Below are positions 1 to 64,000 of a stretch of DNA of 64,000 bases, piece by piece. Made by a program: the position numbers and the translations under genes. The notes beneath the pieces were generated by a model that saw only the letters and a program-made list of their open reading frames with translations, was not told the DNA's origin and made no database searches. The stretch is from an uncultured Nitrososphaeraceae archaeon (GTDB lineage Archaea; Thermoproteota; Nitrososphaeria; Nitrososphaerales; Nitrososphaeraceae): the NCBI GenBank assembly GCA_963729045.1, contig CAVSMN010000018.1, forward strand, positions 78,964 through 142,963. The letters run 5' to 3'. Numbering within the stretch: the first letter of the stretch is position 1; every line of letters starts with the position of its first letter.

Positions 1-366
1 TTTTTAGTGTATAAATACTCATAATATTGCTTAAATCGATGTTTACCTGATTAGAAGTATCATTTACTTGCTTATTTTCATTAGTGAGTTGAGAAACATC
101 CTTAGAATTTGTCGTAGATAAAGATGATAACCTATTAGATGATCTTTCCTCGATTTTGATAATCAGAGATCTTGAATCCGTCAAAATTAACTCCAATTTT
201 CATTGTTTATCTAAACCTTATTTTCATTAACTATAAATATTTTTAGCTTTAAACCAGGTTATCGATTACTAGACCAACTAGAGTCTAGGAGTCAAATTGA
301 TACTTTTTACTGATATCAATGTATAATGATTACGATTAATGTCTAGTTGATCACATATTGATAGTA

Positions 367-412
367 GTTCTCATTCGTGGGGATCATGTTTCCTGCGGTA
401 TTAGGATTATAA
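367..412 (+). repeat. Dispersed ~45-bp intergenic repeat, arm type A
   Basis: gttctcattcgtggggatcatgtttcctgcggtattaggattataa aligns by eye to the consensus. Confidence 0.75.
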
Positions 413-599
413 TGCAAATATGGACATTTGATTTCAAAAAGAATTCGACAGGCTAGATAAGCTAGAAAAAAGTTACATCCTTACCTATTATTGCAATTGC
501 AATTCTAGTTTATCTTGCAGAGATATCTACTACACACTTATTGGAGGAAAGAGTCAATCTATTACATAAGAACGACCCCATATATCAGCATTACAATAA

Positions 600-1685
600 T
601 TATGTGGTCACCTTATCATTAGAAACTGGAGACCGACCTTTGCGAACCGTGTAGTAAATCGCTCCAAATCCTATACTAGTCACGATCACTTGGGCTATTT
701 GACCAAAGTAGGGAATAGGAACTATGTACAAAAGATTGAGTATGACAAATCCGATTAAAAAAGAAGAAATATTGTTGATATCTCCTGATGACGGCTTTCG
801 CCCCAATAACTCGAGGATTTTTTTTCCTATAGCAAACGATACCATTAAAGATGAGAAGATTAATCCAATGAGAAGAACCAATAAACCAAAAACTGAGACT
901 GGTATACCTACCACAGTGATTGCCGATAGTACTATTACAACTACGAACAATATGATTAATAGAAATCCCACCACCGTGTTTTTTATTATGGATTTTTTCA
1001 TAACCAACCGAACTGAATCAAACTGATTCGGTAGTAACTTGACAAGTATGATACCTAAAATACCAAATCCTATTACAAACAAAATACCAAAAAGATTAAG
1101 CCATCCTTCTATATCCGGCATCATTGAGTCTGGGCTCCTTACCTCTAGGTCTCCGATAGTGCCATTGTTTTGGAAATTGTCAGTCATAGCTACCAGTTGT
1201 CCTGATATATTACCCTCATTGGTGATAGTTCCGCCTGCAACATACGCGTCCTTAGTTACCACAGAAGTTGGATCGAAATGTATGTTGTTAGCTGCTAATA
1301 TTGCATTTGTTGATTTTCCCCCTAAATCTATCATACTTCCAGCAGCTACAATTTTTCCTGAAACATCTGCATTCACCGTTACTTGTCGCCCTGCAGCAAG
1401 AAGGTCACCCTCTATCGGTGCATTGACATGAATAATATTCGCAAATATTATCGCTCCTTTGACAGGGGCGTCAATATTTACCGTTTCTCCAAAGATTACC
1501 ACCTCATCTTGTATAGGTTCTTGTATTGAAATCTGATTTCCCGAAATAACTTGCAAAGCAAAGGCGGTATCTGGCATAACTAGTGGTACTAAAACTAGAG
1601 CTGTTATACAGAAGATGAAGAAATATTTTATTCTAGCAGAAACGCTATTTCGCAACATTTTATTAGATAACCAATACCTAGTCAA
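600..1685 (-). CDS. Membrane protein with N-terminal bactofilin/polymer-forming-like beta-helix repeats
   Basis: Signal/TM segment, repeated G-x-x-V-x-I-x-A-x-V-x-G motifs, several C-terminal TM helices; true start may be the downstream Met. Confidence 0.7.
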   Translation of the reverse strand: MTRYWLSNKMLRNSVSARIKYFFIFCITALVLVPLVMPDTAFALQVISGNQISIQEPIQDEVVIFGETVNIDAPVKGAIIFANIIHVNAPIEGDLLAAGRQVTVNADVSGKIVAAGSMIDLGGKSTNAILAANNIHFDPTSVVTKDAYVAGGTITNEGNISGQLVAMTDNFQNNGTIGDLEVRSPDSMMPDIEGWLNLFGILFVIGFGILGIILVKLLPNQFDSVRLVMKKSIIKNTVVGFLLIILFVVVIVLSAITVVGIPVSVFGLLVLLIGLIFSSLMVSFAIGKKILELLGRKPSSGDINNISSFLIGFVILNLLYIVPIPYFGQIAQVIVTSIGFGAIYYTVRKGRSPVSNDKVTT

Positions 1686-1899
1686 ATTTAAATTTATAGG
1701 GCAAACATTTTATCTATTACCATCATCCTTTACATTTATTAATACTTTAATTTAAGCAAAAATATGACTTTACCCATTTAATCGATATTTGAGAATATTT
1801 ATGGATGCATAAACAAACAACCTCAAGTCAAATAAGAGAATAAAGTCGTTGAACAGCACTATGGACAGAGAATAAAACTTATAGTCAGAATAATTTTGT

Positions 1900-2020
1900 A
1901 ATAGAAGAAGGCCTCTATTACAATATCCACAGTCTCTGGGCATTGTTGCATAACCCCATTACCTTCGCCTTGTGTCTATATCAACCACGCACCGGTTGTT
2001 TTTTCTGTTATTTTAATGAA
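1900..2020 (-). pseudogene. C-terminal remnant of an alpha/beta hydrolase
   Basis: Manual translation IKITEKTTGAWLI*TQGEGNGVMQQCPE resembles the hydrolase C-terminal pattern IAEKIPGAWLV...GGHGxMxQxP; contains a stop. Confidence 0.45.
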
Positions 2021-2072
2021 TTAATCGGTAGAGATAAGATATAATATCTTCGAGTCCAGTCATGACCAAAGA

Positions 2073-2116
2073 GCTGCTCTGCGGGGGATTAAGTTCCTAG
2101 TGGCACTAGGTTCGAA
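2073..2116 (+). repeat. Dispersed repeat, arm type A
   Basis: gctctgcgggggattaagttcctagtggcactaggttcgaa; perfect CCTAGTG-G-CACTAGG dyad. Confidence 0.85.
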
Positions 2117-2292
2117 TAAAGATGGATTGTACATACTCGCCCTAATCATGCTAAATCTTTTTTAATTAGGTTTTGTCATTTGGTCTAAAGATTTGCGATT
2201 ATGTTGTGAATTTCAAACTACCATTTCCATCTCTGAGCATGATACAGAACTGAAATTTATAATACCGTCATGATAATATAAAATGACTTTAG

Positions 2293-4257
2293 CTGAATAA
2301 CCTTCCACAACCCCTTACGAAATCTAATCTAGTAGAGAATTTCCCATTTTCAACACAGCGAGAAAATCAGAAAAGGGTATTAGAGGACATACGTACTGCC
2401 TTTAATTCTGGTTACAGATATGTGTTATTAGAAGCTCCGACCGGATTTGGAAAAAGTGCAGTAGCCATAGCACTTGCTTTGAGCTTAGGTTCAAGCTATA
2501 TCTGTACATCTACCAAAGACTTACAAACCCAATATTCCAATGATTTTCCATATATTAAGGCAGCTAAGGGAAAAAATAACTTCCCTTGTTTACTTAAACA
2601 AGACTTTGTAGACAATGGAACCTATCAATGTGGAATATGTGCTTCATCTAATCCAAATGAATGTTATCACACAACTGTTGAATATGGACATTGTATGACT
2701 AATGAATCCTTTAAAGAGGATGGCTGCAAGTACAGGACGTTTGCGAAAGACTATAAGACAATTAATGAAAGAACAAAAGATGAAAAAATATACATTGACA
2801 GTGATACTAAACGAAAATATCAAAAACAATTTTCTGAATGGTTACCTATAAGCAAACTAAAGATACGAAGAGAGTGGAAACCTTGTGAATACTTTAATCA
2901 ACTAAATATCGCATTGGCATCCAGTCATTCTATATTCAATTATTCTATTTTTCTTGCATTCTTACCATATAATAAACGCCTCTCTGAAAGGGAACTTTTG
3001 GTATTGGATGAGGGACATCTTTTAGAAACAGAAATTGTAAAGTTTAGGGGATTATCAATATCTAAAAAGAGATGGAAACGGTATGTGGGTAATTTTGATA
3101 TAGTTGATTATGGTTATGACAGTATTGAAAGATGGATTGATTTTTTAATAGATCTTGAAACCAAAATGTTATCTGCAATTGGCAATGATTCTTTGGCATC
3201 CGTACTGGATATGGAGAGAAATGTTAAATTTGAATACTATAATTCAAGAAAGTTATTATCAGAAAACCGAGATTACAAAAAGAGAATAGTTTCTGCAACT
3301 GAATTGTTTGAAAGTGATGAAGAAATAGCAAAGAAATATGCTAATGTTGAAATTGCATCAAAAGATAATACAAAAACTCTTGGCGATGAGCTTACTGTTG
3401 ATGCTATTAAAGACACAGAAAGGTTGACAAGAACAATAAACAGCATACTTGCAAACCCAAAAAATTGGATAATTTCAGATATCAAAAAAGACAATTACAA
3501 AGTAGAGAAAGTGGAATTAAAACCCCTAGATATATCACCCTACTGTAAGGCTGTCTTTGAAAAGGGATCCAAAACGCTGATAATGAGTGCGACTATCCTA
3601 AATAACAAGGCATTTTGTAAAAGTATTGGTTTAGATTCTGATGAAGTAAAATTTATTCAAGTTGAATCTGATTTTCCAATAGAGCATAGAGCAATTTATC
3701 CCCTAAATGTTGCATATCTTAATTACAGTAACTTACAATCTATTGATATTATGTCTAAAATTTCTAATGTCGTTGATAATTTAATGTCTACTCATAAAAA
3801 TGACAAGGGCATAATCCATACAACATCGTATGAGCAACTTAACTTTATCAAAGAAAATCTATCTAAGGAAAATGCAAGAAGGCTCCTAATTACTGATCCA
3901 GAAATACCAAGAGACGAAATTATATCTCAACATTCTTCCACTCCAAAACCAACGGTACCTATTTCACCCTCACTTCACACAGGACTTGATTTGAAGGATG
4001 ACCTGTCAAGATTTCAGATTATAACTAAAGTGCCATATCCAAACAAAAGTGATAGGTGGACTAATGCAAAGAGAGAGGTTGATGAAGAATGGTATTATTG
4101 GCAGACAGCATTGAGATTAATACAGGCATATGGAAGATCAGTTAGATCCAAAGATGATTGGGCAAGGACATATGTTTTGGACTCGGCTTTTAACTATTTT
4201 ATAAGAAAGAATAGAAACACACTACCCGGATGGTTTATTCAAGCAATCAAAGGTTAG
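2293..4257 (+). CDS. DinG/XPD-family (SF2) ATP-dependent DNA helicase
   Basis: Q-motif FPF..R..Q lies in frame upstream of the called start 2422; Walker A EAPTGFGKS, Cys cluster, DEGH, SAT, QAYGRSVR. Confidence 0.88.
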   Translation: MNNLPQPLTKSNLVENFPFSTQRENQKRVLEDIRTAFNSGYRYVLLEAPTGFGKSAVAIALALSLGSSYICTSTKDLQTQYSNDFPYIKAAKGKNNFPCLLKQDFVDNGTYQCGICASSNPNECYHTTVEYGHCMTNESFKEDGCKYRTFAKDYKTINERTKDEKIYIDSDTKRKYQKQFSEWLPISKLKIRREWKPCEYFNQLNIALASSHSIFNYSIFLAFLPYNKRLSERELLVLDEGHLLETEIVKFRGLSISKKRWKRYVGNFDIVDYGYDSIERWIDFLIDLETKMLSAIGNDSLASVLDMERNVKFEYYNSRKLLSENRDYKKRIVSATELFESDEEIAKKYANVEIASKDNTKTLGDELTVDAIKDTERLTRTINSILANPKNWIISDIKKDNYKVEKVELKPLDISPYCKAVFEKGSKTLIMSATILNNKAFCKSIGLDSDEVKFIQVESDFPIEHRAIYPLNVAYLNYSNLQSIDIMSKISNVVDNLMSTHKNDKGIIHTTSYEQLNFIKENLSKENARRLLITDPEIPRDEIISQHSSTPKPTVPISPSLHTGLDLKDDLSRFQIITKVPYPNKSDRWTNAKREVDEEWYYWQTALRLIQAYGRSVRSKDDWARTYVLDSAFNYFIRKNRNTLPGWFIQAIKG

Positions 4258-4478
4258 CGGGTAGAAAATTTTGCTTATCATTTTATCATATTTACACATC
4301 TGAATTCCTTGTCATATTGATCTCATTATTTATCTATATTCTATCAACTATTGGTATCTAAAATATACATATACTATAATATAATAACAATTAAGATTCA
4401 TCATGATAAATGTAGATGATAAACAAGATCAATTAAGTAATAGTGAACCAGAAAAGATCTTAATATGAAATAAAAAAA

Positions 4479-5756
4479 TTAAGGATTATTCATTAGTATT
4501 TGATCAAACCAATCAAATATCCTTTGATTAGTAATTGCAGGAGCCCCAGATTGACAATGTTCCTCAGCGCCTTCTTCTTCAGTAAAAAGTATATATTCTT
4601 TGGATGAAGATGGAACAGAAACTAGCCCATCGTAAACCTTTTTAGGTTGACCTGGAAATGAGTCATCCTTTTCAGCATCTAACACGAGGGTGGGTGTTTT
4701 AATATCTTTTATAATATCTTTGATTGAATACGCTTTTGCTCCAGTAATTAGTTTGTAGGGTGAATTGTTTCCGGTAGTATGCATCCCATGTTTCATATTG
4801 AATTTTATGTTTGCATCTGTTTCTATCAAACGATTTAGGTATGAATTTACAAACTCTGAGTCACCTTTTTCAACTGCATCTGATAATTCTGATGGGAATC
4901 CAGATTTTATAGAATCATATCCGTCATAAACGCCATTATAAAGAACACATGCAGATATACGAGGTTCAAATGCAATGGTCCTTGCAGCCAAATACCCACC
5001 CATACTTATGCCCATTAGAGCTATTTTTTTTGGGTCTATATTATATTCACTCTTTCTTGATAATGCAAAATCTAGTACAGGAGTCACAACTTTTTCCCAA
5101 TCATGTCTAAAAGGAATTTTCTGTTTACGAATTACTTCTCCCTGGCCTGGTCCCTCAAATATCAAACAATTATATCCTCTTTCTATTGCTGGTGCAGCTG
5201 CAAGAGAATATAGCTCTTCCAATGTGGAATCAAAACCGCCATGAGCTATTAATGTTGGATAGAGAGTGCCTTCATTATTGTCAAGATTTTTTCTACTATT
5301 TGTTAGATCATCAATTAATACTTGATTTGACTTTGGTACGTGAAAAAAGTAACCTGGTAGAGTGGTTCCTTCATATGGAATTTCCACTTGTTCCACAGGA
5401 AATGGAAATAACGCCGTAGCTTTCTTAAAGCATTTTTTACTTGATTCTATAGTATTTTGAATTCTTGGATCATCAGGCTCGACCAACAAGAATGCAGATA
5501 CACGATAGTAATTTGATGCTCGTAGATAAGCATCTCGTGCACTCACTTTATGATGTTTATTAATACAATCTTCCGCATAAGTATGGATCCTTTTTGCTGT
5601 CTTTAGCCATTCTTCATACCAACTATCAAAATTACCTTCCTTAATCCGATATGCTGTTGACAGACATTCTCCAATATCAGCTCCTCTAGAATATGTTTCA
5701 CTAATTGCTCTCAGCAATTGTAAAGAAAATGTAGGATCTTCAAAAACTAGCTTCAT
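4479..5756 (-). CDS. Alpha/beta hydrolase (FrsA / dihydropseudooxynicotine hydrolase-like)
   Basis: GISMGG nucleophile elbow, GGFDS, EGPGQG, HCQ catalytic His region. Confidence 0.85.
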   Translation of the reverse strand: MKLVFEDPTFSLQLLRAISETYSRGADIGECLSTAYRIKEGNFDSWYEEWLKTAKRIHTYAEDCINKHHKVSARDAYLRASNYYRVSAFLLVEPDDPRIQNTIESSKKCFKKATALFPFPVEQVEIPYEGTTLPGYFFHVPKSNQVLIDDLTNSRKNLDNNEGTLYPTLIAHGGFDSTLEELYSLAAAPAIERGYNCLIFEGPGQGEVIRKQKIPFRHDWEKVVTPVLDFALSRKSEYNIDPKKIALMGISMGGYLAARTIAFEPRISACVLYNGVYDGYDSIKSGFPSELSDAVEKGDSEFVNSYLNRLIETDANIKFNMKHGMHTTGNNSPYKLITGAKAYSIKDIIKDIKTPTLVLDAEKDDSFPGQPKKVYDGLVSVPSSSKEYILFTEEEGAEEHCQSGAPAITNQRIFDWFDQILMNNP

Positions 5757-5883
5757 TTACTTATATCATATGAAGCCAATGAATTATTAGTATATAAATA
5801 AAATAATTTCAAGCTTTATCATATGTGAATTATTTTTCATATCTCCAAAGTCAAAAACCACCTCCTAATAGTCAAATTTATCG

Positions 5884-5921
5884 GAGTCCAGTTGCGGTTA
5901 GATCTCTAGGGTCGGGTTCTA
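5884..5921 (+). repeat. Degenerate copy of dispersed repeat
   Basis: gagtccagttgcggttagatctctagggtcgggttcta; ends match, middle diverged. Confidence 0.35.
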
Positions 5922-6015
5922 TCACAAGGAAAAAATCATGATCCTAGGATGATCATATTTAAGAGTCCAAAATTATGAGTGTCACTAAATACTTTCATGA
6001 TATACTTTATAATAT

Positions 6016-7846
6016 ATGAATGAATATGAGAATTTTAAAACGGCCGATATTGTGGCTGAGGCACTCATAGATTGGGGTGTAGATGTTGTATTTGGGTTAC
6101 CTGGTGATGGTATCAATGGTTTTATTGAAGCACTAAGACAAAGACAAGACAAAATAAAGTTTGTTTTGGTGAGACATGAAGAATCCGCAGCATTTATGGC
6201 TTGTGCTTATGCTAAATATACAAAAAAGTTAGGAGTTTGTGTTGCTACGTCCGGGCCAGGTGCCATACATCTTTTAAACGGATTGTATGATGCCAAACTT
6301 GATAGTACACCTGTCCTGGCTATTACAGGTACCACCTATTCTGATCTTATTGGCTCCAACTATCAACAAGATGTCAATCTTTTGCAGCTGTTTTCTGATG
6401 TGGCTACATATAACAACATGATAAACTCACCAGAACATGCTGAAATGGCAGTAGATATAGCATGCAGAAATGCTTTGGGCCGTAGAGGAGTGAGTCACTT
6501 GACCATTCCAATAGATGTCCAAGAACAAAAATTAAAAGGTAAATATTCCCCACATAAGGTAAAGGGCCATACCTCGGATATTTTTAACCATGACGTTATT
6601 CCAAGTCCGGAATTACTAAGAAAGGCTGCAAATATTCTCAACGAGGGAAAAAAGATAGTAATACTGGTCGGTCAAGGAGCTCTAGACGCTAGTGACGAGG
6701 TTGTTACCATTTGTGAAATGCTTAATGCCCCTGTAGTCAAAGCCCTTTTGGGAAAAGCCGTAATTTCCGATTACAGTCCCTACAATCTTGGAGGTATTGG
6801 CATGTTAGGAACGAGTCCCGCCAGTGACGCAATGAATGAAGCAGATACGATACTAATGATAGGAACATCCTTTCCATATATTGACTATCTTCCAAAACCC
6901 GGACAAGCAAGAGGAATTCAAATTGACATTCTACCTGAGAGAATCGGATTACGATATCCTGTGGATATAGGGTTGGTTGGAGACTCCAAACAAACACTGA
7001 ATTCTCTGATTCCGCTCCTAAACAAAAGATATAAAGAAGATAACGAATTTTTAACATCAAAACAAAAAGAAATGAAAAAATGGGCAAGTTTGTTAAAAGA
7101 ACAAGGCAGTCGGTACTGACAAGCCCATTAAACCTCAAGTCATAGCTACTGCTGTTTCCAATGAATTAGATGATGATGCCATTATCTCCGTAGATAGCGG
7201 AACCAATACTATTTGGGCCGCCCGGTATATTTTTGTTCATGATAAAATGAAATTTTCGCTCTCGGGTACTCTTGCAACAATGGGATGTGGTTTGCCATAT
7301 GCAATAGCAGCCAAAATTGCATTTCCAGATAGGCAATCGGTGGCTTTTGTCGGGGATGGAGGTTTCACCATGTTAATGGGGGAATTTGCAACAGCAGTTC
7401 AATATGATTTACCAATCAAGGTTGTGATAATAAAAAATAACACATTAGGAATGATACGGTGGGAACAAATGGCTTTTCTCGGAAACCCCGAATATGCTGT
7501 AGAATTTACTCCTATTAATTTTGCAAGTTTTGCTGATGAATGCGGTGGAAAAGGCTATACTATTACAGAACCAGGAGATGTAGGACTAATCATTCACCAA
7601 GCAATGAAGGAAAAAAAACCCACAATTATTGAAGCGTATGTAGATCCATTTGATCCTCCAATGCCTCCAAAAGTGGAACCGGAGTTTGTAAAGAACATTG
7701 CGGAATCATTTGCAAGGGGACAACCATATGCCTCCAGGATAGGCTTAACACTCTATAGAAATCAGATCCATGAAAGATTACGAGGTCTCCATCATCATAA
7801 TTCATTAAAAGATCATGATCACAAGAGTTCTTATAATGAGACATGA
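6016..7846 (+). pseudogene. ThDP-dependent pyruvate oxidase/dehydrogenase (PoxB-like), +1 frameshift at ~7112
   Basis: FGLPGD, RHEESAAF, TSGPG, GDGGF..NN motifs; removing one G at 7112-7113 joins the two ORFs (may be a sequencing error). Confidence 0.85.
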
Positions 7847-7962
7847 CGAAAAAGGACTACAGGCCGCCGACAAAGAAACACGTAAGAGAGTATCAAGAGA
7901 AGACGATAAATCTTGATTAAATTTCCTGCCAATCTTTTATTTCGATACTATCAATAATATCA

Positions 7963-8007
7963 GTTCTAATCCGTGCGGATTAAGTTCCATGTGGTAGTAT
8001 GTTCTAG
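7963..8007 (+). repeat. Dispersed repeat, arm type A
   Basis: gttctaatccgtgcggattaagttccatgtggtagtatgttctag. Confidence 0.88.
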
Positions 8008-8238
8008 TACGACTTAATAGTAATCAATTTCAAAGTGGATTAGTTTACCATGTATATGAAATTCCCAGACCAAGTGCTCTGTTACAATATCCGTTTCATT
8101 AATGGTAAAAACATCTAGTATTTCTCCTGCTGGTATCTTAATTACTCCAAAGCCAATATATGGTAGAATGGGTTAAAATTCATATCCGGCATAAGAATCT
8201 TGTTGGAATAGATATTTGGGCATGATGATAGAAAGACC

Positions 8239-8625
8239 TTAAGGGGTAAATTTGACTTTTAATTCATTATTGTCGTTAATGACCTGATACGTTTGCATAT
8301 TGTTTGTCCTAACAAATGAGATCATTTCTCCAGCTTTTACGAAATAATCTTGTATATTTTCTGGTAAGGAACTCATATCCATTCCAGCCATTATGGGATC
8401 ACTTAGCTTTTGACCAGTAACGATATCGAAGGTGGCATAATGCAATGAGCAAGATATTATTTTCTTTTCACCATTAATTCGAATTTGGCCCTTAGACATA
8501 GGGGTATTCATATGTCCACAACGTTCTTCAATTGCATAGAACTGTCCATCAATATTTACAAGTGCTATCTCTTTTCCACCAATGTCTATGTGCTTCATTG
8601 ATTGAGGAGGAATTTCGTTTGCCAA
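8239..8625 (-). CDS. Rieske [2Fe-2S] ferredoxin
   Basis: CGH and CSLH ligand boxes; frame is open upstream to 8661. Confidence 0.85.
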   Translation of the reverse strand: MANEIPPQSMKHIDIGGKEIALVNIDGQFYAIEERCGHMNTPMSKGQIRINGEKKIISCSLHYATFDIVTGQKLSDPIMAGMDMSSLPENIQDYFVKAGEMISFVRTNNMQTYQVINDNNELKVKFTP

Positions 8626-9060
8626 TGCAACTTTGACTAAATCATTTTCAACGTTCGTGATCTAAGTAAACACAGATTTACATATAAAGTTATCGTATGT
8701 CCGATATATTACCATTTTCCGATTATTTACAATGAATTTCTAAATTGTATCTTAAAACAAGCTTGTCAAATATTTCTACATCCCATAACTTGCAAATTCC
8801 TTATTAAAATATTCTAAGCGTTCTAGATTGTTTTGTTGTCGATCTAGTGATTTCTTTGGTTTAATGTCATTATTTTTTTAGTTAATTCTATTTGTTTGAT
8901 AATTTAAAAAAATTTAGTTCCAAATCAGTAAGCGGATCTGGTTTGAGACTGTTAATACTTCTTTTACTACCACTATTTTCCAAGCCAGCAACAAGTATAA
9001 TAATAAAAATTAAGTGGGAGTTAATTGTGTTAGATAGCTTTGTTCCCTGGTTCGCAAACT

Positions 9061-9516
9061 AAAATTAAAAGTCTTTGGATCTTGGACAGTGTTTATACGG
9101 TAAAAATTAGTGGTGATGAAACCCAAGGGAGATATAGTGTATGAGAAATTGAAGTAGCTCTCCGTAATGGGTCTTCACCTCATAAACATTTAATGGAGGA
9201 TGAGGCATACTATGTTTTAGATGGAGATTTTTCATTTCTGTATGGCGATAAAGAGACAAGGGCTGGTAAGGGACAGTTCATATATGTTCAAAGATGGAAG
9301 TTTCACACTTACAAGAATATTGGTAGCTCTTCTGAAAAGTTGTTATTAATTATCACTCCACCACAATTTGAAAAATTCTTTGAAGAAATTGGAATACCAG
9401 TTAAAGACAAATTATCATTTCAAACTCCCCAGATAACGCCTGCCATTATTGAAAATGTTGTAAAAGCGGCAGCAAAGTATGGCGTTGAAATAAAAATACA
9501 GGCAATTGACCAATAA
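9061..9516 (+). pseudogene. Cupin-domain protein (quercetin dioxygenase-like) with in-frame TGA at 9142-9144
   Basis: KSLWILDSVYTVKISGDETQGRYSV*EIEV...PHKH..EDEAYYVLDG read in a single frame. Confidence 0.75.
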
Positions 9517-9929
9517 ACCTCTATGTATGATCTTGCTTTGAAATGACGTTTCAATCAGTCATTATTTTCCAAATTCCTACTCTTCCCCTTGGTGTTATTC
9601 TGCCTGTTTGATTTCTTCAATTCGTTTGGTTGATACTGAATTTTGTTCTATCATTGAGCATATTTACAATTCCATTCACGAGTCGATTGGTCAAATTCAA
9701 ATTGATACCCGTGGCTTCTGTAAGACCTTGACGTTTCTGTTGTAATGATATCCAAACAATTTAAGCTACCGTTTGATATGCTTTAGAATTTCATTAATCT
9801 GATCAAAACAAGATTTTGGGATCCATCTTATAATAGTAATATCACCAAATATTATCTACTACTTCTTTGAAGTGTTTTTATCATCTCCAGAGCCGTCACC
9901 TATGCCGGTGCCATAATCGACTACTTTAT

Positions 9930-11138
9930 CTAATTTTCTGCCAACTTGTTCTTAAATGATTTTTTCAACCAGATTGGAGTAATTATTGTAGTGGTAGCCA
10001 CCATAATAATTATTGATGTATAGATATCTGTAGAGAGTACTCCCGATGTTACCCCTACACCGGCCACAATCAATCCGACCTCACCACGAGATATCATCCC
10101 TATCCCCACTCTCATCGATCCTTGTTTATCCTTAAGAAATATCAGAGATGGTAACCCACATCCGACTAACTTTGTGGAAATTGCTATTGCTATGATTATT
10201 CCAGAAATTATCAAAACATCTATATTAACACCTCTTAGATCAACTTGAGCACCTATAATTGCAAAAAATAGAGGTGCAAAAATAAATTGTAATTTGTGAG
10301 CATATTCTTCAACTTGTTTGACTAACTTAGTGCTAGCTACGGCCATTCCTGCAGCAAATGCACCTACAATCGGAGATAGACCTACATAGGCGGCAAGACC
10401 TGCAATACCAAAGAAAATGGCTGTAGTAATTCCTTCTATACTACCTTTTGACCTCCACAATTTTTCTCTATGCAATATTCTTGGAATGAGAAAGATAGCA
10501 CCAATGAGTAACACTGCAAATAACCCAAGGATTTTAAGAATTATGAATGCGATATCCATTATTTGAGGTGTAGTGTTACCTGATTGAACCATAGTAACAA
10601 CAACTGATAATATGGCTATCGCAAGGATATCGTCGACTATTGCTGCTCCAAGTATAAGTCGAGCCTCTTTTGATTGCATCCTTCCTAATTCGGTTAATAC
10701 CTGAATAGAAATCGCTATACTTGTAGCTGTTAATGCCGTGGCTATGAGTAGTGTTTCAAATGAATCGAAGCCATATATTGAAAGAACTACAAATCCAACA
10801 GAGAATGGCACGATTACACCTAATGCGCCAACTGTAAATGATGCCATTCCACCTCTTAGAAACTCTCTTGGTGTAATCTCAAGTCCCGCAATAAACAAGA
10901 TTATGATGGCAGCTAATTCTCCGATATATTTGATGGTTTCATCAAGCACCACCAAAGGTTCACCTCCAAATAACGGGAGTCCACCCAAAGCATAGGGGCC
11001 AACAATTATGCCTGCTAATAATTCACCTAATACAACCGGTTGCTTTATCCGTTGGAATATTTCTGCAAATATTTTGGCAGAAAATAGAAGAATAGAAAGA
11101 GAAATGATAATATGAATAAAGACAGATTCAGATGCCAT
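9930..11138 (-). CDS. Cation:proton antiporter (CPA2/NapA-like)
   Basis: About 12 TM helices, TATS and AAIVDD motifs, GMISRGEV. Confidence 0.9.
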   Translation of the reverse strand: MASESVFIHIIISLSILLFSAKIFAEIFQRIKQPVVLGELLAGIIVGPYALGGLPLFGGEPLVVLDETIKYIGELAAIIILFIAGLEITPREFLRGGMASFTVGALGVIVPFSVGFVVLSIYGFDSFETLLIATALTATSIAISIQVLTELGRMQSKEARLILGAAIVDDILAIAILSVVVTMVQSGNTTPQIMDIAFIILKILGLFAVLLIGAIFLIPRILHREKLWRSKGSIEGITTAIFFGIAGLAAYVGLSPIVGAFAAGMAVASTKLVKQVEEYAHKLQFIFAPLFFAIIGAQVDLRGVNIDVLIISGIIIAIAISTKLVGCGLPSLIFLKDKQGSMRVGIGMISRGEVGLIVAGVGVTSGVLSTDIYTSIIIMVATTTIITPIWLKKSFKNKLAEN

Positions 11139-11249
11139 CGACTACAAATATCCTAGAATATTTTCATTATAATAATATAACAGTAAAGTAGATTGCTTTT
11201 CTTAATTGTACCCAACGAACTAATTCTACATACACGATGCTTAACAATC

Positions 11250-11687
11250 TTAGAACAAATTTTTTGGTATATCATCCAAATCGTAGTAGTAACCTAATAT
11301 GTTATCAACCGTGTGTTCTAGCTGAGTATTACTGTTTATTAGAACGAATATAGTTTTCTCAAATTCATAGATTTTTAGTATTCGTAAATTTTCATATTCT
11401 AAAACTACCCATTTTAATCTTCCAAGAATATTGTTATTTACTACTGCTGCATGTGGTATTTTTTCTGTTTGAGGTGTTTTATCATCTCTGACGTGGTTAA
11501 GGTTCAGCCCTAAAGCTGGGACTATTGCAGAATCAACATAGTTTTTATCAATGCGGGAATTCTCGGCAATATACAATTCTTTCATTTGAGAAGATACCAT
11601 AATAAAAACAGCCAAAATGTCATCGTCAACTTCTACTAGATGCCTTATTTTATCGTAGTTTTTATTTTCCACATCATATTCTTTCAC
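11250..11687 (-). CDS. Hypothetical protein
   Basis: 145-aa ORF co-oriented with the antiporter, TATA-like element upstream. Confidence 0.55.
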   Translation of the reverse strand: MKEYDVENKNYDKIRHLVEVDDDILAVFIMVSSQMKELYIAENSRIDKNYVDSAIVPALGLNLNHVRDDKTPQTEKIPHAAVVNNNILGRLKWVVLEYENLRILKIYEFEKTIFVLINSNTQLEHTVDNILGYYYDLDDIPKNLF

Positions 11688-12035
11688 TGATTTAGTATGA
11701 AATTAGACGAATAAATCATTTTAATTCAAAATCTCTGAATCACAGTCGGAAAGAAAAATTATTTCTTGTTATAACATGCTTGACTCAAAAAAATTATGAA
11801 TTTCCTTAACTTAATTTCTAAACTACTTTTTTTCCAGATAAATAGATTAATTTTCAGATGTATAAAGGAAAGAATTACAAACTATTGAAGCAAGTAGGTC
11901 CCTAGTTTAGTAGGTACTTTGATTTGCTTGCAATAAAATGAATGGATTATCAAAATAAAAAGCAATCATCCATAAAAAATCATCTTTGAAAACCAAAAGA
12001 TATCTGGTTTAATAACCAAAGCAGGATTATATCCC

Positions 12036-12404
12036 TTATTCTGGTTTCTTTGCATAATCTCCCATACCAGTAAAGTCAATAGAAACACAGGGTTCATCTC
12101 CTACTACCCAAGCATCGTGCCCTGGTGGGATTACTGCGGTATCTCCGGGTCCCCCTTCAATTTCGGTTCCATCATCCATTCTTACTTTCATCCTTCCGGA
12201 GATAATTACTGAAGTATGCGGAGCCTGACAACTATTTGTGTTGACTAATGGTTTTACACATTTCCCCCAACTCCAACCTGGCTCGAGGATTGCTCTACCA
12301 ATTATGACATTGCCTAAGTTTACAATCTCAACTTTTCCCTTTTCAAAGGTTCTTACTTCATCAGGAGAGTCGAAATTTTTTGCTAGTAATTTTGTTGTTG
12401 ACAT
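12036..12404 (-). CDS. Cupin-domain protein
   Basis: PGWSW..CQAPH..SG...IPPGHDAWVVG pattern. Confidence 0.85.
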   Translation of the reverse strand: MSTTKLLAKNFDSPDEVRTFEKGKVEIVNLGNVIIGRAILEPGWSWGKCVKPLVNTNSCQAPHTSVIISGRMKVRMDDGTEIEGGPGDTAVIPPGHDAWVVGDEPCVSIDFTGMGDYAKKPE

Positions 12405-12448
12405 TTTATTATCAAAAGTAGGTTTGTAATGCTTTGATTATAAGCATT

Positions 12449-12481
12449 ATTCCATATCTATTCCAAATTTATTCCAAATTT
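12449..12481 (-). promoter_or_regulatory. 3x 11-bp direct repeat adjacent to TATA box of cupin gene
   Basis: attccatatct attccaaattt attccaaattt, 5 bp from ttataa (12438-12443). Confidence 0.7.
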
Positions 12482-12656
12482 TTGAATAACTCCAATTATT
12501 TGTATAGTACAAAATGATCTTGTCATGTCAAAAAGTATCGATATACTAGCTTCCATTCAATGTATGTATGTATAAAGCCAACATAAACAAGAATATTTCA
12601 CAGATTGTTACTATATTAGTAACTGTAATGGATTGACTAAATCTACAATTTTTTTC

Positions 12657-13310
12657 CTATTGAACTTTGAGTTCTGCACTACCAAATAGAACCGAAAATG
12701 CCTTACACCATATCAGGGCGGTGTCATATTTTGACAAGTCAGTACCAGGAGGAATATCATAATTTTGATTTCCATTATTAGCTTTTAGTTTCCCAAGATT
12801 TACAAAATCTAATGCATTCTTATCTGTTGATAAATAAACATACAGATCAGGTCCATTTGTTACCTTTAGATTTTCTAATCTAAGTACATTTGTATCGTCC
12901 TGGAGGGGAATAATTTTTGCTATGCCCTCTGCATTGTGAATTCCATCGTTAACACCGGTAAATACACCTGAAATTAGTGGTTGATTTGGATCAAATGAAG
13001 TAACAGTTTTATTTATAGATTCATCAATTTTGTTGTTACTGCTATCATTGCTTGAATTGGCATATTGAATCATCAGTTGGTTTTTCTGAGAATTGCTCAT
13101 ATTCTCTGCGGCTCTGACCCTTTCATCCTCGCCCATTTTGCTATACTTCTCAAAAGATATTGAAGAAGCGGAATTGGTAGGAAATTGCTCATTTATTTCT
13201 GTTGATATGAACAATGGCGAAGCTAGATAAACTGTTATCATCAAGGCAACTACACCAATAGTTAGATAAGTAATTTTCTTAAAAATAGGGTAATGTCCAT
13301 TACCATTCAT
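12657..13310 (-). CDS. Membrane-anchored DM13-domain protein
   Basis: HNAEG, NGPDLYVYLS, GNQNY, IWCKAFSVLFG motifs; N-terminal TM. Confidence 0.9.
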   Translation of the reverse strand: MNGNGHYPIFKKITYLTIGVVALMITVYLASPLFISTEINEQFPTNSASSISFEKYSKMGEDERVRAAENMSNSQKNQLMIQYANSSNDSSNNKIDESINKTVTSFDPNQPLISGVFTGVNDGIHNAEGIAKIIPLQDDTNVLRLENLKVTNGPDLYVYLSTDKNALDFVNLGKLKANNGNQNYDIPPGTDLSKYDTALIWCKAFSVLFGSAELKVQ

Positions 13311-13344
13311 AAAGAATAGATTAGATTGAAAGACTATAAAGGAT

Positions 13345-13377
13345 CTTCCATATTAGATCCAAATCTGTTCCAAATAT
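13345..13377 (-). promoter_or_regulatory. 3x 11-bp direct repeat adjacent to TATA box of DM13 gene
   Basis: cttccatatta gatccaaatct gttccaaatat, 4 bp from ctataaa (13334-13340). Confidence 0.65.
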
Positions 13378-13505
13378 TAGTTTTGGTATTCTGATAATTT
13401 TATGTGCAAGTCAGTGAGTCATAATGATGCAAAAACAAGATCTTAAAAATTGAACTGAAAGGAAAGATATGATATACTTTTGTTGAATTTTAGATAGTGT
13501 AGGTT

Positions 13506-14723
13506 TTACCCAAATGTAAATGTATATATCTGAAATCCTTTGCCTTTCACATCAATCATTATTGATCTTGGCTCATAGTCGTCATAAAGCCCTACATTAT
13601 ATAGCCTTTGTTTGTCGACTATAACGTTTCCATCTTTTTGGACATCAATAGCATGATTATCAATGCCTATTTTTGACAGGTTGCTTTCTAAGATAGATAC
13701 TTGTTGACCATTACCTGATGCAACAATGTTGATCGCTTTTGCATAATAGGTCAGAATGATTTTACCATCATCACTAATTAATTCCATATTGTCTTTATTG
13801 TTCTTCCAAATTCCATCAAAGTAAACGATATTAGGTTCTAAAGACGTTTTATTTGGATCAAATTTGTAGTCGACTGATTCATCCGGTTGGAAGCTCTCTA
13901 TATTACCTAATGGAGATCTGGCTGTGGAATATCCAAGATAAATTTCAGGGGAGAGATTTTGATTAGGGTCAACATAATCAAGGCTACCCGAAGTCATACT
14001 AGACAACATTGATTTGTTTAGGTTAAACGTTATTTCGGTCTTATTTTCTAAAGAAGCCTTTTCTGCAAGCAGTGTTTGAATGGTCTTTTCGGTCTCATTA
14101 TAGCCGCCTTCTCCAATGTGATCATCTCTAATATATCCCTGAGAATCTATTAGATAGTGCCTTGGCCAATAATTATTGTTATAAGCATCCCATGTCTTGT
14201 GTTCGCTATCGAGGACTATAGGGTATTTGATACCAAACTCTTTTACTGCATCCTGTACATTCTCTAGATTTTTTTCAAAATCAAACTCTGGTGAATGTAC
14301 TCCTACAATAACAAAACCCTGGTCTGAATATCTATCATACCAATCGTTAAGGTATGGAATAGTTCTAATACAGTTTATACAAGTATACGTCCAAAAATCC
14401 AAAAGTACTACCTTGTTTCTTAAATCAGACAGTTTTACAGGTTGATTGTTTGCTGTATTTATATAAGAATCAATTCCGGTTAACTCAGGAGCCTTAACAA
14501 ACCCACTCTTGTCTATGCTTGTAAAAGCGGTTTTATTTAACTTTAAGGTTACCAAATCACCACTCTTAATTAATGACTTGTCGACTATGTCTTCTAATTG
14601 TTTTTGTTGTAAATAGCTTTGAGAGGTATTTATATAAAAGTTAAAATAAATACCAAAGCCAGTAATTAACGAGATTACCGCCAAGGCAGTAAGAATTGCA
14701 CTGATATTGTCTTTGTTCATCAT
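13506..14723 (-). CDS. Membrane-anchored thioredoxin-like protein (DipZ C-terminal-like)
   Basis: DFWTYTCINC (CxxC), VHSPEF, GEGGY, C-terminal YTFTFG. Confidence 0.88.
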   Translation of the reverse strand: MMNKDNISAILTALAVISLITGFGIYFNFYINTSQSYLQQKQLEDIVDKSLIKSGDLVTLKLNKTAFTSIDKSGFVKAPELTGIDSYINTANNQPVKLSDLRNKVVLLDFWTYTCINCIRTIPYLNDWYDRYSDQGFVIVGVHSPEFDFEKNLENVQDAVKEFGIKYPIVLDSEHKTWDAYNNNYWPRHYLIDSQGYIRDDHIGEGGYNETEKTIQTLLAEKASLENKTEITFNLNKSMLSSMTSGSLDYVDPNQNLSPEIYLGYSTARSPLGNIESFQPDESVDYKFDPNKTSLEPNIVYFDGIWKNNKDNMELISDDGKIILTYYAKAINIVASGNGQQVSILESNLSKIGIDNHAIDVQKDGNVIVDKQRLYNVGLYDDYEPRSIMIDVKGKGFQIYTFTFG

Positions 14724-14749
14724 TTAATCATTCCATCTCCTCATCAGCA

Positions 14750-15541
14750 TTAACTGCCAATCAGCTGTCCAACAAATGGAATATTAATGAGAAGTGTCAA
14801 TTGATTGAAAAATATCAATAGTCCTATTACTATTAGAATACTCCCCATTATGAGATTGAAATATTTCAAATGTTTTGTCAGCTTCTTGATTACTCCTGTA
14901 GCTTGTGAAAAGAACGCCCCTGTAATTAAGAACGGAATTCCTAAACCTAATGAATATGCTAATAACAGGTTATAAGCTGTTCCAGGGTTTGTGGCAGCTA
15001 ATGTAAAAGTGCTCCCCAAGATAGGTCCTACACAAGGGGTCCATCCCGCAGCAAATGCTATACCAAATACAAAAGAGGTGATATAACTTGTCTTGAATTT
15101 AGGAATTTTAGTAAACTTTCTTTCCATATTAAGTCGACTTATTTTTAAAGAAAGAATCAAATTTGCTCCAAATGCGATAATAACAATTCCTCCTATGTAA
15201 GACAAATATTGTTGAAAATTGTATCCAATGGTTGTGGCAAAAATGCTATTCAGAATGACACCCAATACTGAAAATACGAGTGAAAATCCCAGTACGAAAT
15301 AAATTGTATTTATAAAAATATTTAGCCGTACCTTTTTTGAAACAAATATTATTTGATTACTATTTGGACTTTTATTTTCTTGGCTACCTTGGACTTTTTG
15401 TATGTCATCATTTGTTGCCTCTCTAATTGATGAGCTGGACAGATAAGACAAAAATCCAGGAATGATGGGCAAAATACATGGAGATAAGAATGAGCCCAAT
15501 CCAGCAAGGGCAGAAAGCAAAATGGGAGTTTCTATTGTCAA
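14750..15541 (-). CDS. ccdA: CcdA/DsbD-type cytochrome c biogenesis / disulfide reductase membrane protein
   Basis: SFLSPCILP and GWTPCVGPIL motifs, about 6 TM helices; likely TTG start at 15541 (ORF track extends to 15610). Confidence 0.88.
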   Translation of the reverse strand: MTIETPILLSALAGLGSFLSPCILPIIPGFLSYLSSSSIREATNDDIQKVQGSQENKSPNSNQIIFVSKKVRLNIFINTIYFVLGFSLVFSVLGVILNSIFATTIGYNFQQYLSYIGGIVIIAFGANLILSLKISRLNMERKFTKIPKFKTSYITSFVFGIAFAAGWTPCVGPILGSTFTLAATNPGTAYNLLLAYSLGLGIPFLITGAFFSQATGVIKKLTKHLKYFNLIMGSILIVIGLLIFFNQLTLLINIPFVGQLIGS

Positions 15542-15664
15542 TCGAACATTCCCAACCTTCTTTTCTTTGTATAGTCTGTGGTTGCAATTACAATTGTCAA
15601 TGCAATACAAATCAAAAAGTTTTTGTTCATGGAAACACTAGTCATAAAAATGCATTAATAGTTA

Positions 15665-15697
15665 TTTCCAGATCTATTCCAGATCTATTCCAGATCT
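15665..15697 (-). promoter_or_regulatory. 3x 11-bp direct repeat adjacent to TATA box of ccdA operon
   Basis: tttccagatct attccagatct attccagatct, 4 bp from ttaata (15655-15660). Confidence 0.75.
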
Positions 15698-15801
15698 TGT
15701 TTGACAAAAATGATTTGATTTTATTTAAAGGATTGGTGAGTTATATACTACTGCTAAAAAACAACAATCCAACAACGAGAATAGTTGAATGACTCGGCAA
15801 T

Positions 15802-16089
15802 TTATTCCAGAGTTATCTTTAGGAATATGATTAAGCCCGCCATTTCAGCAATGGAAATAGTAAGTAGATAAGGTACAAGTAAATCAGAAAATAACATTGA
15901 CATGGTAATGTACGAATAAACAGATATTATGCTATTTATCATAAGCAAGCTGCAAAAGAAGATCAAGCCTAAGGTAAAGTTGGCTCTGCTGTTTAGGTAT
16001 ATTTTTGCAAATGTAAATACCAAAGCACCTAGCAATCCCAAATTTACCATATTAATAAGTGCATTGATTGTACCCATCCAAACGTCCAT
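15802..16089 (-). CDS. Small 3-TM membrane protein
   Basis: Hydrophobic 95-aa ORF directly downstream of the wHTH regulator. Confidence 0.75.
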   Translation of the reverse strand: MDVWMGTINALINMVNLGLLGALVFTFAKIYLNSRANFTLGLIFFCSLLMINSIISVYSYITMSMLFSDLLVPYLLTISIAEMAGLIIFLKITLE

Positions 16090-16134
16090 TTAACTAAATC
16101 GTATGTAAATGCAGTGTAAGTATTTATTTATTTA

Positions 16135-16156
16135 TTTCCAGATCTATTCCACATTC
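16135..16156 (-). promoter_or_regulatory. 2x 11-bp direct repeat adjacent to TATA box of small membrane protein gene
   Basis: tttccagatct attccacattc next to tatttattta. Confidence 0.65.
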
Positions 16157-16160
16157 TAAT

Positions 16161-16472
16161 CTAGGATTTGTTTTTTCTGGATTTTTGTATTTTATCTTTT
16201 ACTTCTTTAAAAGCCTCCATGTTTACCTCTAAATAAGTTGATATAAAGTACAAAATACCATATTTTTCTCCTTCCTTTGTAATTAGATTATTTTTTTCTA
16301 AAACGTGTATATGGTGTTGTATAGCCTTGTAGTCAATTTTGATAATATCCGATAATTGATTGATATTGTATGGTTGTTCAATTAGCAATTCTATTATAGA
16401 TATTCGATTCATGCCACCCCTTGACCCTGCAAATAAAAACCAAAACAGTTTCTTAGCGTTAGGGTCGGCCAT
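16161..16472 (-). CDS. ArsR-like winged helix-turn-helix regulator
   Basis: LFWFLFAGSRGG.NR..I, NQLS...DYKAIQHHIHVLEKN.LI, YG.LYF. Confidence 0.88.
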   Translation of the reverse strand: MADPNAKKLFWFLFAGSRGGMNRISIIELLIEQPYNINQLSDIIKIDYKAIQHHIHVLEKNNLITKEGEKYGILYFISTYLEVNMEAFKEVKDKIQKSRKNKS

Positions 16473-16564
16473 TATCCATCTTATTTTTGATTAAGCATCT
16501 AATAGATACTCTAGATAATAAGTTTGACATATTTAGTATTGATAATCAAATTCAGATTAGAGCA

Positions 16565-16606
16565 GTTCTCATCCATGAGTATTGAGTTCCTTGCAATAAC
16601 AGAATC
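16565..16606 (+). repeat. Dispersed repeat, arm type A (diverged)
   Basis: gttctcatccatgagtattgagttccttgcaataacagaatc. Confidence 0.65.
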
Positions 16607-16673
16607 ATGTATAAGCAATTTACAACTGATTTGACATTAGGTTTTGGTCTAAAGTTTTAACCATGGCAAGTTA

Positions 16674-17700
16674 TTATCTAACCGCCAAAGCCCAAGGATG
16701 TTGTAAACGATATTCCTTAGGCCAAGGAATGTCTAATATATTCCACGATATTCCAGAATCTTCAGAGCAATATATACCTCTATTATTCAAACAATAGAAT
16801 TCATCCTTGATCTTGGGATTAGATTGAAGAATAGAAATTACTGTTCCCTTTGATTCAGGTAAACCACTATTAGACAAAACCCATTCTTGATTTTCTTCGT
16901 CAGAATCACGTCTATATACAAAAGTCTCTAGATCTTCTATGGCGTGTGACTTCCAAGCATTACTAGCTGCCGATACTATAATATTATAAGGGTTATCAGA
17001 ATTTACTGCAACACTATAAAGATAAGTATGATTTTCTAGTCCCTTATTTAGTCTGTACCATGTATTTCCATAATCTCTGCTTTCAAAATATCCATCTCCT
17101 GCTGCTGAGTAGAGTCTTTGTGGGACCTTTTTATGAGTTCTTAATGTGTGAGTATCGTATGGCCCATCTTTTGCTTTGTCTATCCATGACTTTCCTCCAT
17201 CAACACTCTTGATTAGTGCTCCTGCCTCAATTGCAACGAAAATATATTCTTTATTATTTACATCAGGTTCTATCCAACGAACATGATGAGTCCACGGTCT
17301 TGGAGGGAATGACCAACTCGAAGATGAAGGCAATTTATTAAATTCATCGATCTTTTCCCATGTATTACCTCCATCAATTGACGAATAAATTATACTTGGT
17401 TCCATTCCTACAAATAACTTGTCAAACCTCTTTTCACCTTTTTCCATAGAGCGTGTAGCAAGAGACATAATGTTACAACCAGAGGTATTTAACGACGTTT
17501 TATTCCATGTATAGCCATTATCATCAGTTTTCCAAAGTCCATTATCAAAAGTACCACAATACGCCCTCTCAGAATTTTGCGAATCAAATGCCAGGCTGCT
17601 TGGATCCAACCCTTTCAAGTGTTCTTGAACTCTCCATCCATCTTTTGAAGAATCCGCTACCAAAAGTGAGTTTTGTAGCGAAGCTAAGACTAGTAGTCAA
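16674..17700 (-). CDS. BNR/Asp-box beta-propeller protein
   Basis: Repeated S.DGG.TW Asp-boxes, WSFPPRP; TTG at 17700 is one base out of frame with the ORF called from 17663. Confidence 0.8.
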
Positions 17701-17819
17701 CTATAATAATCATTATTGTTTCTAGATAACATTATTTAAGAATTAATTTTGAAGGTATATGAAATGCAAACTTGACGAGAAGATACTTTTATTCAATCAT
17801 CGTCATAACTATTAGTTCG

Positions 17820-17854
17820 CATCATCCATTGAGAACTAGTAACAAATTTGACTA
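17820..17854 (+). repeat. Dispersed repeat core with arm type C
   Basis: catcatccattgagaactagtaacaaatttgacta; arm shared with 19134. Confidence 0.55.
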
Positions 17855-18032
17855 TAAAATTGAGTTGGAATAAGATGTTGATAAGGTAGCAATTTAAGAC
17901 TATCACGAACATACTAAATAAAAAATTTTAACTATTAAGCCAATGGTAAAATATCGATTAAATCTAAAATTAAGGATGATTGATTGACACTTTATCTATC
18001 AACCAAACTCTGCAGAGTACTACGGCAGATTA

Positions 18033-18257
18033 TTGGAAATATCAGACTATGCTGCAAAATATGAGGACGATAATATTATCATAGTGCCTGACTATACTAA
18101 AGTGCTACTAGCCTCTGTTACAGATCCAATCAAACATGATAGGGAAGCAGAATGTTTTTTATCATATTCTGACAACGAAAAGATAGCTTATGCATATATA
18201 ACAACATTCGAAAAATTATGGTTACTTCAGACCGTAACGAGATTGGAGGTAAGATAA
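18033..18257 (+). pseudogene. Probable remnant of a sensor-kinase-associated domain
   Basis: YSDNEKIAYAYITTFEKLW resembles segments of Nitrososphaerales histidine kinases; short, no kinase core. Confidence 0.35.
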
Positions 18258-18571
18258 AATCTTTTACTACCCTAATATCAACTATCATTCTATTTCCTCT
18301 TTGGAGAAAATTATTGATCTTATACAGGATAGAATCATTCCTTCCATCTAAATATTTCCTGTTTTATCATGAATGTTTCGAGAATCTTGTATATAAAACT
18401 AAATCGCAAATCTATATTTGGATGAATATGTCGATCTCACGAATTGAAGACTTTTGAAAATATCAGAATTTAATTATCTTGTTTTGCTTTACTTTACTGT
18501 ACGAGTTCCTAAATATCTAAAGAGAAACTGAAATTTTTTAAATATGTAGTATTCTTAATATATTTCAGAAC

Positions 18572-19087
18572 ATGAATACTATTGATTGTATTGCCACAAA
18601 ACTGGATATAAGAGAATTTAATAATGAGAATGTCTCGTCAAGCATAATATCTACAATTCTTGATTCTGCTAGGTATAGTGGCAGTGGTCTAAATACTCAA
18701 CATTGGAGATTCATAGTAATAAAAGAAAAAAATAACTTAAAGAAATTGTCTGAAGATAGTACTAGTGGGCAGTGGATAATTGGAGCAAATTTTGCTATCA
18801 TAATATTAACAGATCCAAAATACGGCTTTCATGTACTAGATGCAGGAAGAGTTATACAAAATATACAATTATCTGCATGGGATAATGGTGTTGGTTCAGG
18901 ATTATATACGGGTATAAGAGAAGATGAAATGAGAAACGATTTCAATATCCCATCTAATCTTAGCATCTCTGCTGTAGTGGGTTTTGGATATCCTAAAAAG
19001 TCTATTACAGGCAAGAGGAAAAATCGCAAACCATTAAACGAATTGGCTTACAAAGAAGTTTTTGGAAATTCGGATAATTTAACGTAA
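18572..19087 (+). CDS. Nitroreductase family protein
   Basis: IREF, SG.NTQHWRF, DAG..IQN..L.A...GVGS, GFGYP, RKPL. Confidence 0.9.
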   Translation: MNTIDCIATKLDIREFNNENVSSSIISTILDSARYSGSGLNTQHWRFIVIKEKNNLKKLSEDSTSGQWIIGANFAIIILTDPKYGFHVLDAGRVIQNIQLSAWDNGVGSGLYTGIREDEMRNDFNIPSNLSISAVVGFGYPKKSITGKRKNRKPLNELAYKEVFGNSDNLT

Positions 19088-19133
19088 AGGGTCACAGAGA
19101 AGATTTAAAGAGATTTATTCTGATACGTCATTC

Positions 19134-19166
19134 GGGGCGTATGGGAGCTAGTAACAAATTTTACTA
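19134..19166 (+). repeat. Dispersed repeat core with arm type C
   Basis: ggggcgtatgggagctagtaacaaattttacta; TAGTAA-6-TTACTA dyad. Confidence 0.5.
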
Positions 19167-19930
19167 ATTTAACGGATTTATAGACAGAAATCTTGATGTG
19201 TAATTCAATATTATCAAGTTAATTTTCAATGTGATCCCTTCAATATTAATTGTCTTAAGAGCTTGCCTACCGATACCTACTCCATAGTCAAGTTTTGATT
19301 AGTAAATTTCATACTGATCTTTACTCATCAACTATAAATCTACACAGATCAAGAATTATCAAACGATACTCGTAAAAATCAATATATATCCAGGAGAAGA
19401 ACATACTCATCTCCATATGTACTAATTGTTCTCTTATGCTTTTATTCCATAATACAATTCTGTGAATGGCTAACCCCAAATCTAATCTCCGATCTGCAAT
19501 GGTAAAGTCGCATCCAATATTTTGATAGAACAATTCTGCTACTTTTTCTTGTGTATTATATTTTAGTAGAATCTAGATAAAAGCCCATATAGTAACTGGC
19601 CAGTGGATTTAGTAATGGATGTGTTATGAGTATAAATTACTTATTTTTTTAATTCTAAGAAATAGGAAATGAATGAACAATTTCCTAATTTCTTCTATAG
19701 AAATTCGTTATTCTACTATCAAATTCCTGATTGCTCATAATACTTAAGAATTAATTACAGTCTAATGATTAGTAAACAATAACGGGAATCAAAGATACTA
19801 AGGATCTTTTTGTTGAATACCAAACCAATCAGTTTTTCATTTTTTTCCAATTTAGTGGTGGTTATAATCATTGGATAAGGTATTCAAAACTAATAGCAAA
19901 TGTTATAAAATAGGTTTGAATGAATAATGT

Positions 19931-20497
19931 GTGACAAATACAAATCAACCCTCGAAGAAGAATGAGAAGGCGACAATTAACGGCAAATTTAAACGAGTTA
20001 TCATATTACCGTTAGTAGCCATACTAATTACTTCCACTTTCCTCGGTGTTTCATTAGGCCAAGATCGATATGCATACTCTCAATCTTCCAATACCAGCTC
20101 CACAGTGAATGCAACAAGTACCGGAGTAGACCTAGTAGATATTCGTCCTTCACCTTCAAATGTAAAGACGGGGAACACTTTTGAACTACTAGCAACAGTG
20201 GTTAATAAATCACCAGACACAATAATATTACCTGCTGGCCGTTGTGATTCACCTTTAACTGCGTTCTTCATGGCAAATGTAGTCATAAGACAGGATCAAC
20301 TCCAAGGCTGCACCGCTAATTCATCCCCATTCGAATTAAACCAAGGAGAAGAGGTTACAGTTGCCGGTCCAGTTCCAGGTACATTATACCAAGCAATCAA
20401 GGCGGGAAAAACTCCAGCGACCGCCACTGTTTATTACCTAACTGAGGATATGCAGCCTGGTAACGTTACAAAACCATTTGTATTTACTATTAGTTAG
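19931..20497 (+). CDS. Secreted/membrane-anchored hypothetical protein (beta-rich, Ig-like)
   Basis: Basic N-terminus plus hydrophobic segment, S/T linker, two Cys. Confidence 0.7.
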   Translation: MTNTNQPSKKNEKATINGKFKRVIILPLVAILITSTFLGVSLGQDRYAYSQSSNTSSTVNATSTGVDLVDIRPSPSNVKTGNTFELLATVVNKSPDTIILPAGRCDSPLTAFFMANVVIRQDQLQGCTANSSPFELNQGEEVTVAGPVPGTLYQAIKAGKTPATATVYYLTEDMQPGNVTKPFVFTIS

Positions 20498-21075
20498 TAC
20501 TAAGATGGCATTGTAATGACAAAAGATAACGAAAGACAGTTTCTTTCTAAAGTATGCAGACGGTGGTATTACATAGAATAATCAAATTGAAGTTTAGGAT
20601 GTCCCAATTTTCGGCTCTGTTAACTTTAAGAAAATTTTTAAACGCCTCAAATAAGTATCTCTTGTTAGAGGCGATCTCATTTCTTATAGATATAAGGAAT
20701 ATGCGTTACAGTACTCCTCATTTTCTATTTCTTCTTGTGATTTTCTAAATACTATTTTCTCTCACTTTTTTTAGCGAGTCTTAATAATGTTAAAATTACA
20801 ACTGGCCGGGTGGTTTCCGTTGCATATTTTGTCACTAAAAAAGGTCCAAATACGATATTTCAAGAATTATTCATACTTTTCAAATACTGAATATTCAAAA
20901 TGATTTATATGAATACCATTTTTGTAAACCCTTTTTGTAAGCACCTAGATTATATGATTAATTTAGACATATCCACCATTTTTGATGTTTAGGACAAGGA
21001 TGTTTAACAAATCCTTTTAGGACTAGATTCTATTTACAAACTTAAATGGTATCAGTACTGCATTCCTTAATCAAA

Positions 21076-21552
21076 TTAGACTGACATTTTTGAAAATGCT
21101 TCTTCAGCTGCCTTTTTCATTTCTTCTTTTGTTAGATCCTTGATGTGTGTAGCGATTGCCCAGATATGTCCAAACGGATCTTGGATGCTTCCATGTCTAT
21201 CACCATAGAACTGATCTTGAACTGGGAATAACGATTTTCCTCCTTCAGCTACTGCAAGATTAAATGTTTTGTCCACATCTTCGACATATAGATACAACGA
21301 TACTGGACTTCCACCTATACTAGTAGGCGATAAACTTTTCATTTTTGGAAATTCATCTGATAACATAATTTTTGAATCGCCTATCATTAATTCTGCATGA
21401 GCTACGGATTTATTATCCGGCATCATCATGGTTCCCTTGTCAATTGCTCCAAACACTTTTTTATAATATTCAATTGCCTTTAGTCCATCTTTTACTATTA
21501 ACATAGGTGTGATTGAATGATACCCATCTGGAATTTTTTTTACATCGTTCAT
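21076..21552 (-). CDS. VOC/glyoxalase family protein (PhnB-like)
   Basis: IPDGYHSITP, HAEL, FYGDR.G.IQDPFGH.W. Confidence 0.9.
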   Translation of the reverse strand: MNDVKKIPDGYHSITPMLIVKDGLKAIEYYKKVFGAIDKGTMMMPDNKSVAHAELMIGDSKIMLSDEFPKMKSLSPTSIGGSPVSLYLYVEDVDKTFNLAVAEGGKSLFPVQDQFYGDRHGSIQDPFGHIWAIATHIKDLTKEEMKKAAEEAFSKMSV

Positions 21553-21817
21553 TAATAATTCTATAAATTGGTTAAATTTATAATAGCTTGTTTAAGTTTG
21601 TTGACTGTTTGTTAATTATAAATATTGTAATTAAATGTGTATAATAGTACTACTCAGCGTAAGTTTTCATGTGTCTTTTGACATAGTATTAAAATATTTC
21701 AACATACATTGGATTGAAAGATCTGAAATTTTCAAATATAAATAGAGAGGATAATCAAGATATTAAATACGCGAACAACAACTAATTATTCCAGTTATTT
21801 TCTCACTCCTTTTGGTT

Positions 21818-22429
21818 TTAATTTTTCTTTACCTCATAGTGGAGCAAAACTAAACCACAGTCAAATCCTCTTGATTCGATCAAGGTAAATCTTTGAATCT
21901 CCTCTAGGTTTTTAAAGATAGTTTTTCCGTTTCCAATTACAACAGGATTAACAAATAAATAAAATTCGTCAATTAGTTTTTCTTTAATCAAAGAGGAATC
22001 GAAAGAAACACCACCGTAAACTATGATATCCCCGCCATTTTGGTTCTTTAATTTGGTTATTTCGTCTTTGAGGTCACCTGTTGCAATGTCTGTATTTATC
22101 CACCTAGATTTGTTTAGTGTTTTAGTGAATACAACTTTAGGAATTTCAATCATTTTTTTAGCTAGTGCATTCATCGGGTCATCGGGTTTGTTCATAACGT
22201 CTGTCCAATATGGAATAAAGCCATCGACCATTTTTCGTCCCATAATAATGGTATCAACAGATTCAGTTATATCATTTACATATTTTATGTATTTATCATC
22301 CCAGACTAGCCAGTCCATTTCATTGTTTGGTCCTGCGATACAACCATCAACTGAAATTTGCACCTGTAGTCTTAATTTTCTCATTACCTTTTTGTTATTG
22401 TTCATCTGTACTTCCCTCACAATTCTCAT
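21818..22429 (-). CDS. Dihydrofolate reductase / RibD C-terminal domain protein
   Basis: ISVDG.IAGPN, IIMGRK, YGG, IDEF.L...PV..G.GK; real start probably a downstream Met. Confidence 0.88.
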   Translation of the reverse strand: MRIVREVQMNNNKKVMRKLRLQVQISVDGCIAGPNNEMDWLVWDDKYIKYVNDITESVDTIIMGRKMVDGFIPYWTDVMNKPDDPMNALAKKMIEIPKVVFTKTLNKSRWINTDIATGDLKDEITKLKNQNGGDIIVYGGVSFDSSLIKEKLIDEFYLFVNPVVIGNGKTIFKNLEEIQRFTLIESRGFDCGLVLLHYEVKKN

Positions 22430-22975
22430 TTAGAAGATCCTGTGTTCCCTTTGCCGAATTTCATTGACAAACTCAAAACATTCTTGCAAATTAGGATTAG
22501 TCATGAGTAATAAGACATCAAGGGCGCCTAATAAGTATACACGGGATCAAATGTATAGTTGAAATTCATATTGCTTTGTAAGAAAAGAACGATAATAGGC
22601 AGAAAGTTGTTCCAGTTGGAGATAAATTGATAGATATTGGAATTTTCTTCTTAACCAACATCACAATTAAATCATGTGGATATGATTCAAGATTAAACTC
22701 ATTCTCTATATATAGTAACATGTGACTTTATAGAATTAAGATATATACAATACGATAAGACAATGACTGATTCAAAAAAAGAGGTCGAGTTGAATTAAGG
22801 TAATATACACACATTTTATCTCTGAAGAGAGACCAAACTTTCTTATAAATCAAATACTTGAATTTTTCAAGTAATTATTGTTTGTTAATCCCGAAGTAGA
22901 ATCTATAGCATATGGAACTAGTCTAGTTATGTTTTATATATTGATTAAAATATATCGTTTTACCTATTAGTAACA

Positions 22976-23018
22976 GATCTTATCCTTAGAGATAGAGTTC
23001 CTAGTGGTAATTTGGCTC
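22976..23018 (+). repeat. Dispersed repeat, arm type A (diverged)
   Basis: gatcttatccttagagatagagttcctagtggtaatttggctc. Confidence 0.65.
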
Positions 23019-23102
23019 ATGGTTATAGTAGTTCTTATTATTAAGGTGTATTATTAAGTAGAACTTTTTCTTCACGCCCATCCCCACGCACATGTTTATG
23101 TG

Positions 23103-23483
23103 TTATCGTTCATTGACAATACTTAGGATATTACCATCAGGATCTTTAAACCATGCAAGTTTCATCTTACCATCAATATGAATATCCCCTTCTATTGTTA
23201 CGTTCTGACGATCATAGTGCTCGAAGGTTACACTCTTAGCTTTAAGTGTTTGTACAATATCTCCTATGTTTTCACCTACATACCAAGTTACTGTCGTGGC
23301 CTGATTGGTTCCAGCATATTGAGATTGATAAATGAGAAGGTCAGTGGTACCGCTCCTGAACATTATCGAGCTCAATCCTTCAGATCCAACCTGTTTTAGA
23401 CCTAGTACTTCTTCGTAAAACTTTTTGGCTATACTCAGATCCTTAACAGCAATATTTACCGTAAGGTTTTTGTCTCCCAACAT
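23103..23483 (-). CDS. VOC/glyoxalase family protein
   Basis: AVKDL..AKKFY..VLGL and AWFKDPDGNIL. Confidence 0.88.
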   Translation of the reverse strand: MLGDKNLTVNIAVKDLSIAKKFYEEVLGLKQVGSEGLSSIMFRSGTTDLLIYQSQYAGTNQATTVTWYVGENIGDIVQTLKAKSVTFEHYDRQNVTIEGDIHIDGKMKLAWFKDPDGNILSIVNER

Positions 23484-23905
23484 TTTGATGTATTTAATGA
23501 AATGATATGTTAAATAATCATTGCGGGCACTAAACTCTATAATTTATAATAATGAACAAATTTTGATAACCGGAGAAACAATAATTATATATCAATATCA
23601 ATGACAATTGGGAATCATATTTCTATCATAATTGAAATAATGATATGTTAGATAATTTTTAATATAGTCATTTTTATCACCTAAAAACTAGGTAGTTTTT
23701 TGACTTTTTGTTCAAAATCGGTGATAAAGTAAAGAATAATTCTATATTTTTACACAAGCATAAGTCAAACGATAGTTTATACACTAAACTAGTAATCCCA
23801 ATTTATCGCTTTTATATATATCTTCGATCTATGTATTCAATAAAGTAGACCAGTAAGTTAAACATGTACTTTTTAAATATGATAATTGACATATAAGACA
23901 TCTAT

Positions 23906-25759
23906 ATGCTATTAGATAAATTAACGAATGATAAGAGAAAATTTCTATTTTTTTCTACCATAATTGTAGCATTATCTTTAGGCTTCTATTTAATACCAAA
24001 TACAATTAATACGATGGTTACAAGCAGTCAGATCTTTGTTAGTGCTTTTGCTCAACAAGCATCGCCATCTATGCCTAATACTGATGACAATTTTACAAAT
24101 GCAAATATAAATAATGATACCCTATCGTCAAGTAATAGTTCTGGTAAACCTACAGGAGACGATTTAATCAAACTGTATGATAAAGTGGACCAGTCTGTAG
24201 TCCAAGTAACGCAAAAATCAGATATACCGGGAAAGTCTAGGCTTGGTTCGGGTTTCGTATATGATAAGGAAGGACACATAGTTACCAATTACCACGTCGT
24301 GGCTGGAGACAATATCAGTAAAGAGTTTGACGTAACGTTGACTGATGGATCCACATATAAAGCTAAAGTTGTAGGTGTGGACCCTTATGCTGAGATAGCC
24401 GTTTTAAAGATCCCATTAGAAAATAATACCCAAGTGAGTGAGAAGCTAATACCTTTACAGGTAGGCAACTTTTCTGAAGTGAGTGTAGGAGAAAGGGTTG
24501 CTGCTGTTGGTAATCCATTTGGATTGTCGGCTTCTATTACTGAAGGAATAGTAAGTGGCTTGGGAAGATTACTTCCAGCTTTACCTCCTGAAATTGATCA
24601 AATACCTCTTATTGAAGACTCTCCTGCTTTTTCAATTCCAAACATTATACAAACAGATGCTGCAATAAATCCTGGAAATTCCGGTGGACCGCTACTAAAT
24701 ATGGATGGTGAAGTAATAGGAATCAATACTGCTATTTTCTCTAATACTGGCGTGTACTCAGGAGTAGGTTTTGCAATTCCTTCTTATTTAATACAAAAGG
24801 TAGTGCCTTCCCTTATTACTACAGGGGAATATCAACACCCCTATTTGGGAATATCTGGAACAGACATAGATGCAGATATTGCAGATATAATGAACCTTCA
24901 GAATACTACGGGATTTCTTGTTATTCAGGTTACTGCTGATAGTCCTGCGGATAAGGCTGGTATACATGGAGGATCAATATTAACGAAAATAGACGGAAGA
25001 GATGTAGAACTTGGAGGGGATGTAATAGTTGGAATTGATGATAAACCCATTAGAAAAATAGATGATTTACTATCTTATCTAGATAAAGAAAAGAAGGTCG
25101 GAGAAAATGTCACTCTTTCAATTGTAAGAAATGGACAGATAGAAAAAACAGATTTAACCTTGGCAGACAGACCTACATCTACGGTTTTAGGCAGCGAAAT
25201 TATACAAGACACACAAGAAGACAGGCCCGCCCTTGGTATTAATGGTATTAATGTTACACCTGAAATAGCCTCACAAATGAACGTACCTTCTAATATTACT
25301 AATGGAGGGAAAGGATTCTTAGTAATTGATGTTCTTAGGAATGGTTCAGCAGAAAGCGCCGGGGTTAAGGGTGGATATATTGCCTCAAATATTGATGGAA
25401 ACCAAGTAGAGCTTGGAGGAGACATAATAATTGGAATCGATAATACCACTATAGGATCGGTAGAAGACATAAAGAATGCACTTTCTACAAAACAGATAGG
25501 AGATAGTGTGCAACTCACTATTTATCGAGATAACAGCACACTGAATATCCCGGTTGTATTAAAGAAGGAATCACAACAAGATTGGATAAAAAATACCATA
25601 CCTCTACCTCCTTCTTCTCCTTCACCACAAATCCCTGGAAATCCCTCTCCATTCCAACCTTTCAATCCGTTCAACGATTTTGGTGATGATGGGGGCATCT
25701 ATGATCAATGTGTAGAGATGATGGGTAAGGATACTTGTGACAGATTATTCGGAAGATAA
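23906..25759 (+). CDS. htrA: HtrA/DegP-like serine protease with two PDZ domains
   Basis: VTNYHV, QTDAAINPGNSGGPL, two PDZ repeats, N-terminal TM. Confidence 0.92.
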   Translation: MLLDKLTNDKRKFLFFSTIIVALSLGFYLIPNTINTMVTSSQIFVSAFAQQASPSMPNTDDNFTNANINNDTLSSSNSSGKPTGDDLIKLYDKVDQSVVQVTQKSDIPGKSRLGSGFVYDKEGHIVTNYHVVAGDNISKEFDVTLTDGSTYKAKVVGVDPYAEIAVLKIPLENNTQVSEKLIPLQVGNFSEVSVGERVAAVGNPFGLSASITEGIVSGLGRLLPALPPEIDQIPLIEDSPAFSIPNIIQTDAAINPGNSGGPLLNMDGEVIGINTAIFSNTGVYSGVGFAIPSYLIQKVVPSLITTGEYQHPYLGISGTDIDADIADIMNLQNTTGFLVIQVTADSPADKAGIHGGSILTKIDGRDVELGGDVIVGIDDKPIRKIDDLLSYLDKEKKVGENVTLSIVRNGQIEKTDLTLADRPTSTVLGSEIIQDTQEDRPALGINGINVTPEIASQMNVPSNITNGGKGFLVIDVLRNGSAESAGVKGGYIASNIDGNQVELGGDIIIGIDNTTIGSVEDIKNALSTKQIGDSVQLTIYRDNSTLNIPVVLKKESQQDWIKNTIPLPPSSPSPQIPGNPSPFQPFNPFNDFGDDGGIYDQCVEMMGKDTCDRLFGR

Positions 25760-25924
25760 AAAATAAACATTATTTTTTTGTTCAAGTATTTTTCTTTTGC
25801 AATTTATTCCTTATATCATAGTTGACTGGCGTTACCTTTACTATTTTTTATTTTCTTTAACACCTTCCTTGACAATATCATAAAAGGAAGTATCTCTCCA
25901 GATTATTAGAGGAAGAAAGGTAAC

Positions 25925-25976
25925 AACACATAACATAACACATAACACACATACACACATACACACATACATATAC
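25925..25976. repeat. Low-complexity (CA/CATA) microsatellite-like tract
   Basis: aacacataacataacacataacacacatacacacatacacacatacatatac. Confidence 0.7.
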
Positions 25977-26130
25977 CAACCATTGTCGTTCCATACTTTT
26001 CGCATTTACCTTTACTATTTTTATTTGCCTTAGCTTAATACGAATGTTGAAATTAAATGAAAGGGTTTCATATTTTTGGGCTATAAGTCGATGCATGATT
26101 AAGTTCTACAAGATAAATTCAAAAATTTTC

Positions 26131-26451
26131 ATGAACAGCTGGTATAACAGTTTTTTAGTCATAATCATGTCTAATGCTTCAGTTCAAAGTGAGGTATACG
26201 CAGCAAACCCCGGCGGAAAACCCCTTTTCAATTGCGTATATGACAGTGATAAAAATAAAGAGATATGCTGTGACGGTACAGATAACAATCCAAAATGCCT
26301 TGAATGTGATGCAGACCTTCAAACAGGGCAGAAATACAATTGCAAACAAGTACCTGCAAAATCTGAAGATGTTCAACCCGCAGATCTGGTAAAGAAACCG
26401 GATCAAGGAATAGCTAAACTTCCTCAAAATCTATCAGAATCTGAACAATAA
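26131..26451 (+). CDS. Small Cys-rich, probably secreted protein
   Basis: VYA cleavage-like motif then six Cys (C..CC..C..C..C); start uncertain. Confidence 0.5.
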   Translation: MNSWYNSFLVIIMSNASVQSEVYAANPGGKPLFNCVYDSDKNKEICCDGTDNNPKCLECDADLQTGQKYNCKQVPAKSEDVQPADLVKKPDQGIAKLPQNLSESEQ

Positions 26452-26938
26452 AGGATCATCGTTTTAGACTATGAAACATATAATTAGGTAACAAAAAAGG
26501 ATGATTTGGTTTTAGTCTAGAACCTAAACCTAGAATAGATAGCGGAAATATGAATAATAAAAGTGAAGCAGTAAAGAAGCAAATATTTTCTTTTTTTATA
26601 AAGTCAGTATGAAATAACTCTTTTCTAGCTGAGCCTTAAATATTTTAAGGCTCAATTAATTCAAATTAATTGGTTAAGATAAGTAATCTAAATGATAATG
26701 AATTATTGTTTAAGACTATAATAATAGTTAAGAAATGTATTTGATTAATTTATCTCAGATGAATTTTCTAAAAGAACTTTATCCTCATAGATTAAAGGAT
26801 TACGTTTTCTATTTTGTTATCTAAAGTTTTAACCTAAATCAACGATATCATATTTAAAAACTTTTGCTACCAATCATTGAATATAGTTTGTATTCAATTC
26901 ATAATATTTGTTAAATATCTTTACCATAAAACATAATT

Positions 26939-28756
26939 ATGACTGAAAATAATAGCAGTCAGACTAATTATTCTTATGATGTCATAGTTATTGGTGGTGG
27001 TTCTGCCGGTCTAAGAGCTGCAATTGAGGCTCACGACAATGGATCAGTTGTTCTTCTAATTAGCAAGAGTAAACAAGGTGATCCTCATACGGTGCTTGCA
27101 AGAGGAGGAATTAATGCTGCACTTGGAATCATGGACCCCAAAGATAACTGGATGATACATGCTTCTGATACCTTAATAGAAGGCGAACATATTGCTGATT
27201 ATGAGAGAGTTGAAGTTCTTTGCAAGAGTGCTCCTGATGCTATCCGTGAATTAGTCAACTGGGGCGCTAGATTTCATAGGGAGCAAGATGGGAGACTAAC
27301 ACAACGTTTCTTTGGAGCTCATACTTACAGAAGAACTGTTTTTTATGAAGATTGGACTGGTAATGAGATAGTCCGTGTCCTGATGAAACAGGTTAATGAG
27401 AGAAAGATCGATATCATAGATAATATCTATATTACAAAGTTGCTACTAAAAGATAACATAGAAAACGTAGATGGATACTCAAATTCTTCACCATCCAAAA
27501 TAATAGGAGCAATTGGCATTGACATCAAGGAAAAACAACTTGTGAAATTTAATTGTAAATCTTTAATACTTGCTTCAGGAGGATATACAAGAGTATATTC
27601 GATAAGCAGTTCGAGAAATTATGAACACTATGGTGAAGGAATTGAGCTGGCATATGAAGCAGGAGTAGATTTAGTAGATATGGAAATGGTTCAATTTCAC
27701 CCTACTGGTATGGTATGGCCTGAAAATGCATTAGGTACGCTTGCTACTGAAGCTATCCGAGGAGAAGGAGGCATTTTACTGAATTCAAATAATGAACGAT
27801 TTATGAAAAAATATTATCCCGAAAGGATGGAACTAGGTCCTCGAGATAAAGTTGCACGAGCCATTTATAACGAGATCGCAGAAGGTAGAGGTACTGTCCA
27901 TAAAGGAGTTTGGTTAGACGTCACTCATCTTCCCTTGAAAAAAATATTAGATAGATTGCCCACCATGTATAAACAATTTAAGGATATAGCCGGAGTCGAT
28001 ATTTCTAAGGAGAAAATGGAAGTTGGTCCTACTGCACATTATTCTATGGGCGGATTATTAGTAGATATAAATTGCAAAACAAAAGTTGAGGGTTTATTCG
28101 CAGCTGGCGAAGTAATAAGTCAGATTCATGGTGCCAATAGGCTAGGTGGTAACAGTCTACTTGATACATTGGTTTTTGGAAAAATAGCGGGGAGGGAAGC
28201 CTCGATTTTTGCAAAGCAGTTACAAACCCCACTTGAAGACACTTCACTAGAGTCGGAAGTAGATATGGATATACAAAAGTTTGAAAAAGATCTTTTTGTG
28301 GTATTGGATGAGCCATTAAGTTTTCGCAAAGAAATACAAGATCTAATGAATCAAGTTGCAGGAATAGTAAGAAGTGCAACAAATCTTCAAAAAGGGTTAG
28401 ATAAAATTCTAACTTTAAAGGATAGGTTTTATTCTCAGATTCGAATACTACCGAAAAATGAATTAAATAATGATAACCACATCAAGAATCTCATTATAAC
28501 TTTGGAAGTCAGGTCATCTTTGGTTGTATGTGAGGCGATAATAAAGAGTGCCTTTATGCGAAAAGAAAGCAGAGGTGCGCACTTTCGTTCTGATTTTCCA
28601 ACTATCAATAACGATGTGTGGCATGTTAATATCTATTGTACCAAGGAAGATGGAAAAATGACACTATATAAACAAAATGTTAAAGAAGTAAAAGGAACTC
28701 TGAAGGAAGTGATAAGAGACCATTTAAAACCCATTCATAATAACGAGTCTGAATGA
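26939..28756 (+). CDS. SdhA/FrdA/NadB-family flavoprotein
   Basis: GGGSAG, HT..ARGG, QFHPTG, EAIRGEG, HYSMGG, HGANRLGGNSL, ESRGAH. Confidence 0.9.
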   Translation: MTENNSSQTNYSYDVIVIGGGSAGLRAAIEAHDNGSVVLLISKSKQGDPHTVLARGGINAALGIMDPKDNWMIHASDTLIEGEHIADYERVEVLCKSAPDAIRELVNWGARFHREQDGRLTQRFFGAHTYRRTVFYEDWTGNEIVRVLMKQVNERKIDIIDNIYITKLLLKDNIENVDGYSNSSPSKIIGAIGIDIKEKQLVKFNCKSLILASGGYTRVYSISSSRNYEHYGEGIELAYEAGVDLVDMEMVQFHPTGMVWPENALGTLATEAIRGEGGILLNSNNERFMKKYYPERMELGPRDKVARAIYNEIAEGRGTVHKGVWLDVTHLPLKKILDRLPTMYKQFKDIAGVDISKEKMEVGPTAHYSMGGLLVDINCKTKVEGLFAAGEVISQIHGANRLGGNSLLDTLVFGKIAGREASIFAKQLQTPLEDTSLESEVDMDIQKFEKDLFVVLDEPLSFRKEIQDLMNQVAGIVRSATNLQKGLDKILTLKDRFYSQIRILPKNELNNDNHIKNLIITLEVRSSLVVCEAIIKSAFMRKESRGAHFRSDFPTINNDVWHVNIYCTKEDGKMTLYKQNVKEVKGTLKEVIRDHLKPIHNNESE

Positions 28757-28958
28757 GGAGTAACAAACATCATTACAAGTATTATGACATATCAACATAT
28801 CAACATATCAATCTTGTTACTGCTGCAGTCTATCTCCTAATAATGATTGGATGAATTACAATTAGTATTTCTATTGTGGACATTATGCTAAAAAAACCCT
28901 CCTCCCTTGACCATAAAATAGATAATTACAGTGTTACAATTACATGACCCGGCTTGAT

Positions 28959-29514
28959 TCAATTGGTAACATTGAATGAGTTATCAGATGTACTTTCGGG
29001 AAATTTTTCTAAAGTCCACTGTTGACCCAAACCATTATTTTGTGTCCAAGTTTGTATAAAAGCACCGGGAAGAGGGTTTGATGCTCGAATTTCAAGAACC
29101 ATGCCATTAAGTTTACTCTTTATAAATCCATCACCAGTAATTGTCCACTGTTGACCCAAACCATTATTTTGTGTCCAAGTTTGTATATAAGCACCGGGAC
29201 GTGGATCTGATCCTCGAATTTCAAGAACCATGCCATTAAGTTTACTCTTTATAAATCCATCACCAGTAATTGTCCACTGTTGACCCAAACCATTATTTTG
29301 TGTCCAAGTTTGTATAAAGGCACCGGGACGTGGATTCTGATCCTGGAATATCAAGAACCAAGCCATTAAGTTTACTCTTTATGAAATAAGATGATTCACT
29401 GTATGCATAGTCTAAATGATTTGAAGATAACAAGAGTATACTGACTATTCCTAAACCTAAAGATACTGCGGCAATTAAATGATAATTGTATGTATTTCCA
29501 TTATTTTTTGTCAT
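28959..29514 (-). pseudogene. Secreted ricin-B-type beta-trefoil lectin, +1 frameshift at 29335
   Basis: Signal peptide plus 3 QxW repeats (FIKSKLNG.VL.I...QQW); extra T relative to the sister repeat. Confidence 0.85.
29014..29385. repeat. Three tandem 129-bp near-identical coding repeats
   Basis: gtccactgttgacccaaaccattattttgtgtccaagtttgtata at 29014, 29143, 29272. Confidence 0.95.
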
Positions 29515-29949
29515 AATGATTAATACATTATGATATCGGAACATATAAACAAATTATTCATAGGAACCAAGTTAACTATGTTTAACCAATATGGTATTTC
29601 TAACGAAATCCTTTGATTCAATTATGAAGTTTGATTTGATTTGTATTGAAAAGACATATCTTTATCTAAATTATGCTTTGTATTTACCATATCACACCAG
29701 GTCATCAGTATTTAAAAACTTGTTAAATAATCTCTATTTTACAATAATGCAAATCAATCCTAGTAGTACAAGTATCAATTCTAGAGAATATAGACTGGAG
29801 GTAGAGGTTATAAAGTATAAATGAATCGAAAGTACACTTTATCATATAACAATTTTCATGTAAATCTTATTCTAAGGTATTGATCGCATTTTATTATACT
29901 TATATTATGTCCTTCACATTGGACCTAAAAAAATTCAGTCATGAAGTAA

Positions 29950-29988
29950 ACCCATGGGATCAAAGTTCCTAGTGGCACCAAGGTTCTA
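29950..29988 (+). repeat. Dispersed repeat, arm type A, with left flank shared with 58091-58163
   Basis: acccatgggatcaaagttcctagtggcaccaaggttcta. Confidence 0.8.
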
Positions 29989-30250
29989 TCATACACTAGG
30001 CCGATATTTTCCAAATATCATAATTAAAATATTGTCGATAAAACATTAGACAATTCAAGATGGTATCAAACTGTGTCTTACCTTTTCAACTTTTGATTAT
30101 TGTCAATACTTTCTTTTCTTTTTGAGCATAGTATTTGACACTAAATCTATATCATGTTCAAAAGACTAAACCTTAAATACTTTTTTCACATTGATTCTAA
30201 CATGAGGAAACAAAATTTAGGATATTGTTTTACTAAGAGGGACAAATACC

Positions 30251-30550
30251 ATGGTTAAAGTAGGGCTTTATGTTAAATTGGAAGCAAAACTAGGCAAAGA
30301 AGATGAAGTAGAACAGTTCCTCAAAGATGGATTACCAATAGTTCAGGAAGAGCCAGATACTGTGGCATGGTTTGCAATTCGCCTAGGACCATCCACTTTT
30401 GGAATATTTGATGTTTTTCCAGACGAATCTGGTCGACAAGCTCATCTTTCAGGACAAATTGCTGCTGCCCTAATGGAAAAATCTTCGGATCTACTTGCAA
30501 GCCCCCCATCTATTGAGAAGATAGATATCATTGCATCTAAACTTCCATAG
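30251..30550 (+). CDS. Antibiotic biosynthesis monooxygenase (ABM) family protein
   Basis: V.LEAK.GKE.EVE.FL, EP.T..WFA, FGIFD.F.DE.GRQAHL.G. Confidence 0.88.
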   Translation: MVKVGLYVKLEAKLGKEDEVEQFLKDGLPIVQEEPDTVAWFAIRLGPSTFGIFDVFPDESGRQAHLSGQIAAALMEKSSDLLASPPSIEKIDIIASKLP

Positions 30551-30987
30551 CTGGATCGCTTCTGGATCCAGTTGGGAACCTGTAGGAGAACACTTATTAA
30601 AATATCTATTGTTGACTCATTTTTTTAGATGCGGTCTCGATAATGTAATTTGATTAGAACCTCAATTCGGTCATGCAACGCAGTTCTCTTATGAATTAGC
30701 AATTCACGGATGGGCCGGTTTTCTTTCTTTTTCTTCTTCCATAATTACAGTTACGACAATTACTTTCTTAATTTGATCTAATCTGATATAAAATATGCCC
30801 TAAGCCGATCAAATCAAATTGCAAATGCAAAACAAATTGAATTTGATGATGAATATAAGAATATTTAACATTCACATTATCCGGATTAGGTCATTTTTAT
30901 GTAATATATTTTCTCTTACTGATTTTCCCTGTACCTTACGATTTAACTTTAAATCCTACATAAGGGAATATATAAAGATCATAAAAT

Positions 30988-31989
30988 ATGCGAAAAGGTA
31001 TTATCTATTGCTCCATGCTTATTTTCTTTTCAATTTCCTGTATGATTTTTGTAATTTGTGCAGATGCACAATCGCCAACTAACAATAGTAAGGACATCAG
31101 TGGTATTTACTTGTCAGACAAGCAGACTATTTATCATGTTAAACAAACAAATAATACAGTTTGGATATTAGGGACTGATGCTCCAAATGTTGAGTCCAGC
31201 ACCATTGCAAACATTTTTAGTGGAACGTTAGAAAATAACATTAGCAAGATAACTGGAAAATGGATAGATTCTCCATTATCAAATAATACTAACAGTGGGA
31301 ATGTTGATTTTAATATTTTGATGAACGACTCAAATAATAATATAACTTTAACTAAAATTCCATCAACATCAGGATCAAGCAACGTTTATCCGGCAACTAT
31401 ATTGGCCAAATATGATCCCATTCTTCATGGTCCATTAACAATTTATGTGTCAATGGAAAATTTATTGATCAATGAAGCACGTGCTCCTACTTCCGATATT
31501 TTATACGTTGGTATAAGCGGTCAAAAGAATAATGACAATCCTTTGACCGCAACTAAATACTTGGGAGCTAGAGGAGATGGTGCAAACATAACAACAAACC
31601 TAAGAATTGGTCCATTTACATTTAATAATGAAAACGATTCCCTTAAAGTAGAAATTTTGGGACTAAATAAGGCAGACAGTACAACATCATTTACATTAAT
31701 CAACCTTAGAGATACTCTTATTCAACTAATGGAACCATCATACAATATTTCTGATCTGGTTCAGGCGACAAACGTCATTAGGTCCTTATCTCCAGGATTA
31801 ATTCCAGGAGGATGCAACGGTTTGGTATTCATAGATGAGATACCTCTGTCATCTGAATTTTTAAGAAATTCAACTGCCCTTAACGGAGAACACATTATAG
31901 AAAAAACTTATCCTGGAACCACAAGTCCACCCGGATGTGGACCACCTTCACAGTATATCGTTAAACTATCCATAACTACTCATAGATAA
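30988..31989 (+). CDS. Secreted hypothetical protein
   Basis: Signal peptide (ADA-Q), Asn/Ser/Thr-rich, 333 aa. Confidence 0.7.
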   Translation: MRKGIIYCSMLIFFSISCMIFVICADAQSPTNNSKDISGIYLSDKQTIYHVKQTNNTVWILGTDAPNVESSTIANIFSGTLENNISKITGKWIDSPLSNNTNSGNVDFNILMNDSNNNITLTKIPSTSGSSNVYPATILAKYDPILHGPLTIYVSMENLLINEARAPTSDILYVGISGQKNNDNPLTATKYLGARGDGANITTNLRIGPFTFNNENDSLKVEILGLNKADSTTSFTLINLRDTLIQLMEPSYNISDLVQATNVIRSLSPGLIPGGCNGLVFIDEIPLSSEFLRNSTALNGEHIIEKTYPGTTSPPGCGPPSQYIVKLSITTHR

Positions 31990-31997
31990 TTCTACAA

Positions 31998-32043
31998 GTT
32001 CTCATCCATGAGGATTAAGTTCCCTGTGGTAGCAGGGTTCTTA
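31998..32043 (+). repeat. Dispersed repeat, arm type A (near consensus)
   Basis: gttctcatccatgaggattaagttccctgtggtagcagggttctta. Confidence 0.92.
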
Positions 32044-33071
32044 TGTTTTATATTGTGATTAATTATTTAGTGATTAACAAGAAGCAGAATGGTTTATTCT
32101 TGATACTCTTTGTTATCATTGGATTATATTCAGTACATTTACTAGGTGAATTTTCAAGTGCAAAAGGAAGTGTAACTGGCGGTAATCAAGATAAAGTCTT
32201 TGTGATGTACGCTGGATCTCTTGTAAAGATATTTGAAGATGTACTTGGACCTGCATTTCAAAGCGAATCTGGATATCCATACGTCGGGGAAGGGAAGGGG
32301 TCTGTTCAAGTTTCAAATTTGATTAAGGATGGATTTAGAACACCAGATGTATTTGTTAGTGCTGGAACGGTACCAATGACAAGGCTAATGAATACTACTC
32401 CTCCCCTAGTAGATTGGCTTTTAAAGTTTGGATCAGCCGAAATTGTGATTGCTTACTCGCCCAATAGTCCACACTTTGGTGATTTAGAAAAAGCAAGAAT
32501 GGGTGAAATTCCATGGTATGAAGTTGTTTCTCAGGATGGTTTCAAATTTGGTAGAACAGATCCTGAGTTGGATCCAAAAGGATACTATGGAATTATTACC
32601 GCTGAATTAGCAAATTCCTATTACAATGATTCATCTATCAAGAATAGAATATTTGGAGAGGATAGAAATCCCAAACAGATATTTCCCGAAGAAACGCTTA
32701 AGACAGTGTTAGAAACGGGTTCATTGGATGCAGTCATAGCATACAAACATGAGGCCATATCAAGAGATCTTCCCTACATCACTTTACCCAACGAGATCAA
32801 TCTTGGTGATCCCACATATTCTGATTTTTACAAACATGCAAATTACACTTTGCAAGCTGATCAAAAAACAATTTACGGGGAACCAGTTGACTTTTCAATC
32901 ACTATTCCAAAGACTGTTAAGAATATGGACGGTGCAATCTCGTTTGTAAATTTTGTAATTTCCAAAAATGGTTCACAGTTACTAGAAAGTCAGGGACTTA
33001 ATCCGATCAACATAACATCTGAAGGAAATACCGATGATATTCCTTTGTCTATAAAAGAGGCAATTTCGTAG
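32043..33071 (+). CDS. Molybdate/tungstate ABC substrate-binding protein (WtpA/ModA-like), no permease nearby
   Basis: YAGSL, GS...., DVFVSA, RTDPELDPKGY, LP.EINL; start probably GTG near 32070. Confidence 0.85.
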   Translation: MFYIVINYLVINKKQNGLFLILFVIIGLYSVHLLGEFSSAKGSVTGGNQDKVFVMYAGSLVKIFEDVLGPAFQSESGYPYVGEGKGSVQVSNLIKDGFRTPDVFVSAGTVPMTRLMNTTPPLVDWLLKFGSAEIVIAYSPNSPHFGDLEKARMGEIPWYEVVSQDGFKFGRTDPELDPKGYYGIITAELANSYYNDSSIKNRIFGEDRNPKQIFPEETLKTVLETGSLDAVIAYKHEAISRDLPYITLPNEINLGDPTYSDFYKHANYTLQADQKTIYGEPVDFSITIPKTVKNMDGAISFVNFVISKNGSQLLESQGLNPINITSEGNTDDIPLSIKEAIS

Positions 33072-33119
33072 GAATGCAGTCTTATCCCTTGTTGAGCAAA
33101 TTTGTATGACCGGGTAGCT

Positions 33120-33164
33120 GTCCTCATCCGTGGGGAATAAGTCCCTAGTGGTATTATGGTTATG
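33120..33164 (+). repeat. Dispersed repeat, arm type A
   Basis: gtcctcatccgtggggaataagtccctagtggtattatggttatg. Confidence 0.88.
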
Positions 33165-33230
33165 TTTTAATGCAATTTAATATCAAATCTTATCCACCCT
33201 TATTCACTATTAACACGGAATGATGGCCTA

Positions 33231-33254
33231 ATTCTCATTCTAGAGAATGAGAAT
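33231..33254. promoter_or_regulatory. Perfect 11-2-11 palindrome just upstream of TATA box
   Basis: ATTCTCATTCT AG AGAATGAGAAT followed by gcttttatgta ~25-30 bp before ATG 33289. Confidence 0.6.
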
Positions 33255-33288
33255 AGCTTTTATGTAACTTCAAACTCCCTTTTTATTA

Positions 33289-34109
33289 ATGGATAATAAA
33301 AATAATTTATCGAATATACATCTACTTTTAGCTATTGCTGGTATGTTGGTTTTATCCGGACCCATCTCGTATGTTTTCTCCAATAATGTATTTGCGCAAA
33401 CAAATTCTACTGATAGTGTTGATGTACAGCCAAATATTAATGCAGAAAGCATTTTTAACACCAAAACAATGACGTTAGGCAATAATGTAAAAAATCTTGT
33501 TATCCTCATTCCTAATGAAGGTCACCATGCTGCTGGTGAAGACAATGAAGCCAGATTTTTGGATCAACACTTTGTACCAGAAAATGCTGTAATTAGCACT
33601 GGAACTACCGTACAATGGTTTAACGGTGATGCAGGTCACGAACGTACAATAGACGTGAAGGACATTGACGGTAGCACTACATTTTTTAACACTGGAGAGA
33701 TAGTTGATAGTCAAGCATCAAATCCATATTACATTTAGTAATCCAGGTGTGTATAATTATGAAGCAGAAGGTGACCCAGGTGTAACAATGACTGGTTCTG
33801 TAACAGTAGGTAATATCCAATCATCAGTAACGCCGTCTAGCACAGCCATATCCACAAGTTCAAACTCTAGCAATATTGATACGGTGGGAATTTTGATGGT
33901 ACCAACGCAAAATATTGATGACTACATCCAACAGATAACAGGTGCAGGGATTACTGTTGACAATACATACGACTTTAAAGACTTGAGAGGTGGACAAGAA
34001 GGAACAGGTGATACACAAACATTAATTGTATGGACCACAGGTGGTAAAGATTTAGGTGAAACACTTTCATTCTTAAGTGGGCTTATCCTCTGAATTACCA
34101 TATAGTTAA
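33289..34109 (+). pseudogene. Secreted cupredoxin-fold-like protein, two +1 frameshifts (~33727, ~34080)
   Basis: IPNEGHH, F.P....I..GT.V.W.N.D.GH, F..PG.Y.Y, M.G.V.V; corrected C-terminus ..SELPYS*. Confidence 0.7.
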
Positions 34110-34192
34110 TAATTAACTATTTTTTATCAGGTACTTTTGATACCTCGGATTATTTGACAATTTACAAAATCATAATATGCCAATCTGGTCAA

Positions 34193-34234
34193 GTCGTCAT
34201 GATTGGGATTAAGTTCCAAGTGGTACAGGGTTAG
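34193..34234 (+). repeat. Dispersed repeat, arm type A
   Basis: gtcgtcatgattgggattaagttccaagtggtacagggttag. Confidence 0.8.
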
Positions 34235-34738
34235 GATTGTTCTAATCATCCAGTTTGAAAGACAAAGATATCCCATAATGATTAGTACATACACCAACAT
34301 GTTTAATAACAAAATCCTAGTTGAGAAGTATTAAAGGCATCAGTATGATGCGGCGCCGTCAACACCATGATTAGTTTTCAAGTCTCATGCTTTTGTGCCT
34401 ATGACCAATGGAACAAGTAGTTGCGAAGCTATTGCATTTGACGATAGACACTTATCACATGAATGTAGCCCTCAATACTATTTCCCTAGGACATTGTAAG
34501 AAATTCGTAACTAAAGTTAATAAACGATATACCTAATTCATTAGAGAATTATGAAATAATCATTTATTCAATTATTCAAGAATATTTCATCTTTTTTGAC
34601 AATAATGATACTTAGATTAGAGTTTAGACCAAACTCATCGATTTGGCTAAATAATGAATAACAAATAGATCGATGTTAACAAGTTAATAAAGTATGAGCG
34701 AAACTTATGCTATCAAATTAATAGTTGCCAAGACCATG

Positions 34739-34764
34739 GTCCTCATCTGTGCGGATTAGTTCTC
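34739..34764 (+). repeat. Dispersed repeat, left part/core only
   Basis: gtcctcatctgtgcggattagttctc. Confidence 0.65.
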
Positions 34765-35232
34765 AATAAACCTTGTGGAATTTAATCTGAAATCCAAAAG
34801 TTAAAGATTGTTAATCAGAATCAAAAATTATTTTATTAGATGTGAATCAATCTGCTTTTGTTGAGAAAGAATCAGAGCCATAATAAAGGCGAAATGTCTG
34901 GAATGACAGGAATCTGAATTCTCGCCTAAATAAAATGTCAGGAATAACCTTATGTCATGCTTTTTCTTAAATCATGTTATAATTTGAAATCCGCAATAGA
35001 AAGAGAAAATGTCCGACCTTTCATTCTCTTTTCAAAATCAATGGATAACAAAACAACCCGAGAAGATTACACTTTTTGAATTTTCTACATGATCTGTCAT
35101 TAATAATGATAAAGAGTGATTCTAATAATAGTTGAGTTGAATAGTTATTGTTGCCCAAATGGTCTTGCCTGACTTATAAAACTCTGAGCCTATGCAAAGG
35201 CCATTGAGAAAGTCTTTATTGAAATTGTCTCT

Positions 35233-36360
35233 TTACTTGTTATCTTTGTATAGGTCCTTCAAAACTTCTACCATGTAATGTTTCATCTCATTATAAGAAT
35301 CTTCCAGCTCTTGTGTTCTCCTTTTTACTTCTCTTCTTAGAATAATATTCCATCGTCTGAGTAAAATTACTAAGATAGTAACAGCAATAATACTGGCAAC
35401 AATAGATAAAGAAACGATTCCTGTTCTTTGTTCGGAAAGAGCATTGTCAATCTTTGAATATATTTCTGACGTGGGAGTCACTATTTGAATAAAAAATGAA
35501 GATTGATTGTTTATATATGCAGGATACTGAGTGGTTAATCTTTCACCACGACCATAATCATAAACTGCGAAACCTGATTTGCCGTTTAATAAATTCCGAG
35601 TCGCATCGTTCAAGATTTTATTGTGATTGATAAATTCTTGTGTATAATTGCCAAAAAAGTTTTGTCCCACAAGCGTCTCGCTTGCGCCATTAGCTAGCAT
35701 GAAACCGTTTTTATCGTATACTACCAAAAACTTCGAACTAATATCTTGAATATTTCCATAGTGTGCAAAAAATGGTATTGTAGGTATCGATGTTACAATC
35801 ATCCCCATATATTGACCCGTATCTTGATTCAGGATCGGATAAGATATGAATTCTCTGAGTATCTGTTGTCTCTCAAAATCGCCATTAGAGAAGACGGGCA
35901 AGTGGCCACTTGTTGTCTGCTTTACCCAGTCTCTAAATGAGAAATCTTCGCCGAGAACAAATTCTGATGGTTGGGTAGATATAGTATTTACCATAACATT
36001 GTTCTTGTCCAAAATAAACAGGCTATCTATCGTAAGATTGTGTTTATTATAAGCGTCATCCAAAAGCTTTGTAGTTTTGTCGTCTCCCAATTCTCCTAGC
36101 TGTATATAGTGCGAATTTGTTAAACCATAGAGCATTGACATAACTAAGTTGATATCTGAGCCTATATGTCGAGCAATATCATTTGTAGCTTGTATCTGAA
36201 GCTCTTTTTGTTGTTCAAATACAGTCTTTTTTAGGTCCGCAGCAGTCATATTTTGGATATAAAATAATAAGCCATTTGAGCATAAGATAATTGAAATAAG
36301 TGAGATGATACCTATCTCTCTTTCTTTTCCCAAAAATATATCCATAATAAGTACCTGCAA
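35233..36360 (-). CDS. Membrane protein with extracellular Cache-type sensor domain, no kinase domain
   Basis: TM - (G.DFSFRDW, PVFS, YDKNG, G.AVYDYG) - TM - short coiled coil EVKRRTQEL. Confidence 0.75.
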   Translation of the reverse strand: MQVLIMDIFLGKEREIGIISLISIILCSNGLLFYIQNMTAADLKKTVFEQQKELQIQATNDIARHIGSDINLVMSMLYGLTNSHYIQLGELGDDKTTKLLDDAYNKHNLTIDSLFILDKNNVMVNTISTQPSEFVLGEDFSFRDWVKQTTSGHLPVFSNGDFERQQILREFISYPILNQDTGQYMGMIVTSIPTIPFFAHYGNIQDISSKFLVVYDKNGFMLANGASETLVGQNFFGNYTQEFINHNKILNDATRNLLNGKSGFAVYDYGRGERLTTQYPAYINNQSSFFIQIVTPTSEIYSKIDNALSEQRTGIVSLSIVASIIAVTILVILLRRWNIILRREVKRRTQELEDSYNEMKHYMVEVLKDLYKDNK

Positions 36361-36484
36361 GTAGTTATAGTCGGGTATTAATAATATTATGCAGAGTCCG
36401 CCGTGGATGGGCTACTCGTTCATCTATAATCAAAAATAATGTGGTCCGCAATAGAATCTATTTATTAGTTATTTGACTGTGATC

Positions 36485-37161
36485 GGCGCTGTTAACTTAG
36501 GCGTTTAGCACTTCCTTGTTGTGTATTTTTACAAAAAGATTCAACCAGTTTTTGACATGATTTAGTTTACACTTCTCTTTACTACATGGAAAGTAATCGT
36601 CAAATCCTTCAGTTCGATCCTTGAAATACTGCATTGTTCTTTCTATCAGGCTTTTCTCTAATGAGGAATGAAAATGGTGTTTTAGTTTTAGGAATCTACA
36701 AGCTATTGGGTACCATGTTCCCAATCTGTAGATATAGAATGTTTTCCATGAATCTTGACCAAACCTGAGAGAAACCTTTCTGCTATTAGCATGTTCCTCT
36801 TCTTAGATATGGATAGTGCGAGAATCTGCCTATTTTCTGGCTCGATTGCTGCCCATAACCAGGTGTATTCAGAGCCGACTTTTATTAATGTCTCATCAAT
36901 GATGTATTCTGATATTTTTGTTCTTCTTGTTGAAAACCTTTCGAGGTTTATACTTTTAAATCCAATTCCAAATTGCAACGTGACTTCTATTGATAACATG
37001 TAAAAAGGACAATGCTTTGACAGAATTTCTGAGCGATAAACCAAGAAAGTACAAATAAAGACCATGGTAAATATGCTCTGAAGATATTCTCTTTCTTTTA
37101 CTTAACATAACAGAAATAAAGCATCTTTAAGCTAAAGATTTATAGTTAAGTTAACAGGATC
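36485..37161 (-). mobile_element. Degenerate IS6-family insertion sequence
   Basis: Transposase 37108-36497 (IIDET..KVG, W.AIEP, STD, IER) with stop and frameshifts; terminal IRs sharing ctgttaactta; 8-bp flanking direct repeat ctgtgatc/ctgtgatt. Confidence 0.9.
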
Positions 37162-37198
37162 CTGTGATTGATTTTCCTTTGTATTCTTTACAATACTT

Positions 37199-38723
37199 TT
37201 ACCATCCTAGAGCCTTTGCCGACTTTACTGCAGCATCATCAAGCGCTTGTTTAGGTTCTTTTATATCATAAAAAACCTCCTCTAATGCTTGTCTTATGTG
37301 TTCAGCAATATCTTGATACTCTGGAATATTAGGTCTGCTTCCTCCAGTAGGAATGATTGAAATCATATCGTCATAAAATGGAATAGATTTTCTTAAGTGA
37401 TCCGAATAGGAGGTTGCACCTTGCCCCAGTGTTATCTGTGTTGGTAGAAATCCTTGCTTAGCTAAGCCAAGGAGATAATATTTCTGGCTCTAACAATTGT
37501 TCAATTATTTCCCATGCTACATTCTTATTGGAAGAAGTCACCGGAATGCTAATCACCCATCCACCCATCAATGTAGAGTTCTTAGTTTTATTATCAGGCA
37601 CTGGAAACATTGGAATAAATCCTATATTGTCAATCTGTTGTCCTGTTAAATTGGACCATTTACTGGGCATCCAAGATCCTTCAATCATTACTGCAAATTT
37701 CCTGTTAGCAAATTCATCTCCAAAGAAATGTTTTTTCTGTGGTATAATATCTGAATCAACCTGAGTTTTGATAAATTCCATGGCTTTAACCCCTGCTGAA
37801 CCATTATAAGCTGGAAACCAATACGCACCTTTAGTTGGGTGGCCACTCTTTTGTTTAATTATTTCTCCTCCAAGCTCCCATAAGTAGGGATACCATAGGT
37901 CAGGAGAATGACTAGCCCCTGTGAGGTGAACTCCTTCCGTTCCCTGCGGTCTTAGTGCTGTATTAAGCTTTTTAGCAGCGTCAATATATCCCTCCCACGT
38001 CATTAGCATAGAGGGCTCAATGTTAGCTTGTTTTAATAGGTCCTTCCAATACCATATTCCCCTCACGTCAGTTTCATACCAAATACCATAAGGTTTGCCT
38101 TTATAGATACCACCAGCCCAGTTTGATTGATACCATTCAGAGATCCTCCCCCATTTTTCAGTATAATTAGTAAGATCTGTTAATAATCCCTTTCCGGCAA
38201 ACTCTCCAAGCCATATCTGGTCTAATGATATAATATCGATATGAGTACCATTTGATATTGTCTTCAACATTTCATCTTTAGTAGCATTATGAGTCAGATC
38301 ATGAAGTTCGATATACTTTAGATTGATGTCAAGGTCAGGCTGATTGATTTTTAATTTATTGATAGCATCAACCAATAGTTCCTTCACCATATCTGCTTTG
38401 CCCATTTGGTTAAAAAGGGCTGTAATGGTTACATTCTCTTTTGGTTGAGGAGCCCCAAGAACATAATAAGAGGATGTTTTAAACTGATCCAATTGTAACA
38501 GCCCTGCTGTCACAATAATGAAGAGAAAAGTTATAATCATCAAGTATTTGATTTTTTTCATTAAGGATGCAGCGTATGTCTTCTCATACAATGACATTCT
38601 CTCTCTAAAAATTAGGTAAATTTCTTTGTCTTGTGTATTTAATTTATGATCTAGGTTTAGGAATTTATTGAAAAAATTATTGTGAGGATTTTCAAAGGCT
38701 GACTCTACCATGAATAGTAACAA
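37199..38723 (-). pseudogene. Sugar-type ABC extracellular solute-binding protein, +1 frameshift at ~37464
   Basis: D.I.LDQIW.GEFA..G.L.DL, TW, MIEGSW, GGW; frame resumes AKQGFLPTQ...RP.IPEY...ALDDAA..LGW*; start probably ~38561-38597. Confidence 0.8.
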
Positions 38724-39635
38724 AAATTACAATGCTTATAAGGTTTTTTGTTTCATTCAAATTCCGATACAAAATCGAACAGGATATTAATTATATAATA
38801 AAGCCTAGAACTCGTTGCTGATTCTTGTGTGTAACCCGATAGAACTTAATTTGCAGGCAGGCAGGATCAATAGATGTTACAAACAGAATTATGAATGCTT
38901 AAAGATGTAGAGTATCTAATGAAGAAAAATCAATGTAGTTTCCTATCTCTGTATATCACTACAATTGGAAGCCTAATACATATTCTAACAAGTGGAATTG
39001 TGAGCTAAGTTGGTATCAGCTAATTAGGGATATATAATAAGATAAAAGAAAAAAAATCCTAGTAAATAATAATATATCTAGTCATGGTAAAGTACATGGT
39101 AGTTTATACCATTGCAAGCCATTTCATGCTCTTAAAGTAAGGCATAGATTACTCTTTGGTATTTCTTATATGGAGACAAGAGAAGATATATTTGTAACAA
39201 TTCAATAGAAATCTAGTTTAACGTACGATTATATCAGCTGTCTTAATAAGGGTCTATCAAATAGGGTAAAAAGTTTAATCTATTAATATCATAACCCACG
39301 GGAATCGGCGGTAAGAAATAATGTTCCATTTGGAGAAGTCCTTGCATACACCCTCTTTTTTTCTCTGTCAGAGATAAAAAGGAACAATCTTCTTCTCTGA
39401 TCAATTCTTTCCAACCTCTAACTGAAGATCTGGAAGGAATGCGATAATATGTAGAATCGACCTCGACAAATTTGAAGAATTTTGAGTATTAGGGTAAATA
39501 ATCCTTATTATCCATAATTCTTGGTTGCTCAAAAATTATATTCGAATATTAATAGAATTCATGAATTCAATATTTTCTTTAATTATTTCAATTTCAATCA
39601 ATATTTATAAGTTTGATCAATAGTATGATTATTCA

Positions 39636-40030
39636 TTGAAATTACTGACAATCGATGACAACACCGACATCACTCGCTTATTGGCGGGGTATTGTAAGAG
39701 GGATGGAAATTGATTGTAAGGAGGTCAATGATGGTCAAAAGGGATTGTTTGAGATTCAAAATCGGCATTATGATCTAATATTTTTGGATATTGAAATGCC
39801 ATTTTACACAGGATTTGATATATTAAGACAATTGAAAAAACAAGGTGTGCGACATAAATGCATAATAATATTAACTGGATCCAATTTGAAGATAGATGAT
39901 ATCGCTGACTATATAGATGTTGGAGTCAGAGAAATCCTTAAGAAACCAATAGGATTGGATCAATTTGATAAGGATTGTGAAAAGTTATCTGACGAATGAC
40001 AAGTGGTCGATTCATCAAGAACACAAATAA
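39636..40030 (+). pseudogene. Stand-alone response regulator receiver protein, +1 frameshifts at ~39708 and ~39973
   Basis: MKLLTIDDN.DI in an upstream frame; YDLIFLDIEMP..TGFD, ILTG, KP. Confidence 0.75.
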
Positions 40031-40176
40031 CCTATTTGGGAGGTTATTCTATATCTTTGTTAACATAAACCATATCATAGCGAGTCGAGCCCACTAACCA
40101 TCAGTCTCACATGTCATTTTAACGCATTGTATTAGATTAAGTCAACCACTGATTACAATTGTGAACTACATCCTGT

Positions 40177-40584
40177 TCAATTGAACATGAATGTGCATAA
40201 TGATGTCCTACTATATCCCATGGGAATGAATTTATTCCAATCTTGTATTATTTTGTTAAATCCAATTTGTATTTCAATTTCTGATTCTTTGCTTGACTGA
40301 CAGATTTGAAAACCTCCATCATTGATACTGTTGTTTTCGACTTGTACAGATGTAGTCAGTGTGCCATGAACTATCTTGAAATTGTTGAAAATGAGACTGA
40401 GAATAATTGGTTCAATTGTTGTTATATTAGATGAATTGGATGACGCATGATGATATAGTTTGGGGACTGAAAACAATCCATCAAATCGTTGTTTGTCTTC
40501 TTTACAGAGCTCTTTTCTAAAATCTATCCATTCTGATCTTTCAATGTCTATCAACATTCTGAATGAGGAGACAGAACAATCCAT
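40177..40584 (-). CDS. Small helical protein resembling the PolB2-operon-associated family; C-terminus possibly truncated
   Basis: SFR.....E..EW..FR..L...DK..FD.LF..P.LY..AS pattern. Confidence 0.55.
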   Translation of the reverse strand: MDCSVSSFRMLIDIERSEWIDFRKELCKEDKQRFDGLFSVPKLYHHASSNSSNITTIEPIILSLIFNNFKIVHGTLTTSVQVENNSINDGGFQICQSSKESEIEIQIGFNKIIQDWNKFIPMGYSRTSLCTFMFN

Positions 40585-41480
40585 CAGGCTCCACTCAAAT
40601 TAACTAATCTTGTTGGTGAGAAGCTTAAGCTTTTATCCCTGTCTAGATGTGCCAATTGTTCGGTATTCACGCTATTTATAGATCTGTTGTTCCGGCATGT
40701 TATTTGTTCTATTTTAAAAATCTGTTCGTTCTTATTTTTATTCTTATCCGTAGAGTACTTTATGTTTATAGCGTTATTGAATTTGAATGCTATAGGATTG
40801 TCCTTAATATTTTCACAATCATCGCAAGTTAGAATTACGAAATATTTTACTGAAAGACCAATCAAAACGTCAATCATTTCATGGACTATTCTTATATTCA
40901 CTTGAATAGCATTTCTTGATGTTTCTGAATAACCATTATTTTCAAATTTTTTCATTCTGCTTTTTACATTCGAAGAAACCAATGTATCGAACAAGTCCAG
41001 TATAATGATCTGTAACTTGTTACCTATTTCTCTCACCATCTTGGGAAGTTCATAAATTAACATATTAGCCAATTGGGAAAATGTGAAGGCTCTACTAATG
41101 ATAATCCCATCAAGGATGCTGTTAATGTCTATTTCTTTCTTTATTGCTTGATTAACTAAATTGATATAGAAACATCCTAGATTATTACCGCTTCCTGCAT
41201 CTATTAGAATGGTTCTTTTCTTTTCAACTTTATTATCTTTATCACTTGTTTTAGATGAATGATAATCAATGCAAATTCTTGCAATAACACGATTTAAAAA
41301 ATTGCTGCTTTGATGGGATTGATTTTGGATACAAATGTTTTTCTTATCTGAAAAAGATAAGAGTTTATCAATCTCAGGTACTTCAAATAATTTCCTGTTT
41401 ATGTCATTAAATTCATCAAAGGCAGTACAAAAATTATTATCTACATTGTGATTGTTCTCTCGATAATAGTATGCTCGCAA
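40584..41480 (-). CDS. Divergent, probably inactive RadA/RecA-fold protein
   Basis: I..ID.LL, ILIDAG.GN, I.ISRAFT..QL; no intact Walker A. Confidence 0.55.
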   Translation of the reverse strand: MRAYYYRENNHNVDNNFCTAFDEFNDINRKLFEVPEIDKLLSFSDKKNICIQNQSHQSSNFLNRVIARICIDYHSSKTSDKDNKVEKKRTILIDAGSGNNLGCFYINLVNQAIKKEIDINSILDGIIISRAFTFSQLANMLIYELPKMVREIGNKLQIIILDLFDTLVSSNVKSRMKKFENNGYSETSRNAIQVNIRIVHEMIDVLIGLSVKYFVILTCDDCENIKDNPIAFKFNNAINIKYSTDKNKNKNEQIFKIEQITCRNNRSINSVNTEQLAHLDRDKSLSFSPTRLVNLSGA

Positions 41481-41759
41481 ATTAACTTTTTACATCTCCG
41501 TAAAGTTATTTTAGACAATTTCCGTTCTAGTTGATAAACGTTTGAAGATTTTTCGGATTGGCTTTGTTGTATTAACGATGGGCAATTTTATTATTTTTTT
41601 TGATTTTATCATACAATTATATGTTATAACATGTTAATATATGTTACGCAGCGTAATACATGTATTTACTATGTTGCAATTCCTGTGTCACTATTTTCAT
41701 AAAATTAAATCTGGGTAAAATTAATTAGTTATTTTTTGTTTCTTAATACAAAAAGTAAT

Positions 41760-41917
41760 TTGATACCTTTCTATCTCTGAACGCCAACTATCAAGGAAAT
41801 CATAAGAGAAGAGGATCTCGCCTCTTCGAACCAATGAGTGGTTATAAAAAGGCCGGTCAACTATTGAAAATGTAGACCAAAATCTAAGCCAAATATGTTG
41901 AGTAATGCGACAGAGCA
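41760..41917 (-). mobile_element. IS5-family transposase 5' fragment with one end
   Basis: YNHSLVRRGEILFSYDFLDSW N-terminal motif; GCTCTGTCGCATTA IR-like end. Confidence 0.7.
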
Positions 41918-42005
41918 CTAATGATAGCTAAAACTGATAGATAGCAATCATCAAATACAATTGATAGAAATAGACAAATTTAGAGAAGGCGAAATCTAAA
42001 CTGAT

Positions 42006-42287
42006 ATGACAGCCATGAGTGCTATTCATGTTGTTTCCATTAGAGATTTTGTTTCAGCGGATTTAGATATTAAAAAAAGTGCGATGACTTTTGTTGAAAA
42101 AGAGGTTGAGTATGCCCCTTCAGATGATATTATAATTGATTTTTCTAATGTCAAATCAATTACTCCCGAATTTGCCCACCAATATTTGATGAGTAAGCGC
42201 AAAATTAAAAAGGAAATTCACGAAGTGAATCTACCTTCACATGTGGAATCGATAATCAACAAAGCACAGAAATCTATCAATAAGTAA
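42006..42287 (+). CDS. STAS-like (DUF4325-type) small protein
   Basis: IIIDFSNVKSITPEFAHQYL..K, EVN. Confidence 0.7.
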   Translation: MTAMSAIHVVSIRDFVSADLDIKKSAMTFVEKEVEYAPSDDIIIDFSNVKSITPEFAHQYLMSKRKIKKEIHEVNLPSHVESIINKAQKSINK

Positions 42288-42853
42288 TATATTCTCTCTT
42301 GGCACTTAGATATTTTTAATATTATTAGATTACATGAATTTCTAATTTACTCGTACATTTGAGGATTCTTTACATTAGGCTTAAAATCTTTTTATAATTG
42401 ATATATTCATGACTCTCATTGCAAGCAATAACAATTTGGACGCTTAAATAAAAGTTACAAAGAAGCAATGCTTAAGCTCAATGACAAGGCTTCTTCACAA
42501 TTTAAACAAAATATGGATAATATGAGAGTAAAGAATCCTCAAACTGAAGATGAACAGATTTCAACCAGGCCCGGTGGGATGTTATTTAAAAATGAATGAA
42601 ATCCTTCTAATTTAAAAACAGGTATCCTATGATTTTGATAATTGATCAATTATCTCATGATATAGGTGAGCATATTCATCAAAAAACATAGACTCGGTGG
42701 GCTTAATTTCAGTATGGCATAAAGGGACAGCAGTTTTGGCACACATCCTACTTCTTATTTTGGTAATTTGAGTTATAAATTGAGAGTTGTTATCATATAT
42801 CTACGCGTACTAACCCTTTAGAGCATATGGAAGATAAAATGAGGGGACAGTCC

Positions 42854-43109
42854 GTTTCAATCCTTGTTCTATTGGAATAGTCTTTCATAGCGCATGGTTC
42901 GTTATTATCCATTTTCTAATCCCATATCCCTAATTTTACCAATGATAATGCTATTGAAAATAATCCAATATAGAGAAAAATGACAAACCAGATAGCACCA
43001 TCTACTTCTTTTAGTCTCTTCATTTTATTCATTTCATCTGCTCCTTTTGTATATCACCATTAAATATATCAAGTTTCAATCCTTGTTCTATTGGAATATT
43101 CTTTCAGAG
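42854..43109 (-). CRISPR. Two orphan CRISPR-type 37-bp repeats (42854-42890, 43073-43109) separated by 182 bp
   Basis: GTTTCAATCCTTGTTCTATTGGAATA(G/T)TCTTTCA(T/G)AG, 35/37 identical; minus strand ends ATTGAAAC; no cas genes recognised in window. Confidence 0.65.
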
Positions 43110-43636
43110 AGCCTAAGTAGGCGTACAATTGAGCACAGTCTACATCATTTTTTACCATTATCCTCAGATGCGTCATCGGTATTAGCTATTTATGAGACCC
43201 TATTTAAAGATCCAACGCTCCATATTTTCCTATAACAACAACTAACGCACTTATTGCCAAAGTTTTGATAGAAGTCATTTAATAATAATTTGATTGACAA
43301 GATGCTCTTATTGTCACAAAGGACTTAACTCTAGTTATATCAGAGTCTGCAAAAGAATCTTTTAGGAAAGTAGGTCTAGCACAATTAGAAAATTTATTTT
43401 TTCAACTTAATAATTATGAAAATGATGATCAGATCCTAGATACAAAATATGTTACTGCTGACACTGATGAGCTGATTTTAGAAGCTTAATTTATCTAAAT
43501 AAAAAATATATTTTTTATTTCTCTTGTTTACTGTATTTTCCGAAACTCCTTAATAATACAATCTGCACGTTTGTATTTTAATTCCATTTACAAAACTTTT
43601 GATAAGCGATATTTCGTCAATTCCGCAAATATCATA

Positions 43637-43655
43637 AGTGGTAGTAGGGTTCTAA
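43637..43655 (+). repeat. Dispersed repeat, right arm (A) only
   Basis: agtggtagtagggttctaa, exact match to consensus 3' half. Confidence 0.7.
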
Positions 43656-43890
43656 TACCTTAATGATAACATATTTCTAAAATATTATTTTTCATAAGCT
43701 AGCCCAGGGGGCATTACAATAAACTTATTTTGAGCGTAATTTTGTTTTGTGTTAAGATCAAAAATAACTGAATTTTCAAATCGAACTTAAGAGGTTTTGG
43801 GTCGGATACGTAAAAGGGGGAAACAAATACTACGAAAAGTTCAAGTTAAAGATTTCATAAATAATTAAAATAAATTAGATGATGCATATT

Positions 43891-45789
43891 CTATTTTTCC
43901 ATCTCTGAAATTTTATTCATAAGCAAATTATAATGAAGTTCGGTTAATTTGCCTTTTGAAAAAGCATCCTTAATCTCTCTTACAAGCTTTAACTTTAATG
44001 AAAGATCTATTTCTTTATTATCGTCCATAGAATCGATTTTTTTCATAAATATCTCCTGATATAGTATGGATATTTCGTCTTTCAAATTCGAATAGTGAAA
44101 TTGGCTTATCTTACCTTTTGAAAATGAATCAGAGATTTCATCTTTCAGTTTATTCAGTGATTCAAAATCATGGTCATCTCGACTACCCTCTTCATATAGT
44201 GACTTTATTTTCTCATGGTGAAGATTTAATTTTTTTATGTCTCCTCTTGTTTTAGTCCATCCTATAATACTTGGAATAGAAGCGCCAATGATCGTCGAAA
44301 CAATTAAGCCATACAGAGGAATCCAGTATTCAGTAGGTAGGGGAGCAGGCAATTCCTTAAAACTCGCAGTAAAGGTACCATATTGGGTTAGGCAAAAGGA
44401 CGTATCCGCAGTGTCGTTGTAAATATTCAAAGTTTTTTGTATTGGTTCTATGACTGGATCATAAAAATTGTAAGATTCTTCTATACATTGTTTCAGCGGT
44501 CTAGTAGTATTTGAATCAATATTCTCATTCCAGCCTACAAACTCATAGCCACTATTTGCCTTCGCTATACAGGTTATACCCGGTACTTCATACAAGTATT
44601 GATTTATTGGATATTCAGTTTTATCATCACCACATAAAATCCTTCCAGAGTTTAAGGGAAATGTATTAAATGTAATTCCCACAGCAACTTTGTTTTTAGG
44701 ACCATGGATTGCGAACAAGCTATCAGAATCCTCAGATGTCAAATAAATAATGTTACTGTTCTCATCTACTTCAATATTCGAAAGTGGTTCAGACATGTTG
44801 ATATTAGAAAATCTTTTTGTTTTTTCGTTCAGAGAGTACAGGCCGTGTTCTGCTAGTACATATACTGTATTGGTATTCTCATTGACTTCTAATTCTAAGA
44901 GCGGCCCTAACAAAGGAATTATCTTATCAATTTTAGTATTCGTAGTTCCATTTATAATTGAAACATCGTTATCAGAAATTACATATATCATGTTATCGTT
45001 CTCATTAACCTCTAAAGTACGAGGTTTGTTTTTTAACTCAAGACCCGTCATTTGAGTATCATTATACTGTTTGTAAAAATTCTTCTCAGTAATTATATAT
45101 ACAGAATGGTCATTTTCATTGATTTCAATATCGGTCGGCTCTTTTTTATCTGGAATGGATAATTTTTCCAAAAACTTCAAATCATCATCAAAAATGAATA
45201 GTTCTGGTGGATCTTCATTAAGTACGTAAACTTTTTCTGCGTCTTCATCTACCGCTATTTTGGAAAAGTTTGCCTCTATATCATATTTATTAACTGAGTT
45301 GATATTAAGTGGATTGGAACCGTTATCATCAATCAACCTTATACCATCTTTTCCTGCAATATACAACTTACTTTCTTTTTCATTGACTTCAATATCGGTC
45401 GGCTCTTGATTCAAAGGTATATTTTGTAGTAACTCATCGGTTCTTCCGTCAATTATAGAGATAGTTTCTGAAGGGGATTTACCTGAAATATATACATGAT
45501 GTATTTTGTCATTTACTTCCTCATCGTGAGGTATTGTATTAATAAAAATTTCTTTTAGGGTTCCCAAATTGTTGTCTAAAATTGATATAGAATTAGAACG
45601 TTCGTTAGCCACATATACTTTGTTTAAAAATTTATCGACTTTTACCTCATTTGGCTCTATTCCTACTTCTAGCCGGGGATTGGTCATATGATATTTTTCA
45701 TTAATACTCTCCAGAGTCTGCCCAATTGCATTATTATTAAAAAACAGATTAGACAAAATAATTATCAAAAACAGAAAGATAACAGACAA
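43891..45789 (-). CDS. YncE/YVTN beta-propeller membrane protein
   Basis: Repeated P..IEVNE..N.VYV blades, GYEF.GW domain, TM, helical cytoplasmic tail. Confidence 0.82.
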   Translation of the reverse strand: MSVIFLFLIIILSNLFFNNNAIGQTLESINEKYHMTNPRLEVGIEPNEVKVDKFLNKVYVANERSNSISILDNNLGTLKEIFINTIPHDEEVNDKIHHVYISGKSPSETISIIDGRTDELLQNIPLNQEPTDIEVNEKESKLYIAGKDGIRLIDDNGSNPLNINSVNKYDIEANFSKIAVDEDAEKVYVLNEDPPELFIFDDDLKFLEKLSIPDKKEPTDIEINENDHSVYIITEKNFYKQYNDTQMTGLELKNKPRTLEVNENDNMIYVISDNDVSIINGTTNTKIDKIIPLLGPLLELEVNENTNTVYVLAEHGLYSLNEKTKRFSNINMSEPLSNIEVDENSNIIYLTSEDSDSLFAIHGPKNKVAVGITFNTFPLNSGRILCGDDKTEYPINQYLYEVPGITCIAKANSGYEFVGWNENIDSNTTRPLKQCIEESYNFYDPVIEPIQKTLNIYNDTADTSFCLTQYGTFTASFKELPAPLPTEYWIPLYGLIVSTIIGASIPSIIGWTKTRGDIKKLNLHHEKIKSLYEEGSRDDHDFESLNKLKDEISDSFSKGKISQFHYSNLKDEISILYQEIFMKKIDSMDDNKEIDLSLKLKLVREIKDAFSKGKLTELHYNLLMNKISEMEK

Positions 45790-46482
45790 TAAAACGACAC
45801 CTACCCATCATATCCCTAATCAGATTACTACATGACAGAATATTTCATAAACCATTCAATTTCCATTCTAGTAAATAGAGTATTTATAAGTTTCGCTAAG
45901 ATCATTTAAAAGGCGTTTTCACCTACGATTAGAATAAATGATGAATCTAATGACCAAATAATTATTAATTTTGAGTAGGAAACACCAACAAACCTTATCG
46001 ATACAAAAGCGGATATAATATCGAAGTAACCCCATGAAGTCCTTGAAAGATTAGTAAAAGGTATCTAAAACAAAGGATCAATTGCATCAGATATTTATGG
46101 GTATTCTAACATAACTAGCGAATCTTGTAGAATATTTAGATATCTTAATGAGTAATTTTATTCAAATCAATTTTGTATAAAACACACCAAGTAACATAAT
46201 CCTCTGTTAGACCTTATATCGTTAGTTCTTTTACAAGTTAACCTGCCATATCTTTTATATTTAGATCAAAATCAATCTATTCAATGTCTTAAAAGATTTT
46301 TGTTTTACAAACCAGTAAAATTCTAACAATAATTGAGAGTTTTCTATCCTAAATAAATAACATATGATGACAGTCGTAAAAAATTTAGGAGTATCATGCC
46401 TAGTCGCCTCATCAAATGACAATTCTTTTTTCGTAGGCTATAATAATTGACCGTGTTCTCGGATTTGAGTGTATGTGGTTAA

Positions 46483-46533
46483 TCTCGGCCTTTGAGGATT
46501 AGTGCTGGTATCGGTGTTTTAAATTGGATTTCC
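46483..46533 (+). repeat. Dispersed repeat core with arm type B
   Basis: tctcggcctttgaggattagtgctggtatcggtgttttaaattggatttcc. Confidence 0.65.
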
Positions 46534-46592
46534 AAATCAATAGTAGAAAGATATACTTCAACTCTTTATAGATAAACCGGAATTATGATTGA

Positions 46593-46931
46593 CTAATTCC
46601 TTTTTGCAAAACTTGATGCATGACATCCCGGTAAATAATTTTGTACTGTAATATTAATGGTAATGTAATCATCAATGTGTCTATGATTTTCATAACCTTC
46701 GATAGTTATAACATCATTAGATGAAATACTTGATGTAGTTCCCCATAAACAAACATAATTCTTTGACGGATTTTCATTTAGAAATTTTTTGTATTCGGCA
46801 AATTCAACCAGAAGAAAAGTATCTCCGTTTAAAATCAAGGTACCTTCGTTATTTTCATAAAGTGAAAGTTTACCACCAAATTTCTTAATTCTTCCAGAAA
46901 AACACCAAACAGTAAACTTATGGCAATCCAA
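46593..46931 (-). CDS. Hypothetical protein (possibly a fragment)
   Basis: 112-aa ORF with no recognised motif. Confidence 0.35.
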   Translation of the reverse strand: MDCHKFTVWCFSGRIKKFGGKLSLYENNEGTLILNGDTFLLVEFAEYKKFLNENPSKNYVCLWGTTSSISSNDVITIEGYENHRHIDDYITINITVQNYLPGCHASSFAKRN

Positions 46932-47340
46932 TATATAATTACTCTATCGCTAGCATATTAATCGTATCACTAGGATTTGGAATTGTTTATTCCGTCCACT
47001 TGGTTACTCGTAAATTTTTAAAATTCCGGATAGTAACGTAGTAACAGATATCCTTAAACGGATTGAATAAAGTGAAAATAAATTCACAATAATATGACAT
47101 AAAGTTCTAATGTGTATCTTCTTTTCATCCATAATAATCATTAACTAATTGTAAATTTTTACCAGAATAAGTGTTTTGAACAATACAATATTTTGAAAAA
47201 CTTGATAATTTTCAAACAAATTAACTGTGTATGAAAAGGTAAATTGATTACAATCAAAGAATATTGATCGCATTCGAACATCAAATATCTTACTAAATAC
47301 TAAATACATATCTATTATCTATGATATTCAAAATAGAAAG

Positions 47341-49285
47341 ATGGTAGATTCCATTATCAGTAAGCAGAATAAACCTACCCAACAATTTCCATTTGAAAGA
47401 TTTGCATCAACTAATAGATACACTGATTTTGACTTCCTCAAAAAAGATAATGATTGGATAATGTATATTTCAGACATCAATGGACAGTTTAACTTATGGA
47501 GACATAACTCTAATTTGACTTCTGAGGTACAATGCTTTCCTTATCCATTAACTAATTTTATCGATCATTCAATAAGACATTTTTTTTCTTCTCCGGTAGA
47601 TAATAGTTTAATCTTTTTTGCAGATCATCAAGGGGATGAAAATTTCCAGATATATAGAATTGAAGATATTTTCAATTCCTGGCTTGAACCCATAACCTCT
47701 GATCCAACGATAAGACATGAATGGGGTTCGGAATGTTTCAGTCATGATGGAAAATACATTACTTATGGATCGAATCGAAAGAATCCTTCTGATATGCTTA
47801 TATATGTAAGGAACATGAGCAGTGAAAACAAAGATTTTTGTATTACAGATAGGGAAGGTTGGTATATTCCAGGCTACTGGTCTCCCAATAATAAAAAATT
47901 AAACTGTTCTCAATTAATAACTTTAACTGATTATGCCATATGGATTCTCGATGTAGAAAGTAGAAGTATGGAAAAAATTAATTTAGAGTATGAACAAAAA
48001 AGCAAATTCATTGTTGGACCCTGGTCTGTTAATCAAAACGGCTTTTACATTCTATCTGATTCAAAAAGAGAGTTCATGGGTCTTGCATTCTACAATATTG
48101 ATACTTCAAAACTGGAATGGATATTAACTTCTCCTCATGACATAGAATCAATTGATATTAGTTTAGATGGAAAACTGCTTTTGTGGACAGAAAATGTGGA
48201 TGGTTATAGTAAATTGTACAAGAAAGACATGGTGAATCAAGAAATTACGGAAATTACTCCAACCATTAAGAAAAATAATAAGATTGTTCCTTTGAACGGC
48301 GTTATTGAAGATCTCAAATTATCTTCAAATGGAAAAAGAATCGGCATCATGATGGATATGCCTACATCTCCAACCAATATTTATTTGATAGATCTCAATA
48401 AGAATGACGATAATAATAATTGTACGCGCGTTACTACATCCTTATATGGTAATTTATCTGATGATAAACTAGTCAAGCCACAATTAATAAAATACAAAAG
48501 TTTTGATGGATTAGAGATTTCTGCATTCATATATGTTCCTAATAACACTAATTTCAAAAAAATAAATGAAAAGGATAAGCTAAAATTTGGTGCTATCTTG
48601 TCAATTCATGGTGGTCCTACAGCTCAAGAAAGACCATACTATGATTATTCTGGGCTTTATCAATATCTTTCTTATAATGGATTGACAGTGATTGCACCCA
48701 ACTTTAGAGGAAGTACTGGGTATGGCAAAAGTTTTGAAAGAAAAATATATCATGACTGGGGTGGTAATGAACTAAAGGACCTAGAATATGCAATAAAATG
48801 GCTCATCTCTCAGGATTGGATTGATCCTAAAAGGATAGGGCTATTTGGTGCTAGTTTTGGGGGATTTGCAGCATTAAGTTGTATAACTCGCCTACCCCAG
48901 TATGGATTAAGAGCTGCAGTGGACATTGTTGGTCCAAGCAATCTTGTAACATTTATCAAAACAGTACCCTGAACATTGGAAAAGTCTCACTATTGAGCTA
49001 GTAGGGGATCCAGACAAAGAAGAAATTTTTCTTAAGGAGAGGTCTCCTATTACTTTTGTAGATGATACCAATCCATTGACTAGTTTGTTGGTGATACAAG
49101 GAGCAAATGATCCCCGAGTAGTTAAAAGCGAATCTGATCAGATAGTTGAAAGACTAAGAGAAAAGGGAATGGATATAGAATACATGATTTTTGAAGACGA
49201 AGGGCACGGCTTTACCAAATATAATAATCAAATAAAGGCATTAAAGAGATCTGCAGAATTTCTTTTAGAAAAAACATCATCGTAA
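47341..49285 (+). pseudogene. S9-family (acylaminoacyl/prolyl oligo) peptidase, +1 frameshift at 48967-48969
   Basis: IHGGP, PNFRGSTGYG, GASFGG, QGANDPRV, DEGHG; removing one C joins the ORFs. Confidence 0.88.
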
Positions 49286-49334
49286 ATATATTTCAAAATT
49301 TGTACCATTCTTTTTATAGCACCATTATTATATA

Positions 49335-49375
49335 GGACCAATGGGGATTAAGTTCCCTACAGTAGTAGGGTTATA
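49335..49375 (+). repeat. Dispersed repeat, arm type A
   Basis: ggaccaatggggattaagttccctacagtagtagggttata. Confidence 0.88.
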
Positions 49376-49466
49376 CCTTTGTTGAGAGAAGATCCTCTTA
49401 ATCAAAATATCAGTCCTTTATAGATTCTCTTGCATCCAGATTAGTCAAAGAATAATATACATTATT

Positions 49467-50849
49467 CTAAAACCTGTAAAAAATATAAAAAGCCAAAAAT
49501 AAATAATAAACAAAAACATTTAGTACCGTTATTAGTGACCCTATTTTGAAGAATTCTATAAAGGTGAACACCTTCAACCCTCTAGATTCAGCAGTTTGCA
49601 TTATGATGATGTTACTCGCAGCTCCAAATATAGTAAGATTGCCAGCAATGGTACTTGCTGAAGCTAACATTAGCCAAGCAGATACATCATCTTTATCAAA
49701 TCCATTCTCAATCATATAATGATTGTAGATGACGACGAACGGTACATTGCTTAGTATTTGACTCATAGTTATACTTATTACAGAAATAATTGCGTTATTA
49801 TGAAGCATGTTATCAGTCTCATAATAAGTATTATTCGGGTTAAGTGGAGGAAAATAATCCATCATTATGGGAATTAGTCCCGATGTCCATAATGCAGACG
49901 TGAAAATGAACATCGCAACAAAAAAGACTAAGACAGAATAATTTACATCTCTCAATATAGAAATTCTTTCTTTACACAATATGTATAATATAGCTGCACC
50001 GATAAGCGATATTATTCCGATATCCACATGAATCCCAAATAAAAGATGTGTTACCTCTGATAATATCATAGATCCGATAGTAGATAAGAAAACTAATACA
50101 GAAATTTTGGCAAACCTATTGGTAAATGAAAATTGGATTGGTTTTAACTTATTTGAAATTTCAACAGAGTTATATTGATGTTCATTATTGGCACCTTTAT
50201 CATCATTTTTTGTAGATTTCTCATCTAAAGGAGATCTTGTAACTAAAGATTTCTTATAATAAAGGTGCAAAACTAAACCACTTAAGAATAGATTTATGAT
50301 CGTAGGTGGCCCCAATATTGAAAGAAATGTTATAAAAGGTAAAGTCATACCGCTCTGACTAGCAATAAGTAGGTTTTGAGGACTTCCAATAGGTGTCATC
50401 GTACTCCCAATATTTATCCCAATAGCGATAGAAATCAATACTATTGATGGTTTAATTCGTAACTGGTTAGAAATTGATATAGCAAATGGAATTAGAAGAA
50501 TCGCTGCTGTATCGTTTACCACGAAAGCTGCTAAAAACCCTGACATGAATACAATTACTATAATAATATGATCCACCTTTTTGATTTTGAGTAAAACTGT
50601 TCCAACTACGTAATTAAGTACACCAGATCTTTCGAGAGCAGAAGTAATACTAAACATTCCAAAAAGAAACATTATGACTTGAAAATTAATTGATTCTAAA
50701 GCCGATTCTATAGGAATTATTCCAAATCCTAAAACAAGAATAGTTCCAATTGACATTATTATCCAGAATGGAAGATTATTTAGCCTTATCCTAGCAATCA
50801 TTAGGAAGTAAACCAACAAAAAAATGCCAAACGTAATGATTTCATTCAA
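49467..50849 (-). CDS. SLC13/ArsB/NhaD-family permease
   Basis: AFVVNDT, NIGSTMTPIGSPQNL, SNVP, AGNLTIFGAASN; many TM helices. Confidence 0.88.
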   Translation of the reverse strand: MNEIITFGIFLLVYFLMIARIRLNNLPFWIIMSIGTILVLGFGIIPIESALESINFQVIMFLFGMFSITSALERSGVLNYVVGTVLLKIKKVDHIIIVIVFMSGFLAAFVVNDTAAILLIPFAISISNQLRIKPSIVLISIAIGINIGSTMTPIGSPQNLLIASQSGMTLPFITFLSILGPPTIINLFLSGLVLHLYYKKSLVTRSPLDEKSTKNDDKGANNEHQYNSVEISNKLKPIQFSFTNRFAKISVLVFLSTIGSMILSEVTHLLFGIHVDIGIISLIGAAILYILCKERISILRDVNYSVLVFFVAMFIFTSALWTSGLIPIMMDYFPPLNPNNTYYETDNMLHNNAIISVISITMSQILSNVPFVVIYNHYMIENGFDKDDVSAWLMLASASTIAGNLTIFGAASNIIIMQTAESRGLKVFTFIEFFKIGSLITVLNVFVYYLFLAFYIFYRF

Positions 50850-51221
50850 ATCTGATGTACTTCCAAGATTATGTCTAATTAATGAGAAATTACTATTAAT
50901 TATTTATTCGATATTTCATTATTCTATCAATGCCTTATTATAGTAGAGTCAGTATTTTCTATTTCCTCTCTATACCCATCATTTTGGAAACGAAAAGAAT
51001 AAAATAATACTATGGTGAAACAAGGAGAAAGGACTATAAGAGTTTGACCATCATGAAAAAAAATACGAGGTCGTAAAATTTATTAACCGAAATTCGATTA
51101 TCTTCATTAGATATGGTTTGAATATTGTTTATGATTGGAGAAATTTTGACTGTATCCACATCACTCCTTGATGACGATATTCGTTAACGTTGATCTGGTA
51201 TAACGATCCTATTACTCAGCT

Positions 51222-51262
51222 GAGTCCATGGGGATTAAGTTCCCTGCGGTGGTGAGGTTTTA
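51222..51262 (+). repeat. Dispersed repeat, arm type A
   Basis: gagtccatggggattaagttccctgcggtggtgaggtttta. Confidence 0.88.
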
Positions 51263-51358
51263 ATACCAATAACAGTATAACTCTGGTGGCAGGATACTCA
51301 AACCATAAAGTTTATTTTTTTATACAGTCCGGCTGCTACTTAATATATGACAGCCTCA

Positions 51359-52015
51359 TCATGAGGAATACAATTTTTTGACCTCTGCGAACCGACGAGC
51401 CCAATCTGGTGGTACCTGATTATTTAGAATGGCTTCAAGCCGATCTAGGTACGCATGCCAACCAGGGGCTAAACTTAAAGCTGTTGATTTGGTGAGGCGG
51501 CTGTGAGTTAGTATAAGTAGTGTGTCCGTGTTTGAATCGCCATCCTGCTTGAGCTCCCACCGTATAACAGATTCAGGTTCTCCATTAGGGAACATTTGAT
51601 TAGGAGCGATATGCCACTCATACTCAAAAACATTGTGAAGATCCCAGATCAGAATATCTCCAGTTACGTGTGATCCTGATACGGTATTGACAAGATCAAT
51701 CGCACCACCATTGTACCCGTCGAAGGTTCCTCTATAATCGGGCAACCACCTGAATATCTCTTTTGGATCTGTAATTGCTTTCCAGACCGCCTCTTTTGGA
51801 TTAGAAAGTCGGCGTTCAAACTTTATTGCTCCATGCGTTTCTTCAATAGTTATGGTTCCTTTAGATTCAGTATTCAGTGTTTTATCGTTTCCCCTCATAT
51901 TTGAAGAAAAGCTTTGTTCAACATTTTCATTTGTTATTTCAAACTCTGTCATAAATACAATATACTTGTACAGATACTTATCTTTAGGGGAAGCAAAACT
52001 CCTAATATCGGACAA
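51359..52015 (-). CDS. SRPBCC/AHSA1-domain protein
   Basis: FERRL..P.E.VW.AITDP....W, L.LTH, GWH.YLD.L; start probably ATG near 51952. Confidence 0.85.
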   Translation of the reverse strand: MSDIRSFASPKDKYLYKYIVFMTEFEITNENVEQSFSSNMRGNDKTLNTESKGTITIEETHGAIKFERRLSNPKEAVWKAITDPKEIFRWLPDYRGTFDGYNGGAIDLVNTVSGSHVTGDILIWDLHNVFEYEWHIAPNQMFPNGEPESVIRWELKQDGDSNTDTLLILTHSRLTKSTALSLAPGWHAYLDRLEAILNNQVPPDWARRFAEVKKLYSS

Positions 52016-52046
52016 CTTAATTACTAGTTATTGCAACAATTAAATC

Positions 52047-53018
52047 ATGACTGAGGATGAAGGGATATTAGTCCTTGATAAAACTGATCTAACCATTCTT
52101 TCCACATTAGCTAGGAACTGCAGATCTTCTTATAGCAGCATAGGTTCAGAGGTTGACTTAACATCAAAGAGTGTAAAGGCACGAGTCAAGAAGATGGTAC
52201 ATCACGGGGTCATCGAAAAATTTGTAGTTAGAGTTAATCCTACAACTTTTGGATTCAAGGTAGCTATTGTACTTTTAAAAACTAGCAATGGAATAAATAA
52301 AGATGATGCCATTCGACAGGTAAAGCAACTTGGTGACCTTGCATATCATGTACATCATATGGGAAGAACATGTGTTGCAGCGCTAATCATCGAAAAGTCA
52401 TTAGATGATACAGCCATCCAATCATTGAATCATCTCTTAAAACCTGCAACCGTTGTGAGTATTAGCATTTTAGAACGACATGTTGAATCAATCGGTATAA
52501 GCGAAACAGATTTCAGAATAATAAAATGTTTACTGTTATTAGGGGCAAGGACAGAAATAGCAGATATTGCCAAGGAAGTTGGTATTTCTGAAAAAACCAC
52601 AACAAGACGTCTTATTAGGATGAAGGATGCAAGAATATTAGATTTCTCAATCCAGTGCAATCCATCTGTTATGGTAGGATATATTCAATTTGCCATTCCG
52701 ATTATCACTACAAAATTTCATCGTCGAAGTGTACTTGAACGCATGTACTCAGAATTTCAGGCAAATATTTTATACAGTCCTAGTGTGATTGATTCAGAGG
52801 ATAGACTGACTTTCGTACTCTTTAGTGAAAACATATTCACGGTGGATTCTGTTATAAATAAGGTAAGCTCCTTTGAAGGGGTTAAAAGTGCGGATGTATA
52901 CATACTTACAAAATGGCAATATCATGATGACTGGATAAGAAAAGAGATCAATAATAGAATACCCCGACGACAACCACTTTTGTATGGATCTATCAAAATT
53001 AATAATACCATTGATTAA
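52047..53018 (+). CDS. Lrp/AsnC-family regulator with two HTH domains
   Basis: LDKTDL.IL..L..N.R.SY and SETD.RII..L....R..I.DIA..VGIS..T..RRL. Confidence 0.85.
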   Translation: MTEDEGILVLDKTDLTILSTLARNCRSSYSSIGSEVDLTSKSVKARVKKMVHHGVIEKFVVRVNPTTFGFKVAIVLLKTSNGINKDDAIRQVKQLGDLAYHVHHMGRTCVAALIIEKSLDDTAIQSLNHLLKPATVVSISILERHVESIGISETDFRIIKCLLLLGARTEIADIAKEVGISEKTTTRRLIRMKDARILDFSIQCNPSVMVGYIQFAIPIITTKFHRRSVLERMYSEFQANILYSPSVIDSEDRLTFVLFSENIFTVDSVINKVSSFEGVKSADVYILTKWQYHDDWIRKEINNRIPRRQPLLYGSIKINNTID

Positions 53019-53039
53019 TAATACAATCGATTAAGAACA

Positions 53040-53102
53040 GTCCTCATCCATGGGGTATTAAGTTCCTCCACTGTGATAATGGTAACGGTAATGGGGTTCT
53101 AA
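53040..53102 (+). repeat. Dispersed repeat, arm type A with internal expansion
   Basis: gtcctcatccatggggtattaagttcct-ccactgtgataatggtaac-ggtaatggggttctaa. Confidence 0.82.
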
Positions 53103-53338
53103 CATATTTATGACTTAATTTACGGAGCTATAAATTGGACGGCTCAAATGTATTGCCTTCATTCATATATTAGAATAAATTATTTATTAAAATTGATTCT
53201 ATGATTCAGTTAACTCTGATTCAGTCAAAGTTAAATGATAATTAACAATTAAAAAATAGAACCCAATTTATCTGGAAAGAAATTGAATTCTTTGATATTA
53301 ACATAATCATAAATACTCTCATTACCATAAATTTAGAA

Positions 53339-53944
53339 ATGTATGATCAAATTCAATTCACAAACTTTTTTGGCACCTCTTTAACTCTTATTCTTATTAT
53401 TTTCTCTACAATCCCAATAACTTCTTACTCTTATGATGGATTCTCGGTCGCAAGAAATGATACATCTCATAATGTCTCCAACTCCTCCAAAGTTTTAGTC
53501 AATATAACTTTTGATTCCCTTTTTATCAACAATGATAAAAATCTATTCGGAAAAGGTTTATGGAATTTTTCAGTTGATATAAATGATAAACCCATAGAGT
53601 TACTTGTTAACGAAAAAGTAAATGAGGGACAAACAGTCAAGTTTAACGGAAAAAATATCTCATTAGTGATGCCTATATCAGATACTCTTTATTTGTTTTC
53701 TCAGCCTTATTATATTCAAAAAGCAGGAAAAATAGGTATTCTTGATTGGATATCTGAAAAGTATAATCAAACAAATAATTTTGGAAATGGAAGTCATATC
53801 GCAATTACGGATGATGGCAAAGAGGATACTGTTAATATTAATTTGGTGATTTACAAATACACTGCAATTATAAACAAGGACCCTGATTATGTTTTAAGAT
53901 ATCACATAGAAGCAACTCCTTTAAGCAACAATCTTGTAAACTAA
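53339..53944 (+). CDS. Secreted hypothetical protein
   Basis: N-terminal hydrophobic segment, many NxS/T sequons. Confidence 0.65.
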   Translation: MYDQIQFTNFFGTSLTLILIIFSTIPITSYSYDGFSVARNDTSHNVSNSSKVLVNITFDSLFINNDKNLFGKGLWNFSVDINDKPIELLVNEKVNEGQTVKFNGKNISLVMPISDTLYLFSQPYYIQKAGKIGILDWISEKYNQTNNFGNGSHIAITDDGKEDTVNINLVIYKYTAIINKDPDYVLRYHIEATPLSNNLVN

Positions 53945-54112
53945 TTTCTTCTTTTATAACGATTATCTAGAATAATTCATGATTTATGATTAACTTGTAC
54001 TATTGTTAATATGTTTACAATTACTGGTGGAAGTACCATCAGACTAACCTATTTTTTTCATCTTTAGCATGTTCACAATACAAGTTTAAAACTGCATCAT
54101 TAATTTACAAAA

Positions 54113-54164
54113 GTTTGCATCCGTCGAAATTAGTGTTGATATCGATATTTTAAAAGAGATTCTA
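54113..54164 (+). repeat. Dispersed repeat core with arm type B
   Basis: gtttgcatccgtcgaaattagtgttgatatcgatattttaaaagagattcta. Confidence 0.7.
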
Positions 54165-54365
54165 CTTATATACATTAATGGTAGAATTTAAAGATTATTG
54201 AAAATAATTATGCTTGATAAAATGTCTAACCATTAGTGATAATAATTGTTGAACAATAATTCTTGAATCGATTTCGACACATATGGAATTGTGGATATTT
54301 CATCATCCTCGTCTAAATCAATTGCTATAGATTATATTACATAATAGAGTTGATAGTGTATAAAA

Positions 54366-55541
54366 ATGGTAAACAAATCAGATGCGGGCAATAACAAATT
54401 TAGATCCTGGAGTGGCCCTAATTTATTAAATTATACACAAAATTACAAGAGACGTGTATTATTCTCAATTATTTCTGTATTTGTTTTATCTACAGTTTTC
54501 TTATTAATAAATGCGTATCCTACAGGTAATGCACATGCACAATTATATCCTTTTATCGCATCTACCCGCGGATCATTTGATACGACCAATGGGAATGAAA
54601 CTCAACAAGTAGAATTGCCTTCAGTTCTTTCAATTTTAAATATCAAAGATTGTCCAGGAGAACTAGCAATCTATGTTCACGGTATATGGGCCAGTGATTT
54701 GCAAGCAGAAGAGCAATCTGACAGAGTATCCCTATCATTACGAGATTCGGGTTATGATATTCCGCTGATAGGATTTAGTTGGGATTCAAATACTGCTTTC
54801 TCCCTTGATAACGCAACATTATCCTATCACGGATGGATGATAGCAAAAAAAATAGCTAATGAAAATGGTCCAATATTAGGAAAATTTATTTCTGATTATA
54901 AGACAGAGTGTCCTGAAGATAAGATAAGGATTATTGCGCATTCACTTGGTTCAAGAGTAACCTTATCGGCTCTGCAATGGATTCATGATAACATCAACGA
55001 ACAAAATGATAACAATACTTCGAAAGAAATAACATCAGTGCATCTGATGGGTGCTGCAGTTAACAATGACCAAATCTCAACAAACCCAAATGATTGTATT
55101 TCTTATATGCCTTATTTACCCTGTTCTGGAGATGCTATTCAATCCGAAGTAGGATATTTTTCTAATTTGTTTAATCCCGAAGATAACATGCTAGCAGGTG
55201 AAATAAATCCATTCTGTTGGATATGTGGTTTAGTAAAAAGCCCTTATGAATTAAGTGAAGGTCATAATGCCCTTGGAGCTTACGGGGCTGCATCTACTAT
55301 AGTTGTACCCTCTAATTTTGACGAAACGGATGTATCATCCCTAATCATTGTTGATACCGATTCAAATAAAGATGGCGAATGTGACATACGATATCCTGTT
55401 ACCCATATTTGTACAATTTCTAAAAACGGTGATAATCATATGGGGTACATGGGATATAGGGATAATATCTACAGACAGACTGTGCATGATAGTGGAGCAA
55501 TAAAACAAATAGTTGATGATTGGCAAAGTGAGAACAACTAA
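54366..55541 (+). CDS. Secreted alpha/beta hydrolase (DUF726/DUF900-like)
   Basis: IYVHG, FSWDS, AHSLG nucleophile, HLMGAA, DNHMGY. Confidence 0.82.
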   Translation: MVNKSDAGNNKFRSWSGPNLLNYTQNYKRRVLFSIISVFVLSTVFLLINAYPTGNAHAQLYPFIASTRGSFDTTNGNETQQVELPSVLSILNIKDCPGELAIYVHGIWASDLQAEEQSDRVSLSLRDSGYDIPLIGFSWDSNTAFSLDNATLSYHGWMIAKKIANENGPILGKFISDYKTECPEDKIRIIAHSLGSRVTLSALQWIHDNINEQNDNNTSKEITSVHLMGAAVNNDQISTNPNDCISYMPYLPCSGDAIQSEVGYFSNLFNPEDNMLAGEINPFCWICGLVKSPYELSEGHNALGAYGAASTIVVPSNFDETDVSSLIIVDTDSNKDGECDIRYPVTHICTISKNGDNHMGYMGYRDNIYRQTVHDSGAIKQIVDDWQSENN

Positions 55542-55594
55542 TCAGATATTATTGTGCAGTAGGAATGAATTTTAGAAATCAAGGTACAGCCCAA

Positions 55595-55637
55595 GTCCCT
55601 CCCCATGGGATTGAGTTCCGAGGGTAATAGAGTTTGA
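55595..55637 (+). repeat. Dispersed repeat, arm type A (diverged)
   Basis: gtccctccccatgggattgagttccgagggtaatagagtttga. Confidence 0.7.
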
Positions 55638-56007
55638 TAACATTAAATGATTTGAGTCTACGTATTAACCTTCATGAATGACGACATTAATTTATGTCAC
55701 ATCATTATTTGTGCTTCTAATCGGTCCTAACCCTTTGAATCGACCTTTACAATCCTCATTAGCGCATAATAGATTGGTGATTAAAATTATGATGTACATA
55801 TAAGCTGGAATTTCCAGGTCCCTATTAGAGATAAGTTTTGCATCCTTTAGGCTCATTTCAACTTTTGAGCCGACTTTTCAGATACTCTGTTGCAACACAT
55901 TACATACATTCATCATGTTCTTTTTAGTCGATATTATGACTTTGATAATATATGGTAATAAAACCCAATAATAAAAATCTTAAAAAGATGTACGTTATTG
56001 TAATATT

Positions 56008-56235
56008 ATGAATAAAACATACAATATTGTATTTGTAACAATCACTATCCTCTCAGTGATAATAGCTGCAACAGCTATAATGAGTGAATCCTTTGCATTT
56101 AACCCTGTCTCTAAGAAACTTAACGATCGTGCAAATGCTTTGGAGAAGGAAGCAGAATAGACCCAAAAAGATGGTAATGACGTAAAAGCATTTGCAAAGA
56201 GTTTGATGGCTAAAAAATTGAGAGAAAAGGCTTAA
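56008..56235 (+). pseudogene. Small secreted helical protein with in-frame TAG at 56158
   Basis: MNKTYNIVFVTITILSVIIAATAIMSESFA-FNPVSKKLNDRANALEKEAE*TQKDGNDVKAFAKSLMAKKLREKA*. Confidence 0.5.
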
Positions 56236-56914
56236 TTTTCCATATCACCATATTTTTCTTTAAGGCGAATAAGTTTTATCTTTAAAAAAGTAACTTCATA
56301 TGGACGAGCGTCTAAAGCCCAAAGCAATGTTAAAGCAACTTGATTTCTCTCATAACTATCATACTTGACAATAGTTAGAATATCTTTTTTCCCAAAGTTC
56401 AGTTTCTAAATATAGACTCGATCGCCTAGTTTTTTTTATCTATTTTTAAAAAGAGAGGTGTTTTCAGTCCTTTGATTGAAATATAGATTTCTTCATTATT
56501 AGGATTATCCCTTAATCCACTAAAGTCTTTAGTATTATGCAATCATCTAAAGAAATATTTTATTCTACAAAGATAGTCATACCAGGTTGTAACTCATCGT
56601 ATATCAGAATCTACTTCTGAATTCTTGATTTTGTATCTTGAAAAGCTAGAATTTGGTCTCTCTTAGTAGTAGATTGAAAGGATATAGCAAATTCTAAAAA
56701 CTTTCCAAAAGCTATTTTGGTTTTAAGATTATTATTTTGATATTTATCTGAAGTAGATAATAACTTCATAGAATTTTACTCTTGTTATATCCTAATTAAC
56801 AATAAATTTAACATAATTATTATTTTCTTATATTTCTGTTATGGACGCTAGGGATGGATGGTCAACCTATGGAGTTTATATTTACACCATTTTCTTATAA
56901 GGTAGTTATTTTCA

Positions 56915-57298
56915 ATGTTATCTGTTATGTTTAAAATAATGGATTTGGACCCAAATGTAAATATTAAAACACAGTTAGATGAAGAAAATACCAACCCTGT
57001 GATTCTATTAAACAAATTCATTGTAAAGCCAGAGGATATAGAAATATTTCTAAAAGTATTTGAGAATACTACCAAAATAATGAAACAACAACCTGGATTT
57101 ATATCAGCACAGTTACATCAAGGTATTGCTGGAAGCCATACGTTCTTTAACTATGGAGTTTGGGAATCTGCTGCACATTTTAAGCGGGCCTTTAATAATC
57201 CTGAGTTCCAAAAATCTATGGCTGAACTGCCACAGGACACTGTTATGTCGCCTCATTTGTTTAGGAAGGTGGCAATATCCAACATATGTGTAGATTAG
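56915..57298 (+). CDS. ABM-family monooxygenase
   Basis: PV.L.N.F.V, MKQQPGFISAQLH.GIAGS, WES. Confidence 0.85.
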   Translation: MLSVMFKIMDLDPNVNIKTQLDEENTNPVILLNKFIVKPEDIEIFLKVFENTTKIMKQQPGFISAQLHQGIAGSHTFFNYGVWESAAHFKRAFNNPEFQKSMAELPQDTVMSPHLFRKVAISNICVD

Positions 57299-57327
57299 AC
57301 TGCATATTTTTTTGTAAATTTCTATGT

Positions 57328-57951
57328 TTACTTTGAAATTACTACAAAAAGTGCTTTGGGTAACGGATTTAATGTGCCCTGATAAACGGTTTCCCTAATG
57401 CCTTGTACTTTGAATCTACTGTTTTCAAATGTTTTTTTTATCATATCATTTGAAAATCTGTAAGGTCCAGTATCTCTCACTGGTTCTTTTTCGCTAAAGC
57501 ATTTCAAGAACAATAGCCCTCCTTCTTTTAAAATTCGGTTTACTTCCTCTGTATATATCGACCTTTTTTCTGGTGAAATTACGTGGAAGCATCCTCTATC
57601 AAAAATAAAGTCAAATTCGTTACTGCTTAAATGAGAATTTACAATATCATCAACTATAAACTTGATTTTATTGTTCATTTTGTTATTATAACGAACTGAT
57701 GCTTTATGAATTGCTGTAGGGGACAGATCAGATGCAGTGACTTCAAAACCTCTTTCAAAAAGTTTTATTGCTTGTGTCCCAGGTCCGGTCCCAAGATCAA
57801 GGAAGGAGCCTTTTTTGATTTTCATTTTATCTAATTCTAATTCTAAATCATGATCAAGAGATTCATTATACCACGGCATGGATTTCACTTCTTGGTTTTT
57901 GTATAGAGTTTCCCAGTCAGGAAATGATCTTGTATTTTCTGTCATGAACAA
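57328..57951 (-). CDS. Class I SAM-dependent methyltransferase (TPMT-like)
   Basis: LDLGTGPG, D.S..AI, FDFIFDRGCFH. Confidence 0.9.
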   Translation of the reverse strand: MFMTENTRSFPDWETLYKNQEVKSMPWYNESLDHDLELELDKMKIKKGSFLDLGTGPGTQAIKLFERGFEVTASDLSPTAIHKASVRYNNKMNNKIKFIVDDIVNSHLSSNEFDFIFDRGCFHVISPEKRSIYTEEVNRILKEGGLLFLKCFSEKEPVRDTGPYRFSNDMIKKTFENSRFKVQGIRETVYQGTLNPLPKALFVVISK

Positions 57952-58146
57952 ATTCTATATAACATGGAATAATATTAACAAAGGCTCTGGATATTGTCTT
58001 TTAATTTCTGGAGTCATTAACGCATAGACAATCGTAAATACGGAGGATCGAACTCGTGATTAAAATTCCCTGAGTAATGAAATTGTTGTTGCATCTATTA
58101 TACGATATCCTTCAATTTGGGCCTAAAAAAAGGATTCAGTTATGAA

Positions 58147-58197
58147 GTGGGCCCGTGGGGATTAGTGCCGATATCGGTATTTTAAATAGAGATTCTA
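58147..58197 (+). repeat. Dispersed repeat core with arm type B
   Basis: gtgggcccgtggggattagtgccgatatcggtattttaaatagagattcta. Confidence 0.75.
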
Positions 58198-58411
58198 GCA
58201 TTAGATAAAAGAAGGTCTGATTTAAGGATTTAGAATATTTTGAGATGACATCAGTATTTTAGGACAGATTCTATTGTTTGTCTACAGAAAATAGATTTAT
58301 CATCACCTCCAATTTGTATTTAATACTTAGTTCTTGGCGAAACAGAAGCGGAATTGAAATTTGGAACTTTATAGGTCGTGTTACATCAGTTTTTATATTG
58401 CAAAAAAATAG

Positions 58412-58940
58412 TTATTGTTTTTCGATTGAGGGAACATTCACAATACACTCTATCTTGGTATGAAAACCTTGTTTGTTTATTCCACCAAACCTTAATTTAT
58501 GTTTTCCAGGTGGAAGAGGCTTTAGAAGATGCCAATATCCAACCGTAACTGCAGTATGTGTCCCGGGATCAGCATTCTCATTTGTCAAAAGGTGATTCGA
58601 TGGGACACTTATATTGAAAGGCCCCGTCTCTACGTAATGTGGTTTTAAATCTACCCCATCTAGAAAATATTCCATTTCTATAGGGGAATCTGAATCATCT
58701 CTAGCCATTCGAAGAAGATCTTCAGGTGTAGAATTGATTCCATCTTCAGCAGTGGAATATTCACAACAAAAAACAGGTATCAGGATATCCTTTTTCCTGT
58801 CTTCAGGACGCATATCGAATATTCGATCACACGCTTCGCCACCCCAGTACAAGGCAACATCAAACAGGGATCTTGATTAACTTCACCAGTTTTTAACGGA
58901 TTGGTGTCTTATTTTGTTATGTGATAATGGCATACATATG
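58412..58940 (-). pseudogene. Hypothetical protein, 5' part frameshifted
   Basis: IL.PV...EYS, GYW..LKPLPPG.H.L.FGG; upstream HPLKTG...MLPCTG is in another frame. Confidence 0.55.
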
Positions 58941-59040
58941 AAGTTCATATTGTGTCAATCTATGAACTGAATTAGCCTACAACAAATGGTATATATAGTG
59001 GAGCGCTGACAATTCACAGCATTAATCATAGTTAGGTGGA

Positions 59041-59424
59041 TTGGAATCAGAAATGGCAAATACTATTAGAACACTCCTATATCTGGGGGCTGCAGCATGT
59101 ACGGGTATAACTGGAATTTTACACCTCATGTTAGTTCCAAGCTCGATTGTTGCTGGTATCCAATACACTGCGTTTTTTTTGATTTCTGGTCTGTTACAGC
59201 TCTTTTGGGTTTTACCCATGGTAAAAAGATGGGGTAGGATTTGGAATATTATCGGATTTGCGGGTACGGCTGTGTTAGTGGGTTTAACTGGTTACGTAGT
59301 CATTGAATCGGTTGGGAATCCTCAGTCGACACCACCTGGGGTAACTGAATTGGCAGTTGCAATAGAAATATTTCAGATATCATATGTTATAATTACTGCA
59401 ATAATTATAGTTACCAGAAGATGA
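59041..59424 (+). CDS. Small 4-TM membrane protein
   Basis: AA..T.I.GILHL, FF...G..QLFW..P....W. Confidence 0.75.
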   Translation: MESEMANTIRTLLYLGAAACTGITGILHLMLVPSSIVAGIQYTAFFLISGLLQLFWVLPMVKRWGRIWNIIGFAGTAVLVGLTGYVVIESVGNPQSTPPGVTELAVAIEIFQISYVIITAIIIVTRR

Positions 59425-59829
59425 TATCTGAACATCATCACTTGACCTGAGTGATGAATGATAGGAGTTAAAATGCATGATGGTACTCGCGAACGTTGTA
59501 ACCCAATTACTTTACCATCTAAAGTATATTTAAATAAATCAATTGTGTCAAAAACACTTGCCAAGTTAGAAGCAGATGGGATCCTTCAGAGAATACAAGA
59601 AGCATACTATTTCGATTGGAGTTCCCAGAATTACATTCTCGTGGACGATCAAAATCTGAAAAAAGACCTGAATTGCTTGTAATGTATAAATTTACAAATG
59701 GCATAAAGATTACCGTAGAATACGTTAGGATATACCTTCATTATTTCTCATTTTTTGTTTTAATCCAATTTCAAAAATCTTAATTATTGTCATATGCTAA
59801 ATGAATTTGATAATGATGGTTAACTAATA

Positions 59830-59874
59830 GTCTGGGCGCGTTGGGATTAAGTTCCTAGCGGTAGTAGGGTTCTA
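59830..59874 (+). repeat. Dispersed repeat, arm type A
   Basis: gtctgggcgcgttgggattaagttcctagcggtagtagggttcta. Confidence 0.88.
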
Positions 59875-59960
59875 CGACATTTCATAGTAGATTTGATATT
59901 CTTAAAAAAGCACGTTATATCGTTATGTTAGTAATAATTCAACAATTTAATACATTGAAT

Positions 59961-59999
59961 GGAGCCGTAGGCACTAAGTTCCTTTTGATATGGGTTTTA
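59961..59999 (+). repeat. Degenerate copy of dispersed repeat
   Basis: ggagccgtaggcactaagttccttttgatatgggtttta. Confidence 0.45.
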
Positions 60000-60194
60000 T
60001 CAAAGATTTTACTCGACCATGGTCATGAGAAATCCCAGAATATATAATCCACCATCATCATGCTAAGTTAATAAACTAACAATTATCCAAAAGACCGAAA
60101 GGTTATTTATGTGAAGCATGTAGAAATAGGAGTCCATGAATCTGCTTTACCAATAAATATTTAATAATTAAACTAATGCTACTTACGTTAGGCC

Positions 60195-60788
60195 ATGTAT
60201 GTCGCATTAACTTTATCAATTACTATACTTGCATCGTTGTATTTTATTATTCAGATGACTGAAACAGTTATATCATCTGAATCAAAATTATTACAACAGC
60301 CACAACAAATTCAATCATATATAGCAAACTTAACTGGTGATAACAACATACCTCCTGTAAACACCAATGCAATGGGTATTGTTAAATTTATTACCAATGA
60401 TCATTACTACGATAATAATGAAGTATATTATGAAATAAATCTTACAAATATACATAGTGATGTGGGAAAAGTTGAAGTTCACTTGGGGAAAATGAATGAA
60501 AATGGACCTTCTGTGGTTACGTTGTATCAAAAAACGACATCCCTACCTTCAGAAATTTGTTGCACATCTGCTGATTCAGAAAATGAAAGAACTAAACTCT
60601 TCTTCAATGGAACAGTTTTTACACAAGCCTTTGAATTTGGACCATTAGCAGGCAGCAAAAACATTACAGATTTAGTCAAGCTTTTTAATAATGGTAGTGC
60701 ATATGTACAAGTTTATACATATCATCCTGACTCTCTAAGTTTGTTTGGTATGGATAGCGAAATCCGTGGCCAAATTGCAAAGCAATAA
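60195..60788 (+). CDS. CHRD-domain protein
   Basis: A.LTG...PPV.T.A.G, H.G...ENGP.V..L, G.AYV.V.T, EIRGQI. Confidence 0.85.
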   Translation: MYVALTLSITILASLYFIIQMTETVISSESKLLQQPQQIQSYIANLTGDNNIPPVNTNAMGIVKFITNDHYYDNNEVYYEINLTNIHSDVGKVEVHLGKMNENGPSVVTLYQKTTSLPSEICCTSADSENERTKLFFNGTVFTQAFEFGPLAGSKNITDLVKLFNNGSAYVQVYTYHPDSLSLFGMDSEIRGQIAKQ

Positions 60789-60875
60789 CTTGTAGTAGTT
60801 TTCATACTAACAAATTTTATATCCCAAAAACAAGACAAAAGGATTTGTGCATATTTGAAATACCTTATTAGATAG

Positions 60876-60921
60876 GTTCTTATCCAAAGGGATTATGTTC
60901 CTAGTGGTAGTATGGTTCTAA
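60876..60921 (+). repeat. Dispersed repeat, arm type A
   Basis: gttcttatccaaagggattatgttcctagtggtagtatggttctaa. Confidence 0.88.
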
Positions 60922-61197
60922 CAAAAAGTGACACATTTAGTTATCATGTGACAACTCATAAAACATTGCTGTAAATCTTTTATTAACACTATCATCTATT
61001 TCCTTATATATTTCCTATGTATCTGATATCCAGACAAGACTATATCTCCAACTAATGGGTTCAATAAAAATTAGTAGATATACTATTGATATGAAGTGTG
61101 ACTAGAAATATACCTACTATATCTTGATCTACCTGGATTTAATGCAAAGTAACGTTTGGTTTAATAACAACTTGCTTAACTTTAAAGTTGAGATCTT

Positions 61198-61876
61198 TTG
61201 AATAATAAATACCTTATTTTTTCAATAATCGCTATATCTGCTTTTATTGTTTTGGCAGTGGTCGTTTCACCTAAATCCAATTTAAAAAGCAATTCATTGA
61301 CAAATCCCGATAATAGACTCTTTCTAAGAATAAATAATTCTCATTTTCAGGTTCTCAATCAACTCATGATATACTTGAGCTGGTATGGAAGAGAAGTATT
61401 CTGGATACTGGCAATACTTTTCCTATTTATTTTCGGTAGAAAGACAGGTAGAAAGACTGCCTTTGTTATGTTTATATCGATGATCGTACTCATACCCATA
61501 GGAATTATCACAAAGGAAATTATTGAAAGACCGAGACCGGTTATCCCTGAATCAGACTTTTTGATAACTGCAGGTTCTGGTACGCTTATCCATCTGGTCA
61601 TGCTCTAATAGTCTCTGCAGGAGCGACAGTTGCTTTGGTACTGATGAGGGGATCGTCCATTCAGTTCCTTGTGGCATTACTCTTAACAACTGAAGCAGCT
61701 TCGGTTTGTTTTTCACGCGTGTATGTAGGAGTCATTATCCATTGGATGTCTTGGGCGGAATACTCCTTGGGGTTGGAGTATCTTTTGTTATCCTATGGAA
61801 AGAGAAAGAATTGGAAACAAAATATTTTCAAATGATCAGAATTATTAAAAATTTAAAAACGAAATGGTCACTTTAA
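61198..61876 (+). pseudogene. PAP2-family phosphatase with two -1 frameshifts
   Basis: K....RPRP, YPSGHA and SRVYVG.HYP.DV..G motifs fall in three different frames. Confidence 0.85.
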
Positions 61877-62027
61877 AATCAAGTATTAGAAATCTAGATA
61901 TTAAATGAACAATATGATTTATCCAATTTAGCATTATTATGATAGACTCTGCCATTTTTTTCGTTGAAATGATTGAGATATATCATATCTTCATATAACC
62001 CGGTTATTAGATCTATTACACAATTAA

Positions 62028-63692
62028 TCATCCCACTATAATTTCGCCTACCATTGATGGGTGATAAATGCAATAGTATTGATAGTCGCCCGTATTATCA
62101 AAAGTTATACTATAGTGCTGATTTGGTATTATTGCATCCGAATCAAATATCGTCCCTGCATCCGTGTCACCATCTAGACCAGATGTGACAGTATGAGAAA
62201 TAGCGTCTCCATTATACCAAGTTACAGTTTGACCTTTTTGTATTTTTACAGGATTTGGTGAATATGAATTATCTCCATTTATTCCTGCAATGGATACTGG
62301 TACAGAGTTATTATTCTCAGTATCGTTAGTTTCGGCCGTACCCACGAGTTGACGCTCTTTTCCATCTACGCCATCTGAATAAGGTAAAATCCTAAATAGC
62401 GATCCCGTATAGCTTAATACATATAGATATCCATCTGGTCCTACCTGAATATCGGTTATCCCGCCAAAGCCTTGACCAAATACTATGGGTTGATTCTCCT
62501 TGGGATCATTAACCTCATAATCTGTTAATGATTTGATATTTCCTAAGGAAGTATCGTTTATGAGTATGTTGTCTCTAGCCTGATTAAGAACAAATCGATA
62601 TAAAAGACCGTTGTTAATATCACCTACAAACATATTGTTTTGATATTCTTGTCCTAACTTACCAGAATTTAAGAATTTCAATGCAGTAATTCCTATTGGA
62701 GTAACCCAGTCGAATTTAGGTTCAGCATATGACCCATTGCCAAAATATACCAGGTCATCCGAGGTTGCACCGGTACCCTGAAAATCATTCTTTGAAAATC
62801 CTTGAATTAGTGACCAGCCACTATTAAATCCTGGATATACCAAATTGATTTCATCACCAGCAGTAGGTCCATTTTCTGTGTCCCATAGGTTGCCAGTTAA
62901 CGGGTCAAAATCCATACCAAAGCTATTCCTAATACCCATAGCATAGTAAACATTCAGAGGCAAGCCTTTGCCAAATATAGAACCATCATCTACTACACTG
63001 CCGTCCTGTGTAATTCTGAGAATACCTCCAAGCCCATTAGGGGCTGGACCGTCCACTATGTTTTGAGACTGTGTTCTATGACCGCCGACCTCGCCAATTA
63101 CGTAGTAAATGTTATTGTCGGGTCCTATCAAGATCTTACCTCCATTGTGTTCACCTCTACCATTATCGGGAACAGCGGTCAAATCTAACAAAAGAACAGG
63201 GTTTATTAATCGACCATCAACAAATTCATAGCGATATAGTCTATTCCCCAATGGATATGTCTGATCCGTAAAATCACTACCATCTACTCCATCTCCAGAT
63301 TCTGTATAAGACAAGAAAACATACGTTTTTCCATCACTTTGTTTAGATACCGCAATACCAAGTAGACCACGTTCAATGGTACTAGCCACGGGTACATCCA
63401 GAACAGGCTTGTCTTGCATTTGACCGTCAAGTACCCTCATAACTTTTCCTGTTACTTTCTCGGTAACTAATATATCATTGGGCCCCAAAAAAGCCATACT
63501 GGTGGGAAAGTCCAAAGCGTCAGTAATTTTTTCAACAGCAAGATTGTCATCTTTAATGGTAGGGCCACGAGGAGCGACTGGTGCCTTTGCGTAAGCGGCA
63601 AAGGATAAATGGACACTGTATGGAATGATTGCTAAAGAAAGTAAAATAACCGATGAAATAAAAAAAGAAATTAAAAGTTTCGTTTTATACAT
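62028..63692 (-). CDS. PQQ-dependent glucose/sorbosone dehydrogenase fused to a C-terminal blue-copper (plastocyanin-like) domain
   Basis: ERGLLG, HNGG, G.RNSFG, DEIN; C-terminal HTVT...YYCIYHPSM.G. Confidence 0.9.
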   Translation of the reverse strand: MYKTKLLISFFISSVILLSLAIIPYSVHLSFAAYAKAPVAPRGPTIKDDNLAVEKITDALDFPTSMAFLGPNDILVTEKVTGKVMRVLDGQMQDKPVLDVPVASTIERGLLGIAVSKQSDGKTYVFLSYTESGDGVDGSDFTDQTYPLGNRLYRYEFVDGRLINPVLLLDLTAVPDNGRGEHNGGKILIGPDNNIYYVIGEVGGHRTQSQNIVDGPAPNGLGGILRITQDGSVVDDGSIFGKGLPLNVYYAMGIRNSFGMDFDPLTGNLWDTENGPTAGDEINLVYPGFNSGWSLIQGFSKNDFQGTGATSDDLVYFGNGSYAEPKFDWVTPIGITALKFLNSGKLGQEYQNNMFVGDINNGLLYRFVLNQARDNILINDTSLGNIKSLTDYEVNDPKENQPIVFGQGFGGITDIQVGPDGYLYVLSYTGSLFRILPYSDGVDGKERQLVGTAETNDTENNNSVPVSIAGINGDNSYSPNPVKIQKGQTVTWYNGDAISHTVTSGLDGDTDAGTIFDSDAIIPNQHYSITFDNTGDYQYYCIYHPSMVGEIIVG

Positions 63693-64000
63693 AGTTCATC
63701 TTTACTTATAGTAGATTAAAGTTTACCATTGAATGTTTTTATAACAATTTTCAAGAAATATTTGTGTTTTTGACAATTTGAATTTGATTTGGTAGTTAGT
63801 TTCCCTTTTTCAAAAAACAGTTAATGAACTCTACTGTCATAGAGCACCGCAAATTATAAAATAAATTAGTACAAGTGTATAAATGAAATTGTTTTATAAT
63901 ATAATAAAGATATGATTCCTTTAGATACTCTTACCATAACGCTTAACTAATTTAGATAGTGCTAGGAAATGAACGCAGGGACAAAAATATTTATGAAAAA

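Follow-up and report, generated by a model that had tools for sequence, protein, structure and literature searches.

The window, a stretch of 64,000 nucleotides on contig C18 of the 2.85 Mb source genome (G000), that of a soil ammonia-oxidising archaeon, contains a short repeat that recurs between groups of accessory genes. A sequence-only reading had proposed about 20 intergenic copies at 22 positions. Iterated nhmmer models confirmed that the repeat is real: 20 of the 22 positions corresponded to full sites, while the other two, which lay above the E < 0.05 cut, were recognized by eye as half-sites. One of these, at 34739..34772, comprised the 5' arm and core only and the other, at 43637..43661, consisted of a type A 3' arm alone (E = 0.64 with the first model); both were on the plus strand, as were all 20 full sites. 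Over the whole contig, 35 of 36 sites were intergenic.

In a full site, a conserved core, GTGGGGATTA(A)G, was flanked by a 5' arm of variable sequence and by one of at least three 3' arms, designated A, B and C; the ~30 nt arm variants included these three and at least one more. The copies were ~62-82% identical over 45 nt, and the arms assorted independently of one another. The core GGGGATTAAGTTCC, with up to two mismatches allowed, had 11 matches in the window, all on the plus strand, compared to 0.31 expected from shuffles. The 15 type A sites were located at 369..412 (5' arm type i; E = 1.7e-6 genome-wide), 2084..2115, 7965..8006, 16567..16602, 22978..23018, 29950..29988, 32000..32041, 33123..33163, 34203..34230 (weak 5' arm), 49338..49375, 51225..51263, 53043..53102 (16-nt insertion in the arm), 55599..55635, 59838..59874 (5' arm type ii) and 60878..60921. 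Type B arms were found at 46485..46538, 54116..54168 and 58148..58200, the last with a type ii 5' arm, and type C arms at 17813..17882 and 19125..19200.

The distance between sites ranged from 1.0 to 12.3 kb with a median of 1.78 kb. The units that they delimit consisted of 1-3 ordinary accessory genes, with no self-contained elements carrying their own integrase or replication genes. The intervening open reading frames (ORFs), called greedily at a minimum of 70 amino acids and not by gene prediction, were assigned to Pfam families with no relation to one another, among them hydrolases, glyoxalases, transporters and regulators. Sites 59838 and 60878, for example, bracket a cassette encoding a CHRD-domain protein, and this cassette recurs in contigs C1 and C13. 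The ORFs flanking the window sites were co-oriented with the sites in 27 cases and anti-oriented in 30, indicating that the polarity of the sites is independent of gene orientation, as the sequence-only reading had maintained. The corresponding numbers for a second group of sites on the same contig, the left array, were 15 and 20.

There were 37 type A copies in the source genome, 25 of them on contig C18, where 15 were on the plus strand, all in the window, and 10 were on the minus strand between 0.8 and 30.5 kb, in the left array. The type B sites had the same polarity pattern. The copies were clustered in a few arrays, not spread evenly over the genome. Of 24 other genomes in the genus, 23 contained a 13-nt core motif with at most one mismatch, the majority at counts well above those of the reversed-pattern control; outside the genus it was matched in 11 of 16 genomes, with counts only near the control. 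The repeat motif is confined to a single genus, which is probably Ca. Nitrosocosmicus. On metagenome contigs, 43 of 44 multi-site loci, some of them from one and the same contig, were co-oriented. The search of viral contigs gave at least 118 chance matches to a 14-mer, with a full site in none of the 80 loci fetched, and no matches to a 21-mer.

The anatomy of the sites pointed to their origin. On the opposite strand, the core together with the 5' arm reproduced the final 11-17 nt of a tRNA-Lys gene; in the sense orientation of the tRNA, the copy derived from tRNA-Lys(UUU) was AATCCCCACGG(GCCC). The type ii 5' arm and core, as in site 58148, matched the minus strand of the 3' end of the tRNA-Lys(UUU) gene (GGCCCGTGGGGATTCG), and the B and C arms matched the flank immediately 3' of the same gene (E = 0.004, 0.0008 and 0.003 in a 9.4 kb tRNA database). 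The strand on which the repeat was first described is the antisense of the tRNA-derived part of the sites. A reading in which the 5' arm is the tRNA end in the same sense was rejected by a strand-aware search and by the geometry of the arrays; it is misleading because GGGCCC is palindromic. Compared with the tRNA locus, the arm within the sites was inverted relative to the tRNA-derived core, which may reflect a P-arm versus P'-arm relationship.

In three complete relatives, all five arrays examined started 1-40 kb downstream of a tRNA-Lys(UUU) or tRNA-Lys(CUU) gene, and in all five array-tRNA pairs the tRNA-derived cores were co-oriented with the tRNA. The tRNA-Lys(UUU) gene of G012, at 1,175,528 on the minus strand, was separated by only 0.9 kb from the last site at 1,174,573, and 19 of 19 array sites were co-oriented. 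The gap was 15 kb in G041 (tRNA at 339,074 on the minus strand, array at 130.8-323.8 kb, 34 of 34 sites co-oriented) and 38 kb in G015 (tRNA at 514,164 on the plus strand, array at 552-684 kb, 16 of 17 co-oriented). The same pattern was seen for the tRNA-Lys(CUU) arrays of G041 (tRNA at 1,344,188, array at 1,356-1,442 kb) and G015 (tRNA at ~2,476 kb, array at 2,407-2,453 kb). The sites of these second arrays matched tRNA-Lys(CUU) instead of tRNA-Lys(UUU). In the source genome, 23 of the C18 sites were nearer UUU, 3 nearer CUU and 8 tied, while those on contig C21 were divided 0, 3 and 1, respectively. At the sequence level, the core matched whichever tRNA-Lys anchors the array. No tRNA gene was found within the window. 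The source genome carries tRNA-Lys(CUU) on contig C14 and tRNA-Lys(UUU) on contig C9, at a distance of 3 kb from the contig end, so the linkage of the C18 array to the latter gene is inferred.

A polarity that switches at the replication origin could have produced such strand bias. The plus-strand sites of G041 were located at 130-324 kb and 609-669 kb, on either side of orc1/cdc6 (564 kb), beside which we presume the origin to lie, as in Nitrosopumilus. Thus, the polarity does not flip at the presumed origin, and replication-linked polarity was rejected; the polarity instead follows the anchoring tRNA-Lys gene. GC skew was near zero in all three parts of C18.

Comparison of the source genome with G041 showed that gene order was broken preferentially at the sites. 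Among gaps whose two neighbours were both present in G041, those with a site were broken in 9 cases and collinear in 2, while those without a site were broken in 1 and collinear in 18 (Fisher p = 3.5e-5). Orientation was retained: all 21 window blocks mapped to the plus strand of G041, and 10 of the 11 left-array blocks were inverted together with their inverted sites. In G046, 11 of 11 blocks mapped to the plus strand in yet another order, so that units of 1-2 genes recurred with unchanged ends in three different orders in the three genomes. There was one co-oriented site at each cassette joint, and cassettes were reshuffled with their orientation preserved.

Individual sites illustrate the different types of rearrangement. 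The helicase cassette that follows site 2084 lies 164 kb away in G041, 7.5 kb of extra DNA is found in G041 at the exact position of site 16567, a 1.7 kb segment present only in G000 begins at site 19125, and site 29950 is within a 1.1 kb segment missing from G041. Sites 49338 (in the comparison with G041), 51225 and 54116 lay at rearrangement junctions, and sites 33123 and 55599 were collinear with G041. Site 32000 has a copy on either side of a 1.8 kb cassette found only in G041, and the window copy is a hybrid of the two G041 sites. In G046, the 5' arm and upstream cassette of site 53043 recur, joined to the arm of site 16567, the 3' arm and downstream cassette of which are attached to another 5' arm. 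Such hybrid sites place the crossover in the core, and the mapped joints fell within one ~15 nt window that coincides with the tRNA-derived core.

The same was observed at the strain level in assembled soil metagenome contigs, in which site 58148 was joined differently at 58157 and at 58162. In two studies (X3 and X10), contigs followed the window to 58162, inside the core, and then continued into another arm and cassette; an X3 contig was joined to another 5' arm at 58157. A joint between 56736 and 61844 in X6 was left out, as one side had only 21 letters. These comparisons indicate that cassettes of 1-3 genes have been gained, lost and permuted between species and strains, and that the joints lie in the core with the orientation of the cassettes relative to the sites preserved. 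The suggestion that breakpoints fall in the repeat is upheld by both the interspecies synteny breaks (9 of 11 gaps with a site versus 1 of 19 without) and the strain-level junctions in the core. There were also breakpoints elsewhere. The C18 junction at 120,443-120,969 was site-free, no site was found at the boundary of the C18/C1 duplication at window position 58908, which was also seen in three runs, and the thiamine-pyrophosphate (TPP) enzyme genes at 5958-7839 were at a site-free locus in G041. By a crude measure, the enrichment was modest, with 16 of 64 alignment ends within 60 bp of a site compared to 18% of random intergenic positions.

The sequence-only reading had placed the recombinase outside the window, and a candidate was found there. 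A divergent family of tyrosine integrases of 414-438 amino acids, with the R, HxxR, H and Y residues invariant in five of five aligned members, was present in 31 of 34 genomes of the genus; a search of three genomes that have sites (G006, G017 and G023) gave no match. The family matched the phrog_1 integrase (E = 1.5e-15), and its matches to PF00589 were below the cut-off. Profile searches of the source genome with PF00589 and PF01797 gave no matches, and the family was detected there by protein search only. One integrase directly followed tRNA-Lys(UUU) in G015 and another was at the junction of the array and a mobile element in G041, whereas none was seen in the ~0.9 kb between tRNA and array in G012. 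An intact member of the family is encoded at 323,964-325,208 of contig C1 of G041. An array end with both a tyrosine recombinase and a tRNA gene, tRNA-Lys(UUU), was found in the closest complete relative.

Integrase remnants were found inside arrays, namely a fragment in the left array of C18 (12569-12763), a contig with fragments only, and pseudogene fragments at two loci from metagenomes (L265 and L285). The 19 window intervals between sites were all devoid of integrase matches, and a Pfam scan of 141 of the 144 called ORFs of C18 revealed no recombinase. With NCBIfam models, there was no match to the integron integrase and only a weak match to XerA (31 bits versus a cut-off of 220). A serine resolvase was considered as the array recombinase and rejected, as each complete genome has a single copy that is distant from the arrays.

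The repeats are likely to be att sites of conservative site-specific recombination, forming a tandem array anchored at a tRNA-Lys gene. The sequence-only reading had envisaged a site-specific gene-accretion system, and the clustering, the tRNA-anchored polarity, the breakpoints in the sites and the integrase and tRNA at the array end of the closest complete relative all agree with it. The adjacency of the genes and the tRNA-Lys target suggest that the acting enzyme would be the divergent tyrosine integrase family of the genus, working in trans. The integrases would be encoded by elements integrated at tRNA genes, including tRNA-Lys(UUU) itself, while cassettes lacking an integrase may enter as circles that bear one arm and core site, could insert at any site of the array and would leave again by recombination between flanking sites. 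The system would then work like an integron without IntI or attC. A broader proposal, which we advance tentatively and with somewhat more reserve than conviction, is that the genus may have evolved an integron-equivalent cassette system from an ordinary tRNA-targeting tyrosine integrase, in which integrases acting in trans would take up gene-sized circles bearing one arm and core site, release them and insert them again at any place in a 60-195 kb array, and that accessory genes would enter these soil and skin ammonia oxidisers mainly through the array.

A less dynamic history can be envisaged in which full-size elements integrated serially at tRNA-Lys and decayed, the units being deletion remnants, so that nothing smaller than a complete element ever moved. 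The integrase pseudogene fragments within the arrays (C18, L265 and L285) are what such decay would leave, and in G041 a complete-looking element with an integrase and primase-like genes is situated between the array and the tRNA. Moreover, archaeal elements that use tyrosine recombinases are described by Krupovic et al. 2019 (PMC6563490) as building arrays by re-using the same site. A search downstream of the G041 element for a repeat of the site adjoining its integrase, which would represent attR, found none. We nevertheless consider passive accumulation unlikely. Differential loss alone cannot account for the occurrence of these 1-2 gene units in three orders, with their ends conserved, in G000, G041 and G046, so the small units must have moved after becoming small, and the absence of integrase matches from all 19 window intervals also argues against it. 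Since any dispersed direct repeat can mediate deletions, the sites could alternatively be mere stretches of short homology used in RadA-dependent or illegitimate recombination without a site-specific enzyme. This appears very improbable for copies that are so divergent over 45 nt, the joints of which are confined to the ~15 nt tRNA-derived core and which derive from a tRNA 3' end, the classical target of integrases.

A function as RNA or as regulatory or structural DNA, for example a terminator, an insulator or a protein-binding site, with breakpoints coinciding because both are intergenic, has in its favour the TATA-like TTTAAATA and the palindrome in the B arm. An Rfam scan gave nothing at the gathering thresholds, RNAalifold predicted no consensus structure, and the covariation of a two-hairpin model did not exceed that of shuffles (76.8% paired versus 75.9%), and an RNA element was rejected. 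Folding of both DNA strands (56 type A and 18 type B sites) gave mean z-scores of -0.25 to +0.01 relative to shuffles, leaving single-strand folding of the attC kind unsupported. Together with a polarity that ignores gene orientation, the enrichment of breakpoints relative to site-free intergenic gaps and the tRNA origin of the sites, these results make a regulatory role highly improbable, more so than recombination by short homology. We give the least credence of all to a MITE- or REP-like repeat mobilized by a single-strand transposase with a replication-strand bias. The copies are indeed short and intergenic and have a local strand bias, but they lack the genome-wide dispersal in both orientations and the cognate transposase of such elements: they are confined to arrays, no Y1 transposase was found in the source genome (87% complete), their plus-strand copies lie on both sides of orc1 in G041, and their arms assort independently.

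Arrays of integrative elements anchored in tandem at a tRNA or tmRNA gene are known from the ssrA islands of Dehalococcoides and the tRNA arrays of Sulfolobus. Like these, the arrays described here have an intact tRNA gene at one end and carry accessory cargo, their direct repeats reproduce the 3' terminus of the anchoring tRNA in its own orientation, and in G015 and G041 a tyrosine integrase of a tRNA-targeting family is close by. They differ in that the units have 1-3 genes, a median spacing of 1.3-1.8 kb and no integrase of their own, in the number of sites (20-45 or more per array over 60-195 kb), in the retention of a conserved ~30 nt arm in several interchangeable variants and in the permutation of units between species. 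Segments that are flanked by att sites, lack an integrase and presumably depend for movement on that of a related element integrating beside them are also known from cis-mobilisable elements and the accretion-mobilisation of streptococcal ICEs. The streptococcal arrays have two or three elements of many kilobases each, in contrast to the dozens of gene-sized units here, in an archaeon. We regard the array as tRNA-anchored accretion at att sites, a process known in kind, and its small, integrase-less, reshuffled units as the unusual feature.

The textbook example of how gene-sized cassettes are captured is the integron. The small heterogeneous cassettes, the single site per joint, the co-orientation of all sites and the shuffling of cassettes with retention of orientation are common to both, and the many arrays without an adjacent integrase recall CALINs, the attC clusters that lack an integrase. 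Unlike integrons, the arrays have no IntI among the NCBIfam matches, are anchored at a tRNA gene instead of attI/Pc and have sites that do not fold as single strands. The R''/L''-L'/R' boxes of attC were not seen by eye, in agreement with the initial remark that the sites lack the R'' (RYYYAAC) box. The cassette genes run in both directions and presumably have their own promoters. The designation as an undescribed integron-like array is therefore justified by analogy, for the architecture and the reshuffling, and does not extend to IntI, folded attC sites or co-oriented cassettes; in the same sense, the array is integron-like in function. The archaeal integrons reported by Ghaly et al. 2022 (PMC9668308) use the same IntI/attC machinery as bacterial ones. 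Here an unrelated route, based on a tRNA-Lys att site and a divergent tyrosine integrase, appears to reach the integron architecture.

The arrays are large, up to ~195 kb with at least 45 sites, which is about 5% of the genome, and their hosts are ecologically important ammonia-oxidising archaea. If the cassettes are mobile, the arrays would explain the exchange of niche genes among these archaea, offer a simple sequence signature for the flexible gene pool in metagenomes, supply a candidate integrase/att pair on which genetic tools could be built for a lineage still without any, and suggest a general, under-described mode of genome accretion. The arrays also contain a 0.5 kb repeat family, which encodes an N/Q/S-rich secreted protein and not a recombination factor.

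The core GGGGATTAAGTTCC occurred 11 times in the window with at most two mismatches, always on the plus strand, as against 0.31 copies expected from shuffles, and the same repeat family was recovered by an unsupervised repeat search of the window. Iterated nhmmer models identified 20 full window sites, each of them on the plus strand, so that 20 of the 22 repeat positions listed in the sequence-only reading, which had proposed an integron-like array, were full sites; the other two, 34739 and 43637, fell below the threshold of the models (43637 reached only E=0.64 with the first model) and were classed by eye as half-sites. The spacing of the sites in the window had a median of 1.78 kb and a range of 1.0-12.3 kb, and 35 of the 36 sites on C18, the contig carrying the window, were intergenic. 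Among the ORFs flanking the window sites, taken from a greedy call of ORFs of at least 70 aa with no gene prediction, 27 were co-oriented with the sites and 30 anti-oriented, as had been claimed from the sequence, and the ORFs between sites belonged to unrelated Pfam families (hydrolases, glyoxalases, transporters, regulators, a Rieske protein, a helicase), in agreement with the earlier description of functionally unrelated modules.

Read on the plus strand of the window and aligned on the core, the sites consist of a variable 5' arm, a conserved core, cGTGGGGATTA(A)G, and one of three 3' arms. The common 5' arms were type i (..AACAGTTCTCATCC) and type ii (..AGTYTGGGCGCG); the 3' arms were A (TTCCyrGTGGTAgtaGGGTTCTAAT), B (TGCCGATATCGGTATTTTAAATAGGATTCTA) and C (TAACAAATTTGACTAT...GGTTC). 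Type A accounted for 15 of the 20 full sites in the window, type B, which has its 5' part in common with type A and a different 3' arm, for three, and type C for two. The arm types combined variously in 80 sites from the source assembly (G000) and G041, a complete genome of the same genus: i with A in 17, ii with A in 16, ii with B in 9, ii with C in 4 and i with B in 1, while 33 sites had an unclassified 5' arm.

The source assembly (2.85 Mb in 22 contigs, 87% complete) had 37 type-A copies genome-wide (E<0.01). Fifteen were on the plus strand of C18, every one in the window (C18 78964-142963), and 10 were on its minus strand at 0.8-30.5 kb; C18 30.5-79 kb had no type-A copy at this threshold. 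The remaining 12, all on the minus strand, were near the starts of C1, C12, C13, C17 and C21, and the polarity of type B followed the same pattern. The copies were therefore clustered, not spread evenly over the genome on both strands, and site polarity did not flip at orc1/cdc6, the presumed origin, in G041, so that neither of two outcomes named beforehand as contrary, an even spread and a polarity switch at a replication origin, was found. The 13-nt core motif, with at most one mismatch, was present in 23 of 24 other genomes of the genus, mostly far above a reversed-pattern control; it matched in 11 of 16 genomes of other families, with counts near that control only. The genus is probably Candidatus Nitrosocosmicus, to judge only from the integrase described below, whose best relatives among named records were MAGs of that name.

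The origin of the sites was traced with a 9.4 kb tRNA database comprising all G000 tRNA genes with 100-nt flanks and two tRNA-Lys(UUU) loci from relatives, with the strand recorded. The type ii 5' arm and core reproduce, on the opposite strand, the 3' end of tRNA-Lys(UUU) (...CGAATCCCCACGGGCC... in the tRNA); the model match, GGCCCGTGGGGATTCG, was on the minus strand in all three tRNA-Lys(UUU) loci. A B or C arm matched the plus-strand flank immediately 3' of the same tRNA (E 0.004, 0.0008 and 0.003), and type i sites had only AATCCCCACGG in common with it. The relative orientation of arm and core in the sites is the reverse of that at the tRNA locus, which would fit a P-arm/core reading of attR-like joints.

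No tRNA gene was present in the window. The three genomes of the genus that are complete all had their main array downstream of tRNA-Lys(UUU), and the tRNA-derived cores pointed the same way as the tRNA; this supplies the tRNA that had been sought at the array end. In G012, the tRNA was at 1,175,528(-) and the nearest array site at 1,174,573 (19/19 co-oriented); in G041, the tRNA was at 339,074(-) and the array at 130.8-323.8 kb (34/34); and in G015, they were at 514,164(+) and 552-684 kb (16/17). A second array was found downstream of tRNA-Lys(CUU) in G041 (1,356-1,442 kb; tRNA at 1,344,188(+)) and in G015 (2,407-2,453 kb; tRNA at ~2,476 kb(-)), and its sites bear the tRNA-Lys(CUU) end instead, with a 15/16 match in the first G041 site. 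The C18 sites were nearer the UUU end in 23 cases and the CUU end in 3, with 8 tied, and the corresponding numbers on C21 were 0, 3 and 1. The G000 tRNA-Lys(UUU) is 3 kb from the start of C9 and is followed by a B-like arm, and C18 is probably joined to C9 in the genome.

The closest complete relative, G041 (~88% nucleotide identity), has the content of the window at 127-196 kb in the same orientation, but in short blocks. C18 52-79 kb was collinear with G041, with blocks of 2.2 to 8.9 kb, and the array therefore starts near the left end of the window. When gaps between neighbouring ORFs were compared, with both neighbours present in the G041 region, those with a site were rearranged in 9 cases and collinear in 2, as opposed to 1 rearranged and 18 collinear without a site (Fisher p 3.5e-5); most breakpoints thus fell at the repeat, as the proposal had anticipated. 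When alignment ends were counted more crudely, those within 60 bp of a site were only weakly enriched (16/64 vs 18% of random intergenic positions). All 21 window blocks mapped to G041 in the plus orientation; of 11 blocks from the left array, which is itself inverted, 10 mapped inverted; and G046, a further relative, had the same cassettes in a third order (11/11 plus). The cassette order differs (one example is a b c d e f in G000 and d a e f b c in G041), which differential loss cannot by itself account for.

The crossover could be located from hybrid sites. At 32000, the G000 site has a 5' part matching one G041 site and a 3' part matching a second. The methyltransferase cassette has one and the same terminal 5' arm in both G000 and G041, but the 3' arm that comes next is of type B in one of these genomes and of type A in the other. 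In G046, one site unites the 5' arm and upstream context of G000 53043 with the 3' arm of G000 16567 and what lies downstream of it.

Strain-level junctions were found in contigs from four soil, sediment or rhizosphere metagenome runs of four studies, aligned to window 44001-64000 with an identity of at least 95%. One contig of run X3 (1,451 nt) tracks the window from 56971 to 58162, inside the core of the B site, beyond which its last 259 nt hold another arm (ACGATTCAAGGTTGAATAGAATCTA...) and another cassette; run X10, of another study, had the identical junction. A further X3 contig with a different upstream context, ending GTTTGGGCGCGTG, was joined at 58157, and X3 depth dropped beyond 58 kb. 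The strain comparison suggested at the outset thus also placed junctions at the repeat. In public metagenome contigs retrieved with a 21-nt site pattern, the sites were co-oriented at 43 of the 44 loci that had several (some of these loci came from one contig), and two loci had an integrase pseudogene ~70-100 bp from a site. A search of viral contigs gave no full site. Separately, window 58908-64000 (C18 137871-142963; 5.1 kb) matched C1 6755-1659 at 96% identity and C13 at 93%. No site lies at its 58908 boundary, where contigs of three runs also had a loose end; the cause is either a segmental duplication or heterogeneity between strains in the assembly.

PF00589 had no match in G000 and, next to the arrays of the complete genomes, only sub-threshold ones. 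A tyrosine recombinase, sought at the array end by the sequence-only reading, is encoded at G041:C1:323964-325208, directly after the last sites of a 194 kb array; primase-like and P-loop genes follow, and tRNA-Lys(UUU) is 14 kb beyond. The protein and its homologues are 414-438 aa long, R, HxxR, H and Y were invariant in five of five aligned sequences, and the family matched the phrog_1 integrase (E 1.5e-15). NCBIfam gave no integron-integrase match, and its XerA model scored 31 bits against a cut-off of 220. Homologues are usually located immediately after tRNA genes: tRNA-Lys(UUU) and tRNA-Ser in G015, tRNA-Arg in G041 and on G000 C12, and tRNA-Lys(CUU) on G000 C14. A 65-aa fragment lies within the left array of C18. 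The family was found across Nitrososphaeria and in 31 of 34 genomes of the genus, frequently as pseudogenes, and we infer that it acts on these sites. One G015 locus (L026; C1:1796-1809 kb) comprises tRNA-Ser, an integrase, a site, 11 kb of ordinary-looking genes (ThiC, CrcB-like, thioredoxin-like) and a second near-identical site; this integrase-proximal site pair brackets cargo on what seems to be a single integrated element.

The array is best read as att-type sites anchored at tRNA-Lys, which conservative site-specific recombination, acting in the tRNA-derived core, assembles and reshuffles. The sites are of tRNA origin, are anchored at tRNA-Lys, hold breakpoints, keep their orientation and form hybrids. 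Tyrosine integrases of integrated elements of the genus would recombine the sites in trans, and gene-sized units may travel as circles. Observations contrary to this reading, or unexplained by it, are the one rearranged gap that lacks a site, the site-free boundary of the C18/C1 duplication at 58908, the site-free G041 locus of the thiamine-pyrophosphate enzyme genes described below, and the reversed orientation of arm and core in the sites. Its main rival is that full-size elements decayed passively, without cassette-level mobility, an account weakened by the occurrence of identical small units in three different orders. Homologous recombination between 45-nt repeats that are ~70% identical fits the data less well, as does a MITE-like repeat; a search of G000 gave no Y1 transposase. 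An RNA or regulatory function also fits less well, the repeat having matched no Rfam family and shown neither a predicted consensus structure nor covariation.

Recombination at att-type sites also has to be set against known systems. The text of a catalogue of Thaumarchaeota integrated elements (Krupovic et al. 2019, PMC6563490) describes short att sites, with a median of 17 bp, and arrays produced by re-use of one site; a mention of Nitrosocosmicus was not found in that text. Archaeal integrons have a canonical IntI and attC (Ghaly et al. 2022, PMC9668308, in whose text no mention of Nitrososphaeria or Thaumarchaeota was found), whereas here an integron-integrase match was lacking and the sites are not attC-like, because neither strand folded beyond shuffled controls as DNA (mean z -0.25 to +0.01; 56 type-A and 18 type-B sites). 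For Nitrosocosmicus, the text of Mahnert et al. 2026 (PMC13245735) mentions only integrase-flanked genomic islands. Full-text literature searches, supplements aside, gave no account of the repeat or the cassette array, which is notable for its unit size, scale, reshuffling and host.

Several other features were observed in and near the array. A thiamine-pyrophosphate (TPP) enzyme is split over two plus-strand ORFs, 6016-7116 with the N-terminal and middle domains and 7247-7843 with the C-terminal domain; its G041 counterpart is at 1.578 Mb, outside any array, in a locus without sites. The collinear flank just outside the array (C18 64.6-68.6 kb, corresponding to L004:4611-5468 (+) and L004:5588-8566 (-), with a further locus at L003:2952-4826 (-)) encodes a Ku homologue, a 993-aa LigD that combines phosphoesterase, ligase and primase-polymerase domains, and a further, stand-alone ATP-dependent DNA ligase, which make up a complete archaeal gene set for non-homologous end joining. 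A ~0.53 kb repeat family has copies at C18 4813-5364, 23902-24459, 41300-41816 and 53445-53961, four on C13 and one on C16, two of them 100% identical; its 150-aa product has a signal-peptide-like start, N/Q/S-rich low complexity and no family match. IS240-type DDE transposase fragments occur at window 36500-37065 (-), and most genomes of the genus share the ~670 bp segment at 36485-37157, which in G000 recurs on C11, C13, C15 and C21. At window 29014-29400, a 129-bp unit is repeated three times in tandem (95% and 64% identical to the first) in the ORF at 28962-29366 (-), and the copies are the repeats of a ricin-B-type lectin ORF. Finally, two 40-nt copies (GTTTCAATCCTTGTTCTATTGGAAT...), at window 42854-42893 and 43073-43112, are 93% identical and 219 bp apart in a stretch without an ORF of at least 70 aa, with a weaker third copy at 5806.

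Follow-up and report, generated by a model that had tools for sequence, protein, structure and literature searches.

Along a 64-kb stretch of archaeal DNA (the window, meaning the entire stretch analyzed), a short core recurs with differing sequence on either side, which raises the question of whether these repeats are junctions produced by recombination within the core. The host most likely belongs to the thaumarchaeal genus Candidatus Nitrosocosmicus. Its members oxidize ammonia and are commonly found as nitrifiers in soil and on skin; to our knowledge, little is known of how they gain and lose genes.

Intergenic sites in the window

Twenty-one copies of the site, 60 to 85 nt each, were found in the window, all on the plus strand and all intergenic; every one lies outside ORFs of at least 80 amino acids, apart from overlaps of no more than 5 nt with ORF ends at two sites. 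The units between sites span 1 to 9 kb, and ORFs with Pfam support inside them occupy both strands. The 12-mer core CCRTGGGGATTA exhibited six matches in the window at up to one mismatch, two of them exact, against a chance expectation of 0.42, and none of 100 shuffles reached six matches. The 9-mer TGGGGATTA alone was not above chance in the window (27 matches versus 20.4 expected), so that the signal resides in the whole 60- to 85-nt site rather than in the 12-mer. A repeat search of the window returned families D1 (10 copies), D3 (7), D4 (4), and D7 (4), all on the plus strand, and a profile search of contig C18 placed 12 copies on the minus strand at 0.8 to 30.5 kb and 16 on the plus strand at 73 to 140 kb. 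The site-free center of the contig (32–73 kb) was considered as the location of a recombinase; none was found there, the region encoding Ku, LigD, a ligase, and metabolic genes. An ORF of 150 amino acids present in many copies in the arrays was also rejected as a mobility gene, since its product is secreted, rich in Q, S, and N, and matches no family. Neither terminal inverted repeats nor target-site duplications, as expected of MITEs or IS remnants, were detected around the sites.

The intergenic placement of the sites, the short inverted repeats in their arms, and a run ending GGTTCTA would all suit a cis-acting or RNA element (a terminator, small RNA, or REP-like sequence) that spread by other means and resembles tRNA-Lys only incidentally. 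We regard this explanation as very unlikely, since site orientation tracks the array and not the neighboring genes, which lie on both strands, an Rfam scan of the window matched no family, and covariation in the arm A hairpin was neither significant nor above controls. As a conserved hairpin, arm A was itself a rejected candidate: 79% pairing in one register was equaled in 81 of 500 shuffles, and the other register was worse. An RNA element would also leave unexplained the tRNA-Lys anchoring, the adjacent integrase, and the series of junctions described below.

Core and arms of the site

The core derives from the 3′ end of tRNA-Lys(UUU). Core and left arm b together, GGGCCCGTGGGGATT, are identical at 15 of 15 nt to the reverse complement of the tRNA-Lys(UUU) 3′ end (G000:C9 c2999–3091), and the core GTGGGGATT matches the T-stem and T-loop of tRNA-Lys; copies on contig C21 match tRNA-Lys(CUU) instead. 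Three kinds of left arm precede the core, namely a (AGTTCTCATCC), b (GGGCCCG or GGGCGCG, resembling the tRNA acceptor), and an integrase-proximal arm, P′ (...GGGCCTAAAAAAGGATTCAGTTATGAAG). The initial annotation had distinguished left arms of GTYCTCAT and GGGC type, both of which are present as a and b, the latter now recognized as tRNA acceptor sequence. It had also described three unrelated right arms, A, B, and C; all three were found, arm B at the positions it gave, and a fourth, D (ACGRTTCAAGGTTGAA), raises the count to at least four, each with a short inverted repeat and a GRTTCTA end.

Arm A is the most frequent in the window, with 15 copies by profile and one arm-only copy at 43637 that has no recognizable core (43637..43663; repeat family D7 and nhmmer). 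It follows left arm a at 352..424 (nhmmer E 1.4e-10), 7949..8015 (repeat families and profile search), 31985..32045 (nhmmer E 3e-13), 33115..33176 (nhmmer), 53026..53110 (with an insertion in the arm), and 60863..60931, and in degenerate form at 16554..16611 and 22962..23019 (both by profile search). Other left arms precede it at 2062..2125 (profile search), 34187..34232 and 49319..49378 (both nhmmer), and 51208..51274, arm b (GGGCGCG) precedes it at 59821..59887 (nhmmer E 1.7e-13), and a weak site carries it at 55600..55648 (nhmmer E 0.0089). Arm B, with window cores at 46490, 54122, and 58153, is preceded by left arm a at 54105..54170 and by another left arm at 46470..46535. Arm C occurs at 17820, where an a-like left arm and a degenerate core (7/12) precede it (17815..17862), and at 19134 with a core matching 8/12 (19134..19172); in a relative, arm C is preceded by near-perfect cores. 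The two remaining sites carry the P′ arm: in diverged form with a decayed tRNA-Lys core and arm A at 29886..29996, and with the tRNA-Lys 3′-end core GGGCCCGTGGGGATT and arm B at 58091..58197, an attR-like junction.

Left and right arms were not linked. Among 61 arm-profile hits from G000 and two other arrays, counted only at E ≤ 0.01 with weaker hits discarded, arm A was preceded by left arm a in 12, b in 18, and others in 18, and arm B by a in five, b in five, and others in three (Fisher p = 0.72 for the a/b columns, arms A versus B). Co-segregation of the arms, which the initial annotation had named as refuting its own proposal, was thus not borne out. GTYCTCAT-like left arms accompany several right arms, as it had noted, with a/A and a/B sites and an a-like site with arm C all present. 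The sequence TGGGG exactly precedes seven of 13 B arms.

tRNA-Lys anchoring, integrase, and junctions

Model R1 of the site had matches in every other genome of the genus searched (24 of 24) and in 0 of 16 genomes from other families of the order. In the complete genome G012, 19 of 19 array copies lie on the plus strand (1.087–1.175 Mb), and the array ends 0.9 kb from a minus-strand tRNA-Lys gene with an N-terminal relic of an integrase beside it. In a second complete genome, G015, tRNA-Lys (514,164–514,255, plus strand) is followed by an intact integrase gene and, past it, by a predicted array with 21 of 22 copies on the minus strand (552–710 kb). Same-orientation arrays are anchored at tRNA-Lys beside an integrase gene or its relic in these two genomes of the genus. 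The array and tRNA-Lys of G000 occupy different contigs, so that we infer their adjacency in this genome; C9:2999–17117 is colinear with four relatives, the colinearity beginning exactly at the tRNA 3′ end. The content of the cassettes differs wholly between species: comparison of the arrays of three species revealed no cassette synteny, only scattered gene-size segments of 0.3 to 2 kb.

Intact integrase genes adjoin the att site or tRNA in G015, G007, and G020, and relics were observed in G012, G024, and G000 (contig C9), all relatives of the integrase in G000 being truncated or broken. A tRNA gene was called alongside this integrase family in 15 of 30 loci examined. Searching G000 (87% complete) with the tyrosine-recombinase model PF00589 gave no match at E ≤ 0.001, the family being too divergent for that model, and a protein query recovered the relics. 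P0001 scored E 6.5e-5 against PF00589 (23.2 bits, under the cut-off of 27.1) and 3.4e-6 against phrog_216 (integrase). The integrase alignment contains SSGIRV, HGFRK, and a late HxY stretch, which we read as the probable catalytic residues of the R..HxxR..Y pattern; by sequence, no relative with a solved structure was found.

A single flank, the integrase-proximal arm with its core, was observed joined to four different partners: to the tRNA body in G012, G007, and G024; to arm A in G020, a MAG, and the window at 29934; to arm B in the window at 58147; and to arm D on a contig of metagenome run X4. The left flank that the initial annotation had noted as common to 29886–29960 and 58091–58163 is indeed shared, up to GGGGATT/GGGATC, after which arms A and B follow, and it corresponds to this integrase-proximal arm of the element. 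Right-hand breaks fall just past GGGGAT(T), and left-hand breaks ahead of CCATGGGG (51226), GGGATTA (60889, up to which an X11 metagenome contig has a b-type arm at site 60863..60931), or CGGGCCCG (C9 versus G012). The segment present in all junctions is approximately GGGGAT(T), with breakpoints resolvable only to about 7 to 15 nt because the arms are conserved.

Population evidence came from a contig of run X11, in which 51226 is joined to 53081 via one site such that exactly one cassette, bounded in the window by the sites at 51208..51274 and 53026..53110, is missing with the break at the core; metagenome contigs can be chimeric at repeats. This was the one clean site-to-site cassette loss among 14 joints listed, the rest lying off sites or being unreadable; the joints 47225→56868, 51266→58148, and 56754→59834, together with short ones, had short sides or lay off sites and were set aside as uninterpretable. 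Contig C13 carries a different 0.8-kb unit between a B arm and a b/A site, boundaries that enclose a 1.7-kb unit in C18. The near-duplicates C1, C13, and C18 were rejected as a source of fine breakpoints, their arms being family-wide. Homology between C1 and C18 ends away from any site, and the gap in C13 corresponds to an IS-like insert (C13:7760–8442) with terminal inverted repeats and a target-site duplication.

The identity of core and tRNA, the anchoring beside an integrase, the series of junctions joining one flank to different partners, the unlinked arms, and one cassette-free allele, each documented at the level of sequence, together make it highly probable that tyrosine-integrase recombination produced the sites as attL/attR/attP-like junctions within a tRNA-Lys-anchored cassette array. 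The hybrid attL/attR-like junctions that the initial annotation had attributed to recombination at the core thus appear well founded. Each repeat would then be the scar of DNA spliced in beside tRNA-Lys, dozens of such scars dividing a long stretch of the genome into small swappable cassettes.

An alternative holds that tandem integrase-bearing elements of old have decayed, leaving fossil sites that were mixed by homologous recombination, gene conversion, and deletion between repeats rather than by ongoing site-specific exchange of cassettes. The degeneracy of many cores and acceptor-like arms, the broken tRNA-Lys-adjacent integrases of G000, G012, and G024, and the scattered gene-size segments common to the arrays of three species are consistent with such decay, and homologous recombination between repeats could yield some of these junctions. 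In contrast, arrays contain 0 to 1 integrase remnants versus approximately 20 to 40 recognizable 60-nt sites, whereas simple decay of both would be expected to erase the 60-nt sites before a 1.2-kb gene. The best-kept columns, GGATTAAGTTCC, lie at the core–arm boundary and not in the tRNA part (conservation of arm columns is biased by the way copies were found), and present-day populations hold both the cassette-free allele and alternative partners, the two sites of that allele having only about 20 nt in common, with an indel. On this evidence, decay with homologous mixing is improbable as an account of the array.

Proposed mechanism and known systems

For the att-like reading preferred here, we propose that a circular DNA carrying arm, core, and arm would recombine with the tRNA or with an existing array site, the joining presumably performed by the integrase and the exact point of exchange probably lying inside approximately GGGGAT(T). 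Every event would add a unit and a further core in constant orientation, repeated events would build an array of 70 to 160 kb downstream of the tRNA, and site–site recombination would delete or reshuffle units. Most units carry no integrase and would presumably have moved in trans. More tentatively, and still somewhat short of an even chance in our judgment, the array may constitute integron-like gene capture, in which the tRNA-Lys-adjacent integrase would act in trans to insert, shuffle, and remove 1- to 9-kb integrase-less units with tRNA-Lys-mimicking sites, arms A–D and a/b would serve as interchangeable modules, and the 70- to 160-kb array would be the main flexible-gene reservoir of the genus. 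An array anchored at a tRNA and holding dozens of live-looking sites would show where the flexible genes lie, transporters, redox proteins, peptidases, and regulators among them, and would offer a defined recombination system made up of an integrase, a core of some 15 nt, and arms that can be exchanged. The assemblies of these genomes break here because of the sites.

In the accretion known from Streptococcus, cis-mobilizable elements (CIMEs) lie beside ICEs as att-flanked units without int/xis, joined in tandem through a common att site to an element that carries an integrase. The present arrays likewise consist of att-flanked integrase-less units in tandem, but known CIME accretions are bacterial and comprise two or three units, not dozens.

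Integrons share with these arrays a single orientation, small and mostly recombinase-less units with one recombination site each, a recombinase gene at the head beside the primary site, and wholly species-specific cassette content; the near absence of integrase remnants from the arrays adds to this integron-like look. The attC site is an imperfect palindrome (R″-L″...L′-R′) with GTTRRRY. In the present site, neither attC-type R″/R′ inverted ends nor a long imperfect palindrome was found, and both ends read GTTCT in direct order. Unlike integron cassettes, which are mostly co-oriented and promoterless, the units here carry genes on both strands; a tRNA 3′ end serves as the primary site; and the integrase, often broken, belongs to a tRNA-targeting element family and adjoins tRNA genes as element integrases do. 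A classical integron, with an IntI-type integrase, attI, and attC sites folding as single strands, is therefore exceedingly unlikely, although integrons have been reported in Archaea, according to the available part of one study (10.1101/2022.02.06.479319).

Further parallels are found in the tycheposons of Prochlorococcus, tRNA-anchored islands formed by serial integration (Hackl et al., 10.1101/2020.12.28.424599). According to that report, integration occurs at tRNA 3′ ends, newcomers push older elements inward, incomplete tRNAs and pieces of integrase genes are dispersed within the islands, and the islands, with niche-gene cargo, form the flexible part of the genome. The present system differs in its archaeal host, in its 20 to 70 sites per genome at every 1 to 9 kb, in the retention of only about 15 nt of tRNA flanked by conserved, interchangeable arm types, and in the almost complete lack of integrase or replication modules in the arrays. 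In Thaumarchaeota, tyrosine recombinases integrate elements into tRNA genes (39 integrations, 57%), and tandem integration is a known habit of these elements (Krupovic et al. 2019, PMC6563490); that article has no occurrence of Nitrosocosmicus, and the available part of it makes no mention of long site arrays around integrase-less units. Systems of this kind are known; an array on this scale, and one in this archaeal genus, appear not to have been described, and such an array would parallel, in archaea, both integrons and the tycheposon islands of marine cyanobacteria.

A dispersed site in a single orientation

The 12-mer CCRTGGGGATTA, proposed in the initial annotation as a shared core, has two exact matches in the window and six at no more than one mismatch, against an expectation of 0.42 and with none of 100 shuffles reaching six; it is far above chance but rarer than had been implied, and the 9-mer core alone was no more frequent in the window than expected by chance. 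The actual repeated object is a dispersed site of 60–85 nt (consensus ..TTAGTAACAGTTCTCATCCGTGGGGATTAAGTTCCTWGTGGTAGTAGGGTTCTAATAC..), composed of a left arm (a, GTYCTCAT type; b, the tRNA-acceptor-like GGGC type; or integrase-proximal), the core, and a right arm (A–D). A profile made from 13 window copies gave 46 matches (E < 1) in the 2.85-Mb source assembly (G000, GCA_963729045.1), 28 of them on the contig containing the window (C18, CAVSMN010000018.1): 12 on the minus strand at 0.8–30.5 kb and 16 on the plus strand at 73–140 kb. Taking together profile copies, B-arm copies, C-arm copies, and one arm-only copy, the window holds 21 sites, all on the plus strand and all outside ORFs of at least 80 aa (two overlap ORF ends by at most 5 nt), which divide it into units of 1.0–9.4 kb. 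Genes near the sites lie on both strands and are accessory (transporters, thioredoxin/DsbD, peptidases, solute-binding proteins, and regulators). An Rfam search of the window gave zero matches, and covariation lent no support to a hairpin in arm A.

Left of the window, at C18:1–32,100, the same sites form another array, exclusively on the minus strand and tail to tail with the window array. Between the two lies a 41-kb centre free of sites, with genes for Ku, LigD, and an ATP-dependent ligase. The left array (C18:0.8–32 kb) may owe its opposite orientation to an inversion between sites. Other repeats in the window are three tandem 129-nt units at 29014–29400, immediately left of the 29886 site (95% and 64% identity to the first), and a 40-nt repeat (GTTTCAATCCTTGTTCTATTGGAATA..) in two copies, 42854–42893 and 43073–43112, 219 nt apart and 93% identical. 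A thiamine-pyrophosphate enzyme occupies two ORFs, 6016–7119 (N and M domains) and 7247–7846 (C domain), possibly a broken gene.

The core and the 3′ end of tRNA-Lys

A genome-wide core search of the source assembly found one copy followed by CGAACCCC, the gene for tRNA-Lys(UUU) at C9 complement 2999–3091, which contains a 17-nt intron. The 3′ end of this tRNA reads GCGGGCCCGTGGGGATTCGAACCCC on the opposite strand, so that the GGGC left arm plus core (GGGCCCGTGGGGATT) corresponds to the acceptor 3′ strand and T-stem; the commoner left-arm variant, GGGCGCG, is one base off the acceptor sequence. In copies on contig C21 the sequence is instead GGTTCGGTGGGATT, the terminus of tRNA-Lys(CUU). Outside the window, the assembly has another tRNA-anchored array (C13:91,700–106,100 and C10:149,254 / 168,926); the 25-nt 3′ part of tRNA-Gly(CCC) (T-arm and acceptor) occurs in nine copies of one orientation at 1.3–3.6 kb spacing, with the full tRNA at the first copy only.

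R1, a sequence-only covariance model of the sites, matched all 24 further genomes of the genus and none of 16 from as many other families in the order. Records with several exact 15-mer matches each were those of Candidatus Nitrosocosmicus or Nitrososphaeraceae, pointing to Candidatus Nitrosocosmicus as the host genus. Given the site orientation, a plus-strand array is expected to have at its high-coordinate side a tRNA read from the other strand, and this expectation held in two complete genomes. In G012, all 19 copies are on the plus strand (1.087–1.175 Mb) and tRNA-Lys(UUU), labeled Leu(taa) by ARAGORN without intron search, lies on the minus strand 0.9 kb past the last copy, adjoined by an integrase N-terminal relic. 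In G015, 21 of 22 copies are on the minus strand (552–710 kb) and tRNA-Lys is on the plus strand (514,164–514,255), an intact 417-aa integrase gene starting 75 nt after it. C9:2999–17117 is colinear with these two genomes and with G007 and G024, beginning exactly at the tRNA 3′ end; on its other side, C9 has no homology to the four. Orientation and relatives together suggest that the C18 array is linked to C9. The assembly is 87% complete, and its contig ends are often near-duplicates of other contigs (85–99% identity, e.g., C6/C14, C16/C19, C1/C13/C18), which suggests strain mixture or assembly-breaking repeats; strain mixture may thus contribute to the picture.

Probable exchange of arms at the core

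The initial annotation described mixed arms and proposed recombination at the core; the observation is confirmed and the proposal supported. Arm-only profiles (E ≤ 0.01, weaker matches dropped) gave 61 matches in the source assembly and the G012 and G015 arrays: arm A follows left arm a in 12, b in 18, and others in 18, and arm B follows a in five, b in five, and others in three. All four a/b by A/B combinations exist (Fisher p = 0.72 for these columns), so left and right arms do not co-segregate. Exactly TGGGG directly precedes seven of 13 B arms, and near-perfect cores precede C arms in G015.

The ~70 bp common to 29886–29960 and 58091–58163 (..GGGCCTAAAAAAGGATTCAGTTATGAAG) match the stretch from the tRNA-Lys 3′ end to the integrase gene start in G012, G007, and G024, identifying this flank as the integrase-proximal arm of an element. 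By alignment, this arm and the core continue into the tRNA body in those three genomes, into arm A in G020 (a genome with an intact integrase), one MAG, and the window at 29934, and into arm B at 58147, in keeping with the pairing of one flank with both arms noted earlier. A 1,451-nt contig from metagenome run X4 matches 56971–58162 (five differences) and then continues into a fourth arm, ACGATTCAAGGTTGAA, also present in G015 and on contig C1. Downstream of tRNA-Lys, the source assembly has a B-like arm in reverse complement and G015 a C-like flank, so that sites of types B and C seem to be built with inverted arms flanking the core on either side. Right-hand breaks fall directly after GGGGAT(T), and left-hand breaks before CCATGGGG (metagenome contig, 51226), GGGATTA (metagenome run X11, 60889), and CGGGCCCG (C9 versus G012). 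Common to all junctions is a segment of approximately GGGGAT(T), which presumably matches a tyrosine-recombinase overlap region in length.

Units, integrases, and known systems

The units show cassette-like behavior. An X11 contig joins 51084–51226 to 53081–53501 through one site, where 30 letters represent a variant core and arm, and thus is without the 1.85-kb unit bounded by sites 51208 and 53026 (AHSA1-like and AsnC-type genes). On C13, a unit bounded by a B arm and by the b/A site before a CHRD unit measures 0.8 kb and differs from its 1.7-kb counterpart on C18. This population evidence derives entirely from contigs rather than reads, with clean site-to-site loss at only one of 14 listed joints. 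The arrays of three species have only scattered 0.3–2 kb segments in common, in no common order. An IS- or MITE-like 682-bp insert at C13:7760–8442, has inverted ends (GGCCCTGTTAACTTA..) and a duplicated GCATCTGG; C18 lacks it at the corresponding position, 139,986. Proteins of 150 aa with a signal-like start and Q/S/N-rich repeats form a many-copy family (C18:41285–41737, 53430–53882, and 23981–24433, with further members in the arrays of G012 and G015); two copies are 100% identical over 517 bp, and no match to a known family was obtained.

The integrase is a predicted divergent tyrosine recombinase (PF00589, E 6.5e-5, below the cut-off; also phrog_216 "integrase"). Its family is common in the genus, and a called tRNA gene adjoins 15 of 30 loci examined. 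Copies in the source assembly are all truncated or broken: two adjoin tRNA-Arg and tRNA-Lys(CUU), respectively, a 42-aa relic adjoins tRNA-Lys(UUU), and an 89-aa fragment sits within the left array of C18. Using two integrase queries, tblastn found one fragment across the 143 kb of C18, nothing beyond the tRNA-side relic in the G012 array, and no match in the G015 array (535–720 kb). That most units never had an integrase is argued chiefly from this imbalance: recognizable 60-nt sites number in the dozens, whereas 1.2-kb integrase genes have left almost no trace.

Judged from these sequence comparisons, the mechanism is most probably tRNA-targeted integration with tandem accretion. A search of the literature at the level of article texts found no description of these arrays; the main text of a 2026 paper on skin Nitrosocosmicus, which reports islands with flanking integrases, does not contain the word "tRNA". 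The arrays resemble an integron in layout but are not one, differing in site architecture and gene orientation. Such integration and accretion are described for Prochlorococcus tycheposon islands (10.1101/2020.12.28.424599) and, in the part consulted of PMC6563490, noted in general for thaumarchaeal elements with Nitrosocosmicus unmentioned. Compared with known tRNA-targeted accretion, the arrays stand out in their scale, their modular arms, and the near absence of integrases.

Follow-up and report, generated by a model that had tools for sequence, protein, structure and literature searches.

Why should two CRISPR repeats stand 182 nt apart in an archaeal genome in which no cas genes are found? 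The question comes from a 64,000-nt stretch of DNA (the window) of G000, a Candidatus Nitrosocosmicus assembly representing a soil ammonia-oxidising archaeon. Ectopic CRISPR repeats have established roles in the regulation of cas genes, in the guarding of CRISPR loci by toxins, and as viral decoys. A sequence-only reading of the window had described two 37-bp copies on the minus strand, 35/37 identical, and had considered a decayed array, solitary regulatory units of the CreA or Racr kind, and, as the sceptical case, a simple local duplication.

Anatomy and origin of the repeat pair

Re-measurement confirmed both copies, their identity, strand, and gap. The mismatches between repeat 1 and repeat 2 fall at two of the 37 positions (3 and 11), and the copies are 219 nt apart from start to start, leaving an interval of 182 nt. 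The 26-nt core of the repeat has two matches in the window and none in each of 100 shuffles. A search of the whole assembly (2.85 Mb, 22 contigs, 87% complete), a check proposed with the sequence-only reading, found the pair to be the sole copies when up to three mismatches were allowed. Solitary repeats are present in other genomes (L009, L011, and L013), where neither a second copy nor a comparable small open reading frame (ORF) was found. A periodic k-mer scan flagged 24 places, the six largest of which, inspected with TRF, are coding tandem repeats; the window has no Rfam match at gathering score and no tRNA.

Both copies are authentic CRISPR repeats of the Cas6 type. In three genomes of the genus, their 37-nt family makes up normal arrays that adjoin type I-B operons encoding Cas6b, and the earlier assignment to Cas6-processed archaeal repeats holds against the arrays of G132 and G019, which have periods of 70–75 nt and spacers of 34–38 nt. 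The genes upstream of these two arrays are ordered cas7-cas5-cas3-cas6b-cas1-cas2-cas4 (with Cas7/Csh2, Cas5b, and Cas3). The window repeat is identical to the G132 repeat at 33/37 positions and to the G019 repeat at 29/37.

The DNA upstream of repeat 1 consists of a cas4 tail and a leader. In a tblastn search, residues 178–198 of G019 Cas4 (QQYSNKCINCCYRKICPVGSL) aligned with QNFGNKCVSCCYRKIWSVGSL of the window at 67% identity, and with the same remnant in other copies of the module (described below) at 76%; the corresponding DNA shares 50/65 bases with the cas4 tail of G132. The leader remnant that follows, homologous to the leader of canonical CRISPR arrays, is identical to the G132 leader at 54/95 positions, and the G132 and G019 leaders are equally close to each other (48/94). 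It contains an A/T-rich box, GGTAAAAAATGA, approximately 30–40 nt before repeat 1, and it probably carries the promoter. Because cas4 tail and leader precede repeat 1, the pair is of CRISPR-locus descent: what remains is the front stub of a type I-B locus otherwise lost, made up of the last ~21 cas4 codons, the leader, and the first two repeats (Table 1).

The stub resembles the Nitrososphaeraceae type I-B loci of G132 and G019 in repeat, cas4 tail, leader, the 8-nt ATTGAAAC end, and orientation. Unlike them, and unlike a canonical array with its several repeats, regular period, and spacers of ~30–40 nt, it has only two repeats, a 182-nt coding unit in place of a 34–38-nt spacer, no cas genes, and unrelated genomic contexts.

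The simple local duplication is excluded.

Table 1. Features of the repeat pair and its surroundings, in window coordinates.
Feature	Position	Strand	Basis or remark
Whole conserved module (cas4 tail, leader, repeat 1, peptide gene, repeat 2, tail)	42757..43377	-	
cas4 C-terminus remnant in a 36-codon ORF	43190..43300 (homologous part 43205-43267)	-	tblastn, DNA alignment
CRISPR leader remnant	43110..43189	-	Aligns with the G132 leader between cas4 and the first repeat
Repeat 1, 37-nt type I-B (Cas6b-type) CRISPR repeat ending ATTGAAAC	43073..43109	-	33/37 identical to the G132 array repeat
5' untranslated region, GGAG 8 nt before the start codon	43033..43072	-	Read from the sequence
Gene for a 38-aa peptide, MNKMKRLKEVDGAIWFVIFLYIGLFSIALSLVKLGIWD	42916..43032	-	Best-conserved segment
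Linker from stop codon to repeat 2, apparently dispensable	42891..42915	-	Least conserved segment
Repeat 2, 37-nt CRISPR repeat ending ATTGAAAC	42854..42890	-	35/37 identical to repeat 1
Tail after repeat 2	42757..42853	-	First ~60 nt (42794-42853) complementary to the 5' untranslated region and start region

Peptide gene and complementary tail

The sequence-only reading had remarked that 219 equals 3 x 73 and that a faint repeat-like stretch lies at ~42936-42973, so that the interval might represent three decayed repeat-spacer units. On such a view, the ORF inside it would have arisen by chance or de novo from these units. The arithmetic is exact in the window's copy (182 = 3 x 36 + 2 x 37), but the residual similarity to the repeat is at the level of shuffles: the best local alignment to the interval was matched or exceeded in 1220/2000 shuffles for repeat 1 and in 406/2000 for repeat 2, and the registers predicted by a 3 x 73 array show no more than 11/37 and 9/37 matching bases. 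Moreover, the interval is protein-coding and the most conserved part of the module, and its length varies in other copies, three of which have a 17-nt deletion in the linker. Decay of three units is therefore extremely unlikely.

The interval holds the gene for a 38-aa peptide, which is single-copy in the G000 genome. In the peptide, a charged N-terminus leads into a hydrophobic helix of 20 residues and then a short C-terminus, the 20 uncharged residues (A13–V32) being flanked by charged ends, and this layout predicts a single-helix membrane protein. Mean pairwise identity among copies is 95.3% for the ORF, 90% for the 5' untranslated region, and 65% for the linker. In 12/13 distinct copies, the ORF is intact at 38 aa and without indels, which are frequent just outside it; the 3' 19 nt of repeat 1 are likewise identical in 12/13. 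The dN/dS of the ORF is ~0.31 over 27 pairs, and all amino-acid replacements are conservative, with a mild excess of third positions (7/14 variable columns). The ribosome-binding motif is not constant among copies, GGAG being replaced by AGAGC, AGAAC, or ACAGC. No relatives of the peptide were found in Pfam, none above 0.85 in the Atlas, and among 1.84 billion representatives, a profile search recovered the cluster of the peptide itself (38 aa) and three partial hydrophobic matches. The label of toxin thus rests solely on size and hydrophobicity: type I toxins are hydrophobic membrane peptides of <60 aa, and the 38-aa peptide, with its predicted membrane insertion, is of this form.

Pairing is possible between the first ~60 nt of the tail and the ribosome-binding and start region of the peptide gene, and it appears in the RNAalifold consensus. 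The duplex has an energy of -31.5 kcal/mol, against -18.3 +/- 3.4 kcal/mol in shuffles, and values as low were reached by 2/1000 shuffles and 4/1360 genomic windows. Pairing is kept in 95% of cells across 11 distinct sequences. Only one pair covaries, with changes on both sides, and the covariation score of the fold-back was reached by 47/500 shuffles; alternation of U-G and C-G at one pair, and G-U at another, fits pairing in the sense RNA. The fold of the whole transcript is no more stable than that of shuffles (z = 0.22). The position at which Cas6b is predicted to cut repeat 2 exactly separates the ORF from the complementary tail.

The reading favored here, with moderate confidence, is that a CRISPR leader and repeat stub has been co-opted to express a small, toxin-like peptide, with fold-back as the control. 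Transcription from the old leader promoter would yield a single RNA running from repeat 1 through the peptide mRNA and repeat 2 and including the tail. The peptide would be the selected product, a small hydrophobic protein as in type I toxin–antitoxin systems, and the ~60 nt after repeat 2 would mask its ribosome-binding and start region. The present hosts lack Cas6b, so that in them the repeats could act only through the sequence or structure of the RNA; where a cognate Cas6b did occur, it would cleave each repeat 8 nt short of its end and detach the masking tail.

A comparable 5'–3' fold-back inhibits toxin mRNAs of the hok/Sok type, in which 3' trimming activates translation. The module resembles them in its small, putatively membrane-bound peptide and in the predicted long-range pairing of the 3' part of the mRNA with the translation-initiation region. 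Unlike them, it shows no homology, its fold-back is a prediction, and a CRISPR repeat, not a 3' exonuclease stop, is the putative site of trimming.

Type I toxin–antitoxin modules are also known from Clostridium difficile, where they adjoin type I-B arrays and encode peptides of 40–60 aa, with antisense RNA antitoxins and toxicity demonstrated in the account of Maikova et al. (2018, PMC5961336). As described there, they share with the present module the physical linkage of a gene for a small hydrophobic peptide to type I-B CRISPR DNA, toxin mRNAs predicted to hide the ribosome-binding site in structure, and an often mobile or prophage setting (PMC5961336). The C. difficile modules are bacterial and lie beside arrays (PMC5961336), whereas the archaeal gene lies between two repeats and has no sequence similarity to those described.

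Sequences of the module are also present in RNA libraries. Thirteen runs recorded as RNA, from 11 studies, and selected for holding the module, contain 18–49% of the words sampled from the G043 copy. In four soil or rhizosphere metatranscriptomes, contigs assigned to the G043 copy extend over repeat 2, the ORF, and repeat 1 (unstranded, depth 2–7), although one run (X2) also spans flanking genes, so DNA carry-over is possible. RNA from soil of the same kind also contained a canonical array with the module's repeat. The one contig of run X6 (9908-10111 of L025) has its start 2 nt away from where repeat 1 is predicted to be cut, neither contig ends nor gaps in cover being equivalent to transcript ends.

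Spread of the module and the scarcity of cas genes

The module is a discrete unit that moved between Nitrosocosmicus species without cas genes. Within about +/-10 kb, it is the only stretch of the window that aligns with the loci of two other carriers, at 93.1% identity over 624 nt in G043 and 92.9% over 621 nt in G186, and the flanks do not align among G000, G043, and G186; in the 12 kb beside the G186 module, identity is scattered at 68–81%. The same limits recur in 7/11 metagenome contigs, while a shorter core (about 42760-43163) is common to the window and the G124/G164 lineage. Modules of 0.4–0.6 kb are found in at least three genomic contexts. The peptide profile finds one copy each in 6/34 genomes of the genus and 6/238 of the family. 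All 11 soil metagenome contigs recovered through the ORF carry the module; both repeats are reached in 10, and one stops inside the ORF at the contig end. No viral contig contains the ORF pattern, and the repeat 19-mer in seven viral contigs nowhere belongs to a full repeat (six have >12 mismatches of 37 and one has 12). A seventh weak match within the family, in a genome of another genus (G117), proved spurious, with no repeats and no real similarity.

In G186, the module is flanked on both sides by a recurring repeat element of ~95 nt, which in 9/15 loci scanned is found at a constant offset (+333 to +338, counted from the start of the ORF), and transposase fragments are found near the module. 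A flanking motif, CCCACCGGGCCCG, resembles a tRNA 3' end and might mark an att site derived from a tRNA; ARAGORN predicts no tRNA in four loci.

These observations bear on the plainest explanation, in which a CRISPR wreck left the cas4 stub, leader, and two repeats, the 182-nt insert has no function, and a young module hitch-hikes on mobile DNA. Stubs of dismantled CRISPR loci are of an ordinary and frequent kind, and the bracketing element and transposase fragments suit such a passenger. In five distinct full-length copies, the cas4 tail (93.6% identity) is about as conserved as the repeats (95–96%) and the ORF (96.2%); as the cas4 tail is presumably neutral, much of the similarity reflects recent descent or transfer and not selection. 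Comparison with the G124/G164 lineage, however, gives a graded pattern in which conservation falls from 95% in the ORF to 91% in repeat 1, 88% in repeat 2, 85% in the tail, and 59% in the linker, with the upstream part replaced. The freedom of the ORF from indels, its dN/dS, and a complementarity between tail and start region that chance seldom produces also argue against a functionless insert. This explanation is considered unlikely.

The scarcity of cas genes around and among the carriers bears on the regulatory readings. A Pfam search of the 23 ORFs in 30988-55541 found no Cas family, searches of the G000 genome for the Cas1, Cas6, and Cas6b families gave no matches, and tblastn of 12 Cas proteins from genomes of the same genus gave a best E of 0.078. 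The earlier remark that cas genes are missing was thus borne out, in an assembly that is only 87% complete and for which their absence is accordingly not proven; carrier G043, a complete single contig of 99% completeness, is likewise without cas genes. Effector genes are absent from 5/6 carriers (no Cas3 above the cut-off, no Cas5, no RAMP, and no Cas6b). Only one carrier, G177, has any cas genes at all; its cas3 is interrupted by three stops, and its module is frameshifted and partly deleted.

CreTA and CrePA are CRISPR-repressed toxin–antitoxin modules (PMC8501985, PMC9458426). As these sources describe it, CreTA lies inside cas operons with the toxin beside a mini-CRISPR, and repression is exerted by the Cas effector, whose loss releases the toxin (PMC8501985, PMC9458426, 10.1101/2024.01.05.574328). 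Mini-arrays, in turn, are defined as two repeats 15–60 bp apart in or near cas loci (Shmakov et al., PMC10120712). The module could be a source of crRNA-like RNAs that guide a Cas effector, as CreA or CreR do, or that soak up Cas6 and Cas7 in the manner of Racr RNAs. It has two ectopic full-length repeats with a leader, as in the mini-arrays and solitary repeat units described from cas loci, viruses, and plasmids, which lie outside normal arrays and may have non-defense roles (PMC10120712, PMC10651486). As in CreTA, an ectopic repeat pair is linked to a toxin-like gene, and the guide-like RNA after repeat 2 is partly complementary to the toxin gene region, here the module's own 5' region.

Against this, the ORF lies within the repeat pair, unlike in CreTA as described, and carriers without Cas keep it intact. 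A CreA-like reading does not hold, either by location or by the presence of an effector, as no cas genes were found in the window, in its genome, or, for effectors, in 5/6 carriers. Nor does it hold for seed pairing: at the sole complementary site, the first five nucleotides beyond the repeat-2 handle, GGACT, stand opposite TTTTA, whereas CreA, in the source's account, requires PAM-proximal matches (10.1101/2024.01.05.574328). The pair also differs from the mini-arrays as defined in that its 182-bp spacing exceeds 15–60 bp, it is far from cas genes, and it encloses a coding sequence (PMC10120712). The viral contigs lend no support to a Racr-like decoy, for which a conserved ORF would be needless. 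A regulatory or decoy RNA is thus very unlikely. Since surveys sought repeats 15–60 bp apart near cas genes, as stated for that work (PMC10120712), units like the present module would be missed.

Cas6b and the meaning of the module

Beyond the co-opted stub with fold-back control, the reading favored above, a stronger proposal makes the module a Cas6b-gated toxin switch on mobile DNA, in which the full-length RNA would be silent and a cut in repeat 2 by the Cas6b of a cognate type I-B system would free the ORF, so that the peptide would harm cells bearing or acquiring that CRISPR-Cas system; the reverse, a module addicting cells to Cas, can also be imagined. Both repeats retain the parts conserved in arrays (5' CTnTGAAAG and 3' AACAAGGATTGAAAC), and the position of the repeat-2 cut site suits the detachment of the tail. 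Same-position changes occur in both repeats within single lineages, to an extent reached in 2/5040 permutations, although short-tract gene conversion can give the same result. In one lineage, repeat 2 is eroding (ATGGAAAC and a 1-nt deletion), which counts against the switch.

Among genomes of the genus, module and Cas6b never occur together (Cas6b in 0/6 carriers, the module in 0/3 Cas6b genomes), but about 0.5 overlaps would be expected, so that the exclusivity is not significant. The broken cas3 and damaged module of G177, and the canonical array with the same repeat in RNA from the same kind of soil, are consistent with the switch; the two RNAs could, however, remain paired after the cut. 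The addiction variant, which resembles CreTA, is contradicted by the intact ORFs in cas-less genomes, including the complete single-contig one. Gating by Cas6b would explain both the separation of carriers from Cas6b and the in-step changes of the repeats, and is distinctly unlikely on this evidence. If true, mobile DNA would be sensing the host immune machinery through CRISPR repeats, a new way of doing so.

The co-opted stub, for its part, places a CRISPR leader and two full repeats around a conserved coding insert that is spreading in abundant, CRISPR-less soil ammonia oxidisers. Even under the plain reading, the locus illustrates that the wreck of a defense locus can be put to new use, supplying a promoter and an RNA scaffold to a small gene that is new. 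Should the peptide prove to be a toxin controlled by fold-back, the module would be an archaeal system resembling type I toxins and built from CRISPR parts.

Origin of the repeat pair

The two repeats are 35/37 identical, with starts 219 nt apart and an interval of 182 nt; re-reading of the sequence confirmed this minus-strand pair as the sequence-only reading had described it. Their 26-nt core has two matches in the window against none in each of 100 shuffles, and the genome-wide check which that reading proposed returned, at ≤3 mismatches, only the same two matches in the whole assembly (2.85 Mb, 22 contigs, 87% complete, 33% G+C). No CRISPR array was found in the assembly by a periodic k-mer scan in which the 6 largest of 24 flagged places were checked, all six being coding tandem repeats by TRF. 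The claimed lack of cas genes was likewise upheld: Pfam gave no Cas family among 23 ORFs around the pair, searches of the 87%-complete assembly for Cas1, Cas6 and Cas6b gave 0 matches, and 12 Cas proteins from congeneric genomes reached a best E of 0.078 in tblastn.

Within the family Nitrososphaeraceae, the core occurs at ≤3 mismatches in 16 of the 201 genomes searched, including 13 copies in genome G019, seven in G132, four in G075 and three in G101, which are true arrays because they are spaced at periods of 70–75 nt. The arrays of G132 and G019 come after a type I-B operon with genes for Cas7/Csh2, Cas5b, Cas3, Cas6b (PF17262 + PF17955), Cas1, Cas2 and Cas4, so that the assignment to Cas6-processed type I-B repeats stands. 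The end of the cas4-remnant ORF is 67% identical to the cysteine-rich C-terminus of G019 Cas4 (76% in other module copies), and the DNA of the window and G132 is identical at 50/65 positions of the cas4 tail, 54/95 of the leader and 33/37 of the repeat, as close as G132 is to G019. From this homology of the DNA upstream of repeat 1 to the operon end, the pair can be recognized as the cas4–leader–array junction of a type I-B locus, severed on both sides. The module, which runs from the cas4 tail through leader, repeat 1, peptide ORF and repeat 2 to a tail, originates from such a locus.

The G132 locus itself looks partly decayed: its cas7 (Cas7/Csh2) is divided between two ORFs, and cas4 has its cysteine-rich end in a different frame from the remainder of the gene. 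The same repeat family is also represented by solitary full-length copies between ordinary genes in G148 (between an alcohol-dehydrogenase-like and a RibD-like gene), G185 (locus L011) and G028 (locus L013), with no second copy within 1.5 kb.

Features of the module, its surroundings and related loci (window coordinates unless stated)
Feature	Location	Strand	Description
Repeat 1	43109-43073	minus	reads CTCTGAAAGAATATTCCAATAGAACAAGGATTGAAAC
Repeat 2	42890-42854	minus	differs from repeat 1 at positions 3 and 11
Peptide ORF	43032-42916	minus	38 codons; product MNKMKRLKEVDGAIWFVIFLYIGLFSIALSLVKLGIWD
cas4-remnant ORF	43190-43300		36 codons; ends in QNFGNKCVSCCYRKIWSVGSL; upstream of repeat 1
Recurring module limits, full form	42757-43377
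Recurring limits, G124/G164 lineage	~42760-43163		cas4 tail and most of leader replaced
~95-nt element	near 42689-42706		degenerate copy
~95-nt element, L014 (G186 locus)	-483, +338		from ORF start
~95-nt element, L025 (locus used for RNA contigs)	-8463, -3090, -2122, +335, +8860		from ORF start
~95-nt element, contig C20 of G000 (assembly of the window)	3393, 21182, 22297, 34969, 36956
Region around module	41500-43890		~2.4 kb; longest ORF ≤93 codons
Inverted repeat	42358-42373 and 42528-42543		perfect, 16 nt
DUF4325-like ORF	42006-42287		weak match
Transposase fragment	36703-37065		120 codons, DDE (IS240-type); 6 kb from module
632-codon ORF	43891-45789		adjoins module; Pfam match marginal only
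Type I-B locus of G132 (L044, G132:C11)	2072-3034 and 8590-8660		partly decayed in appearance
Decayed cas locus of G177	G177:C225 5060-7339
Solitary repeat of G148 (L047, G148:C188)	8883-8922
Array contig of RNA run X4	L025 9887-10141		soil metatranscriptome

The gene between the repeats

The 182-nt interval is a gene and not a series of decayed repeats. The proposal that the period of 219 nt equals 3×73 and marks a decayed three-unit array did not survive, as alignment of the repeat with the interval was matched by 1220 and 406 of 2000 shuffles and the predicted registers of decayed units agree at only 11/37 and 9/37 bases; such an array is hardly credible. The sum 182 = 3×36 + 2×37 is, judged from the sequence, a coincidence. 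The ORF is preceded in the window by GGAG at 8 nt from its start, a motif not preserved in every copy, and encodes a peptide with a charged N-terminus, a hydrophobic stretch of 20 residues and a short tail, for which Pfam, Atlas and profile searches detected no relatives beyond its own cluster.

Across 13 distinct copies, mean pairwise identity is 95.3% in the ORF, 91.6% in repeat 1, 90.1% in the 5′ UTR, 89.2% in repeat 2, 84.2% in the core leader, 79.5% in the tail and 64.9% in the linker from stop codon to repeat 2, where three copies carry a 17-nt deletion. The ORF is conserved: it is intact at 38 aa in 12 of these copies (in G177, the exception, 2 nt are deleted close to its end), its amino-acid changes are all conservative (I/V/L/M, K/R, A/S, F/L, W/L), its variable columns fall seven at third, five at first and two at second codon positions, and dN/dS is ~0.31 (Nei–Gojobori; ratio of means over 27 pairs of 8 distinct ORFs).

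In several lineages, the two repeats have changed at one and the same position: C>T at position 17 in G186, G>A at 28 in locus L033, T at 11 in G177, and, in the G124/G164 lineage, CC at 16–17 to AT in repeat 1 and to TT or AT in repeat 2. The fixed differences between the repeats at positions 3 and 37 persist alongside. The within-copy differences add up to 28, the lowest sum that any pairing among 7 lineages can give, and only 2 of 5040 permutations are as low. Short-tract gene conversion and shared selection could both produce this pattern.

Distribution, mobility and surroundings of the module

By peptide profile, 6 of the 34 Candidatus Nitrosocosmicus genomes (G000, G043, G186, G124, G164 and G177) have a single copy each, and the same six are recovered among 238 family genomes; a seventh, weak family match was rejected as spurious. 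The exact ORF pattern is present in four public genome contigs and in 11 contigs from soil or rhizosphere metagenomes, all 11 of which hold the module (both repeats are included in 10, and the other breaks off within the ORF where the contig ends), and repeats accompany the ORF in every case.

Apart from the module, nothing aligns between the window and the G043 or G186 loci within ±10 kb; G043 and G177 share a flank (cyclase, 2OG-Fe(II) oxygenase, OsmC) from which the flanks of G186 and the window differ. The 12 kb beside the window module lies elsewhere in G043 at 81–91% identity and is scattered in G186 in pieces of 68–81%, against module identities of 93.1% and 92.9%, which points to a recent transfer between species. 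Among five distinct full-length copies, the presumably neutral cas4 tail (93.6%) is nearly as conserved as the repeats (95–96%) and the ORF (96.2%), consistent with recent transfer, so that selection is supported chiefly by the deeper comparison and the statistics of the ORF. That the module is a functionless young wreck hitch-hiking on mobile DNA is unlikely, if worth serious consideration.

The module is mobile among species lacking cas genes. Cas6b occurs in 3 of 34 genus genomes (G132, G019 and G148), Cas1 in four and a different Cas6 (PF01881) in three. None of the six carriers has Cas6b, and G043 (one contig, 99% complete), G186, G124 and G164 show no Cas3 above cut-off, no Cas5 and no RAMP proteins. 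The sole carrier with cas genes, G177, has a cas3 with three in-frame stops, next to cas5 and to a Cas6 from a different family; it also holds the only frameshifted, partly deleted module copy. Conversely, the peptide is absent from the five cas-bearing genomes searched (best E = 0.22). That no Cas6b genome is a carrier (0 overlaps against ~0.5 expected) is no more than suggestive, and a toxin switch gated by Cas6b is improbable. Against a crRNA-like regulator or decoy, raised in the sequence-only reading as CreA- or Racr-like units, stand the lack of effectors, PAM-proximal bases that do not match and the conservation of the ORF; such an RNA is very improbable.

In G186, the module is bracketed by a repeat element of up to ~95 nt that ends ...GGACCnATATCGTCCTGAAGCCCACCGGGCCCGTT; in 9 of 15 loci scanned with its motif, this element stands 333–338 nt past the start of the ORF. 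It holds two small hairpins and recurs in a single orientation at kilobase spacing in module regions and contig C20; ARAGORN found no tRNA in four loci checked. Possible identities are an att-like scar, a cassette boundary or a small-RNA/terminator element. Fragments of DDE_3 and HTH_7 type occur close to the module in G177, G043 and G186. The product of the 632-codon ORF is repetitive and beta-propeller-like; it includes a hydrophobic segment, and its C-terminal part is coiled.

Predicted fold-back, transcription and likeness to known systems

The stretch of about 60 nt that follows repeat 2 is a complement, interrupted by bulges, of the 5′ UTR, the GGAG region and codons 1–6. RNAalifold pairs GAUGAAAUGA with UCAUUUUAUC in a helix of 10 bp at the start codon and predicts two more helices, one of 5 bp at the GGAGC region and one of 9 bp farther towards the 5′ end. 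The complementarity is significant: the duplex comes to -31.5 kcal/mol, whereas dinucleotide-shuffled tails give -18.3 ± 3.4, and energies as low arose in 2 of 1000 shuffles and in 4 of 1360 genomic windows, the true site among them. Whole-transcript stability is not unusual (z = 0.22). Pairing is kept in 95% of cells across 11 distinct sequences, and only one pair changes on both sides, a covariation score reached by 47 of 500 shuffles; the fold-back is thus conserved, but covariation does not prove it. G-U pairs and U-G/C-G alternation fit pairing within the sense RNA.

Thirteen runs recorded as RNA, from 11 studies, hold 18–49% of the sampled words of the G043 copy used as query. Contigs of four soil or rhizosphere metatranscriptomes from four studies cover repeat 2, ORF, repeat 1 and tail at depth 2–7, one run covering flanking genes too; as the runs were selected by the presence of the module, and strand and ends cannot be read from contigs, they lend transcription weak support. 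The X4 contig carries a canonical repeat, a 37-nt spacer and a repeat of the same family, which indicates that such arrays occur in RNA libraries from similar soils and that hosts with active arrays live there.

In a limited literature survey, no description was found of the Nitrosocosmicus module or of any protein-coding unit between two genuine CRISPR-stub repeats. Among the closest known things are hok-type fold-back mRNAs. Others are the type I TA modules found alongside type I-B arrays of Clostridium difficile (Maikova et al. 2018, PMC5961336), CreTA/CrePA modules (CrePA preprint 10.1101/2024.01.05.574328) and regulatory mini-arrays (Shmakov et al. preprint PMC10120712). By the membership tests applied, the module could be assigned to none of the four. 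In its predicted working, it would be most like the C. difficile modules and hok-type mRNAs. At about an even chance, the module is a recycled CRISPR leader–repeat stub that would express a putative type I-toxin-like membrane peptide, its start region masked by the predicted fold-back.
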